NCBI GenBank assembly: GCA_002269645.1
Contig: NIVC01001469.1
Coordinates: 1 to 60,196 of the forward strand
DNA length: 60,196 nt
Source of the DNA: Macrostomum lignano
Lineage: Eukaryota
Reading direction: 5' to 3'
Both the position numbers and the translations under genes were made by a program. Shown piece by piece: positions 1 through 60,196 of this stretch; positions within the stretch are counted from its first letter, which is position 1; every line of letters starts with the position of its first letter. The notes beneath the pieces are model-generated. The model was given only the letters and a program-made list of their open reading frames with translations. It did not search any database and was not told where the DNA came from.

Positions 1-228
1 TAGCTGACTGTGTAGAAGCTTTATGACTATCAATAGAGCAATAAGAAAGGCACAACATATCAAAAGATGAACATTAGGTCTGCTTCCTATCGAAAGCAAT
101 AACAATTTTTGTGCTGAAAAAATGAAAACCTCCTATCTTTGTAGTGTATTTTTTCGGAAACCTGCCTTCTAAAATTTTCCAAAGAAACGAGGTTTCCCGT
201 CCTTCTATTTGAGTAGTTCTTGGATACA

Positions 229-3200
229 TCATGGACAATTAAGCAACTTACGCTTCAAACTTCGCACTACTTTGCTGCCCTGCTTCTCCTCCTTTGTCAT
301 TTCTGTCTGCTTCTTGGCAAAGTTGATAAACACCTGAAGATAAGTACAGGGGAAAGTGGTGAAAAGATCACCAGTGAAGCTTTTATCTACAGAGAACTTA
401 CTCAAAAAACAAAGCAAAACGCACCTGGTCAAGCGTTGTCTGATTAACACTATAGTCCTGCACGGTTCCCTCCGATTTGAGGCTGTTGACAACGTTGAAG
501 ATGCGGCTCAGAGTGACATCCTGGCTGATCTGGTACTGCAGCAGCGTGCCGTGCTCTTCCTTCAACTGCGCCTCCGGCAGCTCGCTCATGAAGCGTTCGT
601 GAAGACTCAGTACGTCTCCTGTTAGCAGGCGGTCGCTGCTACTCGCGGCAGGGCTTCTGTCCATCATCTTTGGGTTCTGATGGCCATTGTCAGAGACGGC
701 TGTTTCAGACAATGGAGCCTCGGCGCGTGGAAGACGCAGGAAAACCGTGAAACCTTGGCCATATTTTGTCTTCAGGTGCTGCGGACTTCCCAGGCACTTC
801 AGTTGGCCATTCACCTTGAAGGTTGGATGCAAATGTCTGATTAATGTGACAAATGTCTGCGGAAACGAACCATGATTCTCTACTCGTTCGCTCACTCTTT
901 CTATACTGCCCAAGGTAAAGTGCTATTTATTAAAAATCACAGTTACCATAATAGTGAGCCTGTGGCATAGGGCCTGACAGTCCTCCATGCTGTGACTAGT
1001 GAGGATCACACAGGAGCCAGCGGCCACCATTCTTTGGATGCAGCGCCACAAGAAGCGCCGCGCCCCGGGGTCCATTCCAGCAGTCGGCTCGTCCAGGAAC
1101 ACAATGGGCGGTCCGCCAATAAAGGCAATGCCGCAGGAGAGCTTCCGCTTGTTGCCGCCGCTGTACTCTTCAGTCAGCTTGTCCAGGTGAGGCACAATGC
1201 CAACCCTATAAAAATGTGGAACCGCTTTTGTCAGAAAAAGATAAATTAGCAAAAATCAATTTGATTGGCCAGTACTCACATTCTTGAAATGTAGGTAATT
1301 AGCTCAGGAATCTGATCCTCCGCGATGCCGCGAATCCTAGCAAACAGCTGCAGTGTCTCTCTGCCAGAGAGCAGCGGCAGGAGGGCATCAAACTGTGGAC
1401 AATAGCCCATCTGCTTGTGCGCTTCGAGTACATCCGTGAGAATAGAATGCCCATTTAGGGTGGCGTCGCCACTCGTCGGATCAATGTCGCCGGTCAGCAT
1501 TTTAAAGGTGGTGGTCTTGCCTGCACCATTCACGCCCAGAAAGCCGAAGCACTCACGCTGCGAGACACCCAGAGCGACGCCATTCACTGCGGCCCGAGGA
1601 CCAGTCCTGGTATGGAAAATCTTCACCAGATCCCGAATCACCAGACAGTTGCTACCTGTGGCGCCGCCGGAATCTCCGCCAGCGTTGCCCAGCACGCGAT
1701 CACGCTCTGCTTTAACATCGTCTTCCTCGACTTCCCGGCGCTCCAGCAGTTTGCTGTACTTATCTTGATGGCAGGATCGGTAAATGCGCCCGGTGCAGCA
1801 GCCTTGGCCGCAAAAGAAGTTGTACTCAATTAGCAGTACCAGTACAAAGTATACGATGCTTTGCACAGCCAGGCAAATAATGTAGCGTATGGTTTGCTCC
1901 CATGCATTGTCACTAATCGTAACGTCGCCGTAAGATGACGCTAGAGTCTGGACGCTAACTCCCAATGAGTCAGCGAGCTCCTTGAGCTTTACGGAAAACT
2001 GATAGTAGTAGTTAAGCTCCATTAGTCCCTGTCCAAGACAAAAGTGAGGAAACACGAGGAACACATACTTCAATGCGTTTGCAGTATTCTGCATCTGGTC
2101 GTCCTTGTTCTCCAGAGCGATCATTTCTACGATTGCTACTGACATGGTGGTGACGAAGCCGACGCCAAGGTTAAAGCATGACAGCATTGTGAACGCTTTG
2201 CTAGGTACACTGAGCACCCAACTGAACGGGTACATAACCGGCGCATTGGCAAAGCCGAACAAAAGCATGATGACAATGAAGGGGCCGATAGTATCCTTGC
2301 TGACAAACGCCTCCGATTTGAAGGCAACGAAGATCAGAATGAGAATAACTAACGGGACTAAATAGTTCACCATGTTCCACAAGTGGTTTATTAGCCAATA
2401 GAGCGCTGGATTGATACCCGACACGAACTGCAGGTGCTTGGCATTCGTTCGTCTCTCTGTTATTAAGAATAGCACAAAGCTAGCCGGAATAAATGAAAGG
2501 GCGAATATGATGGAGACCACTGTGATGGCGGAAGTGATTGTCTGGCTTGTCAACGTGTTTTCAACATACTCGGAGCGCAGTGTAATGGGATGCGTCCAAC
2601 CGGACACTCCATACAGATTCTCAGAGGCCCCAGTCGGTAGCCGCGAACGAAGCATAGCATTGCTTAAAATATTCAGATAAGCGGGGCCGGACACGTATCC
2701 GCGATTGTCGTACCAGACCTGCGCTCTTAGGAGCTCCGAATTGTTAGTAGTTGGCTTTAGTGCATTGAGGGCATCGGAAAACGAAGCAGTAAAGTTGTAC
2801 ACGATCGAGTTTCCAACGTTAATGCCCATAGCAGTGACCTCAGATTTGCTGACATAGTTCAGCGTTGGATCGGTGTCGTTGACGAACAAAGAGAAACCAC
2901 CGAATCGGATCTTGAAGTATTTTGATACACTAGATTGAATGTAGTTAGTCACATTGTACAGTGTGTAATTTTCAAATATATCCGCACTCAATAGATTCTT
3001 GCTAGCTGGGGTGGGCCAATCAACGCACTTTGCACTTTCTGGATACTTTTCGTAGGAGCAGCGACAGTTGGAGGTGTCCAAAGGCAGATTGGTAGGCGTT
3101 GAGCCCCAAGTTGCAGGAGGATTTGTTGGCGCCAAACAGGAGAATTTGTCGTTGCCATGCTCAGTTGAGGTGCTGACACAGCGAGTTCCAAGAGAGTCTG

Positions 3201-6200
3201 TGTTGTAGAAATGCGACTTCAACTTGGCTGCGTCTTGTAGATTTCCAACACTTGGTGTCAGCGTCTCAACGAATGAGTAAAGCTTCTTCGTTCGCAAAGC
3301 GTTCCTGTCCCGTGTGCCTAACATGTACCATGGGGCCAGCTGCATTGGCGGATTATCCCCATCGGTAGGTCTGATTTGTTGCAAGCCGAGCGAAAGAAGA
3401 ATGAAGAATATCGGCAGAATAAATTCTGCAACGAAGCCCATCTTCGAGCGGCGAATAACGGTGAATCGCTTGATCCAGAGCGCCTTCACTTGATGGCGCA
3501 AAGGGTGATCAGTATAGCGTAAAGTCGGCGGTTGAGAGAGCGAAGCCCGGCGGCTGCCACGAGGCATGTCCAGTGGTACAGCGCTTGGAGTGGCGCAACG
3601 CGGGCTGTTTTGCTGCTTTGTATCCAGCAAGTCATCATCATCAACCAGCGGATTCGAGGCAGCGGCCGCCTCCAGTTGGCGCTCTTTTCGGAAGCTGCTG
3701 CGGCTAGAGCGAAGGTTGACGACAGCTGACGCATCCTTGTCCACGGTTTCTTCTCGATCAGCTTCAGTAACGTTCAGAAAAATTTCCTCTAGCGAGCAGT
3801 CTTCAATGCCGAACGATTCGATCCCGAGTTCGTCACGACTATTTTCTAGCTGTTGAAACAAGTTTGAAAAACTTTCACTGGCATTGAACGGCAGCTTCAC
3901 TGTTACCTCGCTAGTGGTACACTCGCCTAGCTGTGAGGTGGGTACGTAGCGCTGCACAAATGACAATAGCTTGCTTTGTTCACAACTGGTTACCAATGTC
4001 AAAGTGTAGCCATGACCGAATGCCTTCTTTAGGAACATTGGAGAGCCGGAGCAAACAAGTCGACCTTTATCGATGATGCAGATTCGGTCGCCAAGGATGT
4101 CAGCTTCGTCCATATGGTGAGTAGTGAGCAAGATTGTACGACCAGATCGGAACTTGCCAAGCACATCCCAGATGGAGCGCCTGGCGTGGGGGTCCACTCC
4201 TGCAGTTGGCTCGTCCAGAATTATTAGCTTTGAGTCTCCCACAAAGGCCATGGCTACAGACAGCTTGCGTTTCATGCCGCCGGACAGGTTTCTGCTCAAC
4301 TCGAATCGCTTGTTATCGAGGCCGACGTCCACAACAAAACTGTCAATCTGTGAGCCTATCGTACTCTTGTCCAGGCCTTTTAGCATACCATAGAAGTAGA
4401 TATGATCCTCCACAGTCAGATGGTTGAACAGCACGTTATGTTGAGGGCAAAATCCAAGGTGTTTCCGAATTTGATCCATTTGTGTGCGAATGTCGTGTCC
4501 ATAAATGTAGGCTGTACCCGTCGTGGGCGTGTACAAACCAGTCAAGATCGAAACGGTTGTACTTTTACCTAAAGAAAAATGGTTGGTTTCGAAAATTAGG
4601 CTGAAATGAGGTTTAAACAGAAAAATGCAGCTAATATGATTCTTACCAGCTCCATTGTGCCCCAGGAACGAGGTGACCTGGCCTTCGTAGAAATTGTACG
4701 TAACACTGTTGACAGCAATGAAATCCTTAGCATTTTTGCAGGCACACAAGCCAGGCTTGTATACCTTCGTAAGCGCTCGAAGTGCGGCTCCAACTTTTAG
4801 ATTTCTAGGCTCTTCCTCAAAGTGCTGCCGATCACCTGTCATTTCAACATCTCCCTGGTCAGGCGCCAGCTCAACCTTGCTGCAAGAGCTGCACCAATAA
4901 GATTTGGTAAAAGGAAAGTAAAATGGTTTCGGAACGCCATACTTTCCTGGAAAAACCTTTTCGATGTACCAAGTTAGAAGCATTAGCAGAAATGCGTCGA
5001 CCCACAGCATAAAAAGAACACCGCCAAACGTAAATGAACTATCCATCAGAGGACTCTTCGCTACGTTATCTGGCTGTATTCCAATATTCGCAAGTTCCCA
5101 GAGACCAATGTACTTGCAGCCGAGGCCAAACCCAATTTGCGGTATTAGGCAGCTGGCGGCAAGGGCGCCGGCGCCCATGCTTTCGATGAACCGGTCAACA
5201 ACAGTGTACGGAATGTAGCCGAGAAAAAACAGCACACCAGCAAACGCCGACGCGACACTGGAGTTCGAGAAAAAAACCGAGATGAAGAAGGCCTCACAGA
5301 TAGTGCTGACTACGAAGGATAAAATAAAAAAGAACAGTATTATCGGATGGCTGTTCACGATGATTCCGCCAGCTTTAATTATAATAGTCATTAGAATTGT
5401 GGCCACCAGCATTACGCATCCAGAAGTGATGAACCAGGCTAGCCAGTGTTCCCAGTCGGCCAGCCCCATGATTTTCATCATCTCTTTAAGTCGGCTCTCC
5501 TTCTCGTACACCACAGCATTGACGAGCAAGGTGACACTGTAAATCCAGGCCAGGGTCATGATCATCGGGATGACGGACTGAATAACCGTCGTAAACTGAT
5601 CCTGGATGTAGCACGGGCTGGGGAAGAGACGCAAGTAGTTTATCTGGCTAGCATTTCCCCCGAGAATTCGGCCGGTAATGCTTTGCTCAAGCAGCTCTTG
5701 AATGTGAAGAAAAAACGAAGTAAAATATTTGAAGTGTTTGGGATAGGTCGAGCGCTGACCCGGTGACCAGGTACTTGCCGTGACGCGAAACCGAAGCGTG
5801 CTGTCTACCATACTCGAGACCATGCGCAGACGATATTTCTCAAACGTGGCTCCGCCCAGAGTATCAAACGCTACAGCCGCCATGAAATAAGGCTTACTGT
5901 CGTTTTCGTTCTGCTTGAACTCGTCAATCAAGTAAAGCGAATAGTCATTCATGGCCGTCTCCGTTTGGAAGCCGCGCAACTTGTTAAGCTTAAAGCATGC
6001 CGTATAGTAATAAATTCGCCGCATTATGGCGTCAATAATTACTTTGGCTGACTGCCAATTTGAATTTTCAGACGATGTAGAAGTACTTTGAGCTAAGAAG
6101 TCGGAACCCATCTCGCATAAGTTTCCAGATCCACCACCGGTGATGCGGGTACAAATCGTAAAGAATTTCTAAAAAAATATTTTTAAATTTAATTGCTGCA

Positions 6201-9200
6201 TTATTATTCCAAAGATATTCAGAAAAGCTGAGTAATTACCCTAAGCTCCTCGGCTTGAGTACCGTTAGCAATGAAATTAGCCATGTGAGCACTCTCGTGG
6301 TGATCCAAGCTTTGGCCAAGTCGGATATTTGGCCGAGTCTCTCAAACGTAGCATTTAGCTGTAAAATATTTTTTCCAAACTCATATTCAAATGTTATTTT
6401 ACAGCAACGAATGTACGAGCTAATTGAATTCTCAATTAAATTAATTGTCGTACCGCTTTTAAGTTGGCTTGAGTTGCGTTGTTATTTGGGTAGTATAGAA
6501 CATCTCCGAACAGCAGATTTGGGAGCTGGCTCATCCCAAGGGGAGATAACAGCATGGACACCTCAGCCATAATGGTCTTCAGAAACTTCTGGTTGTAGCA
6601 ATCTGGAACGATGGAAATTAAGTGTCTCTTTGATCAGGTACAAATTCAGAGTCTGGAAAATTGAAACAGGAAAAAATGGCTTTTCTTTTGACAGACAAGC
6701 AGCACTTACACATGGACGGGGGTCGCAGAGTAGCAAAGATAGGATTCGCAGCGCTGAACACTGTGCTCGCGTTTTTCAGGACATCCTGCACTTTGGAACT
6801 GAGCTGGCTAAACATTGAAATTATGGTTGTCTCTCCCGCGCCGCAAAGCAGCTGACTGACGCTTCTGACTGCTGTGTTAATATCGGACGACAGGCCGCTA
6901 GCAACCTTGCTAAGCTGACCAAACGCAGTGTTGGTCTGCATTAAAGTTGACGCCTGGCTGACGAATGCAGTGAGCACCGGTAGGTCCGTGACATTCATAG
7001 GTAAAGTATACTTGTCTGATTCAGTCGATTTCACCTGAGTTTTGTTAACAGCGTGAGTCAAGCTAGTCAACTCGATATTAACAGCAGATGCTTTTAATGT
7101 ATCCCAATCTTACCTGGTTTAGCATTAAGCTGACGTTAAACTGGTTCTGCAGATTAGTCTTGAATTGCGTCTGATTGCACAGGTTGGAGATTGTCACCCA
7201 GCCGTCGCTGCCGCCAGCGCTGGTGTCATTGCTGATTCCCGTTGAAAAGTTGCAGATTAGCTGGGCGCTTAATGGAGCCATGGCGGTGCTCAGCAGCGGC
7301 AGAAAGCCAGACTCCGTATCGATGTTCAGACGCTACAAAAATAGAAAATATGATGAAAGCTTTCAGTAAAAATGGTGCAGGCATAATGACGGGTAACTAA
7401 GCACAGTCTTACACTAGGAACCATCAGTGCAGTTCCCAACACAAGAGCCTGCTCAGCGGCCGTCGCAGTAACGTTATCAAACAGAGCACTGGGGTTGTTG
7501 AAGAAGCTTGAGAAGTTCAAAGCGGTCGAGCCTGGAATTATGCAGACATATTAATCGGATGCTTGGAGAACAAATAAAGCATTATTATCAGCAGACAAAT
7601 ACCTGCAGGATCGCTCCAATTTGTGGGCGTCACATCGAGTATCATGCGGTATTTGCTCAGTGCAGGATTTGAGTACAGTTGATTGTACAAAGTGACTGCT
7701 TCGTTGACTTGACTAAGCCTGATTGGGGACAAAGCAAGGGCACGAGTTATATAGTTTATGCTAAAAATAACTTCTGCAATCAGAACAAACGTTCCGATGC
7801 ATTGCAATTAATAGAGAAATTAGTTAGCCAGCATGTCACTTTGTCAACGTTCAGAGTTAATAATAGTCTTTGATTAAGCAATCATTACTCGGCATTTTGA
7901 TTAGTTTTTGGAAAAAGAGGCAGCAAAGTCTTGATATTCAAGTACACTGACTGCTCATACTAGCTCCTATTTAATTTGCAGATAGCATTTGTTGACCTGG
8001 AATTAGGCAATAGGTAGGACTAATTAGCTAATTGGACTCAGTCCATCATTTGATTGAATATAGCTCGTAGCTAGCTCGTTGCTCAAACTCAGGTAAAGCT
8101 TTTTACCTTTATCTAGAATAAACGCCGTCTATGCTTCAGGAATTGCAATTAGGGCTAAAAAAAAATTGTGCGCAAATAATAGCATGACTGTATACTTGAC
8201 TGATGAGGAACCTCATTAGCTAAATTTTAAGAATCCATGTCTGTCGTACATAAAGTTAATCTTAATTAATGAATAACCCCCATGCAGCCTCAAAAGCTTA
8301 CTCAGTCGAGCTGATAATCGGCTTTTTGGTGTAGCCCGTGTCCTCCTTCTGGCACACGCCCAGAAAGCAGAACGAGGTGAGCGCAGCTCCAATGCCGTTG
8401 CTAGCCAGGGAGGACGGCTTGAACTGGCAGTCGGGACTCTTCACCAGGAAGTCTTGCGATTTGCGCACGGCCACCAGAATAAGGAAGAACATCAGGGGTG
8501 CCAGGATCTCGGCTAGCGTCTTGCCCTGAGTTCGTATGCGAGGTTACGCAATTAGTTGTATAAAACACAATGTAATTACGAGTAATATTAATATTTGGAA
8601 CAGTTCAGGAGGGCAGCGGCAGTCTGGCGCAACGCTTTCGGTGAAATAGTTCCAGGACTACTGAGCACATGCAAGCGCGTCAGTACTGCTACGCAGACAC
8701 GCACTCCCCGCTCACACAGGGTGTACAGCAGCCACTTGACTTTCACAGTGTCGCGACTTTCCTAGTCATTTCTTTAGTTCACCTTCACTTGTCTCTGTTT
8801 ACTCTGTTTTCTCTCTCTGTCTAGCTCAATCTTGTTATTCTCATCTCTCTCTCCCTTGCTGCCTTCTGATTGGCTCTCCGTCTCGCCTCTTTCCTCAGTC
8901 GCGCACTCCACCCCACCCCTTGTGTTATCTTGTACCCCCAAAGTTAATGTTCTATAAATACATCGGTTTGGGCCCTGCGCCCACTTACTGCTTCTTTCAG
9001 TCTTACTATTCAATGTAACTTTTATTCAAATTATTCTTTAGTTTATACTCTTAAATTTTCTTTACACACAGAGCCATGTACACACTCTGTGCCTTGGTGG
9101 TTTGCCCTCATAAATGTGAATCGCGCGACAACTATCTTGGGCCAATTTTTTGAGCACAAGCCCAAAATAAATGCGCCCGCTCACGGAATCGAACCAGGGG

Positions 9201-9331
9201 CCGGTCGTGTGGCGCGAGAGATCCCCATATCATATAATTACTTTCCAATTCTCTTTGCAACAGCAGCAACATCTTACCCATTGGCGTTGTTTTAATTTGA
9301 AGTTCTTCCAAAGTAGCAGCAAAAGAGCCAT
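229..9331 (-). CDS. ABCA: ABC transporter subfamily A (ABCA1/ABCA4-like full transporter), 13 coding exons, ~2,310 aa; one apparent 1-nt frameshift in exon 8
   Basis: Exons read by hand with GT-AG boundaries and consistent phases (minus strand): 9331-9278, 8525-8302, 7760-7603, 7531-7413, 7332-7114, 7034-6710, 6602-6454, 6358-6240, 6168-4647, 4568-1280, 1205-947, 814-425, 333-229. N-terminus [19 protein letters not shown]|[21 protein letters not shown] matches the ABCA LLLWKN motif. NBD1: [43 protein letters not shown]2: [61 protein letters not shown] and [14 protein letters not shown] are ABCA TMD motifs. Exact orthology within ABCA not determined. Confidence 0.93.
8774..9013 (+). repeat. 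CT-rich low-complexity tract in ABCA intron 1
   Basis: Interrupted (CT)n/pyrimidine runs, e.g. ctctctctgt...ctcatctctctctccc...gtctcgcctctttcctc. Confidence 0.55.
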
Positions 9332-11418
9332 GTCTGCTAGTGTGAAGCAGAGGCTTGATCTAATAGAAGCTGTCCTCTCACTGAGGCACTAGAGTTCTCA
9401 AATAGCGGATTCAATATTTAACCTACGCTGTCATTTAAAAATAGAGAACAGTGGTGGAGTGCATGGCTGGAACTGCAGGGACTGTTAAAGAGGTGGGCGA
9501 GGGGTTGGCCAGAAGCGGTCTGAGGTAGTCGCACTTTGAGCCAACCCTCAACCCCAGCCCGCTATTCTTCTGCAAAGTCCTCAGCTTTCATTCCGTCCAA
9601 TTGTGCGTCGACCTTGGCGTTCAGAAGAACTGCAGTTTTTCAAACCTGTTCGCTTGCTAATCCTCTCCTAGGTGTACTCTCCAACTCTCGACTACATTCC
9701 CTTCCGCAAATGCTCAACTACTGAGAGCATAGGCTCATGGTAAAGTTCTCCCTGGGGTAAGGAAATACTGGCGGTGGGGAAGGTAGACGTTATAGGGGTA
9801 AGACGGGGAGGGACTAAAGCTGGTATGAGCTGGAATAGCGCCCTGTTTTGAGCGTATTTCTTCATTTCCATTCGGAAATTTTCATCCCAAGCTATGCGCA
9901 CCTGACTGTTTAACGACGGAGGCCGATTGGGCAATAGCAGCTTTCTAGCAACGCGTATTGGTTGCCATGCAGCAATCCCAAAATCTCTCTTCACATCCCC
10001 CACTAAAAATTTCCCCCACTCCTCACGTGCGATGGTAGCTGGATCAATAAATCTACTCAGTCAGTAAGAACGGATGTAGGGCATAGAGTGCATGCACTGT
10101 GATTTATTATAGAAGTTTCAAATCAATGTCATCAGATGCAATTGGTGACAGTTAATGAGCCTCTATCGAGTAATATTTCCAAAGTTGAATCTCTCTTGGA
10201 GCCAAAGAGCAAGTGAAGTGAATTTTGCTTAATAGAGTGTCAGTTCGTTATTCTGGCTTGCAGTAAGTCTGTCTGCAACAGTGTATTGTTTGGAGAATTA
10301 GCGCAAAACAAGTATAAACTGGATTTTGGGAGGGGTATGACCGATACAAGCGTAGTTGTGCTCCATTTTTTTTCATTGCAGTGCATATTCCATAGCAATG
10401 CACAATTTTTCTATAGGGGGGGTCAGAGATTGCTGCTAGTAACGTTTTTTTCGTTGCTTCTCGTTGTTTCGGGCTTTGCTACTCGCATATTGTATTTTTT
10501 ACAACGGGACAGAGCCCGATCGGACCATACGGTGGTCCAGACCGTCCTACTGTACAAACGCTGAGACCTGGACGCTGCAAGCTGCCTTCAAGATCGGTAA
10601 GAAGCGAAATTCTAACGCGGCACTTATTATCATGCACCTTATCAATTAATCAGGCCTGGTGCCTGTTGCGCCGTGTGGGCATCACTAGCTGCCCGTAGTC
10701 GCCAGAGGTTAGCGGAAGGGGCGTCAACGCCTCCCCGCCGCATCCCGGAGCCCAGCTGAGTCAGGTGAGGCATATTGCAGCATTGCAACATTAAGCCCTT
10801 CGCACACTTATTAGATACTCGTAATTAATAAACAATACAAAGTTTAACAAACACAAATTTATGTCAATCAAAATGATGGAATATATTTCAGTAAATAATT
10901 AAGCTACCTTTGCCGCTAATACGTAGAATACACTGTATATTTAGCATTAAAATTTGTGTAAAGTTGCCACAACCCAAATATGCATGGAGCTGAAGTAACA
11001 GTCAGCGTATAGTAACAAACTATAGTCAAGCATCAAGGCTTTTTTTGTGTACTCATAAAAAGTTTTGGTCACCATGAAAAAGACTACAAAAAGGACTTAA
11101 TAACACCGATTATTATAACAAAACAGTTCAGGACTTCAAGTAAGTCAACACTGGCAATTGTAATTACACAGCCTAGGGAAAAAAATAGGGGCAATGTAAA
11201 GGCTCGATTGAAATAGAATTTGGCGTGAAAACTGACTCAAAAGTTGACGCGGACTAAGTATTATTATAAAAGCATATCTAAACTACACTACTTCCGAGTA
11301 GTATAATGTATTTACCACCTCTAGTTAGGCATTGAGACCGAACCCACTATTAAAGTATTTTAAGAACTCTCCTTGTCGTCAAGCCAAGAGTCAAACCAGT
11401 CAAGCTACACATGCCGAA

Positions 11419-12685
11419 TCAGTACTGATGCTTCTCAACGAACAGAGTGTCCTGAGCCGCGGCCCCGAGCGAGGCGCCGCCGCCGCCGCCGTATTTGCCC
11501 AAAGCAGCCTGGCCATTGGCTCGGGCCCGCTTCAGCAGCTCGGCCTGGGCCGCTTTCTCGTTGTTGCGCGAGCCGCGCCAGGCTGCCAGAACGGAGGCCT
11601 GCAATTATAAGTTGAGTGTAATTGGAGTGTAACTGGCATGCATGCAGTGTCGCGCTTTGGCCACTGGGCAAATGCTGGGACTCTTGAGGACTGTCAACCC
11701 TGAGATGCGGCTGGAACCATGAAGACCAACAACAATTTAGTGTAATCTACAGGTTATCTTTCTGTAAGCAAAACTCACCTGCAGAGCCCGACCGAAGCTG
11801 AAAGTCAGAGCCCAAGGCTTTCTACCCTGCTGTTTGTTAATAGCGTCCAGATGGATGGTGGCGTCCTCCTCGCTCTGACCGCCGCTGAGGAAGCAGATGC
11901 CAGGCACAGCGGCAGGCACCGCTCTGCTCAGAGCAGTGACCGTGGCCTCGGCCACCTGCTGCGGCGTGTACTTTGTTGGGCAGGCCTGGCCGCACGTCAC
12001 CATATTAGGCTTGAGCAGGGTGCCCTCCAGGTAGACGTGATGATCAGCCAGAGCTTTATAAGTGAAAGCCAGCACAAGCTCCGTGACCTTCTGCGCCGTG
12101 GCCAGATCGTGATCGCCGTCCTGAGATTGGGAAATGAAGATATGGTAAATTTTGATTGATTGAGTACTAAAAAGTGATTTTCCCGAATCCAATGTTGCAC
12201 CTCATAATGCACACTTACTTGCAGAACCTCCGGTTCAACGATTGGCACTAATCCATTCTGCTGACAGATTGAAGCGTATCTAGCCAGCACGTTGGCATTC
12301 TCTAGCATAGCCTGATACGAAGGCGTGTACTGGCCAATGTTTAGCACGCAGCGCCATTTGGCAAACTGGGCGCCATCTTTTTTATACTGAGCGCAGCGTT
12401 CGGCCAGACCGTCCAGTCCCTGTGTGGTGCACTCGCCTAGCGAACCGGCCAGCGGAACAACTCCCTTGTCAACCTTGATGCCCGGTATGATGCCGTTGCG
12501 CTGCAGCAGCTGCGGCAGCGGCGTACCATCGTCCGACTTCTGGTAGAAGGTCTCGTGGAACAGGATCACGCCGGAGATGTGGTTAGCCAGCTCCTTATCG
12601 CCGGAGAATAGCAACTGCCTGTACAGGCGCCTGTTCTCTTCAGTATTTTCTACATTGATGCCTTGGAAGCGCTTGCCGCAGGTTC
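11419..12685 (-). CDS. ALDO: Fructose-bisphosphate aldolase class I, exons 2-4
   Basis: Exons 12685-12219, 12120-11779, 11598-11419 with GT-AG boundaries in consistent phase. Motifs: [64 protein letters not shown] (Schiff-base Lys), [18 protein letters not shown]-terminal HQY*. Confidence 0.97.
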
Positions 12686-12850
12686 CTTAGAGACGAGTGA
12701 AATGTTGAATGAAAAGCATAATTAAAATTTTTTAATTGCACAAAACTTGAAGGTCAAATTTTGTTCCCATTCTAGGGAGGGAGGGTTGGAGAATAGAAAT
12801 GTGTGACAGAAATGGTAACACATAAAAGAGAATGAGGTTGACGAGGGCTC

Positions 12851-15800
12851 AGTCTGCGGATCTGAGAGGTAGGCGGCCTAGTTTGAGGAGATCTGAGAGG
12901 GTTACTTAGTCTGCGGATCTGAGAGGTAGGCGGCCTAGTTTGAGGAGATCTGAGAGGGTTACTTAGTCTGCGGATCTGAGAGGTTGGCGGCCTAGTTTGA
13001 GGAGATCTGAGAGGGTTACTTAGTCTGCGGATCTGAGAGAGGGTGGTACTTAGTCTGCGGATCTTAGAGGGTGGCGGCCTAGTTTGAGGAGATCTGAGAG
13101 GGGCGGCCTAGTCTGGGGATCTGAGAGGGGGCGGCCTAGTCTGGGGATCTGAGAGGGGGCGGCCTAGTCTGGGGATCTGAGAGGGGGCGGCCTAGTCTGG
13201 GGATCTGAGAGGGGGCGGCCTAGTCTGCAGATCTGAGAGGGGGCGGCCTAGTCTGCAGATCTGAGAGGGGGCGGCCTAGTCTGGGGATCTGAGAGGGGGC
13301 GGCCTAGTCTGGGGATCTGAGAGGGGGCGGCCTAGTCTGCAGATCTGAGAGGGGCGGCCTAGTCTGCGGATCTGAGAGGGTGGCGGCCTAGTCTGGGGAT
13401 CTGAGAGGGGACGGCCTAGTCTGGGGATCTGAGAGGTTGGTACTTAGTCTGCAGATCTGAGAGGGGGCGGCCTAGTCTGCAGATCTGAGAGGGGGCGGCC
13501 TAGTCTGCGGATCTGAGAGGGTGGCGGCCTAGTCTGGGGATCTGAGAGGGCACGGCCTAGTCTGGGGATCTGAGAGGTTGGTACTTAGTCTGCAGATCTG
13601 AGAGGGGGCGGCCTAGTCTGCAGATCTGAGAGAAAGGCGGCCTAGTCTGGGGATCTGAGAGGGGGCGGCCTAGTCTGGGGATCTGAGAGGGGGCGGCCTA
13701 GTCTGGGGATCTGAGAGGGGACGGCCTAGTCTGGGGATCTGAGAGGTTGGTACTTAGTCTGCAGATCTGAGAGGGGGCGGCCTAGTCTGCAGATCTGAGA
13801 GGGGGCGGCCTAGTCTGGGGATCTGAGAGGGGGCGGCCTAGTCTGGGGATCTGAGAGGGGGCGGCCTAGTCTGCAGATCTGAGAGGGGGCGGCCTAGTCT
13901 GCGGATCTGAGAGGGTGGCGGCCTAGTCTGGGGATCTGAGAGGGGACGGCCTAGTCTGCGGATCTGAGAGGGTGGCGGCCTAGTCTGGGGATCTGAGAGG
14001 GGACGGCCTAGTCTGGGGATCTGAGAGGGGTACTAGTCTGCAGATCTGAGAGGGGGCGGCCTAGTCTGCAGATCTGAGAGGGGGCGGCCTAGTCTGCAGA
14101 TCTGAGAGGGGGCGGCCTAGTCTGCGGATCTGAGAGGGGGCGGCCTAGTCTGGGATCTGAGAGGGGGCTAGTCTGCAGATCTGAGAGGGGGCGGCCTAGT
14201 CTGCAGATCTGAGAGGGGGCGGCCTAGTCTGCGGATCTGAGAGGGGGCGGCCTAGTCTGCAGATCTGAGAGGGGGCGGCCTAGTCTGGGGATCTGAGAGG
14301 GGACGGCCTAGTCTGCGATCTGAGAGGGGTACTAGTCTGCAGATCTGAGAGGGGGCGGCCTAGTCTGCAGATCTGAGAGGGGCGGCCTAGTCTGGGGATC
14401 TGAGAGGGGGCGGCCTAGTCTGGGGATCTGAGAGGGGGCGGCCTAGTCTGGGGATCTGAGAGGGGTACTAGTCTGCAGATCTGAGAGGGGGCGGCCTAGT
14501 CTGGATCTGAGAGGGGGCGGCCTAGTCTGGGGATCTGAGAGGGGGCGGCCTAGTCTGGGGATCTGAGAGGGGGCGGCCTAGTCTGCAGATCTGAGAGGGG
14601 GCGGCCTAGTCTGCAGATCTGAGAGGGGCGGCCTAGTCTGGGATCTGAGAGGGGCGGCCTAGTCTGGGGATCTGAGAGGGGGCGGCCTAGTCTGCAGATC
14701 TGAGAGGGGCGGCCTAGTCTGCGGATCTGAGAGGGGGCGGCCTAGTCTGGGGATCTGAGAGGGGACGGCCTAGTCTGGGGATCTGAGAGGTTGGTACTTA
14801 GTCTGCAGATCTGAGAGAAAGGCGGCCTAGTCTGCAGATCTGAGAGGGGGCGGCCTAGTCTGCGGATCTGAGAGGGGGCGGCCTAGTCTGGGGATCTGAG
14901 AGGGGGCCTAGTCTGCGGATCTGAGAGGGGTACTAGTCTGCAGATCTGAGAGGGGGCGGCCTAGTCTGCAGATCTGAGAGGGCGGCCTAGTCTGGGGATC
15001 TGAGAGGGGGCGGCCTAGTCTGGGGATCTGAGAGGGGACGGCCTAGTCTGGGATCTGAGAGGGGTACTTAGTCTGCAGATCTGAGAGGGGGCGGCCTAGT
15101 CTGCAGATCTGAGAGGGGGCGGCCTAGTCTGGGGATCTGAGAGGGGCGGCCTAGTCTGGGGATCTGAGAGGGGGCGGCCTAGTCTGCAGATCTGAGAGGG
15201 GGCGGCCTAGTCTGCGGATCTGAGAGGGTGGCGGCCTAGTCTGGGGATCTGAGAGGGGACGGCCTAGTCTGGGGATCTGAGAGGTTGGTACTTAGTCTGC
15301 AGATCTGAGAGGGGGCGGCCTAGTCTGCAGATCTGAGAGGGGGCGGCCTAGTCTGCGGATCTGAGAGGGGGCGGCCTAGTCTGGATCTGAGAGGGGCGGC
15401 CTAGTCTGGGGATCTGAGAGGGGCGGCCTAGTCTGCGATCTGAGAGGGGGCGGCCTAGTCTGCAGATCTGAGAGGGGGCGGCCTAGTCTGCGGATCTGAG
15501 AGGGGGCGGCCTAGTCTGGGGATCTGAGAGGGGACGGCCTAGTCTGGGGATCTGAGAGGTTGGTACTTAGTCTGCAGATCTGAGAGGGGGCGGCCTAGTC
15601 TGGATCTGAGAGGGGGCGGCCTAGTCCGGATCTGAGAGGGGGCGGCCTAGTCTGGGATCTGAGAGGGGCGGCCTAGTCTGGGATCTGAGAGGGGGCGGCC
15701 TAGTCTGCAGATCTGAGAGGGCGGCCTAGTCTGGGGATCTGAGAGGGGGCGGCCTAGTCTGGGATCTGAGAGGGGGCGGCCTAGTCTGGGGATCTGAGAG

Positions 15801-18800
15801 GGGACGGCCTAGTCTGGGATCTGAGAGGTTGGTACTTAGTCTGCAGATCTGAGAGGGGGCGGCCTAGTCTGCAGATCTGAGAGGGGGCGGCCTAGTCTGG
15901 GATCTGAGAGGGGGCGGCCTAGTCTGCAGATCTGAGAGGGGGCGGCCTAGTCTGCGGATCTGAGAGGGGCGGCCTAGTCTGGGGATCTGAGAGGGGACGG
16001 CCTAGTCTGGGATCTGAGAGGTTGGTACTTAGTCTGCAGATCTGAGAGGGGGCGGCCTAGTCTGCAGATCTGAGAGGGGGCGGCCTAGTCTGCGGATCTG
16101 AGAGGGGGCGGCCTAGTCTGCAGATCTGAGAGGGGGCGGCCTAGTCTGCGGATCTGAGAGGGGCGGCCTAGTCTGCGGATCTGAGAGGGGGCGGCCTAGT
16201 CTGCAGATCTGAGAGGGGGCGGCCTAGTCTGCGGATCTGAGAGGGGGCGGCCTAGTCTGGGGATCTGAGAGGGGACGGCCTAGTCTGGGGATCTGAGAGG
16301 GGTACTAGTCTGCAGATCTGAGAGGGGGCGGCCTAGTCTGCAGATCTGAGAGGGGCGGCCTAGTCTGCAGATCTGAGAGGGGCGGCCTAGTCTGGGGATC
16401 TGAGAGGGGGCGGCCTAGTCTGGGGATCTGAGAGGGGGCGGCCTAGTCTGGGGATCTGAGAGGGGGCGGCCTAGTCTGGATCTGAGAGGGGCGGCCTAGT
16501 CTGGGGATCTGAGAGGTTGGTACTTAGTCTGCAGATCTGAGAGGGCGGCCTAGTCTGCAGATCTGAGAGGGGCGGCCTAGTCTGGGATCTGAGAGGGGCG
16601 GCCTAGTCTGGGGATCTGAGAGGGGCGGCCTAGTCTGGATCTGAGAGGGGGCGGCCTAGTCTGCAGATCTGAGAGGGGGCGGCCTAGTCTGGGGATCTGA
16701 GAGGGGTACTAGTCTGCAGATCTGAGAGGGGGCGGCCTAGTCTGCAGATCTGAGAGGGGGCGGCCTAGTCTGCGGATCTGAGAGGGTGGCGGCCTAGTCT
16801 GGGGATCTGAGAGGGGACGGCCTAGTCTGGGGATCTGAGAGGTTGGTACTTAGTCTGCAGATCTGAGAGGGGGCGGCCTAGTCTGCAGATCTGAGAGGGC
16901 GGCCTAGTCTGGGATCTGAGAGGGGGCGGCCTAGTCTGGGGATCTGAGAGGGGACGGCCTAGTCTGGGGATCTGAGAGGTTGGTACTTAGTCTGCAGATC
17001 TGAGAGGGGGCGGCCTAGTCTGCAGATCTGAGAGGGGGCGGCCTAGTCTGGGATCTGAGAGGGGGCGGCCTAGTCTGGGGATCTGAGAGGGGCGGCCTAG
17101 TCTGCAGATCTGAGAGGGGCGGCCTAGTCTGCGGATCTGAGAGGGGGCGGCCTAGTCTGGGATCTGAGAGGGGACGGCCTAGTCTGGGGATCTGAGAGGG
17201 GTACTAGTCTGCAGATCTGAGAGGGGGCGGCCTAGTCTGCAGATCTGAGAGGGGCGGCCTAGTCTGCGGATCTGAGAGGGGGCGGCCTAGTCTGCAGATC
17301 TGAGAGGGGCGGCCTAGTCTGCGGATCTGAGAGGGGGCGGCCTAGTCTGCGGATCTGAGAGGGGCGGCCTAGTCTGCAGATCTGAGAGGGGGCGGCCTAG
17401 TCTGCGGATCTGAGAGGGGGCGGCCTAGTCTGGGGATCTGAGAGGGGACGGCCTAGTCTGGGGATCTGAGAGGTTGGTACTTAGTCTGCAGATCTGAGAG
17501 GGGGCGGCCTAGTCTGGATCTGAGAGGGGGCGGCCTAGTCCGGGGATCTGAGAGGGGGCGGCCTAGTCTGGGGATCTGAGAGGGGACGGCCTAGTCTGGG
17601 GATCTGAGAGGGGGCGGCCTAGTCTGCAGATCTGAGAGAAAGGCGGCCTAGTCTGGGGATCTGAGAGGGGGCGGCCTAGTCTGGGGATCTGAGAGGGGGC
17701 GGCCTAGTCTGGGGATCTGAGAGGGGACGGCCTAGTCTGGGGATCTGAGAGGTTGGTACTTAGTCTGCAGATCTGAGAGGGGGCGGCCTAGTCTGCAGAT
17801 CTGAGAGGGGGCGGCCTAGTCTGGGATCTGAGAGGGGGCGGCCTAGTCTGCAGATCTGAGAGGGGGCGGCCTAGTCTGCGGATCTGAGAGGGGGCGGCCT
17901 AGTCTGGGATCTGAGAGGGGACGGCCTAGTCTGGGGATCTGAGAGGGGTACTAGTCTGCAGATCTGAGAGGGGGCGGCCTAGTCTGCAGATCTGAGAGGG
18001 GGCGGCCTAGTCTGCGGATCTGAGAGGGGGCGGCCTAGTCTGCAGATCTGAGAGGGGCGGCCTAGTCTGCGGATCTGAGAGGGGCGGCCTAGTCTGCGAT
18101 CTGAGAGGGGCGGCCTAGTCTGCAGATCTGAGAGGGGGCCTAGTCTGCGGATCTGAGAGGGGGCGGCCTAGTCTGGGGATCTGAGAGGGGGCGGCCTAGT
18201 CTGGGATCTGAGAGGGGTACTTAGTCTGCAGATCTGAGAGGGGGCGGCCTAGTCTGCAGATCTGAGAGGGGGCGGCCTAGTCTGCAGATCTGAGAGGGGC
18301 GGCCTAGTCTGGGGATCTGAGAGGGGGCGGCCTAGTCTGGGGATCTGAGAGGGGGCGGCCTAGTCTGGGATCTGAGAGGGGCGGCCTAGTCTGCAGATCT
18401 GAGAGGGGGCGGCCTAGTCTGCAGATCTGAGAGGGGGCGGCCTAGTCTGGGATCTGAGAGGGGCGGCCTAGTCTGCAGATCTGAGAGGGGGCGGCCTAGT
18501 CTGCGGATCTGAGAGGGGGCGGCCTAGTCTGGGGATCTGAGAGGGGACGGCCTAGTCTGGGATCTGAGAGGTTGGTACTTAGTCTGCAGATCTGAGAGGG
18601 GGCGGCCTAGTCTGCAGATCTGAGAGGGCGGCCTAGTCTGGGGATCTGAGAGGGGGCGGCCTAGTCTGGGGATCTGAGAGGGGCGGCCTAGTCTGGGGAT
18701 CTGAGAGGTTGGTACTTAGTCTGCAGATCTGAGAGGGGGCGGCCTAGTCTGGATCTGAGAGGGGGCGGCCTAGTCTGGGGATCTGAGAGGGGGCGGCCTA

Positions 18801-21800
18801 GTCTGGGGATCTGAGAGGGGGCGGCCTAGTCTGCAGATCTGAGAGGGGCGGCCTAGTCTGCAGATCTGAGAGGGGGCGGCCTAGTCTGGGGATCTGAGAG
18901 GGGGCGGCCTAGTCTGGGGATCTGAGAGGGGGCGGCCTAGTCTGCAGATCTGAGAGGGGGCGGCCTAGTCTGGGGATCTGAGAGGGGGCGGCCTAGTCTG
19001 GGGATCTGAGAGGGGGCGGCCTAGTCTGGGATCTGAGAGGGGGCGGCCTAGTCTGGATCTGAGAGGGGCGGCCTAGTCTGCGGATCTGAGAGGGGGCGGC
19101 CTAGTCTGGGGATCTGAGAGGGGCGGCCTAGTCTGGGGATCTGAGAGGGGCTAGTCTGCAGATCTGAGAGGGGGCGGCCTAGTCTGCAGATCTGAGAGGG
19201 GGCGGCCTAGTCTGCAGATCTGAGAGGGGCGGCCTAGTCTGCGGATCTGAGAGGGGGCGGCCTAGTCTGCAGATCTGAGAGGGGCGGCCTAGTCTGCGGA
19301 TCTGAGAGGGGGCGGCCTAGTCTGGGGATCTGAGAGGGGCGGCCTAGTCTGGGGATCTGAGAGGGGTACTAGTCTGCAGATCTGAGAGGGGGCGGCCTAG
19401 TCTGCAGATCTGAGAGGGGGCGGCCTAGTCTGCAGATCTGAGAGGGGGCGGCCTAGTCTGGGATCTGAGAGGGGGCGGCCTAGTCTGGGGATCTGAGAGG
19501 GGGCGGCCTAGTCTGGGATCTGAGAGGGGGCGGCCTAGTCTGGGGATCTGAGAGGGGTACTTAGTCTGCAGATCTGAGAGGGGGCGGCCTAGTCTGCAGA
19601 TCTGAGAGGGGGCGGCCTAGTCTGCGATCTGAGAGGGGCGGCCTAGTCTGCAGATCTGAGAGGGGGCGGCCTAGTCTGGGATCTGAGAGGGGACGGCCTA
19701 GTCTGGGATCTGAGAGGTTGGTACTTAGTCTGCAGATCTGAGAGGGGGCGGCCTAGTCTGCAGATCTGAGAGGGCGGCCTAGTCTGGGGATCTGAGAGGG
19801 GGCGGCCTAGTCTGGGGATCTGAGAGGGGGCGGCCTAGTCTGGGATCTGAGAGGGGTACTAGTCTGCAGATCTGAGAGGGGGCGGCCTAGTCTGGGATCT
19901 GAGAGGGGGCGGCCTAGTCTGGGGATCTGAGAGGGGGCGGCCTAGTCTGGGATCTGAGAGGGGGCGGCCTAGTCTGCAGATCTGAGAGGGGGCGGCCTAG
20001 TCTGCAGATCTGAGAGGGGCGGCCTAGTCTGGGGATCTGAGAGGGGGCGGCCTAGTCTGGGGATCTGAGAGGGGGCGGCCTAGTCTGCAGATCTGAGAGG
20101 GGGCGGCCTAGTCTGCGGATCTGAGAGGGTGGCGGCCTAGTCTGGGGATCTGAGAGGGGACGGCCTAGTCTGGGGATCTGAGAGGTTGGTACTTAGTCTG
20201 CAGATCTGAGAGGGCGGCCTAGTCTGCAGATCTGAGAGGGGCGGCCTAGTCTGCGGATCTGAGAGGGGGCGGCCTAGTCTGGGGATCTGAGAGGGGACGG
20301 CCTAGTCTGGGGATCTGAGAGGTTGGTACTTAGTCTGCAGATCTGAGAGGGGGCGGCCTAGTCTGCAGATCTGAGAGGGGGCGGCCTAGTCTGGGGATCT
20401 GAGAGGGGGCGGCCTAGTCTGGGGATCTGAGAGGGGACGGCCTAGTCTGGGATCTGAGAGGGGTACTTAGTCTGCAGATCTGAGAGGGGGCGGCCTAGTC
20501 TGCAGATCTGAGAGGGGGCGGCCTAGTCTGGGGATCTGAGAGGGGGCGGCCTAGTCTGGGATCTGAGAGGGGGCGGCCTAGTCTGCAGATCTGAGAGGGG
20601 CGGCCTAGTCTGCGGATCTGAGAGGGGGCGGCCTAGTCTGGGGATCTGAGAGGGGCGGCCTAGTCTGGGGATCTGAGAGGGGCTAGTCTGCAGATCTGAG
20701 AGGGGGCGGCCTAGTCTGCAGATCTGAGAGGGGGCGGCCTAGTCTGCGGATCTGAGAGGGGGCGGCCTAGTCTGGGGATCTGAGAGGGGCGGCCTAGTCT
20801 GGGATCTGAGAGGGGCGGCCTAGTCTGCGATCTGAGAGGGGGCGGCCTAGTCTGCAGATCTGAGAGGGGGCGGCCTAGTCTGCGGATCTGAGAGGGGGCG
20901 GCCTAGTCTGGGGATCTGAGAGGGGACGGCCTAGTCTGGGGATCTGAGAGGGGTACTTAGTCTGCAGATCTGAGAGGGGGCGGCCTAGTCTGGGATCTGA
21001 GAGGGGGCGGCCTAGTCTGGGGATCTGAGAGGGGCGGCCTAGTCTGGGGATCTGAGAGGGGACGGCCTAGTCTGGGGATCTGAGAGGGGGCGGCCTAGTC
21101 TGCAGATCTGAGAGGGCGGCCTAGTCTGGGATCTGAGAGGGGCGGCCTAGTCTGGGGATCTGAGAGGGGGCGGCCTAGTCTGGGGATCTGAGAGGGGACG
21201 GCCTAGTCTGGGGATCTGAGAGGGGCTAGTCTGCAGATCTGAGAGGGGGCGGCCTAGTCTGCAGATCTGAGAGGGGCGGCCTAGTCTGGGGATCTGAGAG
21301 GGGGCGGCCTAGTCTGCAGATCTGAGAGGGGGCGGCCTAGTCTGCGGATCTGAGAGGTGGCGGCCTAGTCTGGGATCTGAGAGGGGACGGCCTAGTCTGG
21401 GGATCTGAGAGGGGTACTAGTCTGCAGATCTGAGAGGGGGCGGCCTAGTCTGCAGATCTGAGAGGGGCGGCCTAGTCTGCGGATCTGAGAGGGGGCGGCC
21501 TAGTCTGGATCTGAGAGGGGCGGCCTAGTCTGGGATCTGAGAGGGGCGGCCTAGTCTGCGATCTGAGAGGGGGCGGCCTAGTCTGCAGATCTGAGAGGGG
21601 GCGGCCTAGTCTGCGGATCTGAGAGGGGGCGGCCTAGTCTGGGGATCTGAGAGGGGCGGCCTAGTCTGGGATCTGAGAGGGGCTAGTCTGCAGATCTGAG
21701 AGGGGCGGCCTAGTCTGCAGATCTGAGAGGGGCGCCTAGTCTGCAGATCTGAGAGGGGCGGCCTAGTCTGGGGATCTGAGAGGGGGCGGCCTAGTCTGGG

Positions 21801-24800
21801 ATCTGAGAGGGGGCGGCCTAGTCTGGGATCTGAGAGGGGGCGGCCTAGTCTGCAGATCTGAGAGGGGGCGGCCTAGTCTGCGATCTGAGAGGGGGCGGCC
21901 TAGTCTGGGGATCTGAGAGGGGGCGGCCTAGTCTGCAGATCTGAGAGGGGGCGGCCTAGTCTGCGGATCTGAGAGGGGCGGCCTAGTCTGGGGATCTGAG
22001 AGGGGACGGCCTAGTCTGGGGATCTGAGAGGTTGGTACTTAGTCTGCAGATCTGAGAGGGGGCGGCCTAGTCTGCAGATCTGAGAGGGCGGCCTAGTCTG
22101 GGGATCTGAGAGGGGGCGGCCTAGTCTGGGGATCTGAGAGGGGCGGCCTAGTCTGGGGATCTGAGAGGGACTTAGTCTGCAGATCTGAGAGGGGCGGCCT
22201 AGTCTGGGATCTGAGAGGGGGCGGCCTAGTCTGGGGATCTGAGAGGGGGCGGCCTAGTCTGGGGATCTGAGAGGGGCGGCCTAGTCTGCAGATCTGAGAG
22301 GGGGCGGCCTAGTCTGCAGATCTGAGAGGGGGCGGCCTAGTCTGGGATCTGAGAGGGGCGGCCTAGTCTGGGGATCTGAGAGGGGGCGGCCTAGTCTGCA
22401 GATCTGAGAGGGGGCGGCCTAGTCTGCGGATCTGAGAGGGTGGCGGCCTAGTCTGGGATCTGAGAGGGGACGGCCTAGTCTGGGGATCTGAGAGGTTGGT
22501 ACTTAGTCTGCAGATCTGAGAGGGGGCGGCCTAGTCTGCAGATCTGAGAGGGGGCGGCCTAGTCTGCGGATCTGAGAGGGGGCGGCCTAGTCTGGGGATC
22601 TGAGAGGGGACGGCCTAGTCTGGGATCTGAGAGGTTGGTACTAGTCTGCAGATCTGAGAGGGGGCGGCCTAGTCTGCAGATCTGAGAGGCGGCCTAGTCT
22701 GGGATCTGAGAGGGGGCGGCCTAGTCTGGGGATCTGAGAGGGACGGCCTAGTCTGGGATCTGAGAGGGGCTAGTCTGCAGATCTGAGAGGGGGCGGCCTA
22801 GTCTGCAGATCTGAGAGGGGCGGCCTAGTCTGGGGATCTGAGAGGGGCGGCCTAGTCTGGGGATCTGAGAGGGGCGGCCTAGTCTGCAGATCTGAGAGGG
22901 GGCGGCCTAGTCTGCGGATCTGAGAGGGGGCGGCCTAGTCTGGGGATCTGAGAGGGGCGGCCTAGTCTGGGGATCTGAGAGGTTGGTACTAGTCTGCAGA
23001 TCTGAGAGGGGCGGCCTAGTCTGCAGATCTGAGAGGGGGCGGCCTAGTCTGCGGATCTGAGAGGGGGCGGCCTAGTCTGGATCTGAGAGGGGGCGGCCTA
23101 GTCTGGGATCTGAGAGGGGCGGCCTAGTCTGGGATCTGAGAGGGGCTAGTCTGCAGATCTGAGAGGGGGCGGCCTAGTCTGCAGATCTGAGAGGGCGGCC
23201 TAGTCTGGGGATCTGAGAGGGGGCGGCCTAGTCTGGGATCTGAGAGGGGGCGGCCTAGTCTGGGATCTGAGAGGGGCGGCCTAGTCTGGGATCTGAGAGG
23301 GGGCTAGTCTGCAGATCTGAGAGGGGGCGGCCTAGTCTGCAGATCTGAGAGGGGCGGCCTAGTCTGGGATCTGAGAGGGGGCGGCCTAGTCTGGGATCTG
23401 AGAGGGGGCGGCCTAGTCTGCAGATCTGAGAGGGGGGCCTAGTCTGGGGATCTGAGAGGGGGCGGCCTAGTCTGGGGATCTGAGAGGGGGCGGCCTAGTC
23501 TGGGGATCTGAGAGGGGGCGGCCTAGTCTGGGATCTGAGAGGGGGCCTAGTCTGGATCTGAGAGGGGCGGCCTAGTCTGCAGATCTGAGAGGGGCGGCCT
23601 AGTCTGCAGGATCTGAGAGGGGCGGCCTAGTCTGCGATCTGAGAGGGGGCGGCCTAGTCTGGGGATCTGAGAGGGGCGGCCTAGTCTGGGATCTGAGAGG
23701 GGGCGGCCTAGTCTGCAGATCTGAGAGGGGGGGCCTAGTCTGCAGATCTGAGAGGGGCGGCCTAGTCTGGGATCTGAGAGGGGGCGGCCTAGTCTGGGGA
23801 TCTGAGAGGGACGGCCTAGTCTGGGGATCTGAGAGGTTGGTACTTAGTCTGCAGATCTGAGAGGGGGCGGCCTAGTCTGCAGATCTGAGAGGGGCGGCCT
23901 AGTCTGGGGATCTGAGAGGGGGCGGCCTAGTCTGGGGATCTGAGAGGGGGCGGCCTAGTCTGGGGATCTGAGAGGGGGCGGCCTAGTCTGGGATCTGAGA
24001 GGGGCTAGTCTGCAGATCTGAGAGGGGGCGGCCTAGTCTGGGATCTGAGAGGGGGCGGCCTAGTCTGGGATCTGAGAGGGGGCGGCCTAGTCTGGGGATC
24101 TGAGAGGGGGCGGCCTAGTCTGGATCTGAGAGGGGCGGCCTAGTCTGCAGATCTGAGAGGGGGCGGCCTAGTCTGGGATCTGAGAGGGGGCGGCCTAGTC
24201 TGGGGATCTGAGAGGGGGCGGCCTAGTCTGGGGATCTGAGAGGGGACGGCCTAGTCTGGGGATCTGAGAGGTTGGTACTTAGTCTGCAGATCTGAGAGGG
24301 GGCGGCCTAGTCTGCAGATCTGAGAGGGGGGGCCTAGTCTGGGATCTGAGAGGGGGCGGCCTAGTCTGGGATCTGAGAGGGGGCGGCCTAGTCTGGGGAT
24401 CTGAGAGGGGACTAGTCTGCAGATCTGAGAGGGGGCGGCCTAGTCTGCAGATCTGAGAGGGGGCGGCCTAGTCTGGATCTGAGAGGGGGCGGCCTAGTCT
24501 GGGATCTGAGAGGGGGCGGCCTAGTCTGGGGATCTGAGAGGGGGCGGCCTAGTCTGGGGATCTGAGAGGTTGGTACTTAGTCTGCAGATCTGAGAGGGGG
24601 CGGCCTAGTCTGCAGATCTGAGAGGGGCGGCCTAGTCTGGGGATCTGAGAGGGGCGGCCTAGTCTGGGGATCTGAGAGGGGGCGGCCTAGTCTGGGATCT
24701 GAGAGGGGCTAGTCTGCAGATCTGAGAGGGGGCGGCCTAGTCTGGGATCTGAGAGGGGGCGGCCTAGTCTGGGGATCTGAGAGGGGGCGGCCTAGTCTGG

Positions 24801-27800
24801 GGATCTGAGAGGGGGGCCTAGTCTGCGATCTGAGAGGGGGCGGCCTAGTCTGCAGATCTGAGAGGGGCGGCCTAGTCTGGGATCTGAGAGGGGCGGCCTA
24901 GTCTGGGGATCTGAGAGGGGGCGGCCTAGTCTGCAGATCTGAGAGGGGGCGGCCTAGTCTGCGGATCTGAGAGGGTGGCGGCCTAGTCTGGGGATCTGAG
25001 AGGGGGCGGCCTAGTCTGGGGATCTGAGAGGGGGTACTTAGTCTGCAGATCTGAGAGGGGGCGGCCTAGTCTGCAGATCTGAGAGGGGGCGGCCTAGTCT
25101 GGGATCTGAGAGGGGGCGGCCTAGTCTGGGGATCTGAGAGGGGCGGCCTAGTCTGGGATCTGAGAGGTTGGTACTTAGTCTGCAGATCTGAGAGGGGGCG
25201 GCCTAGTCTGCAGATCTGAGAGGGGGCGGCCTAGTCTGGGATCTGAGAGGGGGCGGCCTAGTCTGGGGATCTGAGAGGGGCGGCCTAGTCTGGGATCTGA
25301 GAGGGGTACTAGTCTGCAGATCTGAGAGGGGGCGGCCTAGTCTGCAGATCTGAGAGGGGGCGGCCTAGTCTGGGGATCTGAGAGGGGGCGGCCTAGTCTG
25401 GGATCTGAGAGGGGGCGGCCTAGTCTGCAGATCTGAGAGGGGGCGGCCTAGTCTGCGGATCTGAGAGGGGGCGGCCTAGTCTGGGGATCTGAGAGGGGGC
25501 GGCCTAGTCTGGGGATCTGAGAGGGGGCTAGTCTGCAGATCTGAGAGGGGGCGGCCTAGTCTGCAGATCTGAGAGGGGGCGGCCTAGTCTGCGGATCTGA
25601 GAGGGGGCGGCCTAGTCTGGATCTGAGAGGGGCGGCCTAGTCTGGGGATCTGAGAGGGGGCGGCCTAGTCTGCAGATCTGAGAGGGGGCGGCCTAGTCTG
25701 GAGATCTGAGAGGGGGCGGCCTAGTCTGGGGATCTGAGAGGGGGCGGCCTAGTCTGGGATCTGAGAGGGGACGGCCTAGTCTGGGGATCTGAGAGGGGTA
25801 CTTAGTCTGCAGATCTGAGAGGGGGCGGCCTAGTCTGGGATCTGAGAGGGGGCGGCCTAGTCTGGGATCTGAGAGGGGGCGGCCTAGTCTGGGGATCTGA
25901 GAGGGGGCGGCCTAGTCTGGATCTGAGAGGGGCGGCCTAGTCTGCAGATCTGAGAGGGGGCGGCCTAGTCTGGGGATCTGAGAGGGGGCGGCCTAGTCTG
26001 GGGATCTGAGAGGGGGCGGCCTAGTCTGGATCTGAGAGGGGACGGCCTAGTCTGGGATCTGAGAGGTTGGTACTTAGTCTGCAGATCTGAGAGGGGGCGG
26101 CCTAGTCTGCAGATCTGAGAGGGGCGGCCTAGTCTGGGATCTGAGAGGGGGCGGCCTAGTCTGCAGATCTGAGAGGGGGCGGCCTAGTCTGCGGATCTGA
26201 GAGGGGGCGGCCTAGTCTGGGGATCTGAGAGGGGCGGCCTAGTCTGGGGATCTGAGAGGGGTACTTAGTCTGCAGATCTGAGAGGGGGCGGCCTAGTCTG
26301 CAGATCTGAGAGGGGGCGGCCTAGTCTGCGGATCTGAGAGGGGGCGGCCTAGTCTGGATCTGAGAGGGGCGGCCTAGTCTGGGGATCTGAGAGGGGCGGC
26401 CTAGTCTGCGATCTGAGAGGGGGCGGCCTAGTCTGCAGATCTGAGAGGGGGCGGCCTAGTCTGCGGATCTGAGAGGGGGCGGCCTAGTCTGGGGATCTGA
26501 GAGGGGCGGCCTAGTCTGGGATCTGAGAGGGGGCTAGTCTGCAGATCTGAGAGGGGGCGGCCTAGTCTGCAGATCTGAGAGGGGGCGGCCTAGTCTGGGG
26601 ATCTGAGAGGGGCGGCCTAGTCTGGGATCTGAGAGGGGGCGGCCTAGTCTGGGATCTGAGAGGGGCGGCCTAGTCTGGGATCTGAGAGGGGGCGGCCTAG
26701 TCTGGGATCTGAGAGGGGCGGCCTAGTCTGGGGATCTGAGAGGGGTACTTAGTCTGCAGATCTGAGAGGGGCGGCCTAGTCTGCTGAGAGGGGCTGTCTG
26801 CGATCTGAGAGGGCGGCCTAGTCTGCGGATCTGAGAGGGGCGGCCTAGTCTGGGATCTGAGAGGGGGCGGCCTAGTCTGGGGATCTGAGAGGGGTACGGC
26901 CTAGTCTGCAGATCTGAGAGGGGGCGGCCTAGTCTGCAGATCTGAGAGGGGGCGGCCTAGTCTGGGGATCTGAGAGGGGGCGGCCTAGTCTGGGATCTGA
27001 GAGGGGACGGCCTAGTCTGGGGATCTGAGAGGGGGCGGCCTAGTCTGCAGATCTGCAGATCTGAGAGGGGGCGGCCTAGTCTGCAGATCTGAGAGGGGGC
27101 GGCCTAGTCTGGGGATCTGAGAGGGGCGGCCTAGTCTGGGATCTGAGAGGGGCGGCCTAGTCTGCAGATCTGAGAGGGGCGGCCTAGTCTGCGGGATCTG
27201 AGAGGGGGCGGCCTAGTCTGGGGATCTGAGAGGGGCGGCCTAGTCTGGGGATCTGAGAGGGGCTAGTCTGCAGATCTGAGAGGGGGCGGCCTAGTCTGCA
27301 GATCTGAGAGGGGGCGGCCTAGTCTGCGGGATCTGAGAGGGGGCGGCCTAGTCTGGGGATCTGAGAGGGGACGGCCTAGTCTGGGATCTGAGAGGGGGCG
27401 GCCTAGTCTGCAGATCTGAGAGGGGGCGGCCTAGTCTGCAGATCTGAGAGGGGGCGGCCTAGTCTGGGATCTGAGAGGGGGCGGCCTAGTCTGGGGATCT
27501 GAGAGGGGACGGCCTAGTCTGGGGATCTGAGAGGTTGGTACTTAGTCTGCAGATCTGAGAGGGGCGGCCTAGTCTGGATCTGAGAGGGGGCGGCCTAGTC
27601 TGGGATCTGAGAGGGGGCGGCCTAGTCTGGGGATCTGAGAGGGGGCGGCCTAGTCTGGGATCTGAGAGGGGGCGGCCTAGTCTGCAGATCTGAGAGGGCG
27701 GCCTAGTCTGGGATCTGAGAGGGGGCGGCCTAGTCTGGGGATCTGAGAGGGGCGGCCTAGTCTGGGATCTGAGAGGGGCGGCCTAGTCTGGATCTGAGAG

Positions 27801-30800
27801 GGGGCGGCCTAGTCTGCAGATCTGAGAGGGGCGGCCTAGTCTGGGATCTGAGAGGGGCGGCCTAGTCTGGGGATCTGAGAGGGGCGGCCTAGTCTGCAGA
27901 TCTGAGAGGGGGCGGCCTAGTCTGCGGATCTGAGAGGGGGCGGCCTAGTCTGGGGATCTGAGAGGGGCGGCCTAGTCTGGGATCTGAGAGGGTACTAGTC
28001 TGCAGATCTGAGAGGGGGCGGCCTAGTCTGCAGATCTGAGAGGGGGCGGCCTAGTCTGGGATCTGAGAGGGGGCGGCTAGTCTGGGGATCTGAGAGGGGC
28101 GGCCTAGTCTGGGGATCTGAGAGGGGACGGCCTAGTCTGCGATCTGAGAGGGGCGCTAGTCTGCAGATCTGAGAGGGGCGGCCTAGTCTGGGATCTGAGA
28201 GGGGGCGGCCTAGTCTGGGGATCTGAGAGGGGACGGCCTAGTCTGGGATCTGAGAGGTGGTACTTAGTCTGCAGATCTGAGAGGGGCGGCCTAGTCTGCA
28301 GATCTGAGAGGGGGCGGCCTAGTCTGGGGATCTGAGAGGGGGCGGCCTAGTCTGGATCTGAGAGGGGGCGGCCTAGTCTGGGGATCTGAGAGGGGGCGGC
28401 CTAGTCTGGGATCTGAGAGGGGGCGGCCTAGTCTGCAGATCTGAGAGGGGGCGGCCTAGTCTGCGATCTGAGAGGGGGCGGCCTAGTCTGGGGATCTGAG
28501 AGGGGGCGGCCTAGTCTGCAGATCTGAGAGGGGGCGGCCTAGTCTGCGGATCTGAGAGGGGGCGGCCTAGTCTGGGGATCTGAGAGGGGACGGCCTAGTC
28601 TGGGGATCTGAGAGGTTGACTAGTCTGCAGATCTGAGAGGGGGGCGGCCTAGTCTGCAGATCTGAGAGGGGGCGGCCTAGTCTGGATCTGAGAGGGGCGG
28701 CCTAGTCTGGGGATCTGAGAGGGGGCGGCCTAGTCTGGGGATCTGAGAGGGGGCTAGTCTGCAGATCTGAGAGGGGGCGGCCTAGTCTGCAGATCTGAGA
28801 GGGGCGGCCTAGTCTGGGATCTGAGAGGGGGCGGCCTAGTCTGGGGATCTGAGAGGGGCGGCCTAGTCTGGATCTGAGAGGGGGGCCTAGTCTGGGGATC
28901 TGAGAGGGCGGCCTAGTCTGGGGATCTGAGAGGGGGCGGCCTAGTCTGGGATCTGAGAGGGGGCGGCCTAGTCTGGGCAGATCTGAGAGGGGGCGGCCTA
29001 GTCTGCAGATCTGAGAGGGGGCGGCCTAGTCTGGGATCTGAGAGGGGCGGCCTAGTCTGCGATCTGAGAGGGCGGCCTAGTCTGGGATCTGAGAGGGGAC
29101 GGCCTAGTCTGGGATCTGAGAGGGGGCGGCCTAGTCTGGATCTGAGAGGGGGCGGCCTAGTCTGGGATCTGAGAGGGTACTAGTCTGGATCTGAGAGGGG
29201 GCGGCCTAGTCTGCGATCTGAGAGGGGGCGCCTAGTCTGGATCTGAGAGGGGGCGGCCTAGTCTGGGGATCTGAGAGGGGGCGGCCTAGTCTGCAGATCT
29301 GAGAGGGGCGGCCTAGTCTGCGGATCTGAGAGGGGCGGCCTAGTCTGGGATCTGAGAGGGGACGGCCTAGTCTGGGGATCTGAGAGGGGTACTAGTCTGC
29401 AGATCTGAGAGGGGGCGGCCTAGTCTGCAGATCTGAGAGGGGGCGGCCTAGTCTGGGATCTGAGAGGGGGGCCTAGTCTGGGGATCTGAGAGGGGGCGGC
29501 CTAGTCTGGGATCTGAGAGGGGCGGCCTAGTCTGGATCTGAGAGGGGGCGGCCTAGTCTGGGATCTGAGAGGGGGCTAGTCTGGGAGATCTGAGAGGGGG
29601 CGGCCTAGTCTGCAGATCTGAGAGGGGGCGGCCTAGTCTGCGGATCTGAGAGGGGCGGCCTAGTCTGGATCTGAGAGGGGGGCGGCCTAGTCTGGGATCT
29701 GAGAGGGGCGGCCTAGTCTGGATCTGAGAGGGGCGGCCTAGTCTGCAGATCTGAGAGGGGGCGGCCTAGTCTGGGATCTGAGAGGGGCGGCCTAGTCTGG
29801 GGATCTGAGAGGGGGCGGCCTAGTCTGGGATCTGAGAGGGGCGGCCTAGTCTGGGATCTGAGAGGGGCTAGTCTGCAGATCTGAGAGGGGGCGGCCTAGT
29901 CTGCGGATCTGAGAGGGGCGGCCTAGTCTGGGGATCTGAGAGGGGGCGGCCTAGTCTGGGGATCTGAGAGGGGCGGCCTAGTCTGCAGATCTGAGAGGGG
30001 GGGCCTAGTCTGCAGATCTGAGAGGGGGCGGCCTAGTCTGGGGATCTGAGAGGGGCGGCCTAGTCTGGGATCTGAGAGGGGGCGGCCTAGTCTGGATCTG
30101 AGAGGGGGCGGCCTAGTCTGCGGATCTGAGAGGGTGGCGGCCTAGTCTGGGATCTGAGAGGGGCGGCCTAGTCTGGGGATCTGAGAGGTTGGTACTTAGT
30201 CTGCAGATCTGAGAGGGGGCGGCCTAGTCTGCAGATCTGAGAGGGGGCGGCCTAGTCTGCGGATCTGAGAGGGGGCGGCCTAGTCTGGGGATCTGAGAGG
30301 GGACGGCCTAGTCTGGGGATCTGAGAGGTTGGTACTTAGTCTGCAGATCTGAGAGGGGGCGGCCTAGTCTGCAGATCTGAGAGGGGCGGCCTAGTCTGGG
30401 GATCTGAGAGGGGGCGGCCTAGTCTGCAGATCTGAGAGGGGCGGCCTAGTCTGGGATCTGAGAGGGGGCGGCCTAGTCTGCGGATCTGAGAGGGGGCGGC
30501 CTAGTCTGCAGATCTGAGAGGGGCGGCCTAGTCTGGGATCTGAGAGGGGGCGGCCTAGTCTGGGGATCTGAGAGGGGGCGGCCTAGTCTGGGATCTGAGA
30601 GGGGGCGGCCTAGTCTGCGATCTGAGAGGGGGCGGCCTAGTCTGGATCTGAGAGGGGCGGCCTAGTCTGGGGATCTGAGAGGGGTACTTAGTCTGCAGAT
30701 CTGAGAGGGGGCGGCCTAGTCTGCAGATCTGAGAGGGGGCGGCCTAGTCTGCGGATCTGAGAGGGCGGCCTAGTCTGGGATCTGAGAGGGGGCGGCCTAG

Positions 30801-33800
30801 TCTGCGGATCTGAGAGGGGGCGGCCTAGTCTGCGATCTGAGAGGGGGCGGCCTAGTCTGCAGATCTGAGAGGGGGCGGCCTAGTCTGCGGATCTGAGAGG
30901 GGGCGGCCTAGTCTGGGGATCTGAGAGGGGCGGCCTAGTCTGGGGATCTGAGAGGGGTACTAGTCTGCAGATCTGAGAGGGGGCGGCCTAGTCTGGGATC
31001 TGAGAGGGGGCGGCCTAGTCTGGGATCTGAGAGGGGGCGGCCTAGTCTGGGGATCTGAGAGGGGCGGCCTAGTCTGGGGATCTGAGAGGGGGCGGCCTAG
31101 TCTGCAGATCTGAGAGGGCGGCCTAGTCTGGGGATCTGAGAGGGGGCGGCCTAGTCTGGGGATCTGAGAGGGGGCGGCCTAGTCTGGGATCTGAGAGGGG
31201 CGGCCTAGTCTGGGGATCTGAGAGGGCTAGTCTGCAGATCTGAGAGGGGGCGGCCTAGTCTGCGATCTGAGAGGGGGCGGCCTAGTCTGGGGATCTGAGA
31301 GGGGGCGGCCTAGTCTGCAGATCTGAGAGGGGCGGCCTAGTCTGCGGATCTGAGAGGGGCGGCCTAGTCTGGGATCTGAGAGGGGCGGCCTAGTCTGGGG
31401 ATCTGAGAGGTTGGCTAGTCTGCAGATCTGAGAGGGGGCGGCCTAGTCTGCAGATCTGAGAGGGGGCGGCCTAGTCTGCGGATCTGAGAGGGGGCGGCCT
31501 AGTCTGCGGATCTGAGAGGGGGCGGCCTAGTCTGGGGATCTGAGAGGGGCGGCCTAGTCTGCGGATCTGAGAGGGGGCGGCCTAGTCTGCAGATCTGAGA
31601 GGGGGCGGCCTAGTCTGCGGATCTGAGAGGGGGCGGCCTAGTCTGGGGATCTGAGAGGGGCGGCCTAGTCTGGGGATCTGAGAGGGGCTTAGTCTGCAGA
31701 TCTGAGAGGGGGCGGCCTAGTCTGCAGATCTGAGAGGGGGCGGCCTAGTCTGGATCTGAGAGGGGCGGCCTAGTCTGGGATCTGAGAGGGGGCGGCCTAG
31801 TCTGGGATCTGAGAGGGGGCGGCCTAGTCTGGGATCTGAGAGGGGGCGGCCTAGTCTGCAGATCTGAGAGGGGGCGGCCTAGTCTGCAGATCTGAGAGGG
31901 GGCGGCCTAGTCTGGGGATCTGAGAGGGGGCGGCCTAGTCTGCAGATCTGAGAGGGGGCGGCCTAGTCTGCGGATCTGAGAGGGGGCGGCCTAGTCTGGG
32001 GATCTGAGAGGGGACGGCCTAGTCTGGGATCTGAGAGGTTGGTACTTAGTCTGCAGATCTGAGAGGGGGCGGCCTAGTCTGCAGATCTGAGAGGGCGGCC
32101 TAGTCTGGGGATCTGAGAGGGGGCGGCCTAGTCTGGGGATCTGAGAGGGGGCGGCCTAGTCTGGGGATCTGAGAGGTTGGTACTAGTCTGCAGATCTGAG
32201 AGGGGGCGGCCTAGTCTGGGGATCTGAGAGGGGGCGGCCTAGTCTGGGGATCTGAGAGGGGGCGGCCTAGTCTGGGATCTGAGAGGGGGCGGCCTAGTCT
32301 GCAGATCTGAGAGGGGCGGCCTAGTCTGCAGATCTGAGAGGGGGCGGCCTAGTCTGGGGATCTGAGAGGGGGCGGCCTAGTCTGGGGATCTGAGAGGGGG
32401 CGGCCTAGTCTGCAGATCTGAGAGGGGGCGGCCTAGTCTGCGGATCTGAGAGGGGGCGGCCTAGTCTGGGGATCTGAGAGGGGACGGCCTAGTCTGGGGA
32501 TCTGAGAGGTTGGTACTTAGTCTGCAGATCTGAGAGGGGGCGGCCTAGTCTGCAGATCTGAGAGGGGGCGGCCTAGTCTGCGGATCTGAGAGGGGGCGGC
32601 CTAGTCTGGGGATCTGAGAGGGGACGGCCTAGTCTGGGATCTGAGAGGTTGGTACTTAGTCTGCAGATCTGAGAGGGGGCGGCCTAGTCTGCAGATCTGA
32701 GAGGGCGGCCTAGTCTGGGATCTGAGAGGGGGCGGCCTAGTCTGGGGATCTGAGAGGGGACGGCCTAGTCTGGGATCTGAGAGGTTGGTACTTAGTCTGC
32801 AGATCTGAGAGGGGGCGGCCTAGTCTGCAGATCTGAGAGGGGGCGGCCTAGTCTGGGGATCTGAGAGGGGCGGCCTAGTCTGGGGATCTGAGAGGGGGCG
32901 GCCTAGTCTGCAGATCTGAGAGGGGGCGGCCTAGTCTGCGGATCTGAGAGGGGGCGGCCTAGTCTGGGGATCTGAGAGGGGCGGCCTAGTCTGGGGATCT
33001 GAGAGGGGTACTAGTCTGCAGATCTGAGAGGGGGCGGCCTAGTCTGCAGATCTGAGAGGGGGCGGCCTAGTCTGCGGATCTGAGAGGGGGCGGCCTAGTC
33101 TGCGATCTGAGAGGGGCGGCCTAGTCTGGGATCTGAGAGGGGCGGCCTAGTCTGCGATCTGAGAGGGGGCGGCCTAGTCTGCAGATCTGAGAGGGGGCGG
33201 CCTAGTCTGCGATCTGAGAGGGGCGGCCTAGTCTGGGGAGAGGGGCGGCCTAGTCTGGGATCTGAGAGGGACGGCCTAGTCTGGGGATCTGAGAGGTTGG
33301 TACTTAGTCTGCAGATCTGAGAGGGGGCGGCCTAGTCTGGGATCTGAGAGGGGGCGGCCTAGTCTGGGGATCTGAGAGGGGCGGCCTAGTCTGGGGATCT
33401 GAGAGGGGACGGCCTAGTCTGGGATCTGAGAGGGGGCGGCCTAGTCTGCAGATCTGAGAGGGCGGCCTAGTCTGGGATCTGAGAGGGGGCGGCCTAGTCT
33501 GGGGATCTGAGAGGGGGCGGCCTAGTCTGGGGATCTGAGAGGGGACGGCCTAGTCTGGGATCTGAGAGGGGTACTAGTCTGCAGATCTGAGAGGGGCGGC
33601 CTAGTCTGCAGATCTGAGAGGGGCGGCCTAGTCTGGATCTGAGAGGGGGCGGCCTAGTCTGCAGATCTGAGAGGGGGCGGCCTAGTCTGCGGATCTGAGA
33701 GGGGGCGGCCTAGTCTGGGGATCTGAGAGGGGACGGCCTAGTCTGGGGATCTGAGAGGTTGGTACTTAGTCTGCAGATCTGAGAGGGGGCGGCCTAGTCT

Positions 33801-36800
33801 GCAGATCTGAGAGGGCGGCCTAGTCTGGGGATCTGAGAGGGGGCGGCCTAGTCTGGGGATCTGAGAGGGGACGGCCTAGTCTGGGGATCTGAGAGGGGTA
33901 CTTAGTCTGCAGATCTGAGAGGGGGCGGCCTAGTCTGCAGATCTGAGAGGGGGCGGCCTAGTCTGGGATCTGAGAGGGGGCGGCCTAGTCTGGGGATCTG
34001 AGAGGGGCGGCCTAGTCTGCAGATCTGAGAGGGGCGGCCTAGTCTGCGGATCTGAGAGGGGGCGGCCTAGTCTGGATCTGAGAGGGGACGGCCTAGTCTG
34101 GGGATCTGAGAGGGGTACTTAGTCTGCAGATCTGAGAGGGGGCGGCCTAGTCTGCAGATCTGAGAGGGGCGGCCTAGTCTGCGGATCTGAGAGGGGGCGG
34201 CCTAGTCTGGATCTGAGAGGGGGCGGCCTAGTCTGGGATCTGAGAGGGGGCGGCCTAGTCTGCGGATCTGAGAGGGGGCGGCCTAGTCTGCAGATCTGAG
34301 AGGGGGCGGCCTAGTCTGCGGATCTGAGAGGGGGCGGCCTAGTCTGGGGATCTGAGAGGGGACGGCCTAGTCTGGGGATCTGAGAGGTTGGTACTTAGTC
34401 TGCAGATCTGAGAGGGGCGGCCTAGTCTGGATCTGAGAGGGGGCGGCCTAGTCTGGGGATCTGAGAGGGGGGGCCTAGTCTGGGGATCTGAGAGGGGACG
34501 GCCTAGTCTGGGGATCTGAGAGGGGGCGGCCTAGTCTGCAGATCTGAGAGGGCGGCCTAGTCTGGGGATCTGAGAGGGGCGGCCTAGTCTGGGGATCTGA
34601 GAGGGGGCGGCCTAGTCTGGGGATCTGAGAGGGGACGGCCTAGTCTGGGGATCTGAGAGGGGTACTAGTCTGCAGATCTGAGAGGGGGCGGCCTAGTCTG
34701 CAGATCTGAGAGGGGCGGCCTAGTCTGGGGATCTGAGAGGGGGCGGCCTAGTCTGCAGATCTGAGAGGGGGCGGCCTAGTCTGCGGATCTGAGAGGGGGC
34801 GGCCTAGTCTGGGGATCTGAGAGGGGACGGCCTAGTCTGGGGATCTGAGAGGTTGGTACTTAGTCTGCAGATCTGAGAGGGGGCGGCCTAGTCTGCAGAT
34901 CTGAGAGGGGGCGGCCTAGTCTGCGGATCTGAGAGGGGGCGGCCTAGTCTGCAGATCTGAGAGGGGGCGGCCTAGTCTGGGATCTGAGAGGGGACGGCCT
35001 AGTCTGCGATCTGAGAGGGGGCGGCCTAGTCTGCAGATCTGAGAGGGGGCGGCCTAGTCTGCGGATCTGAGAGGGGGCGGCCTAGTCTGGGGATCTGAGA
35101 GGGGACGGCCTAGTCTGGGGATCTGAGAGGTTGGTACTTAGTCTGCAGATCTGAGAGGGGGCGGCCTAGTCTGCAGATCTGAGAGGGGGCGGCCTAGTCT
35201 GCAGATCTGAGAGGGGCGGCCTAGTCTGGGGATCTGAGAGGGGGCGGCCTAGTCTGGGGATCTGAGAGGGGCGGCCTAGTCTGGGATCTGAGAGGGGCGG
35301 CCTAGTCTGCAGATCTGAGAGGGGGCGGCCTAGTCTGCAGATCTGAGAGGGGCGGCCTAGTCTGGGGATCTGAGAGGGGGCGGCCTAGTCTGCAGATCTG
35401 AGAGGGGGCGGCCTAGTCTGCGGATCTGAGAGGGTGGCGGCCTAGTCTGGGGATCTGAGAGGGGACGGCCTAGTCTGCGGATCTGAGAGGTTGGTACTTA
35501 GTCTGCAGATCTGAGAGGGGGCGGCCTAGTCTGCAGATCTGAGAGGGCGGCCTAGTCTGGGATCTGAGAGGGGCGGCCTAGTCTGGGGATCTGAGAGGGG
35601 CGGCCTAGTCTGGGGATCTGAGAGGTTGGTACTTAGTCTGCAGATCTGAGAGGGGGCGGCCTAGTCTGGGATCTGAGAGGGGGCGGCCTAGTCTGGGGAT
35701 CTGAGAGGGGCGGCCTAGTCTGGGGATCTGAGAGGGGGCGGCCTAGTCTGCAGATCTGAGAGGGGGCGGCCTAGTCTGCAGATCTGAGAGGGGCGGCCTA
35801 GTCTGGGGATCTGAGAGGGGCGGCCTAGTCTGGGGATCTGAGAGGGGGCGGCCTAGTCTGCAGATCTGAGAGGGGGCGGCCTAGTCTGCGGATCTGAGAG
35901 GGGGCGGCCTAGTCTGGGGATCTGAGAGGGGGCGGCCTAGTCTGGGATCTGAGAGGGGGCGGCCTAGTCTGGATCTGAGAGGGGCGGCCTAGTCTGCGGA
36001 TCTGAGAGGGGGCGGCCTAGTCTGGGGATCTGAGAGGGGACGGCCTAGTCTGGGGATCTGAGAGGTTGGTACTTAGTCTGCAGATCTGAGAGGGGGCGGC
36101 CTAGTCTGCAGATCTGAGAGGGGCGGCCTAGTCTGCAGATCTGAGAGGGGGCGGCCTAGTCTGCGGATCTGAGAGGGGGCGGCCTAGTCTGCAGATCTGA
36201 GAGGGGGCGGCCTAGTCTGCGGATCTGAGAGGGGGCGGCCTAGTCTGGGGATCTGAGAGGGGACGGCCTAGTCTGGGGATCTGAGAGGTTGGTACTTAGT
36301 CTGCAGATCTGAGAGGGGGCGGCCTAGTCTGCAGATCTGAGAGGGGGCGGCCTAGTCTGCAGATCTGAGAGGGGCGGCCTAGTCTGGGGATCTGAGAGGG
36401 GGCGGCCTAGTCTGGGGATCTGAGAGGGGGCGGCCTAGTCTGGGGATCTGAGAGGGGGCGGCCTAGTCTGGGGATCTGAGAGGTTGGTACTAGTCTGCAG
36501 ATCTGAGAGGGGGCGGCCTAGTCTGCAGATCTGAGAGGGGGCGGCCTAGTCTGCGGATCTGAGAGGGGGCGGCCTAGTCTGCAGATCTGAGAGGGTGGCG
36601 GCCTAGTCTGGGGATCTGAGAGGGGACGGCCTAGTCTGCGGATCTGAGAGGTTGGTACTTAGTCTGCAGATCTGAGAGGGGGCGGCCTAGTCTGCAGATC
36701 TGAGAGGGCGGCCTAGTCTGGGGATCTGAGAGGGGGCGGCCTAGTCTGGGGATCTGAGAGGGGGCGGCCTAGTCTGGGGATCTGAGAGGTTGGTACTTAG

Positions 36801-39800
36801 TCTGCAGATCTGAGAGGGGGCGGCCTAGTCTGGGGATCTGAGAGGGGGCGGCCTAGTCTGGGGATCTGAGAGGGGGCGGCCTAGTCTGGGGATCTGAGAG
36901 GGGGCGGCCTAGTCTGCAGATCTGAGAGGGGGCGGCCTAGTCTGCAGATCTGAGAGGGGCGGCCTAGTCTGGGGATCTGAGAGGGGGCGGCCTAGTCTGG
37001 GGATCTGAGAGGGGGCGGCCTAGTCTGCAGATCTGAGAGGGGGCGGCCTAGTCTGCGGATCTGAGAGGGTGGCGGCCTAGTCTGGGGATCTGAGAGGGGA
37101 CGGCCTAGTCTGGGGATCTGAGAGGTTGGTACTTAGTCTGCAGATCTGAGAGGGGGCGGCCTAGTCTGCAGATCTGAGAGGGGGCGGCCTAGTCTGCGGA
37201 TCTGAGAGGGTGGCGGCCTAGTCTGGGGATCTGAGAGGGGACGGCCTAGTCTGGGGATCTGAGAGGTTGGTACTTAGTCTGCAGATCTGAGAGGGGGCGG
37301 CCTAGTCTGCAGATCTGAGAGGGCGGCCTAGTCTGGGGATCTGAGAGGGGGCGGCCTAGTCTGGGGATCTGAGAGGGGACGGCCTAGTCTGGGGATCTGA
37401 GAGGTTGGTACTTAGTCTGCAGATCTGAGAGGGGGCGGCCTAGTCTGCAGATCTGAGAGGGGGCGGCCTAGTCTGGGGATCTGAGAGGGGGCGGCCTAGT
37501 CTGGGGATCTGAGAGGGGGCGGCCTAGTCTGCAGATCTGAGAGGGGGCGGCCTAGTCTGCGGATCTGAGAGGGGGCGGCCTAGTCTGGGGATCTGAGAGG
37601 GGTACTAGTCTGCAGATCTGAGAGGGGGCGGCCTAGTCTGCAGATCTGAGAGGGGGCGGCCTAGTCTGGGGATCTGAGAGGGGGCGGCCTAGTCTGGGGA
37701 TCTGAGAGGGGGCGGCCTAGTCTGCAGATCTGAGAGGGGGCGGCCTAGTCTGCGGATCTGAGAGGGGGCGGCCTAGTCTGGGGATCTGAGAGGGGACGGC
37801 CTAGTCTGGGGATCTGAGAGGTTGGTACTTAGTCTGCAGATCTGAGAGGGGGCGGCCTAGTCTGCAGATCTGAGAGGGGGCGGCCTAGTCTGCGGATCTG
37901 AGAGGGGGCGGCCTAGTCTGCAGATCTGAGAGGGGGCGGCCTAGTCTGGGGATCTGAGAGGGGCGGCCTAGTCTGCGGATCTGAGAGGGGGCGGCCTAGT
38001 CTGCAGATCTGAGAGGGGGCGGCCTAGTCTGCGGATCTGAGAGGGGGCGGCCTAGTCTGGGGATCTGAGAGGGGACGGCCTAGTCTGGGGATCTGAGAGG
38101 TTGGTACTTAGTCTGCAGATCTGAGAGGGGGCGGCCTAGTCTGGGGATCTGAGAGGGGGCGGCCTAGTCCGGGGATCTGAGAGGGGGCGGCCTAGTCTGG
38201 GGATCTGAGAGGGGACGGCCTAGTCTGGGGATCTGAGAGGGGGCGGCCTAGTCTGCAGATCTGAGAGAAAGGCGGCCTAGTCTGGGGATCTGAGAGGGGG
38301 CGGCCTAGTCTGGGGATCTGAGAGGGGGCGGCCTAGTCTGGGGATCTGAGAGGGGACGGCCTAGTCTGGGATCTGAGAGGTTGGTACTTAGTCTGCAGAT
38401 CTGAGAGGGGGCGGCCTAGTCTGCAGATCTGAGAGGGGGCGGCCTAGTCTGGGGATCTGAGAGGGGGCGGCCTAGTCTGCAGATCTGAGAGGGGGCGGCC
38501 TAGTCTGCGGATCTGAGAGGGTGGCGGCCTAGTCTGGGGATCTGAGAGGGGACGGCCTAGTCTGGGGATCTGAGAGGTTGGTACTTAGTCTGCAGATCTG
38601 AGAGGGGGCGGCCTAGTCTGCAGATCTGAGAGGGGGCGGCCTAGTCTGCGGATCTGAGAGGGGGCGGCCTAGTCTGCAGATCTGAGAGGGGGCGGCCTAG
38701 TCTGCGGATCTGAGAGGGGACGGCCTAGTCTGCGGATCTGAGAGGGGGCGGCCTAGTCTGCAGATCTGAGAGGGGGCGGCCTAGTCTGCGGATCTGAGAG
38801 GGTGGCGGCCTAGTCTGGGGATCTGAGAGGGGACGGCCTAGTCTGGGGATCTGAGAGGTTGGTACTTAGTCTGCAGATCTGAGAGGGGGCGGCCTAGTCT
38901 GCAGATCTGAGAGGGGGCGGCCTAGTCTGCAGATCTGAGAGGGGCGGCCTAGTCTGGGGATCTGAGAGGGGGCGGCCTAGTCTGGGGATCTGAGAGGGGG
39001 CGGCCTAGTCTGGGGATCTGAGAGGGGGCGGCCTAGTCTGCAGATCTGAGAGGGGCGGCCTAGTCTGCAGATCTGAGAGGGGGCGGCCTAGTCTGGGATC
39101 TGAGAGGGGGCGGCCTAGTCTGCAGATCTGAGAGGGGCGGCCTAGTCTGCGGATCTGAGAGGGGGCGGCCTAGTCTGGGGATCTGAGAGGGGACGGCCTA
39201 GTCTGCGGATCTGAGAGGTTGGTACTTAGTCTGCAGATCTGAGAGGGGGCGGCCTAGTCTGCAGATCTGAGAGGGCGGCCTAGTCTGGGGATCTGAGAGG
39301 GGGCGGCCTAGTCTGGGGATCTGAGAGGGGGCGGCCTAGTCTGGGGATCTGAGAGGTTGGTACTTAGTCTGCAGATCTGAGAGGGGGCGGCCTAGTCTGG
39401 GGATCTGAGAGGGGCGGCCTAGTCTGGGGATCTGAGAGGGGCGGCCTAGTCTGGGGATCTGAGAGGGGGCGGCCTAGTCTGCAGATCTGAGAGGGGGCGG
39501 CCTAGTCTGCAGATCTGAGAGGGGCGGCCTAGTCTGGGGATCTGAGAGGGGCGGCCTAGTCTGGGGATCTGAGAGGGGGCGGCCTAGTCTGCAGATCTGA
39601 GAGGGGGCGGCCTAGTCTGCGGATCTGAGAGGGTGGCGGCCTAGTCTGGGGATCTGAGAGGGGACGGCCTAGTCTGGGGATCTGAGAGGTTGGTACTTAG
39701 TCTGCAGATCTGAGAGGGGGCGGCCTAGTCTGCAGATCTGAGAGGGGGCGGCCTAGTCTGCGGATCTGAGAGGGTGGCGGCCTAGTCTGGGGATCTGAGA

Positions 39801-41886
39801 GGGGACGGCCTAGTCTGGGGATCTGAGAGGTTGGTACTTAGTCTGCAGATCTGAGAGGGGCGGCCTAGTCTGCAGATCTGAGAGGGCGGCCTAGTCTGGG
39901 GATCTGAGAGGGGGCGGCCTAGTCTGGGGATCTGAGAGGGGACGGCCTAGTCTGGGGATCTGAGAGGTTGGTACTTAGTCTGCAGATCTGAGAGGGGGCG
40001 GCCTAGTCTGCAGATCTGAGAGGGGGCGGCCTAGTCTGGGGATCTGAGAGGGGGCGGCCTAGTCTGGGGATCTGAGAGGGGGCGGCCTAGTCTGCAGATC
40101 TGAGAGGGGGCGGCCTAGTCTGCGGATCTGAGAGGGTGGCGGCCTAGTCTGGGGATCTGAGAGGGGGGCCTAGTCTGGGGATCTGAGAGGTTGGTACTTA
40201 GTCTGCAGATCTGAGAGGGGGCGGCCTAGTCTGCAGATCTGAGAGGGGGCGGCCTAGTCTGCGGATCTGAGAGGGGGCGGCCTAGTCTGCAGATCTGAGA
40301 GGGGGCGGCCTAGTCTGCGGATCTGAGAGGGGCGGCCTAGTCTGCGGATCTGAGAGGGGGCGGCCTAGTCTGCGGATCTGAGAGGGGGCGGCCTAGTCTG
40401 CAGATCTGAGAGGGGGCGGCCTAGTCTGCGGATCTGAGAGGGGGCGGCCTAGTCTGGGGATCTGAGAGGGGACGGCCTAGTCTGGGGATCTGAGAGGGGT
40501 ACTTAGTCTGCAGATCTGAGAGGGGGCGGCCTAGTCTGGGGATCTGAGAGGGGGCGGCCTAGTCTGGGGATCTGAGAGGGGGCGGCCTAGTCTGGGGATC
40601 TGAGAGGGGGCGGCCTAGTCTGCAGATCTGAGAGGGCGGCCTAGTCTGGGGATCTGAGAGGGGGCGGCCTAGTCTGGGGATCTGAGAGGGGGCGGCCTAG
40701 TCTGGGGATCTGAGAGGGGACGGCCTAGTCTGGGGATCTGAGAGGTTGGTACTTAGTCTGCAGATCTGAGAGGGGGCGGCCTAGTCTGCAGATCTGAGAG
40801 GGGGCGGCCTAGTCTGGGGATCTGAGAGGGGGCGGCCTAGTCTGCAGATCTGAGAGGGGGCGGCCTAGTCTGCGGATCTGAGAGGGTGGCGGCCTAGTCT
40901 GGGGATCTGAGAGGGGACGGCCTAGTCTGGGGATCTGAGAGGTTGGTACTTAGTCTGCAGATCTGAGAGGGGGCGGCCTAGTCTGCAGATCTGAGAGGGG
41001 GCGGCCTAGTCTGCGGATCTGAGAGGGGGCGGCCTAGTCTGCAGATCTGAGAGGGGCGGCCTAGTCTGCGGATCTGAGAGGGGACGGCCTAGTCTGCGGA
41101 TCTGAGAGGGGGCGGCCTAGTCTGCAGATCTGAGAGGGGGCGGCCTAGTCTGCGGATCTGAGAGGGTGGCGGCCTAGTCTGGGGATCTGAGAGGGGACGG
41201 CCTAGTCTGGGGATCTGAGAGGTTGGTACTTAGTCTGCAGATCTGAGAGGGGGCGGCCTAGTCTGCAGATCTGAGAGAAAGGCGGCCTAGTCTGGGGATC
41301 TGAGAGGGGGCGGCCTAGTCTGGGGATCTGAGAGGGGGCGGCCTAGTCTGGGGATCTGAGAGGGGACGGCCTAGTCTGGGGATCTGAGAGGTTGGTACTT
41401 AGTCTGCAGATCTGAGAGGGGGCGGCCTAGTCTGCAGATCTGAGAGGGGGCGGCCTAGTCTGCGGATCTGAGAGGGGGCGGCCTAGTCTGCAGATCTGAG
41501 AGGGGGCGGCCTAGTCTGCAGATCTGAGAGGGGGCGGCCTAGTCTGCGGATCTGAGAGGGTGGCGGCCTAGTCTGGGGATCTGAGAGGGGACGGCCTAGT
41601 CTGGGGATCTGAGAGGTTGGTACTTAGTCTGCAGATCTGAGAGGGGGCGGCCTAGTCTGCAGATCTGAGAGAAAGGCGGCCTAGTCTGGGGATCTGAGAG
41701 GGGGCGGCCTAGTCTGGGGATCTGAGAGGGGGCGGCCTAGTCTGGGGATCTGAGAGGGGGCGGCCTAGTCTGGGGATCTGAGAGGGGGCGGCCTAGTCTG
41801 GGGATCTGAGAGGGGGCGGCCTAGTCTGCGGATCTGAGAGGGGGGCGGCCTAGTCTGGGGATCTGAGAGGGGGGCGGCCTAGTCTG
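12851..41886 (+). repeat. Giant 28-bp G-rich tandem satellite, ~29.0 kb, roughly 1,040 units
   Basis: Consensus GAGAGGGGGCGGCCTAGTCTG(GG/CA/CG)GATCT. Recurrent variants: GAGAGGTTGGTACTTAGT, GAGAGGGGACGG, GAGAGGGTGGCGG, GAGAGAAAGGCGG. No ORFs, because TAG/TGA occur in every unit and the unit is not a multiple of 3. Confidence 0.99.
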
Positions 41887-42462
41887 AACAAAAGCCTAGA
41901 AATTAAAATGAAGGCTCAAGTGTAAATTAGAAGCATAAATACGAAGCCTTATGGTTTCTTCGTATATGCATAAGCTCAGGAATACTGAGTCGCAACACAG
42001 TGAGCACAGTGAGCACAAGACAGGGACATAGCAAGAAATAAGCGATTTATTGAAACAAAAGATTTGTGTTCCCTAAGTACAACGATTTCATAGTACGCCA
42101 ATCACTCTAGTAATTGGTTATATACTGGTAATCTGAGTATAATGCAGATTCGCTCGCATTTTTACAACCCCCAGAGTTAACTCAACAAATCAGTTACCAT
42201 GTGTACTTTATACAATAGTTAGATCTTTGCAACAAATTGCGTGTAGCTTGATAATATAAAATTTGTTGCATGCACGAAGCACTGAGACCTTGTGCTGGAC
42301 CTTAGATTAGAGTCCTGATACAGGCAAATGAGACCTAATAAGTCAAGTATTGAGAGGTACAGGGGAATGTCAAGCTAATGTAACAGAGCCGCTCACAAAC
42401 AAAAGCTTGAGAGCCAGGCCAAACGCAGTCTTATCTTGCCAGGCATGAAACAGAATAGATTG

Positions 42463-42654
42463 AGAGCAATGGGAAACTCAGGCTTAGATAATTGCTCCAG
42501 GGACAGCTGTGATGTCAACACAAATTTAGACCGTTTTTTTTCCTATGCGGAAAATGCCAAACCACAACAGGCACACGCTTCTTACAAGCTAATCTTTGTG
42601 TGTAGAGACACACCCTCTTTAGTTATTATGGCCATAACAGTTGAATAACAAATT
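42463..42654 (+). repeat. 192-bp direct repeat, left copy (apparent target-site duplication)
   Basis: AGAGCAATGGGAAACTCAGG...GTTGAATAACAAATT, identical by manual comparison to 46246-46437. The ORF track shows the same peptide MGNSGLDNC...MAITVE at both places. Confidence 0.95.
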
Positions 42655-45600
42655 AAATTAAAGTTCTATTAACGCATGGCTCAGATCAGACCTGTCCACC
42701 AGGGACATCTGTGTCATCCAGTCTGAAGACATACTCCCTGGGAGGACTACCCTCATCGCCTCGGTTTACCTACCGGGCGACGGCGAGATGATCCCAGTAG
42801 AGCTTGTCACACTGGTCGAGCTCTGCTCCACCAGAAACTATGAGCTGCTCGTGGCAGGTGACATCAATGCCCACCACACCCACTGGGGCAGTTCTGATAT
42901 AAACCAGAGAGGTGAAGACTTCCTGGCTTATATTGCTACTACAACCCTTGAGTTCTGTAACTCGGGTAGTACCCCTACCTTCAATAACGGACGCCGATCG
43001 GAGGTGCTGGATGCCACCCTCGCCACGCCCAGGCTCTTCCAGAGCACTAGGGAATGGCGGGTGCTTCCTGAGGCGTCCCTCTCCGATCACAAGTTCATCT
43101 CTTTCACGCTGGCCAGCGCCCGTAACGCAGGCCAGCTTTACTGGAAACGGAATGCTAGGAATACCGACTGGACCGCCTTCAGGCTTGCCCTGGAGGAGAC
43201 CTATCGTTGCACTAGCGCTCCAGTCTCCATCAACACCTGCGAAGAAGCAGATGAATTTGCGGCCGCACTTACGGACTCGCTCACTGCTGCCTTCGAAGCC
43301 TCATGCCCACTAAAGGCATATAAAGGCAAACAGTCGGCCCCATGGTGGAACCCGCAGCTTGGCGACCTCCGTCGCAGAGCCAAAAGGCTTCACCGCAGGG
43401 CCCAAAAAACTAAAAACCCGGCCGACCAAACCGCCTACCTGAACTCTATCCACGAGTTCAAGAGGCAGGTTAGGAACGCCAAAACCAACAAGTGGCGCGA
43501 ATACTGTGAGGAACTTGAGGGCTCCCGCCCCACCTCCAGAATCGTTAAAGCCCTCACCCTGGACAAAATGTCCAAACTCTCCTCAGTCAAGAGAGCCGAC
43601 GGCTCGCTCACTGAGAACCCAGGAGAAACACTGGAAGCGATGCTAACAGCGTTTTTCCCGAACGAGCCAGCTAGGCCCGGCCCCCCTGACCACTCAGTGG
43701 GCGGACACGTACTGGCTGACTCAATCATCACGGAGGACCGCGTTACTAAAGCTGTCTCCTCCTTCAAACCCTTCAAATCCCAGGACCGGACGGCGTTGTG
43801 CCAGCCTTCCTGCGGGAGGCGGTGAAATGCACCGGTTTCCTGCGGAACCTTTGCCGGCTTCTGAAAGCCTGCATTGTGCTCGGCTTTGTTCCGAAATCCT
43901 GGACCGAGGCCAAGGTGGTCTTTATCCCAAGCCTGGCCGACCGGACTACCGGTCCATTAAATCCTTCAGACCAATTAGCCTCACCTCCTCATTGGTGAAG
44001 CTGTTAGAGAGACTGGTGCTCTGGCGCCTCCTCTCTGTGGAACTGAAGAACAAGCCGCTCAGTGAGAACCAGCATGCCTTTCGGGCAGGCAGGTCCACGG
44101 AGAGCGCGCTTCACGTTCTGGTTGACATGCTGGAGAAAGCCGTTCTTGGTAATGGCTACGCTCTCGCTGTCTTCCTCGACATTGTTGGAGCCTTCGATAA
44201 TGTCCTCTTTGAGGCCTTTGACAGAGCTCTACGTGCTAGAGGAACCCACTCGCACCTCACCCGGTGGATCATGTATATGATCAGCCACCGTACTGCCACC
44301 GCACACCTGTTGGGCCACCAACGGACGGTAACCGTCTGCAAAGGCAGCCCCCAGGGCGGTGTCCTCTCTCCAGTTCTCTGGAACATGGTCATCGATGAGC
44401 TCCTCCAGGACAGCCATCTTGACCCCATCCTCAAGGTCGGTTACGCCGATGATGTCACAGCCGTGGCATCCGGACCGTCACCTGAAACCCTTAGAGATCT
44501 TTTGCAAAACTTCATTCGCTCTGCTGAACGTTGGGCGGACAGGTGCGGCCTCAGGCTCTCCGAGACCAAAACTGTCGCGATCATGTTCACCAGCAGGGTA
44601 AACTGGCGTATTCGCCCACTAAAGCTTTACGGGGTGGAAATTCCATCCTGCAAGCAAACCAAGTGTCTCGGCGTTACGCTGGACCACCGGCTGAGCTGGT
44701 CCACCCACGTCCAGGCCAAAACCAAAAAAGCCCTCGCGATTCTTGCGCAGCTGCGCAGAGCCGTCGGCACCACCTGGGGCCTCACCCCAAAGCGTCTCTG
44801 GTGGATCTATACCGCAATGGTCCGACCGGCCGTTACATACGCCGGCCTGGTCTGGACCAGCGCCTTGCAGATTAAAACCTGCCACGAAGCCCTCAAAAAG
44901 GTGCAGGGACGTGCGTGCCGCATGATCCTGAATGCCCCGCTCTCTGCTCCCTTTGACGGCCTCAACGCCTTTCTCTGCCTCCCGCCTCTGGACATCTTTG
45001 TCCGTCGCGAGGCTGCTAAAACCACCCGCCGGCTCATCGAGGCTGGTGTTAGCTTCAAGCCACAAAGAGCGATGGCGAAGCGCAAGCTCCTGCCGCACTC
45101 TGACCTGTGCCTTAAAGTTCTGGAGGAGAGTGGGAGTGCGGCTGTCCTTTCGGACGCTGAACCGCGCTCCCTCAACCTCTACCAACGCTTCAAGGTCACG
45201 ATCCCCTCCAGGGAGAACGCCAACGACAGCTGGGCCCCTCAGGAGGTTCACTGCTTCACTGACGGATCCTCCAAAGACGGTTTATCCGGCTTTGGAGTCT
45301 GCATCCTTATCAACGGCCGCGTGATTGCTACTCACGCCCAACACACTGGCAGACTCTCCAGCGTCTTCCAGAATGAAGTCCTTGCCATCAGCTCCTGTGC
45401 AGCTGAGCTCCACCGCAAGGACTTCAAGGACAGAAGAATCTTCTTCCACTCTGACAGCCAGGCCGCTTTACAGGCCCTGTGTCACACCACTACGAACTCC
45501 CGAACAGTCCGCGACTGTATCGGGCAGCTCAACAAGCTGGCTCGGAGGAACACCGTCCGGCTCACGTGGATCCCAGGACACGCCGGCTTCAAAGGTAACG

Positions 45601-46245
45601 AGCTCGCCGACTCCCTCGCTAAGGCGGGCTGTTCCGGCTCGCCCCTTGGCCCCGTGCCCCTGGCCCCCATCCCCGCCACAGTCATTAATCGTCAGATTAA
45701 CGACTGGGCGGACATCCTGCACTTGCGCAGATGGGATGGTATCTCCAACTGCCGCCAATCTCGTGCGGCAGTGCCCAATCCGTCCCTCAAGCTGCGGAGA
45801 ATCCTTTTGAATCAAAATCGAAAAGATATCCGCGCTCTCACTATGACCTTCACAGGTCACGGTTGCTTTGCCAGGCACTGCTTCCTCCGATGTGTTCGCC
45901 GGAGTGAACTCTGCCCCTTCTGCAGCCTCGAGAATGAAGATGCCATGCACTTCGTCTGCTACTGCCCGGCCTTCAACCGAGACCGGCTCAACCACCTCGG
46001 GCCCAACCCGTCCCTGGACGACGTTTGCCGGCCCGAGAACATCCCACGGCTCATCCGGTTCCTCCGGGCCACCAAGCGAGCCTCCGTCTTCCCCACCGAA
46101 GACAACGCTGCAGACAGGACCGGCAGACCTCCCTGACCGGCCCCGCGCCCTAGCCTATGCGGGTCTTTCAGGGATTAGCGGAATGGGCGACGCTCGCCTC
46201 CCCGCTGCGTCTTCGGACCGCCCTGCAGCTAAGTCAAGTAAGTCA
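42655..46245 (+). mobile_element. 5'-truncated non-LTR retrotransposon (LINE) with APE endonuclease, RT, RNase H and C-terminal CCHC knuckle; I-group, LOA/R1/Tad1-like
   Basis: The pol-like frame starts abruptly inside the APE domain right after the left repeat. It is followed by a ~95-nt 3' UTR and a short tandem tail TAAGTCAAGTAAGTCAAG abutting the right repeat. It is GC-rich relative to the AT-rich flanks and antisense to the host aldolase intron. Clade assignment is from domain architecture only. Confidence 0.95.
42662..46136 (+). CDS. Retrotransposon ORF2 (APE-RT-RNaseH-CCHC), split by two 1-nt deletions at ~43780 and ~43928
   Basis: APE: LIASVYLP, VAGDINAHHTHWGS, TPTF..G...LDATL, LSDH. 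Linker: PWWN, KSPGPDG (restored). RT: VVFIPKPG (restored), FRPISLTS, QHAFRAGRST, FLDIVGAFDNV, GSPQGGVLSPVLWN, GYADD. RNase H: CFTDGS, NEVLAI, HSDSQAAL, WIPGHAGFKGNELADSLAK. Knuckle: CPFCSLENEDAMHFVCYC. Confidence 0.93.
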
Positions 46246-46437
46246 AGAGCAATGGGAAACTCAGGCTTAGATAATTGCTCCAGGGACAGCTGTGATGTCA
46301 ACACAAATTTAGACCGTTTTTTTTCCTATGCGGAAAATGCCAAACCACAACAGGCACACGCTTCTTACAAGCTAATCTTTGTGTGTAGAGACACACCCTC
46401 TTTAGTTATTATGGCCATAACAGTTGAATAACAAATT
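46246..46437 (+). repeat. 192-bp direct repeat, right copy (apparent target-site duplication)
   Basis: Identical to 42463-42654. It begins immediately after the element's AAGTC tail and diverges from the left copy right after ...AACAAATT. Confidence 0.95.
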
Positions 46438-46814
46438 TTCATGATAAACAAACACAAACTTTTATGCACCTTTTTGTTAAAAATGTTTTTGTTAAACTGT
46501 GCACTATATCACTATATTTTCCATCTTTCTCTTGTCTATATAGTGCTCTGTCTAAAAAATATTTAATTTCAAACCATATGAGTGGCAGTATCAACTGTTC
46601 AAAATTATGATTGAGCTGATAAAGCCAGAGTCTAACAGGTTTTCAAATCTAAAAAGGATTAAAATAAATAGAATAAAATAAACAAAAACCAATATACTTT
46701 CTGCTCTCTGTCTTTCTTCCAAGTTAAATTTTTTTGACATTGTGAACTCTAAGTAGCTATTTTAACCTCATGGCCAACAAACTATCCTCAGCGCAACAAT
46801 AAAAAAGCAATTAC

Positions 46815-46926
46815 CAGTGCTTTCATCAGCAGCCAAAATTCCACGACCAGGTGCAACAATAGCATTTGCAATGTCCCTTAGCTCTTTTTGCTTCTTAGCA
46901 CTTAGGTATTCAGCAAACTGAGGCAT
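46815..46926 (-). CDS. ALDO: Fructose-bisphosphate aldolase class I, exon 1 (N-terminal 37 codons + 1 nt)
   Basis: Reverse complement reads [38 protein letters not shown]|gtaatt. It is 112 nt, phase 1, and joins exactly to ctaag|GA ACC TGC GGC AAG at 12685 (GTCGKRF). The spliced total is 1,101 nt = 366 aa + stop, a normal aldolase length. Too short for the ORF track. Confidence 0.9.
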
Positions 46927-48499
46927 TGTTGATTCAAAATATTTCAACTAGCATGCATTGAAGTGATGTTGGTTTTTATATTTTCATATAGTTAATAATG
47001 GCTTAAAATTCAATTATTTACCATAAAACTTATTCAGAAAGAAGGAAAAGTTAAAAGCATTATGTTTTGTTTTTCTTGAAGAAGTAATACTTTAAAATGT
47101 ATATATACAAAAAGGCATTTAATAAACTTATAAAAACACTAAAATACTCATGTATTTGCTTATCTTTATCACTAATGTATTATTCTGATAACGTACACTA
47201 TAATGACTTCGTAGTTTTTAAAAATCGTTTATTTAAAAATAAAAACATAATGTTGATAAGTCCACCCTTTCTCACCATTTCTATGGATAACTCATGCCTG
47301 TATTTTTAATTATTATTTTTTTTATCATGCCTGCCTCTTATCAAATGTATACTATGTTGCAATATAAAGTTTAAACTTGGTCTGCAACATACAGTTTGAC
47401 AGCTAAGCCTAGCTGAAAATCAAAACAAAATAGAAGTGAGTAACTGTCGAATTATTAAATTTTACATATATAAATATAAGTTGCTTCATTGGCTTTGTAA
47501 ATCCTGATCAAAACCGCATGAAGCACATAAATGTACGATGTAAAATGAATGGAACTATTAATATAGCTAATATTATTAATAATGTCAGCGTCAATTAAGA
47601 TATTTTTAGACTTGTAACGTTGACAAAGTATGTAAATTATTAATAATAAAATGCTAATTGCTTTGTAAACAGACAAATCGAGCCTTGATTCACTATTCGC
47701 TACTGCAAGCAGATTTAAGACAGTTCGTGTGGGCACTAGCAATTGAGCAAGCTAGCCGCTTGCCTTTTGGTACACAGAAATAATTTCATGTTTTTATACA
47801 TTTTAGGGTTTAAAATAGTGCCAGACTATTTTCCGTTACGGTTATTTAAAACATTTGCTGTACTAGTTTTCTGTTAAAAGTAAAAAAAATAATTTATTCT
47901 CTTAGTAGATTATAACTTTAAGAGTTCTAATAAAATATTCATACTGATTTCACTAGCTTGTTAAATGCAGATGACTTTAACTTGCACAATTTTAAAATTA
48001 TTTAGGAATTATGAAATTTTCGCGATGATCTCCATATCAGCTGTTATTGTCGGACATACGACCGTCTAGTCGGTAATGCAGCAACTAAAATTATTCCGTT
48101 TAGACAAGAGCACTCGCCGTGCTGTCAGACCGTCTAGTATTTTGTTATTCAGACCGTCTAGTATCTATTATTTTGTAGGCAGTGCAATATGACGATATTT
48201 GAAACGAAATTATTCATGACTATTAATATTAATTTAACTAGACCTTTTTGCTTTAATTTTAGTTTTAAGAGCCTGCATTACATCTGCATGATTATGAAAG
48301 ATAATAATAGACTACTCATATTTAATATGTAAGCCCTATTGCTTGTTCACTGCTATATTATAGTATATATTTAATTCAATTGTGATAAAAGTCAATAGAA
48401 CCTAGCTTGGCCTATGTGACAGTGTCATTTCTGTTCCATAATTATTGATTTATTACTAGCAATCTACGCCCCCCATTGGGGAGCCAAAGAAATGCAATA

Positions 48500-48810
48500 C
48501 AGCCTTGAAATCTCATTTATACCCCGTGAGCCTTGACATCTCAGCTATTCCCTCCGTAAGCCTTAACATGTCAGCGATGGCCCCATAAACCTTGAAATCT
48601 AAAAAATCCCCTGTTATTCTGTTAACCTTGAAACCCGATAAAATATAACCCTCAACCCACACCTGACCTAAACCTAACTTTAACCCAACCTAAAGCCTTG
48701 AAATCTCAGCAATTCTTCTCCCCTAAGCCTTGACATTTTAGTGATTCCTTCTTTAAGAATCAAGCACTATAACGATTTCCACCAAGCTTTGACATTGTAG
48801 CAATTCCCAA
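48500..48810 (+). repeat. Degenerate ~29-bp direct repeats with core AGCCTTGA(A/C)AT
   Basis: Recurrent agccttgaaatctca, agccttgacatctca, agccttaacatgtca, aaccttgaaatcta, aagccttgacatt, aagctttgacatt. Confidence 0.5.
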
Positions 48811-49163
48811 ATGAATATTTTAACTTCGACATGACTTTTCTTTTATGTATACGTAGTGCTACTTTTATTTTTTACATGACTCTTCTTCTATCAGCACCCC
48901 CCGTGGCAAGCCAACAAAGAATGGAATAAAAAAATTGAGTAAAGTACATGAACTTTGAAGTAGCTTCTGACTTTTGCTTTGACATCTCAGAAACCCCCCC
49001 CCCCATGATCTCAGTTATTCTCTGAAAGCCTAGCTTGACGTCTCAGTAATTCTCCCCAGCACAGCACTATAGCTTCATTTAATTTTTACATGACACTTCT
49101 TTCATGTCTGACATGATACTTCTTTTGACTTTTACATGAAATTTCCATTAGTTTTAATAAGAG

Positions 49164-49898
49164 GCTTCTATGATTTTTTGATGACGCTTCTATGACATTT
49201 TACATGACGCTTCTATGATTTTTACATGACACTTCTATGATTTTCACAAGACGCTTCTATGATTTTTTTACATGACGTTTCTATGATTGTTTACATGACG
49301 CTTCTATGATTTTTTACATGACACTTCTATGATTTTTACATGACGCTTCTATGATTTTTTACATAACACTTCTATGATTTTTTACATGACGCTTCTATGA
49401 TTGTTTACATGACGCTTCTATGATTTTTATATGACGCTTCTACGATTCTTTACATGACGCTTCTATGATTTTTTACATGACGCTTCTATGATTTTTTACA
49501 TGACGCTTCTACGATTCTTTACATGACGCTTCTACGATTCTTTACATGACGCTTCTATGATTTTTTACATGACGCTTCTACGATTCTTTACATGACGCTT
49601 CTATGATTTTTTACATGACGCTTCTATCATTGTTTACATGACGTTTCTATGATTGTTTACATGACGCTTCTATGATTTTTATATGACGTTTTTACGATTT
49701 TTTACATGACGCTTCTATGATTCTTTACATGACGCTTCTATGATTTTTACATGACGTTTCTATGATTTTTTAAATGACGCTTCTATGATTTTTTATATGA
49801 CGCTTCTATGATTTTTTACATGACGCTTCTATGATTTTTACATGACGCTTCTATGATTTTTTATATGACACTTCTATGATTTTTTTACATGACGCTTC
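49164..49898 (+). repeat. ~23-bp minisatellite, ~32 copies
   Basis: Consensus ATGACGCTTCTATGATTTTTTAC with variable T-run length. Confidence 0.95.
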
Positions 49899-51699
49899 TT
49901 TTTAAAAAGTCTTTTAGTTTTCCTGACGTTGAAAAGCTTTAATAAAAAAAATTATACTCTATGAAAATTCGAACCATCGTCGCTGCATTTAGCAGTTCAG
50001 TTTGTTCACCTCTAGGCTAGCTCTCATCAAATTTTGCACTTATATAATTCAACACTTTAAAATCCAAGCATAGAGTAAATCACACGAAGCAGTTATGACA
50101 TAATCAGTTTCTCAGTCAGTCAGTATCAGTTAACAATATGGTTACGCAATTTAAATCAAGTCTGGTGCTACGCTTCCACACTGCATTTTCAATTCAAGTC
50201 GGAGTTACAATTCAGTTATGATGCAATCTATTTCAGAATCAGAATTCAACCAGTCAGTTTTTTCTCTAGCATTCTTACAATGCATTTCAAGTCGAAAAGT
50301 TTGCTTGAACTTTGCAAAAAAGCATGTTTTTCGAATATTTAATGCCTTTAGCATCGAGCAATTTCTTAGCCACGATGCATGTACAGTCACGGGAAAATTT
50401 CTGATCGAACAGTGCAAGTCTCATGAAAATTGGTCCAGCCATTTTTTCTCTAATCGATTGCGTACAAACAAACAAACAAGCTTTTCATTTTTAGTATATT
50501 GGATGGATGGATGGATTGGAAGTTATATTTAGTACCTATATTTAATACTTCTCATGTGCTCCGTCATTAAATATTTTTGTACTGTTTTTTAGATAATTCT
50601 TCGTTTAAATGAATGATTCATAGAAACAGTCAGCAGTTTAAAATGTGTTTTAATTTATGAGGTAGGGGCAGAAAAAGTTTTCTTGGAAATTGGTTGTTTG
50701 AAATTAATTGCTGGCACCAATGAGGTGGGGTGGATTCCACACTGACACTGGCAGTCTAGGATAAGATGATAATTCACAGGGACTGAGATCCCAATGAATA
50801 TATTTCAAAGGTTTGAGCTAACTTTTCAATTTATTGAATGCTCTAGTTCAAATATTTGGCTATATTTATAGAGACATTGGCTGTTTAAGATGGGTCCCAC
50901 TAATTCCTAGGGACTTAATATCTAGCCAAGCTAGACATTTTGCAATCTTGTCAACAACCCTACTAATAGTTTCTTTCTTGGTACGTATATCCTTATAAAA
51001 GACATCAACATGGGCAAGGATGCCATGCCCTGTGTTACACATATGCTATGTGTAAGCAATGTATCAGCAATGTAACTGACAAGTTTGCTCTTGTTGGCAA
51101 TGTTTGACAAGAGCTTGCCATCCCAATGTAGCAACAGAAGCCCATTGGATAAAAAGATATCCATTGCAAAATTCTTGTAGGTGAATACTCTGGTTTGATA
51201 AATGTTGCTCCAAGATAGAACAATATTATCAAGGTATATACCAATTGACTTGACTATACAATGCTAGTGGCTATAAAGGTGGCATTGTGGTCTAATACTT
51301 TAATGTCCTAAGCTGCAGGTATATTTGGCATAATTAATTGTATAGGGCTGCAAAAGCATTTTTGGAAAGAAGTTAAGGATTTGAGAAGCTATTAATAGTC
51401 TCAGTTAGACAAATCATCTGACCTACTTTCATTATCTAACATCTTATCAATATCAGTATAGTTGCATGAGGCAGTTAAGGTCTGCTGCTTTTGTTTATGA
51501 GCAGCTTCCACAGTACTTGTTTATTGGCCTTATTGACCTTGCTGGCCTCCCTATAGTAGATGTCGTTATTTGCCATGGGGCATAGGTACATTATCATATC
51601 TTGCCTAAATTCCTTAAGTACTAATCTTACTTTTGCCTTCATAACTTGTAATTTCCTATTTTTAAGTCTTTATGACTTTTTCCTATCTTGAGTCTTTAT

Positions 51700-51960
51700 A
51701 ACAGAGAAAGAAAGAAACAAGATAAGAGGATAAAGAATAAGCATAAAAGTAGAGGATAAGCAGAAATGAGAATAGAGAAAAGAGAGAAAACATAGGAAAT
51801 ATATAAGAGTAGAGAAGAGAAGAAAGAGAAGAAATGAGAGATAGAGAAAAGAGAAGAGAGAAAAGGGAAACAAGAGACAAGAGACTGAATATAAAAGAAA
51901 ATAAGATGATAGATAAGATAAGAGAAGAGTCAGACAAGAAGGGAGAGACAGATAAGACAG
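51700..51960 (+). repeat. Purine-rich (GA/GAA) low-complexity tract
   Basis: agagaaagaaagaaacaagataagagg...gagaagagaagaaagagaag; almost no pyrimidines. Confidence 0.7.
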
Positions 51961-52737
51961 ATAATATTGCCTATTATTTTAATTTATATGGTAATTTATA
52001 AGGTCACTGTGAATGATATGAATGACTTTATTTAAGAATGTATGCAAGAATAGTTCTAGGGATTGGAATTCAAGGGGTTTCAATAGCTTGTTGTTATATA
52101 ATTGGTAAGAGGCATTAGTGCCTATCTTAATAACTCCTTTGAATAGGCATATAAAATTAAAGTAAAAAAACTATTTTTATTTTACAAGGTTGTTTACAAG
52201 GTCATATTCATATCTTAATGCATTGTCATCTTCAGGGCATACCACAATAATCCCAACAAACTATATTTATAAATAGAACTAGAACCAAGGTAATGGATAG
52301 AATGGTATCAACCTAAAGTGTTATGAGTTGGCACTGAAGGGGACTTTCTCTTTTCTAACTATATTGTATGCTTATTTATCAACTACACTAAAATAAAACC
52401 ATTCTGAATCCAATAGATTCGATTGACCTAAGATTTTAAGTAAAAAAATTACTTAATCCCAAAATGGATTATACTACATGTCTAAAATATAAAATTTAGA
52501 GTATATAACTTCTAGAATTTTTTGTATACTAATTCCTATAGTTTTGACACTTTGTATAAAAGAGCATATAAAAATTGGAGGATGTGTTCTACAATTAATC
52601 TTAATTGTGCCATTTAATGGGTTATCCTACCTTTAATGTTTAGTGAATAGTTTTTCACTGTTACTGCCATTAGCACAGGTCCATATTCCCAGTTTGTTAA
52701 ATTTCAGTAAAGCAAATCTAATTAACTAAGCACAATT

Positions 52738-55700
52738 ATGGACGTTGTTAAGGCTATCCGCGACTACATTCAGACCATGCTACAGATCAGTGGACAGGGC
52801 ATGAAGATACTGTTAATGGACCAGGAGACCATAGAGATACTGTCAGTTGCTTATACAATGTCAGAGATTAGTAAGCACGAGGTGTTCCTACTTGAGAGGC
52901 TGGAGAGTCCTCGCCAGCCAATGAAGCATCTCAAAGCTGTTGTATTTGTTCGGCCAACCAAGGCCAACATGCAGCTGCTGCACGCCGAGCTTCGCAGTCC
53001 AAAGTACGGCTCGTACTGTTTATTCTTTAGTCAAGCAATTAGCCGACAGGATTTAAAGAGTTTAGCCGAACACGACGAGCAAGAGGTTGTACGCGAAGTT
53101 CAAGAGGTGTTCGCCGACTACCTGGCGCTGAGCCCGCTGCTCTTCACCCCCAATCAGCGTCTGGCTGTGCGCGGATTCGCCTGGCAGCCCGGCGCGTTGC
53201 AGCGCTGCGCCGAAGGCCTGGCAGGCGTGCTTCTGTCGTTGAAACGGCTGCCGTTTATTCGCTATCAGAACTCGTCCGCCAATGCTCGCCGGCTGGCCGA
53301 GCAGCTGGCTGGGCTGGTAGAACGAGAGAAAGAGGGACTGTTTAACTTTCAGGTGCGTTGCGATTTTTTATTGTCGACATGATTGTGAAATATACGAGTA
53401 CATACGAATTTGATTAAATAATAAAAATACAGTGGAAGTGGAAGTCAATGCAAGAGAGAAAAACGAAACAAAGTATAAATAGTCAGGCTGGTTCAAACAC
53501 AAAGAGAAGTTGGTTTGTGCACTTTCCTGCTAGGTTGATGTAGCTGGATTTTTACGAAAAACTTTCAACAGACGCCCAACAGAGAGTAGTGTCACTTGTC
53601 ACTAACTAAACTTCTATTGTTTTAGTATATGTGACTAGCCATTTAGCCCCTCCTCTGGGTGGCTCTATAATAATTTCGCACAAACTCCTATTAGATATTA
53701 AGTAAGCATCTAAACCCCGAACTGTTTTAGTAGCATCTTCAGCTATATGCTTGTACCCTAAAGTAGTCACGTGGTAATCGGATCCCTCTTTTTAACAAAA
53801 TGTATTTTTAAAATATTCTTCAGCTATTTTTAACACATTCTTACACATTCTTACTTTGCTACTCAGTAGTTAACCGCAAACACTAATTGTTTATTTAGGA
53901 GCGCGGCGCCACCCACCTGCTTGTGCTAGACAGACGCGAAGATCCAGTAACCCCTCTACTAAACCAGTGGACCTACCAGGCTATGGTGCACGAACTGCTG
54001 GGCATACGCAACAATGTTGTTGAATTGGGCGACACCAAGGTCAATCTGAGTGCTCAATACGACGATTTTTATCGCGATCATTGGCACGTGAATTTTGGCG
54101 AACTGGGCGCCGCTGTCAAACAGCTAATGGAAGAGTTTCAGAGGAAACAGCAGGCCACGGCTGGAAAGATTGAAAGCATTGGAGATATGAAAAATTTTGT
54201 GGAAAATTATCCCGCTTTTAAGAAATTGTCCGGCAGTGTTACTAAACACGTTAATCTGATGTCCGAGATTTCTAAGCTAGTTGGAGAGCGAAATCTGCTT
54301 GAGGTTTGTCTGCATTTGCTGCTGTGATCATCGTTTTGAATCTTCAGGTTATTGCCCCAGTCCTCAGTGAGTGCTGCCACCCGTTTGCCCTACCAGCTCC
54401 TCAGTGAGTGCTGCCACCCCTTTACCCTACCAGCTCTTGATTGAGTGCTGCCAACTCCTTTGCCCCAACAGCTCTTCATTGAGTGCTGCCAACTCCTTTG
54501 CCCTACCAGCTCCTGAGTGAGTGCTGCCACCCCTTTACCCTACCAGCTCCTCAGTGAGTGCTGCCACCCCTTTACCCTACCAGCTCCTCAGTGAGTGCTG
54601 CCACCCCTTTACCCTACCAGCTCCTCAGTGAGTGCTGCCACCCCTTTACCCTACCAGCTCCTGAGTGAGTGCTGCCACCCCTTTACCCTACCAGCTCCTC
54701 AGTGAGTGCTGCCACCCCTTTACCCTACCAGCTCCTCAGTGAGTGCTGCCACCCCTTTACCCTACCAGCTCCTCAGTGAGTGCTGCCACCCCTTTACCCT
54801 ACCAGCTCCTCAGTGAGTGCTGCCACCCCTTTACCCTACCAGCTCCTCAGTGAGTGCTGCCACCCCTTTACCCTACCAGCTCCTCAGTGAGTGCTGCCAA
54901 CTCCTTTGCCCTATCAGCTCCTCAGTGAGTGCTGCCAACTCCTTTGCCCTACCAGCTCCTCAGTGAGTGCTGCCAACTCCTTTGCCCGTGGTTTGAAATA
55001 TTGACAGTTTTCCAATGGTTAAAACATGCCAAACCAACTGCTTGTCCCATAGGTGTCCGAACTCGAGCAAGAGCTGGCAGCCCTAGGCGGCGAGGCGCAC
55101 GCCCACCTGCAGCGGGTTCAGCATCTGATCGCTTCGCCGAAAGTCACGGAGCTGGACGCGCTCCGGCTGGCGCTGCTGTTTGCGCTGCGCTACGAGACTC
55201 AGGCAGCGTCGGCGCTGCCAGCCCTGCGGGACGCCTTGGCGCGTAGGGGGCTCAACGAACAGCAGACCGGGCTCATCGCGGCGCTGCTCAGGTGAGGAGA
55301 CTGCAGAAAAAAAAATAGTTTTGAATATTAAGTGAGAAATAGTCTATGAAAGAGTTTGCTGCTGATGTCTATGGCCAAATTATCAACTTTGGTGCCTTTT
55401 CCGTCTATGTCTATGGGCAAGACCGAATCTAGCGCAGCTAAATAGGAGAATTCTCAACTTGGTTAGCTTAACTATCAAGGCTGTAGAAAGCAACACCAGG
55501 TTAGTATAGCATTTTGCAGCCCATTTGGGCTTACGCGCATTGAATTTAATCCAAGATACGTTTGCCAATGTAACAGAGCATTTGTCTATGGTAGCAAGGC
55601 TGGCGCAGCGGCATTTAATTTGGTCCAAAAAGCATCAATTTGGTCCAAACACTCGTGAGCCATTGGACAAACTCTTGCCTTCTCTCAACCGTCTGCAGGT

Positions 55701-56953
55701 TTTTGCGCACCGCTGGAATGTCAGCGTCTCTACCAAAAATTTTCGGTTGCTTTTCCAGAGCTCTGCTGATAGTCGAAATCTGATAACCAACTGGAGCTGT
55801 TCCCTCAACTTCTGCTGCATTTCGGCAACGTCAACAAAGGGTTCGTCTCAACTGCATCGAGCAGCAGTTGGACCTGAGGCTCTCGAGCAACTTGCCTTGG
55901 CGATTGCCACCCTTTCGCAGGCGATCTCTGCCGGCAGAGTTTCAACGCGCTGCTGGATTCTGTAAACCACCTTTGGGTGTTCACCTCCGTCGAGTGCTTC
56001 GATCACAAGCCAATGACATTCGTTCAACAGCCTAGCATATGGTCCACAATTCTGGGACTGAGCTGCAAATGAACTAAATGGACCAAATTGATGCTTGTTG
56101 GACCAAATTAAATGCCGCTGCGCTAGCCTTGCTACCATAGACAAAAGCTCCATTACTTTGACAAACATATCTTGGATTAAATTCGATGCACGTAAGCCCA
56201 AATGGGCTGCAAAAAGCTATATTAAAATCAAATGGTAATCAGGTGACCATGAGGGCCTTTAACGACTCGAAACGCGTCTAATACGACTTGAGTGGCGCGT
56301 CACAAGCGCGTCACTTAGAGTCGCAGACGATAAAACGCTTTAAAAGGACTAAGGCAACTCTTTTACGACTTTTTGGCATTTTATATCTCGTAGTTTAGAA
56401 TAACTTCTGTCTTACTTTACTGGGACATGAACCTTTTGTTTCTCTTTGCTGCAGATACGGCGGCGTCAAGGCTCGAACCAGCGACCTATTCGGCACGCAG
56501 ACGCCGCTGTCAGTTACCAAGCGCCTATTCAAAGGCATTAAAGGTGTTGAAAATATTTTTACTCAACACCAACCGCTGCTGGCCGACCTCATTGATCAGG
56601 CTTGCAAAGCCAAGCTCAAGGAGGCCGCCTATCCGTTCGTGTCGGCGCCGTCTGCCGCGGCACAGCAGCGACCAGCTGACCTCATTGTCTTCGTTGTTGG
56701 CGGCGTCACCTATGTTGAAGCCCTGGCTGTGCACAATTGCAATAAGAACATACCAGTTGTCAACGTGTTGCTAGGCGGTACATCAGTGATTAATACTCGA
56801 TCATTCCTTGAAGAGGTGGCCGCCGCTGTCGACTCGTCGGCTGAGCCGCCGACTTCGGGCGGATCGGCGCCGACTGGCTCCAGCAGCGGACCAGCTGGCG
56901 GGGTTGGGCCCGCTGCCAGGCTGCTCAGCGGGATTAAGGCCAATCGGTTTTGA
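52738..56953 (+). CDS. VPS45: Vacuolar protein sorting-associated protein 45 (Sec1/Munc18 family), 4 exons, 585 aa
   Basis: Exons 52738-53352, 53899-54303, 55053-55291, 56455-56953 with GT-AG boundaries and consistent phases (0,0,2). N-terminus [31 protein letters not shown], plus [79 protein letters not shown] and LLGGTSVIN, are characteristic of Vps45. Confidence 0.95.
54355..54987 (+). repeat. 37-bp minisatellite, ~17 copies, in VPS45 intron 2
   Basis: Unit CTCCTCAGTGAGTGCTGCCACCCCTTTACCCTACCAG; period 37 verified (TACCAG at 54541 and 54578). Confidence 0.96.
55505..56221 (-). mobile_element. Internally deleted, degenerate IS630-Tc1-mariner-type DNA transposon (MITE-like) in VPS45 intron 3
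   Basis: Inverted repeats 55505-55647 and 56079-56221 (143 bp, about 11 mismatches by eye), both ending in TA. The interior on the minus strand gives frameshifted pieces resembling a Tc1/IS630 N-terminal HTH region: [23 protein letters not shown] / [17 protein letters not shown] / [14 protein letters not shown] / [11 protein letters not shown]...[17 protein letters not shown]. No DDE domain seen. Confidence 0.75.
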
Positions 56954-57080
56954 CTTTCTAGATGAGCTCTGATTGCTATTCAATATTCGTGTGATTTTGC
57001 TTGTTTCCTCTGTGCATGTCTTCTTTCGCTCTCATTTAAGAAAATTTACTTTGATGTTGATGTAATCTCGATCCTAAGCC

Positions 57081-58330
57081 CCCTAATTGGGACTTTATAA
57101 TCCCAATCATTAATCCTTTAAAAGTGATCCCTAATTGGGACTTCATAATCCCGATGGCCAATCACCTGATCGGGATCCCTAATTGGGACCTTAGAATCCC
57201 GATGGCCAATCACCTGATCGGGATCCCTAATTGAGACCTCATAATCCCGATTGCCACTCACCTGATCGGGATCCCTAATTGAGACCTCAGAATCCCGATG
57301 GCCAATCACCTGATCGGGATCCCTAATTGGGACTTCATAATCCCGATGGCCAATCACCTGATCGGGATCCCTAATTGAGACCTTAGAATCCCGATGGCCA
57401 ATCACCTGATCGGGATCCCTAATTGGGACTACATAATCCCAATGGCCAATCACCTGATCGGGATCCCTGATTGGGACTACATAATCCCGATGGCCAATCA
57501 CCTGATCGGGATCCCTAATTGAGACCTTAGAATCCCGATGGCCAATCACCTGATCGGGATCCCTAATTGAGACCTCAGAATCCCGATGGCCAATCACCTG
57601 ATCGGGATCCCTAATTGAGACCTTAGAATCCCGATGGCCAATCACCTGATCGGGATCCCTAATTGGGACTTCATAATCCCGATGGCCAATCACCTGATCG
57701 GGATCCCTAATTGAGACCTCAGAATCCCGATGGCCAATCACCTGATCGGGATCCCTAATTGAGACCTCAGAATCCCGATGGCCAATCACCTGATCGGGAT
57801 CCCTAATTGAGACCTCATAATCCCGATGGCCAATCACCTGATCGGGATCCCTAATTGAGACCTTAGAATCCCGATGGCCAATCACCTGATCGGGATCCCT
57901 AATTGGGACTTCATAATCCCGATGGCCAATCACCTGATCGGGATCCCTAATTGAGACCTCAGAATCCCGATGGCCAATCACCTGATCGGGATCCCTAATT
58001 GAGACCTCAGAATCCCGATGGCCAATCACCTGATCGGGATCCCTAATTGAGACCTCATAATCCCGATGGCCAATCACCTGATCGGGATCCCTAATTGAGA
58101 CCTTAGAATCCCGATGGCCAATCACCTGATCGGGATCCCTAATTGGGACTTCATAATCCCGATGGCCAATCACCTGATCGGGATCCCTAATTGAGACCTC
58201 AGAATCCCGATGGCCAATCACCTGATCGGGATCCCTAATTGAGACCTCAGAATCCCGATGGCCAATCATCTGATCGGATCCCTAATTGAGACCTCAGAAT
58301 CCCGATGGCCAATCATCTGATCGGGATCCC
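57081..58330 (+). repeat. 48-bp minisatellite, ~25 copies, with internal hairpin
   Basis: Unit CCGATGGCCAATCACCTGATCGGGATCCCTAATTGAGACCTCAGAATC. ATCCCGAT/ATCGGGAT form an 8-bp inverted pair in each unit. Confidence 0.97.
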
Positions 58331-58912
58331 AAAGTTTTAGTTAAAGTTTCTGATCTGATTGATAGATATATGATCAGCAGAATTCCAAAATACTTTGCAA
58401 CGCTTTGGTTTATCCATCTGTACAAACCCGTGTCTCAACTTTGTTAATTCGTTTCTTTTTAAGTTTTCTGATGTTCTCTAGCATTCATGATAATTATGAC
58501 CTGAGGAGCGCTTTGTAATTGATGCTTTTTTTAGCTTCATATTTATATTGCATTAGTCATTGTGTGCTCAAGGAACAAAACAAGCATAACTAACCCAGAT
58601 TTATTATATAAATGTTATAAACCATTGTCTAATAATAGCTATTGTCCATAATAACATATTAATCGATGCATAGTAAAACTCTGGTATACTGTCTTGTGAT
58701 ATGTGCTTTTACCTGTGTTGTGAACTTGAAAATAAATATATAGTCAAATACCTGCCGTTTGCCGCACTGTTGTCTGTTGGTTGATTAATTGCTTTTCTGA
58801 GCAGAATATATTTTTTATTTTTGCACCAGATGGGATATAGGAATATGCGTGATGAACCAATATTTACGAGTGATTGTATTACAGCTCAGTTTCCAACCTC
58901 ACCGACCCTCGA

Positions 58913-60095
58913 GCTGGGCCACCGCCAGCCTCCCAGATCCTCAGTTACTGGGCCAGCCTCCCAGATCCTCAGTTGCTGGGCCAGCTTCCCAGACCCTCAG
59001 TTGCTGGGCCAGCCTCCCAGACCCTCAGTTGCTGGGCCAGCCTCCCAGACCCTCAGTTGCTGGGCCAGCCTCCCAGACCCTCAGTTGCTGGGCCAGCTTC
59101 CCAGACCCTCGGTTGCTGGGCCAGCTTCCCAGACCCTCGGTTGCTGGGCCAGTCTACCAGACCCTCAGTTGCTGGGCCAGCCTCCCAGACCCTCAGCTGT
59201 TGGGCCAGCCTCCCAGACCCTCAGTTGCTGGGCCAGCCTCCCAGACCCTCAGTTGCTGGGCCAGCCTCCCAGACCCTCAGTTGCTGGGCCAGCTTCCCAG
59301 ACCCTCGGTTGCTGGCCAGTCTACCAGACCCTCGTTGCTGGGCCAGTCTACCAGACCCTCAGTTGCTGGGCCAGCCTCCCAGACCCTCAGTTGTTGGGCC
59401 AGCTTCTCAGACCCTCAGTTACTGGGCCAGCTTCCCAGACCCTCAGTTGCTGGCCAGCCTCCAGACCCTCAGTTGCTGGGCCAGCCTCCCAGACCCTCAG
59501 TTGCTGGGCCAGCTTCCCAGACCCTCGGTTGCTGGGCCAGTCTACCAGACCCTCGGTTGCTGGCCAGTCTACCAGACCCTCAGTTGCTGGGCCAGCCTCC
59601 CAGACCCTCAGTTGTTGGGCCAGCTTCTCAGACCCTCAGTTACTGGGCCAGCTTCCCAGACCCTCAGTTGCTGGGCCAGCCTCCCAGATCCTCAGTTGCT
59701 GGGCCAACCTCCCAGACCCTCAGTTGCTGGGCCAGCCTCCCAGACCCTCAGTTGCTGGGCCAGCCTCCCAGACCCTCAGTTGCTGGGCCAGCCTCCAGAT
59801 CCCTCAGTTGCTGGGCCAGCTTCCCAGACCCTCAGTTGTTGGGCCAGCTTCTCAGACCCTCAGTTACTGGGCCAGCTTCCCAGATCCTCGTTGCTGGGCC
59901 AGTCTACCAGACCTCAGTTGCTGGGCCAGCCTCCCAGACCCTCAGCTGTTGGGCCAGCCTCCCAGACCCTCAGTTGCTGGGCCAGCCTCCCAGATCCTCA
60001 GTTGCTGGGCCAGCTTCCCAGACCCTCAGTTGTTGGGCCAGCTTCTCAGACCCTCAGTTACTGGGCCAGCTTCCCAGATCCTTAGTTGCTGGGCC
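58913..60095 (+). repeat. 28-bp minisatellite, ~42 copies
   Basis: Unit CCAGCCTCCCAGACCCTCAGTTGCTGGG with minor variants and indels. Confidence 0.96.
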
Positions 60096-60196
60096 CATAC
60101 TCCAGTATAATCCTACAGCGTATATCCACACAGAATATTCTAAGGAGCCGAGCCAAGTCAATAATCAGCTCCCAAACTCTGCAGTTGCAGCGCCGC

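What the first reader, a model, noticed from the sequence alone, without database searches (positions are those of the whole stretch)
12686..46814. Core glycolytic gene with a 34-kb first intron that is ~85% satellite DNA
Seen: aldolase exon 1 (112 nt) is separated from exon 2 by 34,129 nt, of which 29 kb is one 28-bp satellite and 3.6 kb a LINE. The other two aldolase introns are 98 and 180 nt, and ABCA introns are all under 800 nt. Known: an intron after coding nt 112 (DEST-G, phase 1) is, from memory, also present in vertebrate aldolase genes, which supports the join. Satellite-filled giant introns are best known from Drosophila Y-loop fertility genes. Inference: a normally highly expressed housekeeping gene must transcribe ~1,000 satellite copies per mRNA, which would create an abundant nuclear C-rich repeat RNA and an intron delay. 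Alternatively this copy is silenced or uses another first exon.
Basis: partly seen in the sequence, partly recalled or inferred. Interest (0 to 1): 0.75.

Follow-up and report, generated by a model that had tools for sequence, protein, structure and literature searches.

The report
Giant minisatellite inside flatworm aldolase intron
One of three near-identical copies of an aldolase gene in the flatworm Macrostomum lignano really has a 34-kb first intron made mostly of a 28-bp tandem repeat, but this is a length-variable intronic minisatellite of a known kind in a repeat-rich, triplicated genome, and the gene model is already in GenBank.

Summary
Exon 1 is 46926-46815 (112 nt) and intron 1 is 46814-12686 (34,129 nt, GT..AG). 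It holds a 29,036-bp array of about 1,060 28-bp units (85%) and a 3,591-bp antisense LINE. The window is the whole contig NIVC01001469.1 of Macrostomum lignano assembly Mlig_3_7. GenBank already carries this exon 1-exon 2 join (PAA67626.1), from a transcript-derived annotation. Four results support the join: the frame, the same phase-1 intron position in the paralogue, oyster and Lingula, the same low exon-1 GC3 in the paralogue, and identical synteny in three contigs. A misjoin of the flanks is therefore excluded. Two other near-identical copies, probably homeologs, carry the same array at the same site with only 224 and 161 units and no LINE. The array is thus an intronic hypervariable minisatellite (VNTR). 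Its closest analogue is the human CACNA1C 30-bp VNTR (3-30 kb), not the megabase Drosophila Y-loops. Whether this copy is the expressed one, and the exact array length in a draft PacBio assembly, remain open. Two details deserve follow-up. The array carries about 985 consensus-like decoy 3' splice sites and no donor motif. Only this copy keeps the canonical aldolase C-terminus.

The parts
46927..46947 (-). Short 5' leader that the deposited 5'-partial CDS [12 protein letters not shown] (L)KYFEST. It lies directly after TAG/AG at 46950-46948, which is a candidate spliced-leader acceptor.
   Evidence: Sequence. N-termini of P0121, P0001 and P0122. Spliced leader sequence ending in ATG from PMC8629364. 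The acceptor role is inferred, not shown.
46815..46926 (-). Aldolase exon 1, 112 nt: ATG through ...AADEST + G (phase 1). GC3 is 0.27.
12686..46814 (-). Intron 1, 34,129 nt, GTAATT...TCTAAG.
46246..46437 (.). Copy A of a perfect 192-bp direct duplication flanking the LINE (target-site duplication).
   Evidence: 100% identity over 192 bp. The sequence is single-copy in the empty site of g2.
42655..46245 (+). 5'-truncated non-LTR retrotransposon, antisense to the gene. ORFs are 42788-43825 (C-terminal half of the APE endonuclease) and 43827-46136 (RT + RNase H), separated by a stop codon. The 3' tail is (TAAGTCAAG)2. It is absent from copies g2 and g3.
42463..42654 (.). Copy B of the 192-bp direct duplication.
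12851..41886 (-). 28-bp minisatellite array. The sense-strand unit is AGGCCGCCCCCTCTCAGATCCGCAGACT. About 1,057-1,060 units in 75 variants with a weak 5-unit periodicity. The sense strand is 45% C. It ends 180 nt upstream of exon 2, measured from the last TCAGATC anchor, in all three copies.
12219..12685 (-). Aldolase exon 2 (467 nt).
11779..12120 (-). Aldolase exon 3 (342 nt).
11419..11598 (-). Aldolase exon 4 (180 nt including the stop). The GGGG run at 11463-11466 is GGG in copies g2 and g3, which frameshifts their last 14 codons.

Best explanation
This is a real locus: copy g1 of the class I fructose-bisphosphate aldolase gene Mlig011175 of Macrostomum lignano. Its ancient phase-1 first intron has been inflated by two passenger events. 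The first is expansion of a GC-rich, strand-asymmetric 28-bp hypervariable minisatellite (VNTR) that sits at the same intronic site in all three near-identical copies, with 161, 224 and about 1,060 units. The second, in this copy only, is insertion of a dead, 5'-truncated antisense LINE. Inferred: the array grew and shrank by the usual minisatellite mechanisms, namely unequal exchange, gene conversion and replication slippage. Inferred: the intron is removed by ordinary cis-splicing from the exon 1 donor to the conserved AAG acceptor. Three properties would make the array tolerable. Its sense strand has no GTRAG donor motif, so the roughly 985 pyrimidine-tract+CAG decoy acceptors cannot be paired into exons. 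The RNA and non-template strand are C-rich, an orientation that disfavours R-loops. Gene dosage is buffered by two other copies and a second aldolase paralogue. Shown: the anatomy, the copy-number differences, the conserved intron position and a transcript-derived gene model with this join. Inferred: passenger status, the splicing logic, and which copy is expressed.
For: The window is the whole contig NIVC01001469.1 of M. lignano Mlig_3_7 and carries the deposited model PAA67626.1. That annotation was derived from RNA-seq and de novo transcripts (PMC5730564). The same array lies 180 nt upstream of exon 2 in g2 (L001, 223 units, intron 7,617 nt) and g3 (L005, 161 units, intron 5,718 nt). Unit-level maps share both ends: g2 units 1-185 correspond to g1 units 1-209, and the last 16-37 units are shared. 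About 800 extra units lie between them in g1. Flanks differ by only 0.03-0.35% mismatches. The array has 75 interspersed unit variants and no internal block of 95% identity or more. The LINE is present only in g1 and has a 192-bp target-site duplication. Intron position is conserved in the paralogue, oyster and Lingula. The exon-1 GC3 dip is shared with the paralogue. The sense strand of the array has 0 GTRAG and 985 [CT]6+CAG sites. The species' donor and acceptor motifs come from PMC8629364. M. lignano has three subgenomes that differ mostly by long indels (PMC10733133), and 15% of the genome is simple or tandem repeats (PMC5730564). The protein is full length and canonical.
Against: No copy-specific expression data could be reached. 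Exons 1-3 are identical in the three copies, so the transcript-derived model would be projected onto all of them. The 29-kb length rests on one draft Canu/PacBio contig. Many unit differences are homopolymer-length differences, which could be read errors. I could not scan the M. lignano genome, so 'locus-specific' rests only on absence from the three paralogue loci. The expected g1-only presence of a canonical C-terminus is a single-base call in a G run.
Confidence: 0.7

Rival explanations
1. The gene structure is right, but the 29-kb array length is substantially wrong. It could be over-extended or mis-threaded by the assembler in a draft PacBio assembly, and the true array could resemble the 4.5-6.3 kb arrays of the other two copies.
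For: Mlig_3_7 is a Canu v1.4 assembly of older PacBio data polished with Pilon. REAPR rated only about 64% of its bases error-free (PMC5730564). 36% of the assembly length lies in chimeric scaffolds (PMC10733133). Shifted self-alignments of the array are about 90% identical in every register, which makes read overlaps hard. Much of the unit variation is homopolymer length.
Against: The array has no internal near-identical duplicated blocks. The unit map is non-periodic beyond a weak 5-unit signal. Both array ends match g2 and g3 in register, and the middle is not a concatenation of their arrays. Collapse of g2 and g3 is at least as likely an artefact as expansion of g1.
Confidence: 0.2
2. This copy is transcriptionally silent or decaying. 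Aldolase mRNA comes from g2, g3 or the paralogue Mlig029764, and the giant array plus LINE reflect relaxed constraint on a redundant homeolog.
For: Redundancy is high: three copies of this gene and three of a paralogue that is 85% identical. g1 alone has accumulated both a LINE and about 800 extra units. The transcript evidence does not discriminate between copies.
Against: The g1 CDS is intact with canonical splice sites, and exons 1-3 are identical to the other copies. g1 is the only copy whose C-terminus aligns with solved aldolases through the terminal Tyr. g2 and g3 carry a frameshift there.
Confidence: 0.2
3. The array is functional. It might act as a regulatory VNTR, as an intron-delay element, or as a source of C/U-rich repeat RNA that sequesters pyrimidine-tract or poly(C)-binding proteins.
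For: The array is retained at the same site in all three copies. Every unit carries a CCCCCUCUC tract. The array RNA folds somewhat better than shuffles, z = -2.7. Human intronic VNTRs of this size, such as CACNA1C TRACT, are reported to affect expression (abstracts listed).
Against: Copy number varies 6.6-fold between otherwise near-identical copies, and the unit maps have turned over, which looks like neutral minisatellite behaviour. The paralogue lacks the array. Rfam gives no match. The array has no ORFs. 34 kb adds only minutes of transcription.
Confidence: 0.07

Closest known systems
Large intronic VNTRs in humans, in particular the CACNA1C intron 3 30-bp repeat 'TRACT' (bioRxiv 10.1101/311795; PMC11118589; PMC13131567)
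   Same: The unit is about 30 bp. The array lies inside an intron of a conserved gene. Array length spans about 3-30 kb between alleles or copies. Variant units are interspersed and define structural types. The array is transcribed as part of the pre-mRNA.
   Different: The host is a flatworm and the host gene is a glycolytic enzyme. The comparison here is between three copies in one assembly, not a population. No expression or phenotype association is known. The unit sequence is unrelated.
Classical GC-rich hypervariable minisatellites such as human MS32 or CEB1 (from my own knowledge)
   Same: Units of 10-100 bp. High GC (64%) with strong strand asymmetry (GC skew 0.40). Interspersed variant repeats. 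Shared array ends with large internal length differences.
   Different: 29 kb is at the extreme upper end for a minisatellite. Meiotic instability, hotspot association and polarity are untested here.
Satellite-filled gigantic introns of Drosophila Y-loop fertility genes kl-3, kl-5 and ks-1 (PMC6508621; PMC11207136)
   Same: The intron is dominated by tandem repeats that must be transcribed to make the mRNA. The exons are small relative to the intron.
   Different: Y-loop introns are hundreds of kb to megabases of simple 5-10 bp satellites. They are Y-linked, spermatocyte-specific and need dedicated RNA-binding factors. Here the intron is 34 kb with a 28-bp unit in a housekeeping-type gene, in a hermaphrodite without sex chromosomes, and the other copies have 6-8 kb introns.
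Metazoan class I fructose-bisphosphate aldolase genes
   Same: Full-length PF00274 match. End-to-end alignment with human aldolase C including the AADES, KVDKG, KWR, VEPE and LLKPNM motifs and the C-terminal Tyr. The phase-1 intron after DEST|G is shared with oyster, Lingula and the M. lignano paralogue.
   Different: Intron 1 is 34 kb, against 0.28 kb in oyster, 1.9 kb in Lingula and 1.8-3.5 kb in the paralogue.

Membership tests
Minisatellite / VNTR | Head-to-tail tandem array of a 10-100 bp unit | tested here: met
   28-bp unit, 1,060 copies, TRF score 42,330. Unit lengths run 23-31 nt with a mode of 28.
Minisatellite / VNTR | Copy number differs between homologous copies or alleles at the same site | tested here: met
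   1,057, 223 and 161 units at the identical intronic site in g1, g2 and g3. Caveat: all three come from one draft assembly.
Minisatellite / VNTR | Interspersed variant repeats whose maps are partly shared between copies | tested here: met
   75 variants, with adjacent units identical only 7% of the time. The 5' and 3' unit blocks are shared between copies.
Minisatellite / VNTR | Single-locus rather than dispersed or heterochromatic | not testable with these tools
   The array is present only in the three copies of this gene and absent from the three paralogue loci. No tool could scan the M. lignano genome.
Satellite DNA in the strict sense | Abundant genome-wide family in long, often heterochromatic arrays at several loci | not testable with these tools
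   One 29-kb array and two of 4.5-6.3 kb at one orthologous site. Genomic abundance is unknown.
Y-loop-type intron gigantism | Intron of hundreds of kb to Mb, more than 1,000 times the typical intron | tested here: not met
   34.1 kb, about 25-30 times the species' mean intron of 1.1-1.4 kb (PMC5730564).
Y-loop-type intron gigantism | Sex-chromosome-linked, germline-specific expression programme with dedicated RNA-binding factors | not tested
   No expression data could be reached.
Class I fructose-bisphosphate aldolase (PF00274) | Full-length match to the family profile above the curated cut-off | tested here: met
   587 bits against a cut-off of 22.2, covering profile positions 1-349 of 349.
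Class I fructose-bisphosphate aldolase (PF00274) | Catalytic motifs (Asp33 in AADES, Lys107, Lys146, Glu187, Schiff-base Lys229 in LLKPNM, C-terminal Tyr) | tested here: met
   All are aligned and identical to human aldolase C, 1xfb. The residue roles come from my own knowledge. Asp33 lies in exon 1, so exon 1 is required.
Non-LTR (LINE) retrotransposon | APE endonuclease + reverse transcriptase (+ RNase H), 5' truncation and a target-site duplication | tested here: met
   PF14529, PF03372 (C-terminal half only), PF00078 and PF00075. 192-bp perfect flanking duplication and an empty site in g2 and g3.

The most novel reading that the evidence does not exclude
The copy with the giant intron is the main, or the only fully functional, Mlig011175 aldolase copy, because it alone keeps the canonical C-terminus. 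Every mRNA would then require transcription of about 1,000 C/U-rich units that each carry a consensus-like 3' splice site. The locus would be a natural array of about 1,000 decoy acceptors upstream of a weak AAG acceptor in an organism that also does spliced-leader trans-splicing. Its intron RNA might form nuclear repeat-RNA bodies or titrate pyrimidine-tract or poly(C)-binding proteins. Array length would then tune aldolase output between subgenomes.
Probability: 0.1. Interest if true: 0.6.

Novelty: new member of a known kind. Interest (0 to 1): 0.33.

Why it matters
As it stands, this is a clean, well-anchored example of how far an intronic minisatellite can expand inside an intact housekeeping-type gene. 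It also shows how strongly the three M. lignano copies differ by repeat indels while their unique sequence is nearly identical. It is a practical warning for annotation and RNA-seq mapping in this model flatworm, because gene models that span the array depend on a generous maximum intron length. An older prediction (UniRef A0A1I8I951) starts at exon 2 and lacks exon 1. If the copy is expressed, it offers a natural test of how the spliceosome ignores about 1,000 strong-looking acceptors. It would also be a tractable VNTR-in-intron model in an animal with transgenesis.

Tried and rejected
(1) Chimeric join suspected from codon usage. Exon 1 GC3 is 0.27 against 0.67-0.78 in exons 2-4. Rejected, because the paralogue, whose intron 1 is only 1.8-3.5 kb, shows the same dip of 0.40 against 0.86-0.89.

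(2) Misassembly joining unrelated flanks. Rejected, because three contigs share the synteny.

(3) Assembly stutter inside the array. No off-diagonal block of 95% identity or more, and all shifted registers are about 90% identical. Not supported, though the length is still unverified.

(4) An alternative first exon near exon 2. Only 165 nt lie between the array and exon 2, with no aldolase-like ORF, and the window has only one exon-1-like hit.

(5) Spliced leader joined directly to exon 2. The leader's ATG would be out of frame, and the first in-frame Met is at residue 164. Rejected as a route to functional enzyme; this is reasoning.

(6) Origin of the array from the LINE. Rejected, because the LINE is absent from g2 and g3, which have the array.

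(7) Relationship to the other 28-bp array at 58924-60095. The cyclic alignment score is 16 against a shuffle mean of 8.6 and maximum of 21. Not significant.

(8) Canonical G-quadruplex motifs. None on either strand with loops of 7 nt or less.

(9) Rfam. No match.

(10) Expression evidence. 'Mlig011175' appears in no held paper. The supplements held for PMC5730564, PMC8629364 and PMC5173321 contain nothing on aldolase. The exact 366-aa protein is not in the protein collection. The Wasik 2015 genome paper is not held.
Full report
OBSERVATION. Tandem Repeats Finder reports one 28-bp array at 12851-41886: 1,060 copies, 88% matches, score 42,330. GC is 0.63-0.65 and GC skew about +0.40 on the plus strand throughout the array. 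On the minus strand an ATG at 46926 opens a 112-nt exon that ends ...GAA AGC ACT G|GTAATT at 46815. After ...TCTCTAAG| at 12686 the frame continues as G|GA ACC TGC GGC AAG.... Joining four exons gives a 1,101-nt CDS and a 366-aa protein. The exons are 46926-46815, 12685-12219, 12120-11779 and 11598-11419. The introns are 34,129, 98 and 180 nt. The array is 85.1% of intron 1. The protein matches Pfam PF00274 over the whole profile (E=9.5e-177). It aligns end to end with human aldolase C, including the catalytic motifs and the C-terminal tyrosine. tblastn finds only one exon-1-like segment in the window. Between the array and exon 1, plus-strand ORFs (antisense to the gene) encode the C-terminal half of an APE endonuclease (42788-43825) and RT plus RNase H (43827-46136), so this is a non-LTR retrotransposon.

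WHERE IT COMES FROM. The spliced protein hits Macrostomum lignano proteins at 100% identity. An exact cluster look-up shows three deposited proteins, BOX15_Mlig011175g1, g2 and g3, on contigs of 60,196, 37,512 and 61,235 bp. The 60,196-bp contig, NIVC01001469.1 of assembly GCA_002269645.1 (Mlig_3_7), is the window itself. The deposited gene spans 11419-46944. The deposited protein P0121 reads [10 protein letters not shown]...AADESTGTCGKRF..., which is exon 1 joined to exon 2 preceded by six codons of translated leader. The GenBank annotation of Mlig_3_7 was built from a genome-guided transcriptome: StringTie/TACO on RNA-seq plus BLAT-mapped de novo transcripts, cut at experimentally mapped trans-splice and poly(A) sites (PMC5730564). 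The join is therefore transcript-derived and already public. No held paper mentions this gene.

IS THE JOIN RIGHT? There are four independent supports.

(i) The frame is continuous and the ends are GT..AG.

(ii) The paralogue Mlig029764 is 85% identical and present as three copies (L002-L004). It has an intron at exactly the same codon, 1.8-3.5 kb long. Crassostrea virginica (...GAA TCT ACT G|GTAAGA) and Lingula anatina (...GAA TCC ACA G|GTAAGT) have it too, with introns of about 0.28 and 1.9 kb.

(iii) I suspected a chimera because exon 1 has GC3 0.27 and exons 2-4 have 0.67-0.78. The paralogue shows the same contrast, 0.40 against 0.86-0.89. The dip is therefore a shared property of this gene family's first exon.

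(iv) Two other contigs carry the same order: Sec1-family gene, aldolase exon 1, 28-bp array, exons 2-4, ABCA gene. Their unique flanks are 99.2-99.9% identical to the window. A misjoin of the two array flanks is excluded.

An mRNA starting at exon 2 by spliced-leader addition would not make aldolase. Exon 2 begins in phase 1, so the leader's terminal ATG (leader sequence from PMC8629364) would be out of frame. Exon 1 also carries the AADES motif.

THE THREE COPIES. Intron 1 is 34,129 nt in g1 (the window), 7,617 nt in g2 (L001) and 5,718 nt in g3 (L005). In each copy the last array anchor lies 180 nt upstream of exon 2. The arrays have 1,057, 223 and 161 anchored units. I compared the arrays as strings of unit variants. 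g2 units 1-185 align with g1 units 1-209. The last 16-37 units are shared between copies. g3's last 72 units match g2's. About 800 units in the middle of g1 have no counterpart.

The three contigs are distinct haplotypes. g1 alone has the 3,591-bp LINE (42655-46245), flanked by a perfect 192-bp direct duplication (42463-42654 and 46246-46437) of a sequence that is single-copy in g2. g2 alone has a 1.5-kb insertion upstream. This fits the published picture of M. lignano DV1. It has three homeologous subgenomes (S, L1, L2) that are highly similar at small scale but differ by about a third of their length through long indels (PMC10733133). Simple and tandem repeats make up 15% of the genome (PMC5730564). 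The window contains five further minisatellite arrays. I have not shown that g1, g2 and g3 correspond to S, L1 and L2. Their mismatch divergence of 0.03-0.35% is lower than the published average of about 2%.

ANATOMY OF THE ARRAY. There are 75 distinct unit variants. Adjacent units are identical only 7% of the time, and there is a weak 5-unit periodicity. No off-diagonal block reaches 95% identity, and every shifted register is about 90% identical. Much of the unit-length variation (25-29 nt) lies in C-runs and may partly be PacBio error. Substitution variants are clearly real, for example TG/CC/CG at one position and an AAGTACCAACC variant.

On the strand transcribed into aldolase pre-mRNA the array is 45% C and 19% G. 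It contains no GTRAG, the species' donor motif (PMC8629364), and only 195 GT dinucleotides. It has 2,113 CAG trinucleotides, and at 985 sites six or more pyrimidines directly precede a CAG. The remaining 31 kb of the window has 20 such sites on both strands together. The authentic intron 1 acceptor is a non-consensus AAG (CTCGTCTCTAAG|G), and the paralogue also uses AAG. Use of the last decoys, 207-321 nt upstream of exon 2, would introduce stop codons. Neither strand has a canonical G-quadruplex motif with loops of 7 nt or less. A 280-nt piece of array RNA folds slightly better than shuffles, z = -2.7, through short palindromes. Rfam finds nothing in the window.

MOST LIKELY EXPLANATION (confidence about 0.7). 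A hypervariable intronic minisatellite that predates the divergence of the three copies has expanded about five- to seven-fold in this copy. A dead LINE then added 3.8 kb, counting its target-site duplication. The intron is removed by ordinary cis-splicing. The array looks tolerable for three reasons: it offers acceptors but no donors, so no exon can be defined inside it; its orientation gives a C-rich RNA, which disfavours R-loops (my own knowledge, not tested here); and aldolase dosage is heavily buffered. The anatomy, the copy-number variation and the conserved intron position are shown. The tolerance argument and the expansion mechanism are inferred.

RIVALS.

(a) The array length is an assembly error (about 0.2). 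The assembly is draft Canu/PacBio, REAPR rated 64% of bases error-free, and many scaffolds are chimeric. Against this, nothing inside the array looks duplicated or stitched.

(b) The copy is silent and the mRNA comes from g2, g3 or the paralogue (about 0.2). The transcript evidence cannot discriminate copies. Against this, g2 and g3 share a 1-bp deletion in a G run (window 11463-11466) that replaces the last 14 residues, including the conserved ...HxY end. Only g1 keeps the canonical C-terminus. That single-base difference could itself be a polishing artefact.

(c) The array has a function of its own (about 0.07). Nothing here requires one.

COMPARISON WITH KNOWN SYSTEMS. The closest analogue is a large intronic VNTR such as the human CACNA1C 30-bp repeat, 3-30+ kb long with interspersed variants (10.1101/311795; PMC11118589; PMC13131567). 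More generally it resembles GC-rich hypervariable minisatellites. The Drosophila Y-loop genes (PMC6508621) share only the idea of transcribing repeats inside an intron. Their defining scale of hundreds of kb to Mb is not met, and their germline programme is untested here. Whether the 28-mer is a genome-wide satellite family could not be tested. It is absent from the three paralogue loci.

VERDICT. The feature is real and accurately described, and the exon join is correct and already annotated. It is one of three copies, and its extreme size is an expansion of a shared VNTR. The strong functional inferences (obligatory transcription of 1,000 units, abundant repeat RNA, intron delay) are untested and weakened by the redundancy. 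Novelty: a new member of a known kind. Interest is moderate to low at 0.33. It would rise if copy-specific RNA data showed that this copy supplies the functional enzyme.

Noticed in passing
window 42463-42654 and 46246-46437: The g1-only LINE is flanked by a perfect 192-bp direct duplication of sequence that is single-copy in g2. This is an unusually long target-site duplication for a non-LTR retrotransposon.
   Followed up: partly
window 11463-11466 (exon 4); L001 about 18960; L005 about 17070: Copies g2 and g3 share a 1-bp deletion (GGGG to GGG) that frameshifts the last 14 codons and removes the conserved aldolase C-terminal ...HxY. Only the giant-intron copy is canonical. It could be a real variant or a homopolymer polishing error.
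   Followed up: partly
window 46815-46926; L002-L004 10001-10112: Exon 1 has much lower GC3 (0.27; 0.40 in the paralogue) than the later exons (0.67-0.89) in both aldolase paralogues. The compositional step falls at the first intron.
   Followed up: partly
window 46927-46950: The deposited 5'-partial CDSs begin within 1-6 nt after a TAG/AG that lies 21 nt upstream of the ATG. This is what a spliced-leader acceptor would give. The M. lignano leader ends in ATG, which would be in frame and add 8 residues (MLKYFEST) if it were used as the start.
   Followed up: no
window 12851-41886, minus strand: There are 985 sites of six or more pyrimidines followed by CAG, against 20 in the other 31 kb on both strands. 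The array has no GTRAG. The authentic acceptor at 12686 is a weak AAG, and the paralogue's is also AAG.
   Followed up: partly
window 48501-48600, 49082-49899, 54357-54987, 57126-58330, 58924-60095: Five other minisatellite arrays, with units of 30, 23 (or 91), 37, 48 and 28 bp. The contig stops about 100 bp after the last one, which may be why the assembly broke there. The 37-bp unit contains a consensus GTGAGT and appears to lie within the annotated span of the Sec1-family gene.
   Followed up: no
L001 4388-5896, against window about 51040-51045: A 1.5-kb insertion upstream of the gene is present only in copy g2. Together with the LINE it shows that the three contigs are three different haplotypes or homeologs.
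   Followed up: partly
window 6093-7445 (minus strand): The gene downstream of aldolase is annotated as only 306 aa on this contig. At the same relative position on the g3 contig it is a 2,153-aa ABCA transporter. The model here may be truncated or disrupted.
   Followed up: no
UniRef A0A1I8I951 (P0123): A UniRef prediction of this aldolase, which I take to come from the older ML2 assembly, starts exactly at exon 2 (TCGKRF...). That gene prediction missed exon 1, presumably because of the array.
   Followed up: no

Follow-up and report, generated by a model that had tools for sequence, protein, structure and literature searches.

The R2-like element R9 inserts specifically into 28S rDNA, encodes a restriction-like endonuclease and leaves a target duplication of fixed length. 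In bdelloid rotifers this duplication measures 126 bp, as cited in bioRxiv 10.1101/2022.05.23.493040. In Chlamydomonas reinhardtii, Dualen-4b_cRei makes duplications with a median length of 900 bp, more than half of them being longer than 50 bp; Dualen elements encode both an APE and a restriction-like endonuclease, which the authors suggest as the cause of the long duplications (bioRxiv 10.1101/2022.05.23.493040). For the APE-type L1, duplications of >100 bp make up <10% of events in HeLa cells and can reach 5-6 kb in cells deficient in NER (PMC5223499, PMC2912911), where lengths above 100 bp are common (PMC5223499); extremely long L1 duplications accompany 5'-truncated inserts (PMC2912911).

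The locus described here, a young, 5'-truncated LINE between two copies of a 192-bp repeat in an aldolase intron, falls within this range. An earlier note on this DNA had proposed an undescribed integration mode, should the length be typical of the family, a claim that is not supported, since duplications of >100 bp are published for L1, Dualen-4b and R9. The 192-bp duplication is an unusually long insertion scar of a documented kind, such as a known process leaves only rarely.

A truncated LINE in aldolase intron 1

The window (the whole stretch of DNA analysed, 60,196 nt, referred to below as the 60-kb window) contains a fructose-bisphosphate aldolase gene on the minus strand. Exon 1 occupies 46815..46926 (ATG at 46926-46924) and is spliced after ...AADESTG|gt at 46815/46814; reading continues in frame from the exon 2 acceptor, ag| at 12686/12685. 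The intervening intron 1 (12686..46814, minus strand) is 34,129 bp long and contains a 29-kb minisatellite as well as the LINE, which is antisense to the gene. The end of the minisatellite lies 577 bp upstream, and the left copy of the duplication is entered by a degenerate repeat of ~55 bp. A Sec1-family exon, with a best match of only 55%, is also present within the 60-kb window.

The insert (42668..46245, plus strand) is a 5'-truncated I-group LINE of 3578 bp with a partial APE domain, reverse transcriptase (RT), RNase H and a CCHC motif, and it shows 56-64% amino acid identity to residues ~70-1224 of the related protein P0001. Its best protein matches are a full-length protein (64% identity) and a partial Macrostomum lignano protein (74%). 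Relative to the closest full-length relative, the truncation falls at about residue 70 of a 1232-aa ORF2, so that ~70 codons are lost from the start of ORF2, together with the whole of ORF1 and the 5'UTR. The C-terminal part of the APE endonuclease lies at 42812..43099, plus strand (Pfam PF14529 Exo_endo_phos_2, E=3.5e-19, profile positions 21-116 of 117); the APE region was also matched as PF14529/PF03372, and the domain is complete in the relatives P0001 and P0002. It is followed on the same strand by RT (43926..44681; Pfam PF00078 RVT_1, E=3.1e-34), RNase H (45240..45632; Pfam PF00075, E=1.2e-12) and a C-terminal CCHC motif (CPFC...H...C, 45912..45974) that is conserved in P0001. The Pfam domains and the alignment to the full-length relative bear out the earlier description of a 5'-truncated APE-RT-RNase H element. 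A restriction-like endonuclease is absent: APE, RT and RNase H account for all Pfam matches in the LINE, and the ~55 residues after the CCHC motif leave no space for one.

With RT followed by RNase H in one ORF and APE N-terminal to RT, the domain order is that of I-group LINEs; the RNase H-bearing LINE clades are listed in PMC4640811. Placement in the I group is based on this order and on homologues. Two -1 frameshifts interrupt the reading frame (plus strand) when it is compared with P0001 and the related element L002: the first reads CCC at 43779..43781 (CCCC in the intact frame, inside FKS|PGPDG) and the second AA at 43929..43930 (AAA in the intact frame, inside VVFIP|KPG).

The 3' end of the element is intact. 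Its 3'UTR (46137..46229, plus strand) comprises TTAGCGGAATGGGCG...CGCC..CGCT, a hairpin predicted by RNAalifold with a variable loop, and CCCTGCAGC, both conserved in L002 and in the full-length relative L001. The tandem-repeat tail that follows (TAAGTCAAG TAAGTCA; 46230..46245, plus strand) matches the ends of these two elements. L001 and L002 (60-64% amino acid identity) have the same 3'UTR and a TAAGTCA-type tail, ending in TAAGTCAAAGT and TAAGTCAAAGTAAGTCAGTAAGTCAA.., respectively, and unrelated DNA follows in each. Since the tails of the relatives lead into unrelated DNA, the 192 bp found next to the present copy are host DNA and not element-borne.

The flanking 192-bp duplication

The left (42463..42654) and right (46246..46437) copies of the repeat are identical at 192 of 192 positions, as the earlier note had claimed, and lie 3783 bp apart from start to start (repeat search, and a blastn self-comparison of the window), a distance that is the sum of the repeat, ~13 nt of extra sequence and the LINE (192 + 13 + 3578). 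The repeat cannot be extended in either direction (preceding base G vs. A, following base A vs. T), and a chance origin for a match of this length is effectively impossible. No third copy above noise was found by blastn in the 60-kb window, so that within it the sequence is confined to the two copies. Its GC content of 40%, against ~58% for the LINE, and its position within aldolase intron 1 bear out the claim that it is AT-rich host intron DNA. Searches inside the 192 bp found no tRNA, and for RNA genes or SINEs the sole Rfam match was to SNORD87, below threshold (23 bits vs. a gathering score of 50, E=0.53).

The element was earlier said to be bracketed exactly; this is the case at its 3' end, where the right copy begins immediately after the tail TAAGTCAAGTAAGTCA (46230-46245), but ~13 nt separate the left copy from the element. 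The first AG of the right copy may instead be the closing bases of another TAAGTCAAG unit, and this ambiguity places the length of the duplication at 190-192 bp. At the 5' junction the filler AAATTAAAGTTCT (~13 nt; 42655..42667, plus strand) has no homology to L001 or P0001, and homology to the relatives resumes at ~42668 with ATT AAC GCA TGG (I N A W). The first 5 nt of the filler repeat the final 5 nt of the duplication (AAATT); no other copy that could be its source occurs in the window at 0-1 mismatch. The succession of left copy, ~13 nt and ORF2 from residue ~70 is that of a classic 5' truncation with filler. With the repeat bracketing both the truncated 5' end and the tail, the view that it is a target-site duplication from one LINE insertion is upheld, and the insert fits a >100-bp duplication around a 5'-truncated LINE with an intact 3' end and tail. 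The event had also been called very recent, which overstates the evidence: 0 differences in 192 positions bound divergence only to ~1.6%, and the element carries two 1-bp frameshifts.

Upstream of the left copy, at 42339..42349 (plus strand), an 11-mer resembling the tail, TAAGTCAAGTA, stands directly before TTGAGAG. Either chance or an insertion of this family that left nothing but its tail may account for it, and it hints at a preference for TTGAGAG as the site of the first nick. A decayed element copy in this position was considered and rejected, the 11-mer being the sole match.

Origin of the long duplication

These features are probably the product of a single insertion of an I-group LINE into aldolase intron 1 through target-primed reverse transcription (TPRT), in which the long duplication arose sporadically and not as a rule of the family. 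The duplication, the tail junction, the truncation and the filler are shown by the sequence, as is the absence of the 192 bp from the relatives; we infer the succession of steps and the reason why the second break lay so far away. The bottom (minus) strand would have been nicked at TTG|AGAG (42462/42463 in present coordinates), and the freed 3'-OH would have primed cDNA synthesis from the tail, with AG perhaps serving as microhomology. Reverse transcription would then have halted ~2.3 kb before the 5' end of the element, inside the APE domain. A break in the top strand 190-192 bp onward, at AAATT|TTCATG, could have been made by the element's endonuclease, or could have been a pre-existing nick, e.g., an intermediate of replication or of transcription close to the 5' end of a gene with high expression. 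The 3' end of the top strand would have been joined to the cDNA via the ~13 extra nt, priming second-strand synthesis, and fill-in of the two 192-nt single-stranded stretches would have yielded the duplication.

Alternatively, the family, or LINE integration in this host, may regularly break the second strand ~190 bp away, for instance at nucleosome or Okazaki-fragment spacing. The sole copy available does have a duplication of ~190 bp, and long duplications at the level of a family are documented, with 126 bp in R9 and a median of 900 bp in Dualen-4b_cRei (bioRxiv 10.1101/2022.05.23.493040). However, the present element is without the restriction-like endonuclease or the site specificity of these systems, the number of copies is one, and the idea of a nucleosome repeat is based on a single length. 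As a minor outcome, APE-type TPRT is known to leave long duplications sporadically around 5'-truncated inserts (PMC5223499, PMC2912911), so a single such case is to be expected from time to time.

Relatives and further copies bear on the same point. No second copy of the family is present in the 60-kb window, the exact 3'UTR motif gave 0 matches in the metagenome and prokaryote-genome collections, and protein-pattern scans recovered relatives of ≤36% identity in the metagenomes and none in the genomes. Duplications were also sought around L001 and L002 (60-64% identity) and around L020-L022 (44-46%), but these yielded 3' junctions alone or flanks that did not match; for L001 and L020 no short duplication was found, in line with a family rule, though the 5' ends of both may fall beyond their contigs. 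Against such a rule, distant relatives in the clade (35% amino acid identity) have duplications of 12 bp (L018) and 14 bp (L019). These two elements have (TAA)n tails, as does the Drosophila I factor. Given one insertion, the choice between a sporadic event and a family rule rests on priors and on these distant relatives; by our estimate, a sporadic outcome of ordinary TPRT is judged much the more probable. A regular ~190-bp spacing is accordingly rated as improbable, and we hold it equally doubtful that this is an APE-only, non-site-specific I-group family whose duplications of ~190 bp are set by chromatin or replication structure instead of by an endonuclease acting near the first nick.

The 192 bp might also have been in tandem in the host already, or have been duplicated by separate repair or slippage, with the LINE entering at the exact junction. 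Although the surroundings are rich in tandem repeats, including the nearby minisatellite and the ~55-bp repeat that reaches the left copy, this reading is very unlikely: the LINE would have had to hit the junction of the two copies precisely (a chance of ~1 in 192 within the length of one copy), the copies would have had to show zero divergence, and the insertion itself would have had to duplicate nothing. At the junctions a second, short duplication is absent (the left flank ends in ..CAAATT, the right one begins with AGAGCA.., and they share nothing), and this argues against insertion between two pre-existing copies. An assembly artefact, with a single 192-bp copy in the real genome, has a similarly slight probability. 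A copy-paste error would yield perfect identity, but both novel junctions, from the repeat through the filler to the truncated ORF2 and from the tail to the repeat, are specific sequences that must derive from reads, and provided that both are genuine, the element must have the 192 bp on either side. Furthermore, the adjacent assembled minisatellite of 29 kb implies long reads able to span 3.8 kb, and in the window host ORFs stay intact for 4.8 kb, which indicates good consensus quality.

The least probable reading, in which the 192 bp belong to the element as an LTR-, DIRS- or PLE-like terminal repeat or as a transduced flank, draws on a superficial likeness of direct repeats around an RT-encoding element to LTRs, but the repeat does not travel with the element (L001 and L002 stop at the tail, and L001 has ORF1 and the 5'UTR upstream in its place), the truncation lies inside the APE domain, the right copy is not followed by a tail as it would be after 3' transduction, and GC content differs between repeat and element, so that membership in the LTR, DIRS or PLE groups was rejected.

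Comparison with known systems

Taken as a single event, the insertion provides a clean natural case, outside mammals and L1, of a LINE duplication of >100 bp; such duplications are otherwise known mostly from cell-culture assays. As this event shows, the distance between the strand breaks of TPRT is not fixed by the endonuclease. Long flanking repeats can copy functional host DNA, and through recombination they can later remove the insertion precisely (PMC5223499). At this site nothing but intron sequence was duplicated, 376 bp from the exon-1 donor. If a family rule did apply, each insertion would copy a nucleosome-sized piece of host DNA, leaving flanking repeats long enough for recombinational deletion. 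Were many copies in the host to share this length, R9 and Dualen would be joined by a third case at the level of a family, the first to have only APE, and what sets the second-strand break would become directly testable.

The element resembles other I-group LINEs (I, Nimb, Ingi, Loa, R1, Tad1, Outcast) in its APE-RT-RNase H order and C-terminal CCHC motif, in the separate ORF1 of its full-length relatives and in its short tandem-repeat tail. As in non-LTR elements, there are no element-borne terminal repeats, and a simple tail is joined straight to the target. It differs from the distant relatives L018 and L019 in its tail unit, TAAGTCA(A)AG instead of TAA, and in a duplication of 192 bp as opposed to 12-14 bp.

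With R9 it shares a non-LTR retrotransposon duplication of >100 bp, but it has an APE and no C-terminal restriction-like endonuclease, and it sits in an aldolase intron and not in rDNA, with relatives at unrelated sites. Like Dualen-4b_cRei, it is a LINE insertion flanked by a long duplication of host DNA; unlike Dualen/RandI, it has APE only, and it is one case, whereas the Dualen pattern holds at the level of the family. The likeness to human L1 events in culture extends to the APE-type endonuclease, TPRT, a duplication of >100 bp and a 5'-truncated insert. In contrast to L1, with its poly(A) tail, the element belongs to the I group, has an RNase H and ends in a TAAGTCA-repeat tail, and unlike the culture events it was inserted in the germline, in an invertebrate-like genome where it is either fixed or segregating. 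The long duplications of human L1 are likewise put down to a second-strand break well away from the first nick (PMC5223499, PMC2912911).

The 192-bp repeat and the truncated LINE between its copies

As the earlier note had described, the segments at 42463-42654 and 46246-46437 are identical at 192/192 positions (repeat search and blastn of the window on itself), and they are the only two copies within the 60-kb window; their starts are 3783 bp apart. The bases outside the copies differ (G/A before, A/T after), so that the repeat is exactly delimited, and a chance origin of a perfect match of this length is practically impossible. Since the first AG of the right copy can equally be read as the end of a second TAAGTCAAG unit of the LINE tail, the duplication is 190-192 bp long. 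A perfect 12-bp palindrome, TTATGGCCATAA, occurs at 42626-42637 and 46409-46420, 17 bp short of the end of the duplicated segment and close to the inferred second-strand break.

Between the copies, Pfam identifies on the + strand an APE endonuclease of which the C-terminal half is left (PF14529, E=3.5e-19), then a reverse transcriptase (PF00078, E=3.1e-34) and, last, an RNase H (PF00075, E=1.2e-12). A CCHC motif lies downstream of the RNase H, with only ~55 residues after it. The closest full-length homologue, P0001 (a 1232-aa protein from a Logan contig), can be aligned from residue ~70 through to its C-terminus, with 56-64% identity. ORF1, the 5'UTR and some 70 codons at the start of ORF2 are therefore missing from the copy; an intact relative, contig L001, has a 525-aa ORF1 upstream. 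The domains and this alignment agree with the first description of a 5'-truncated APE-RT-RNase H element. In a protein search, the best-matching named proteins belong to the flatworm Macrostomum lignano, at 74% across 67% of the query. Judged by domain order, the element belongs to the I group, the APE LINEs with RNase H (PMC4640811).

The ORF is open over ~1150 codons except for two frameshifts 150 bp apart, each a 1-bp deletion in a short homopolymer (CCC at 43779-43781 and AA at 43929-43930, + strand). Both are more likely real than consensus errors, because the host's own ORFs stay unbroken over 4.8 kb of the window; they could have arisen in the source element, after insertion, or as consensus errors.

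The copies had been said to bracket the element exactly. This holds on the right, where 46245 is the last base of the tail TAAGTCAAGTAAGTCA and 46246 the first of the copy, but on the left a 13-nt filler, AAATTAAAGTTCT, separates the copy from the truncation point, with DNA and protein homology to L001 beginning at ~42668 (ATT AAC GCA TGG, I N A W). The filler has no match in the relatives or elsewhere in the window, and it opens with the same five bases that close the duplication. Such additions are commonplace where the 5' end of a truncated LINE copy joins its target.

The host intron and its surroundings

Both copies are indeed intron DNA, as proposed from the sequence. Exon 1 of a fructose-bisphosphate aldolase gene (46926-46815, - strand) is coding and ends at a GT donor; exon 2, which reads as the canonical N-terminus of the enzyme, continues the frame after the AG at 12687-12686. 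The 34,129-bp intron 1 (12686-46814, - strand) contains the LINE, antisense to the gene, with both flanking copies, the right one ending 376 bp from the exon-1 donor. It also contains the whole of a 29-kb minisatellite (12851-41886; a 28-bp unit, AGTCTGCGGATCTGAGAGGGGGCGGCCT, repeated ~1060 times, 88% matches, GC 64%, GC skew +0.4). Minisatellites are unusually abundant in the window, which has four further arrays, at 49082-49899 (23-bp unit), 54357-54987 (37 bp), 57126-58330 (48 bp) and 58924-60095 (28 bp). Neighboring genes encode an ABCA-type transporter (1276-6111, - strand, an uninterrupted 1611-codon ORF) and a Sec1/VPS45-family protein (52738-57000, + strand, PF00995 homologues; best database match of an exon 55% identical).

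An 11-mer identical to the LINE tail, TAAGTCAAGTA, occurs at 42339-42349 (+ strand), 113 bp before the left copy begins. Directly after it comes TTGAGAG, the motif of the LINE's own putative first nick (TTG|AGAG). Three of the five + strand occurrences of TTGAGAG outside the minisatellite (42350, 42407 and 42460) are carried by a degenerate ~55-bp repeat at 42350-42466. The 11-mer with TTGAGAG may be what an aborted insertion left behind, a scar consisting of the tail alone, and would then hint at a target preference; it may also be due to chance.

Origin and age of the duplication

The 192 bp are very probably a target-site duplication. That the second copy is an assembly artefact is unlikely: the two novel junctions are specific sequences and, if real, require the 192 bp to flank both sides, while the 29-kb array next door implies long reads. 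A host tandem duplication that predates a LINE sitting exactly at the copy/copy junction is also improbable, as it requires a ~1-in-192 coincidence and an insertion making no duplication itself, and the junction bases have nothing in common.

The two closer relatives, L001 (Logan ERR14788467) and L002 (JGI 3300038379), at 60-64% protein identity, share with the LINE a 3'UTR block, TTAGCGGAATGGGCG...CGCC..CGCTGC...CCCTGCAGC, followed in both by a TAAGTCA-type tandem tail and then by unrelated DNA. In these nearest relatives the 192 bp do not accompany the element, so that, within the reach of these data, one of the refuting conditions set in the earlier note does not apply. The relatives, together with the lack of a tail downstream of the right copy, exclude an element-borne repeat or a transduction. 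RNAalifold folds the conserved block into a hairpin (AGCGG..GGGCG-loop-CGCC..CCGCT; window 46173-46210, L001 5889-5925, L002 2438-2473) with a variable loop, just upstream of CCCTGCAGC and the tail; with three sequences compared, the prediction is only a lead. The reverse transcriptase may recognize its template by this hairpin.

The observed anatomy of LINE and repeat matches that predicted for target-primed reverse transcription if the strand breaks were 190-192 bp apart. What follows on the succession of events, and on why the second break lay so far off, is inferred. The bottom strand would be nicked at TTG|AGAG, and cDNA synthesis would be primed on the tail and stop inside the APE region. 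After a top-strand break at AAATT|TTCATG, the cDNA would be joined via the ~13 nt filler, the second strand made, and two 192-nt single-stranded stretches filled in. The element's endonuclease may have made the second break; alternatively, a nick may already have been present there, as an intermediate of replication or transcription, given that the site is close to the 5' end of a gene with high expression.

With no difference over 192 bp, the two copies can have diverged by at most roughly 1.6% (95%). The insertion had been called very recent; the copy is young, but given this bound and the two frameshifts it is not demonstrably very recent, although the frameshifts could instead be inherited from a defective source element.

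Comparison with related and known LINEs

No other copies of the family were found in the window (self-blastn), the protein collection, the metagenome and prokaryote-genome scans, or the contigs of the closer relatives. Duplications were measured in two more remote members of the clade (~35% identical; ENA ERZ21736675), both with (TAA)n tails: a 5'-truncated LINE on L018 has a 12-bp duplication, TACGTTCAACGT, and a full-length LINE on L019 has one of 14 bp, TACTGTTTCCTCTA, so that the clade baseline is short. The I-like LINE of L018 (6001-8994) is lodged in a Pao/BEL-type LTR retrotransposon, between the RT and integrase genes. The significance of the 192-bp case would grow only if the host genome had the same duplication length at many copies.

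The undescribed integration mode suggested in the earlier note is unsupported and, even if true, would have precedent, as long duplications are already published for L1, Dualen-4b_cRei and R9. For the APE-type L1, duplications >100 bp make up <10% of events in HeLa but are the prevailing outcome in NER-deficient cells, where they extend to 5-6 kb; the explanation given is a second nick far from the first (PMC5223499). Those of extreme length have been noted in particular with 5'-truncated inserts (PMC2912911). In Chlamydomonas, over half of de novo Dualen-4b_cRei insertions have a >50 bp duplication, with a median of 900 bp (bioRxiv 10.1101/2022.05.23.493040), and the R9 duplication is given as 126 bp where that preprint cites it. 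Unlike R9 and Dualen, the LINE described here has no restriction-like endonuclease, and thus is neither R9-like nor Dualen-like; its insertion is a rare, neat case of a known LINE integration outcome.
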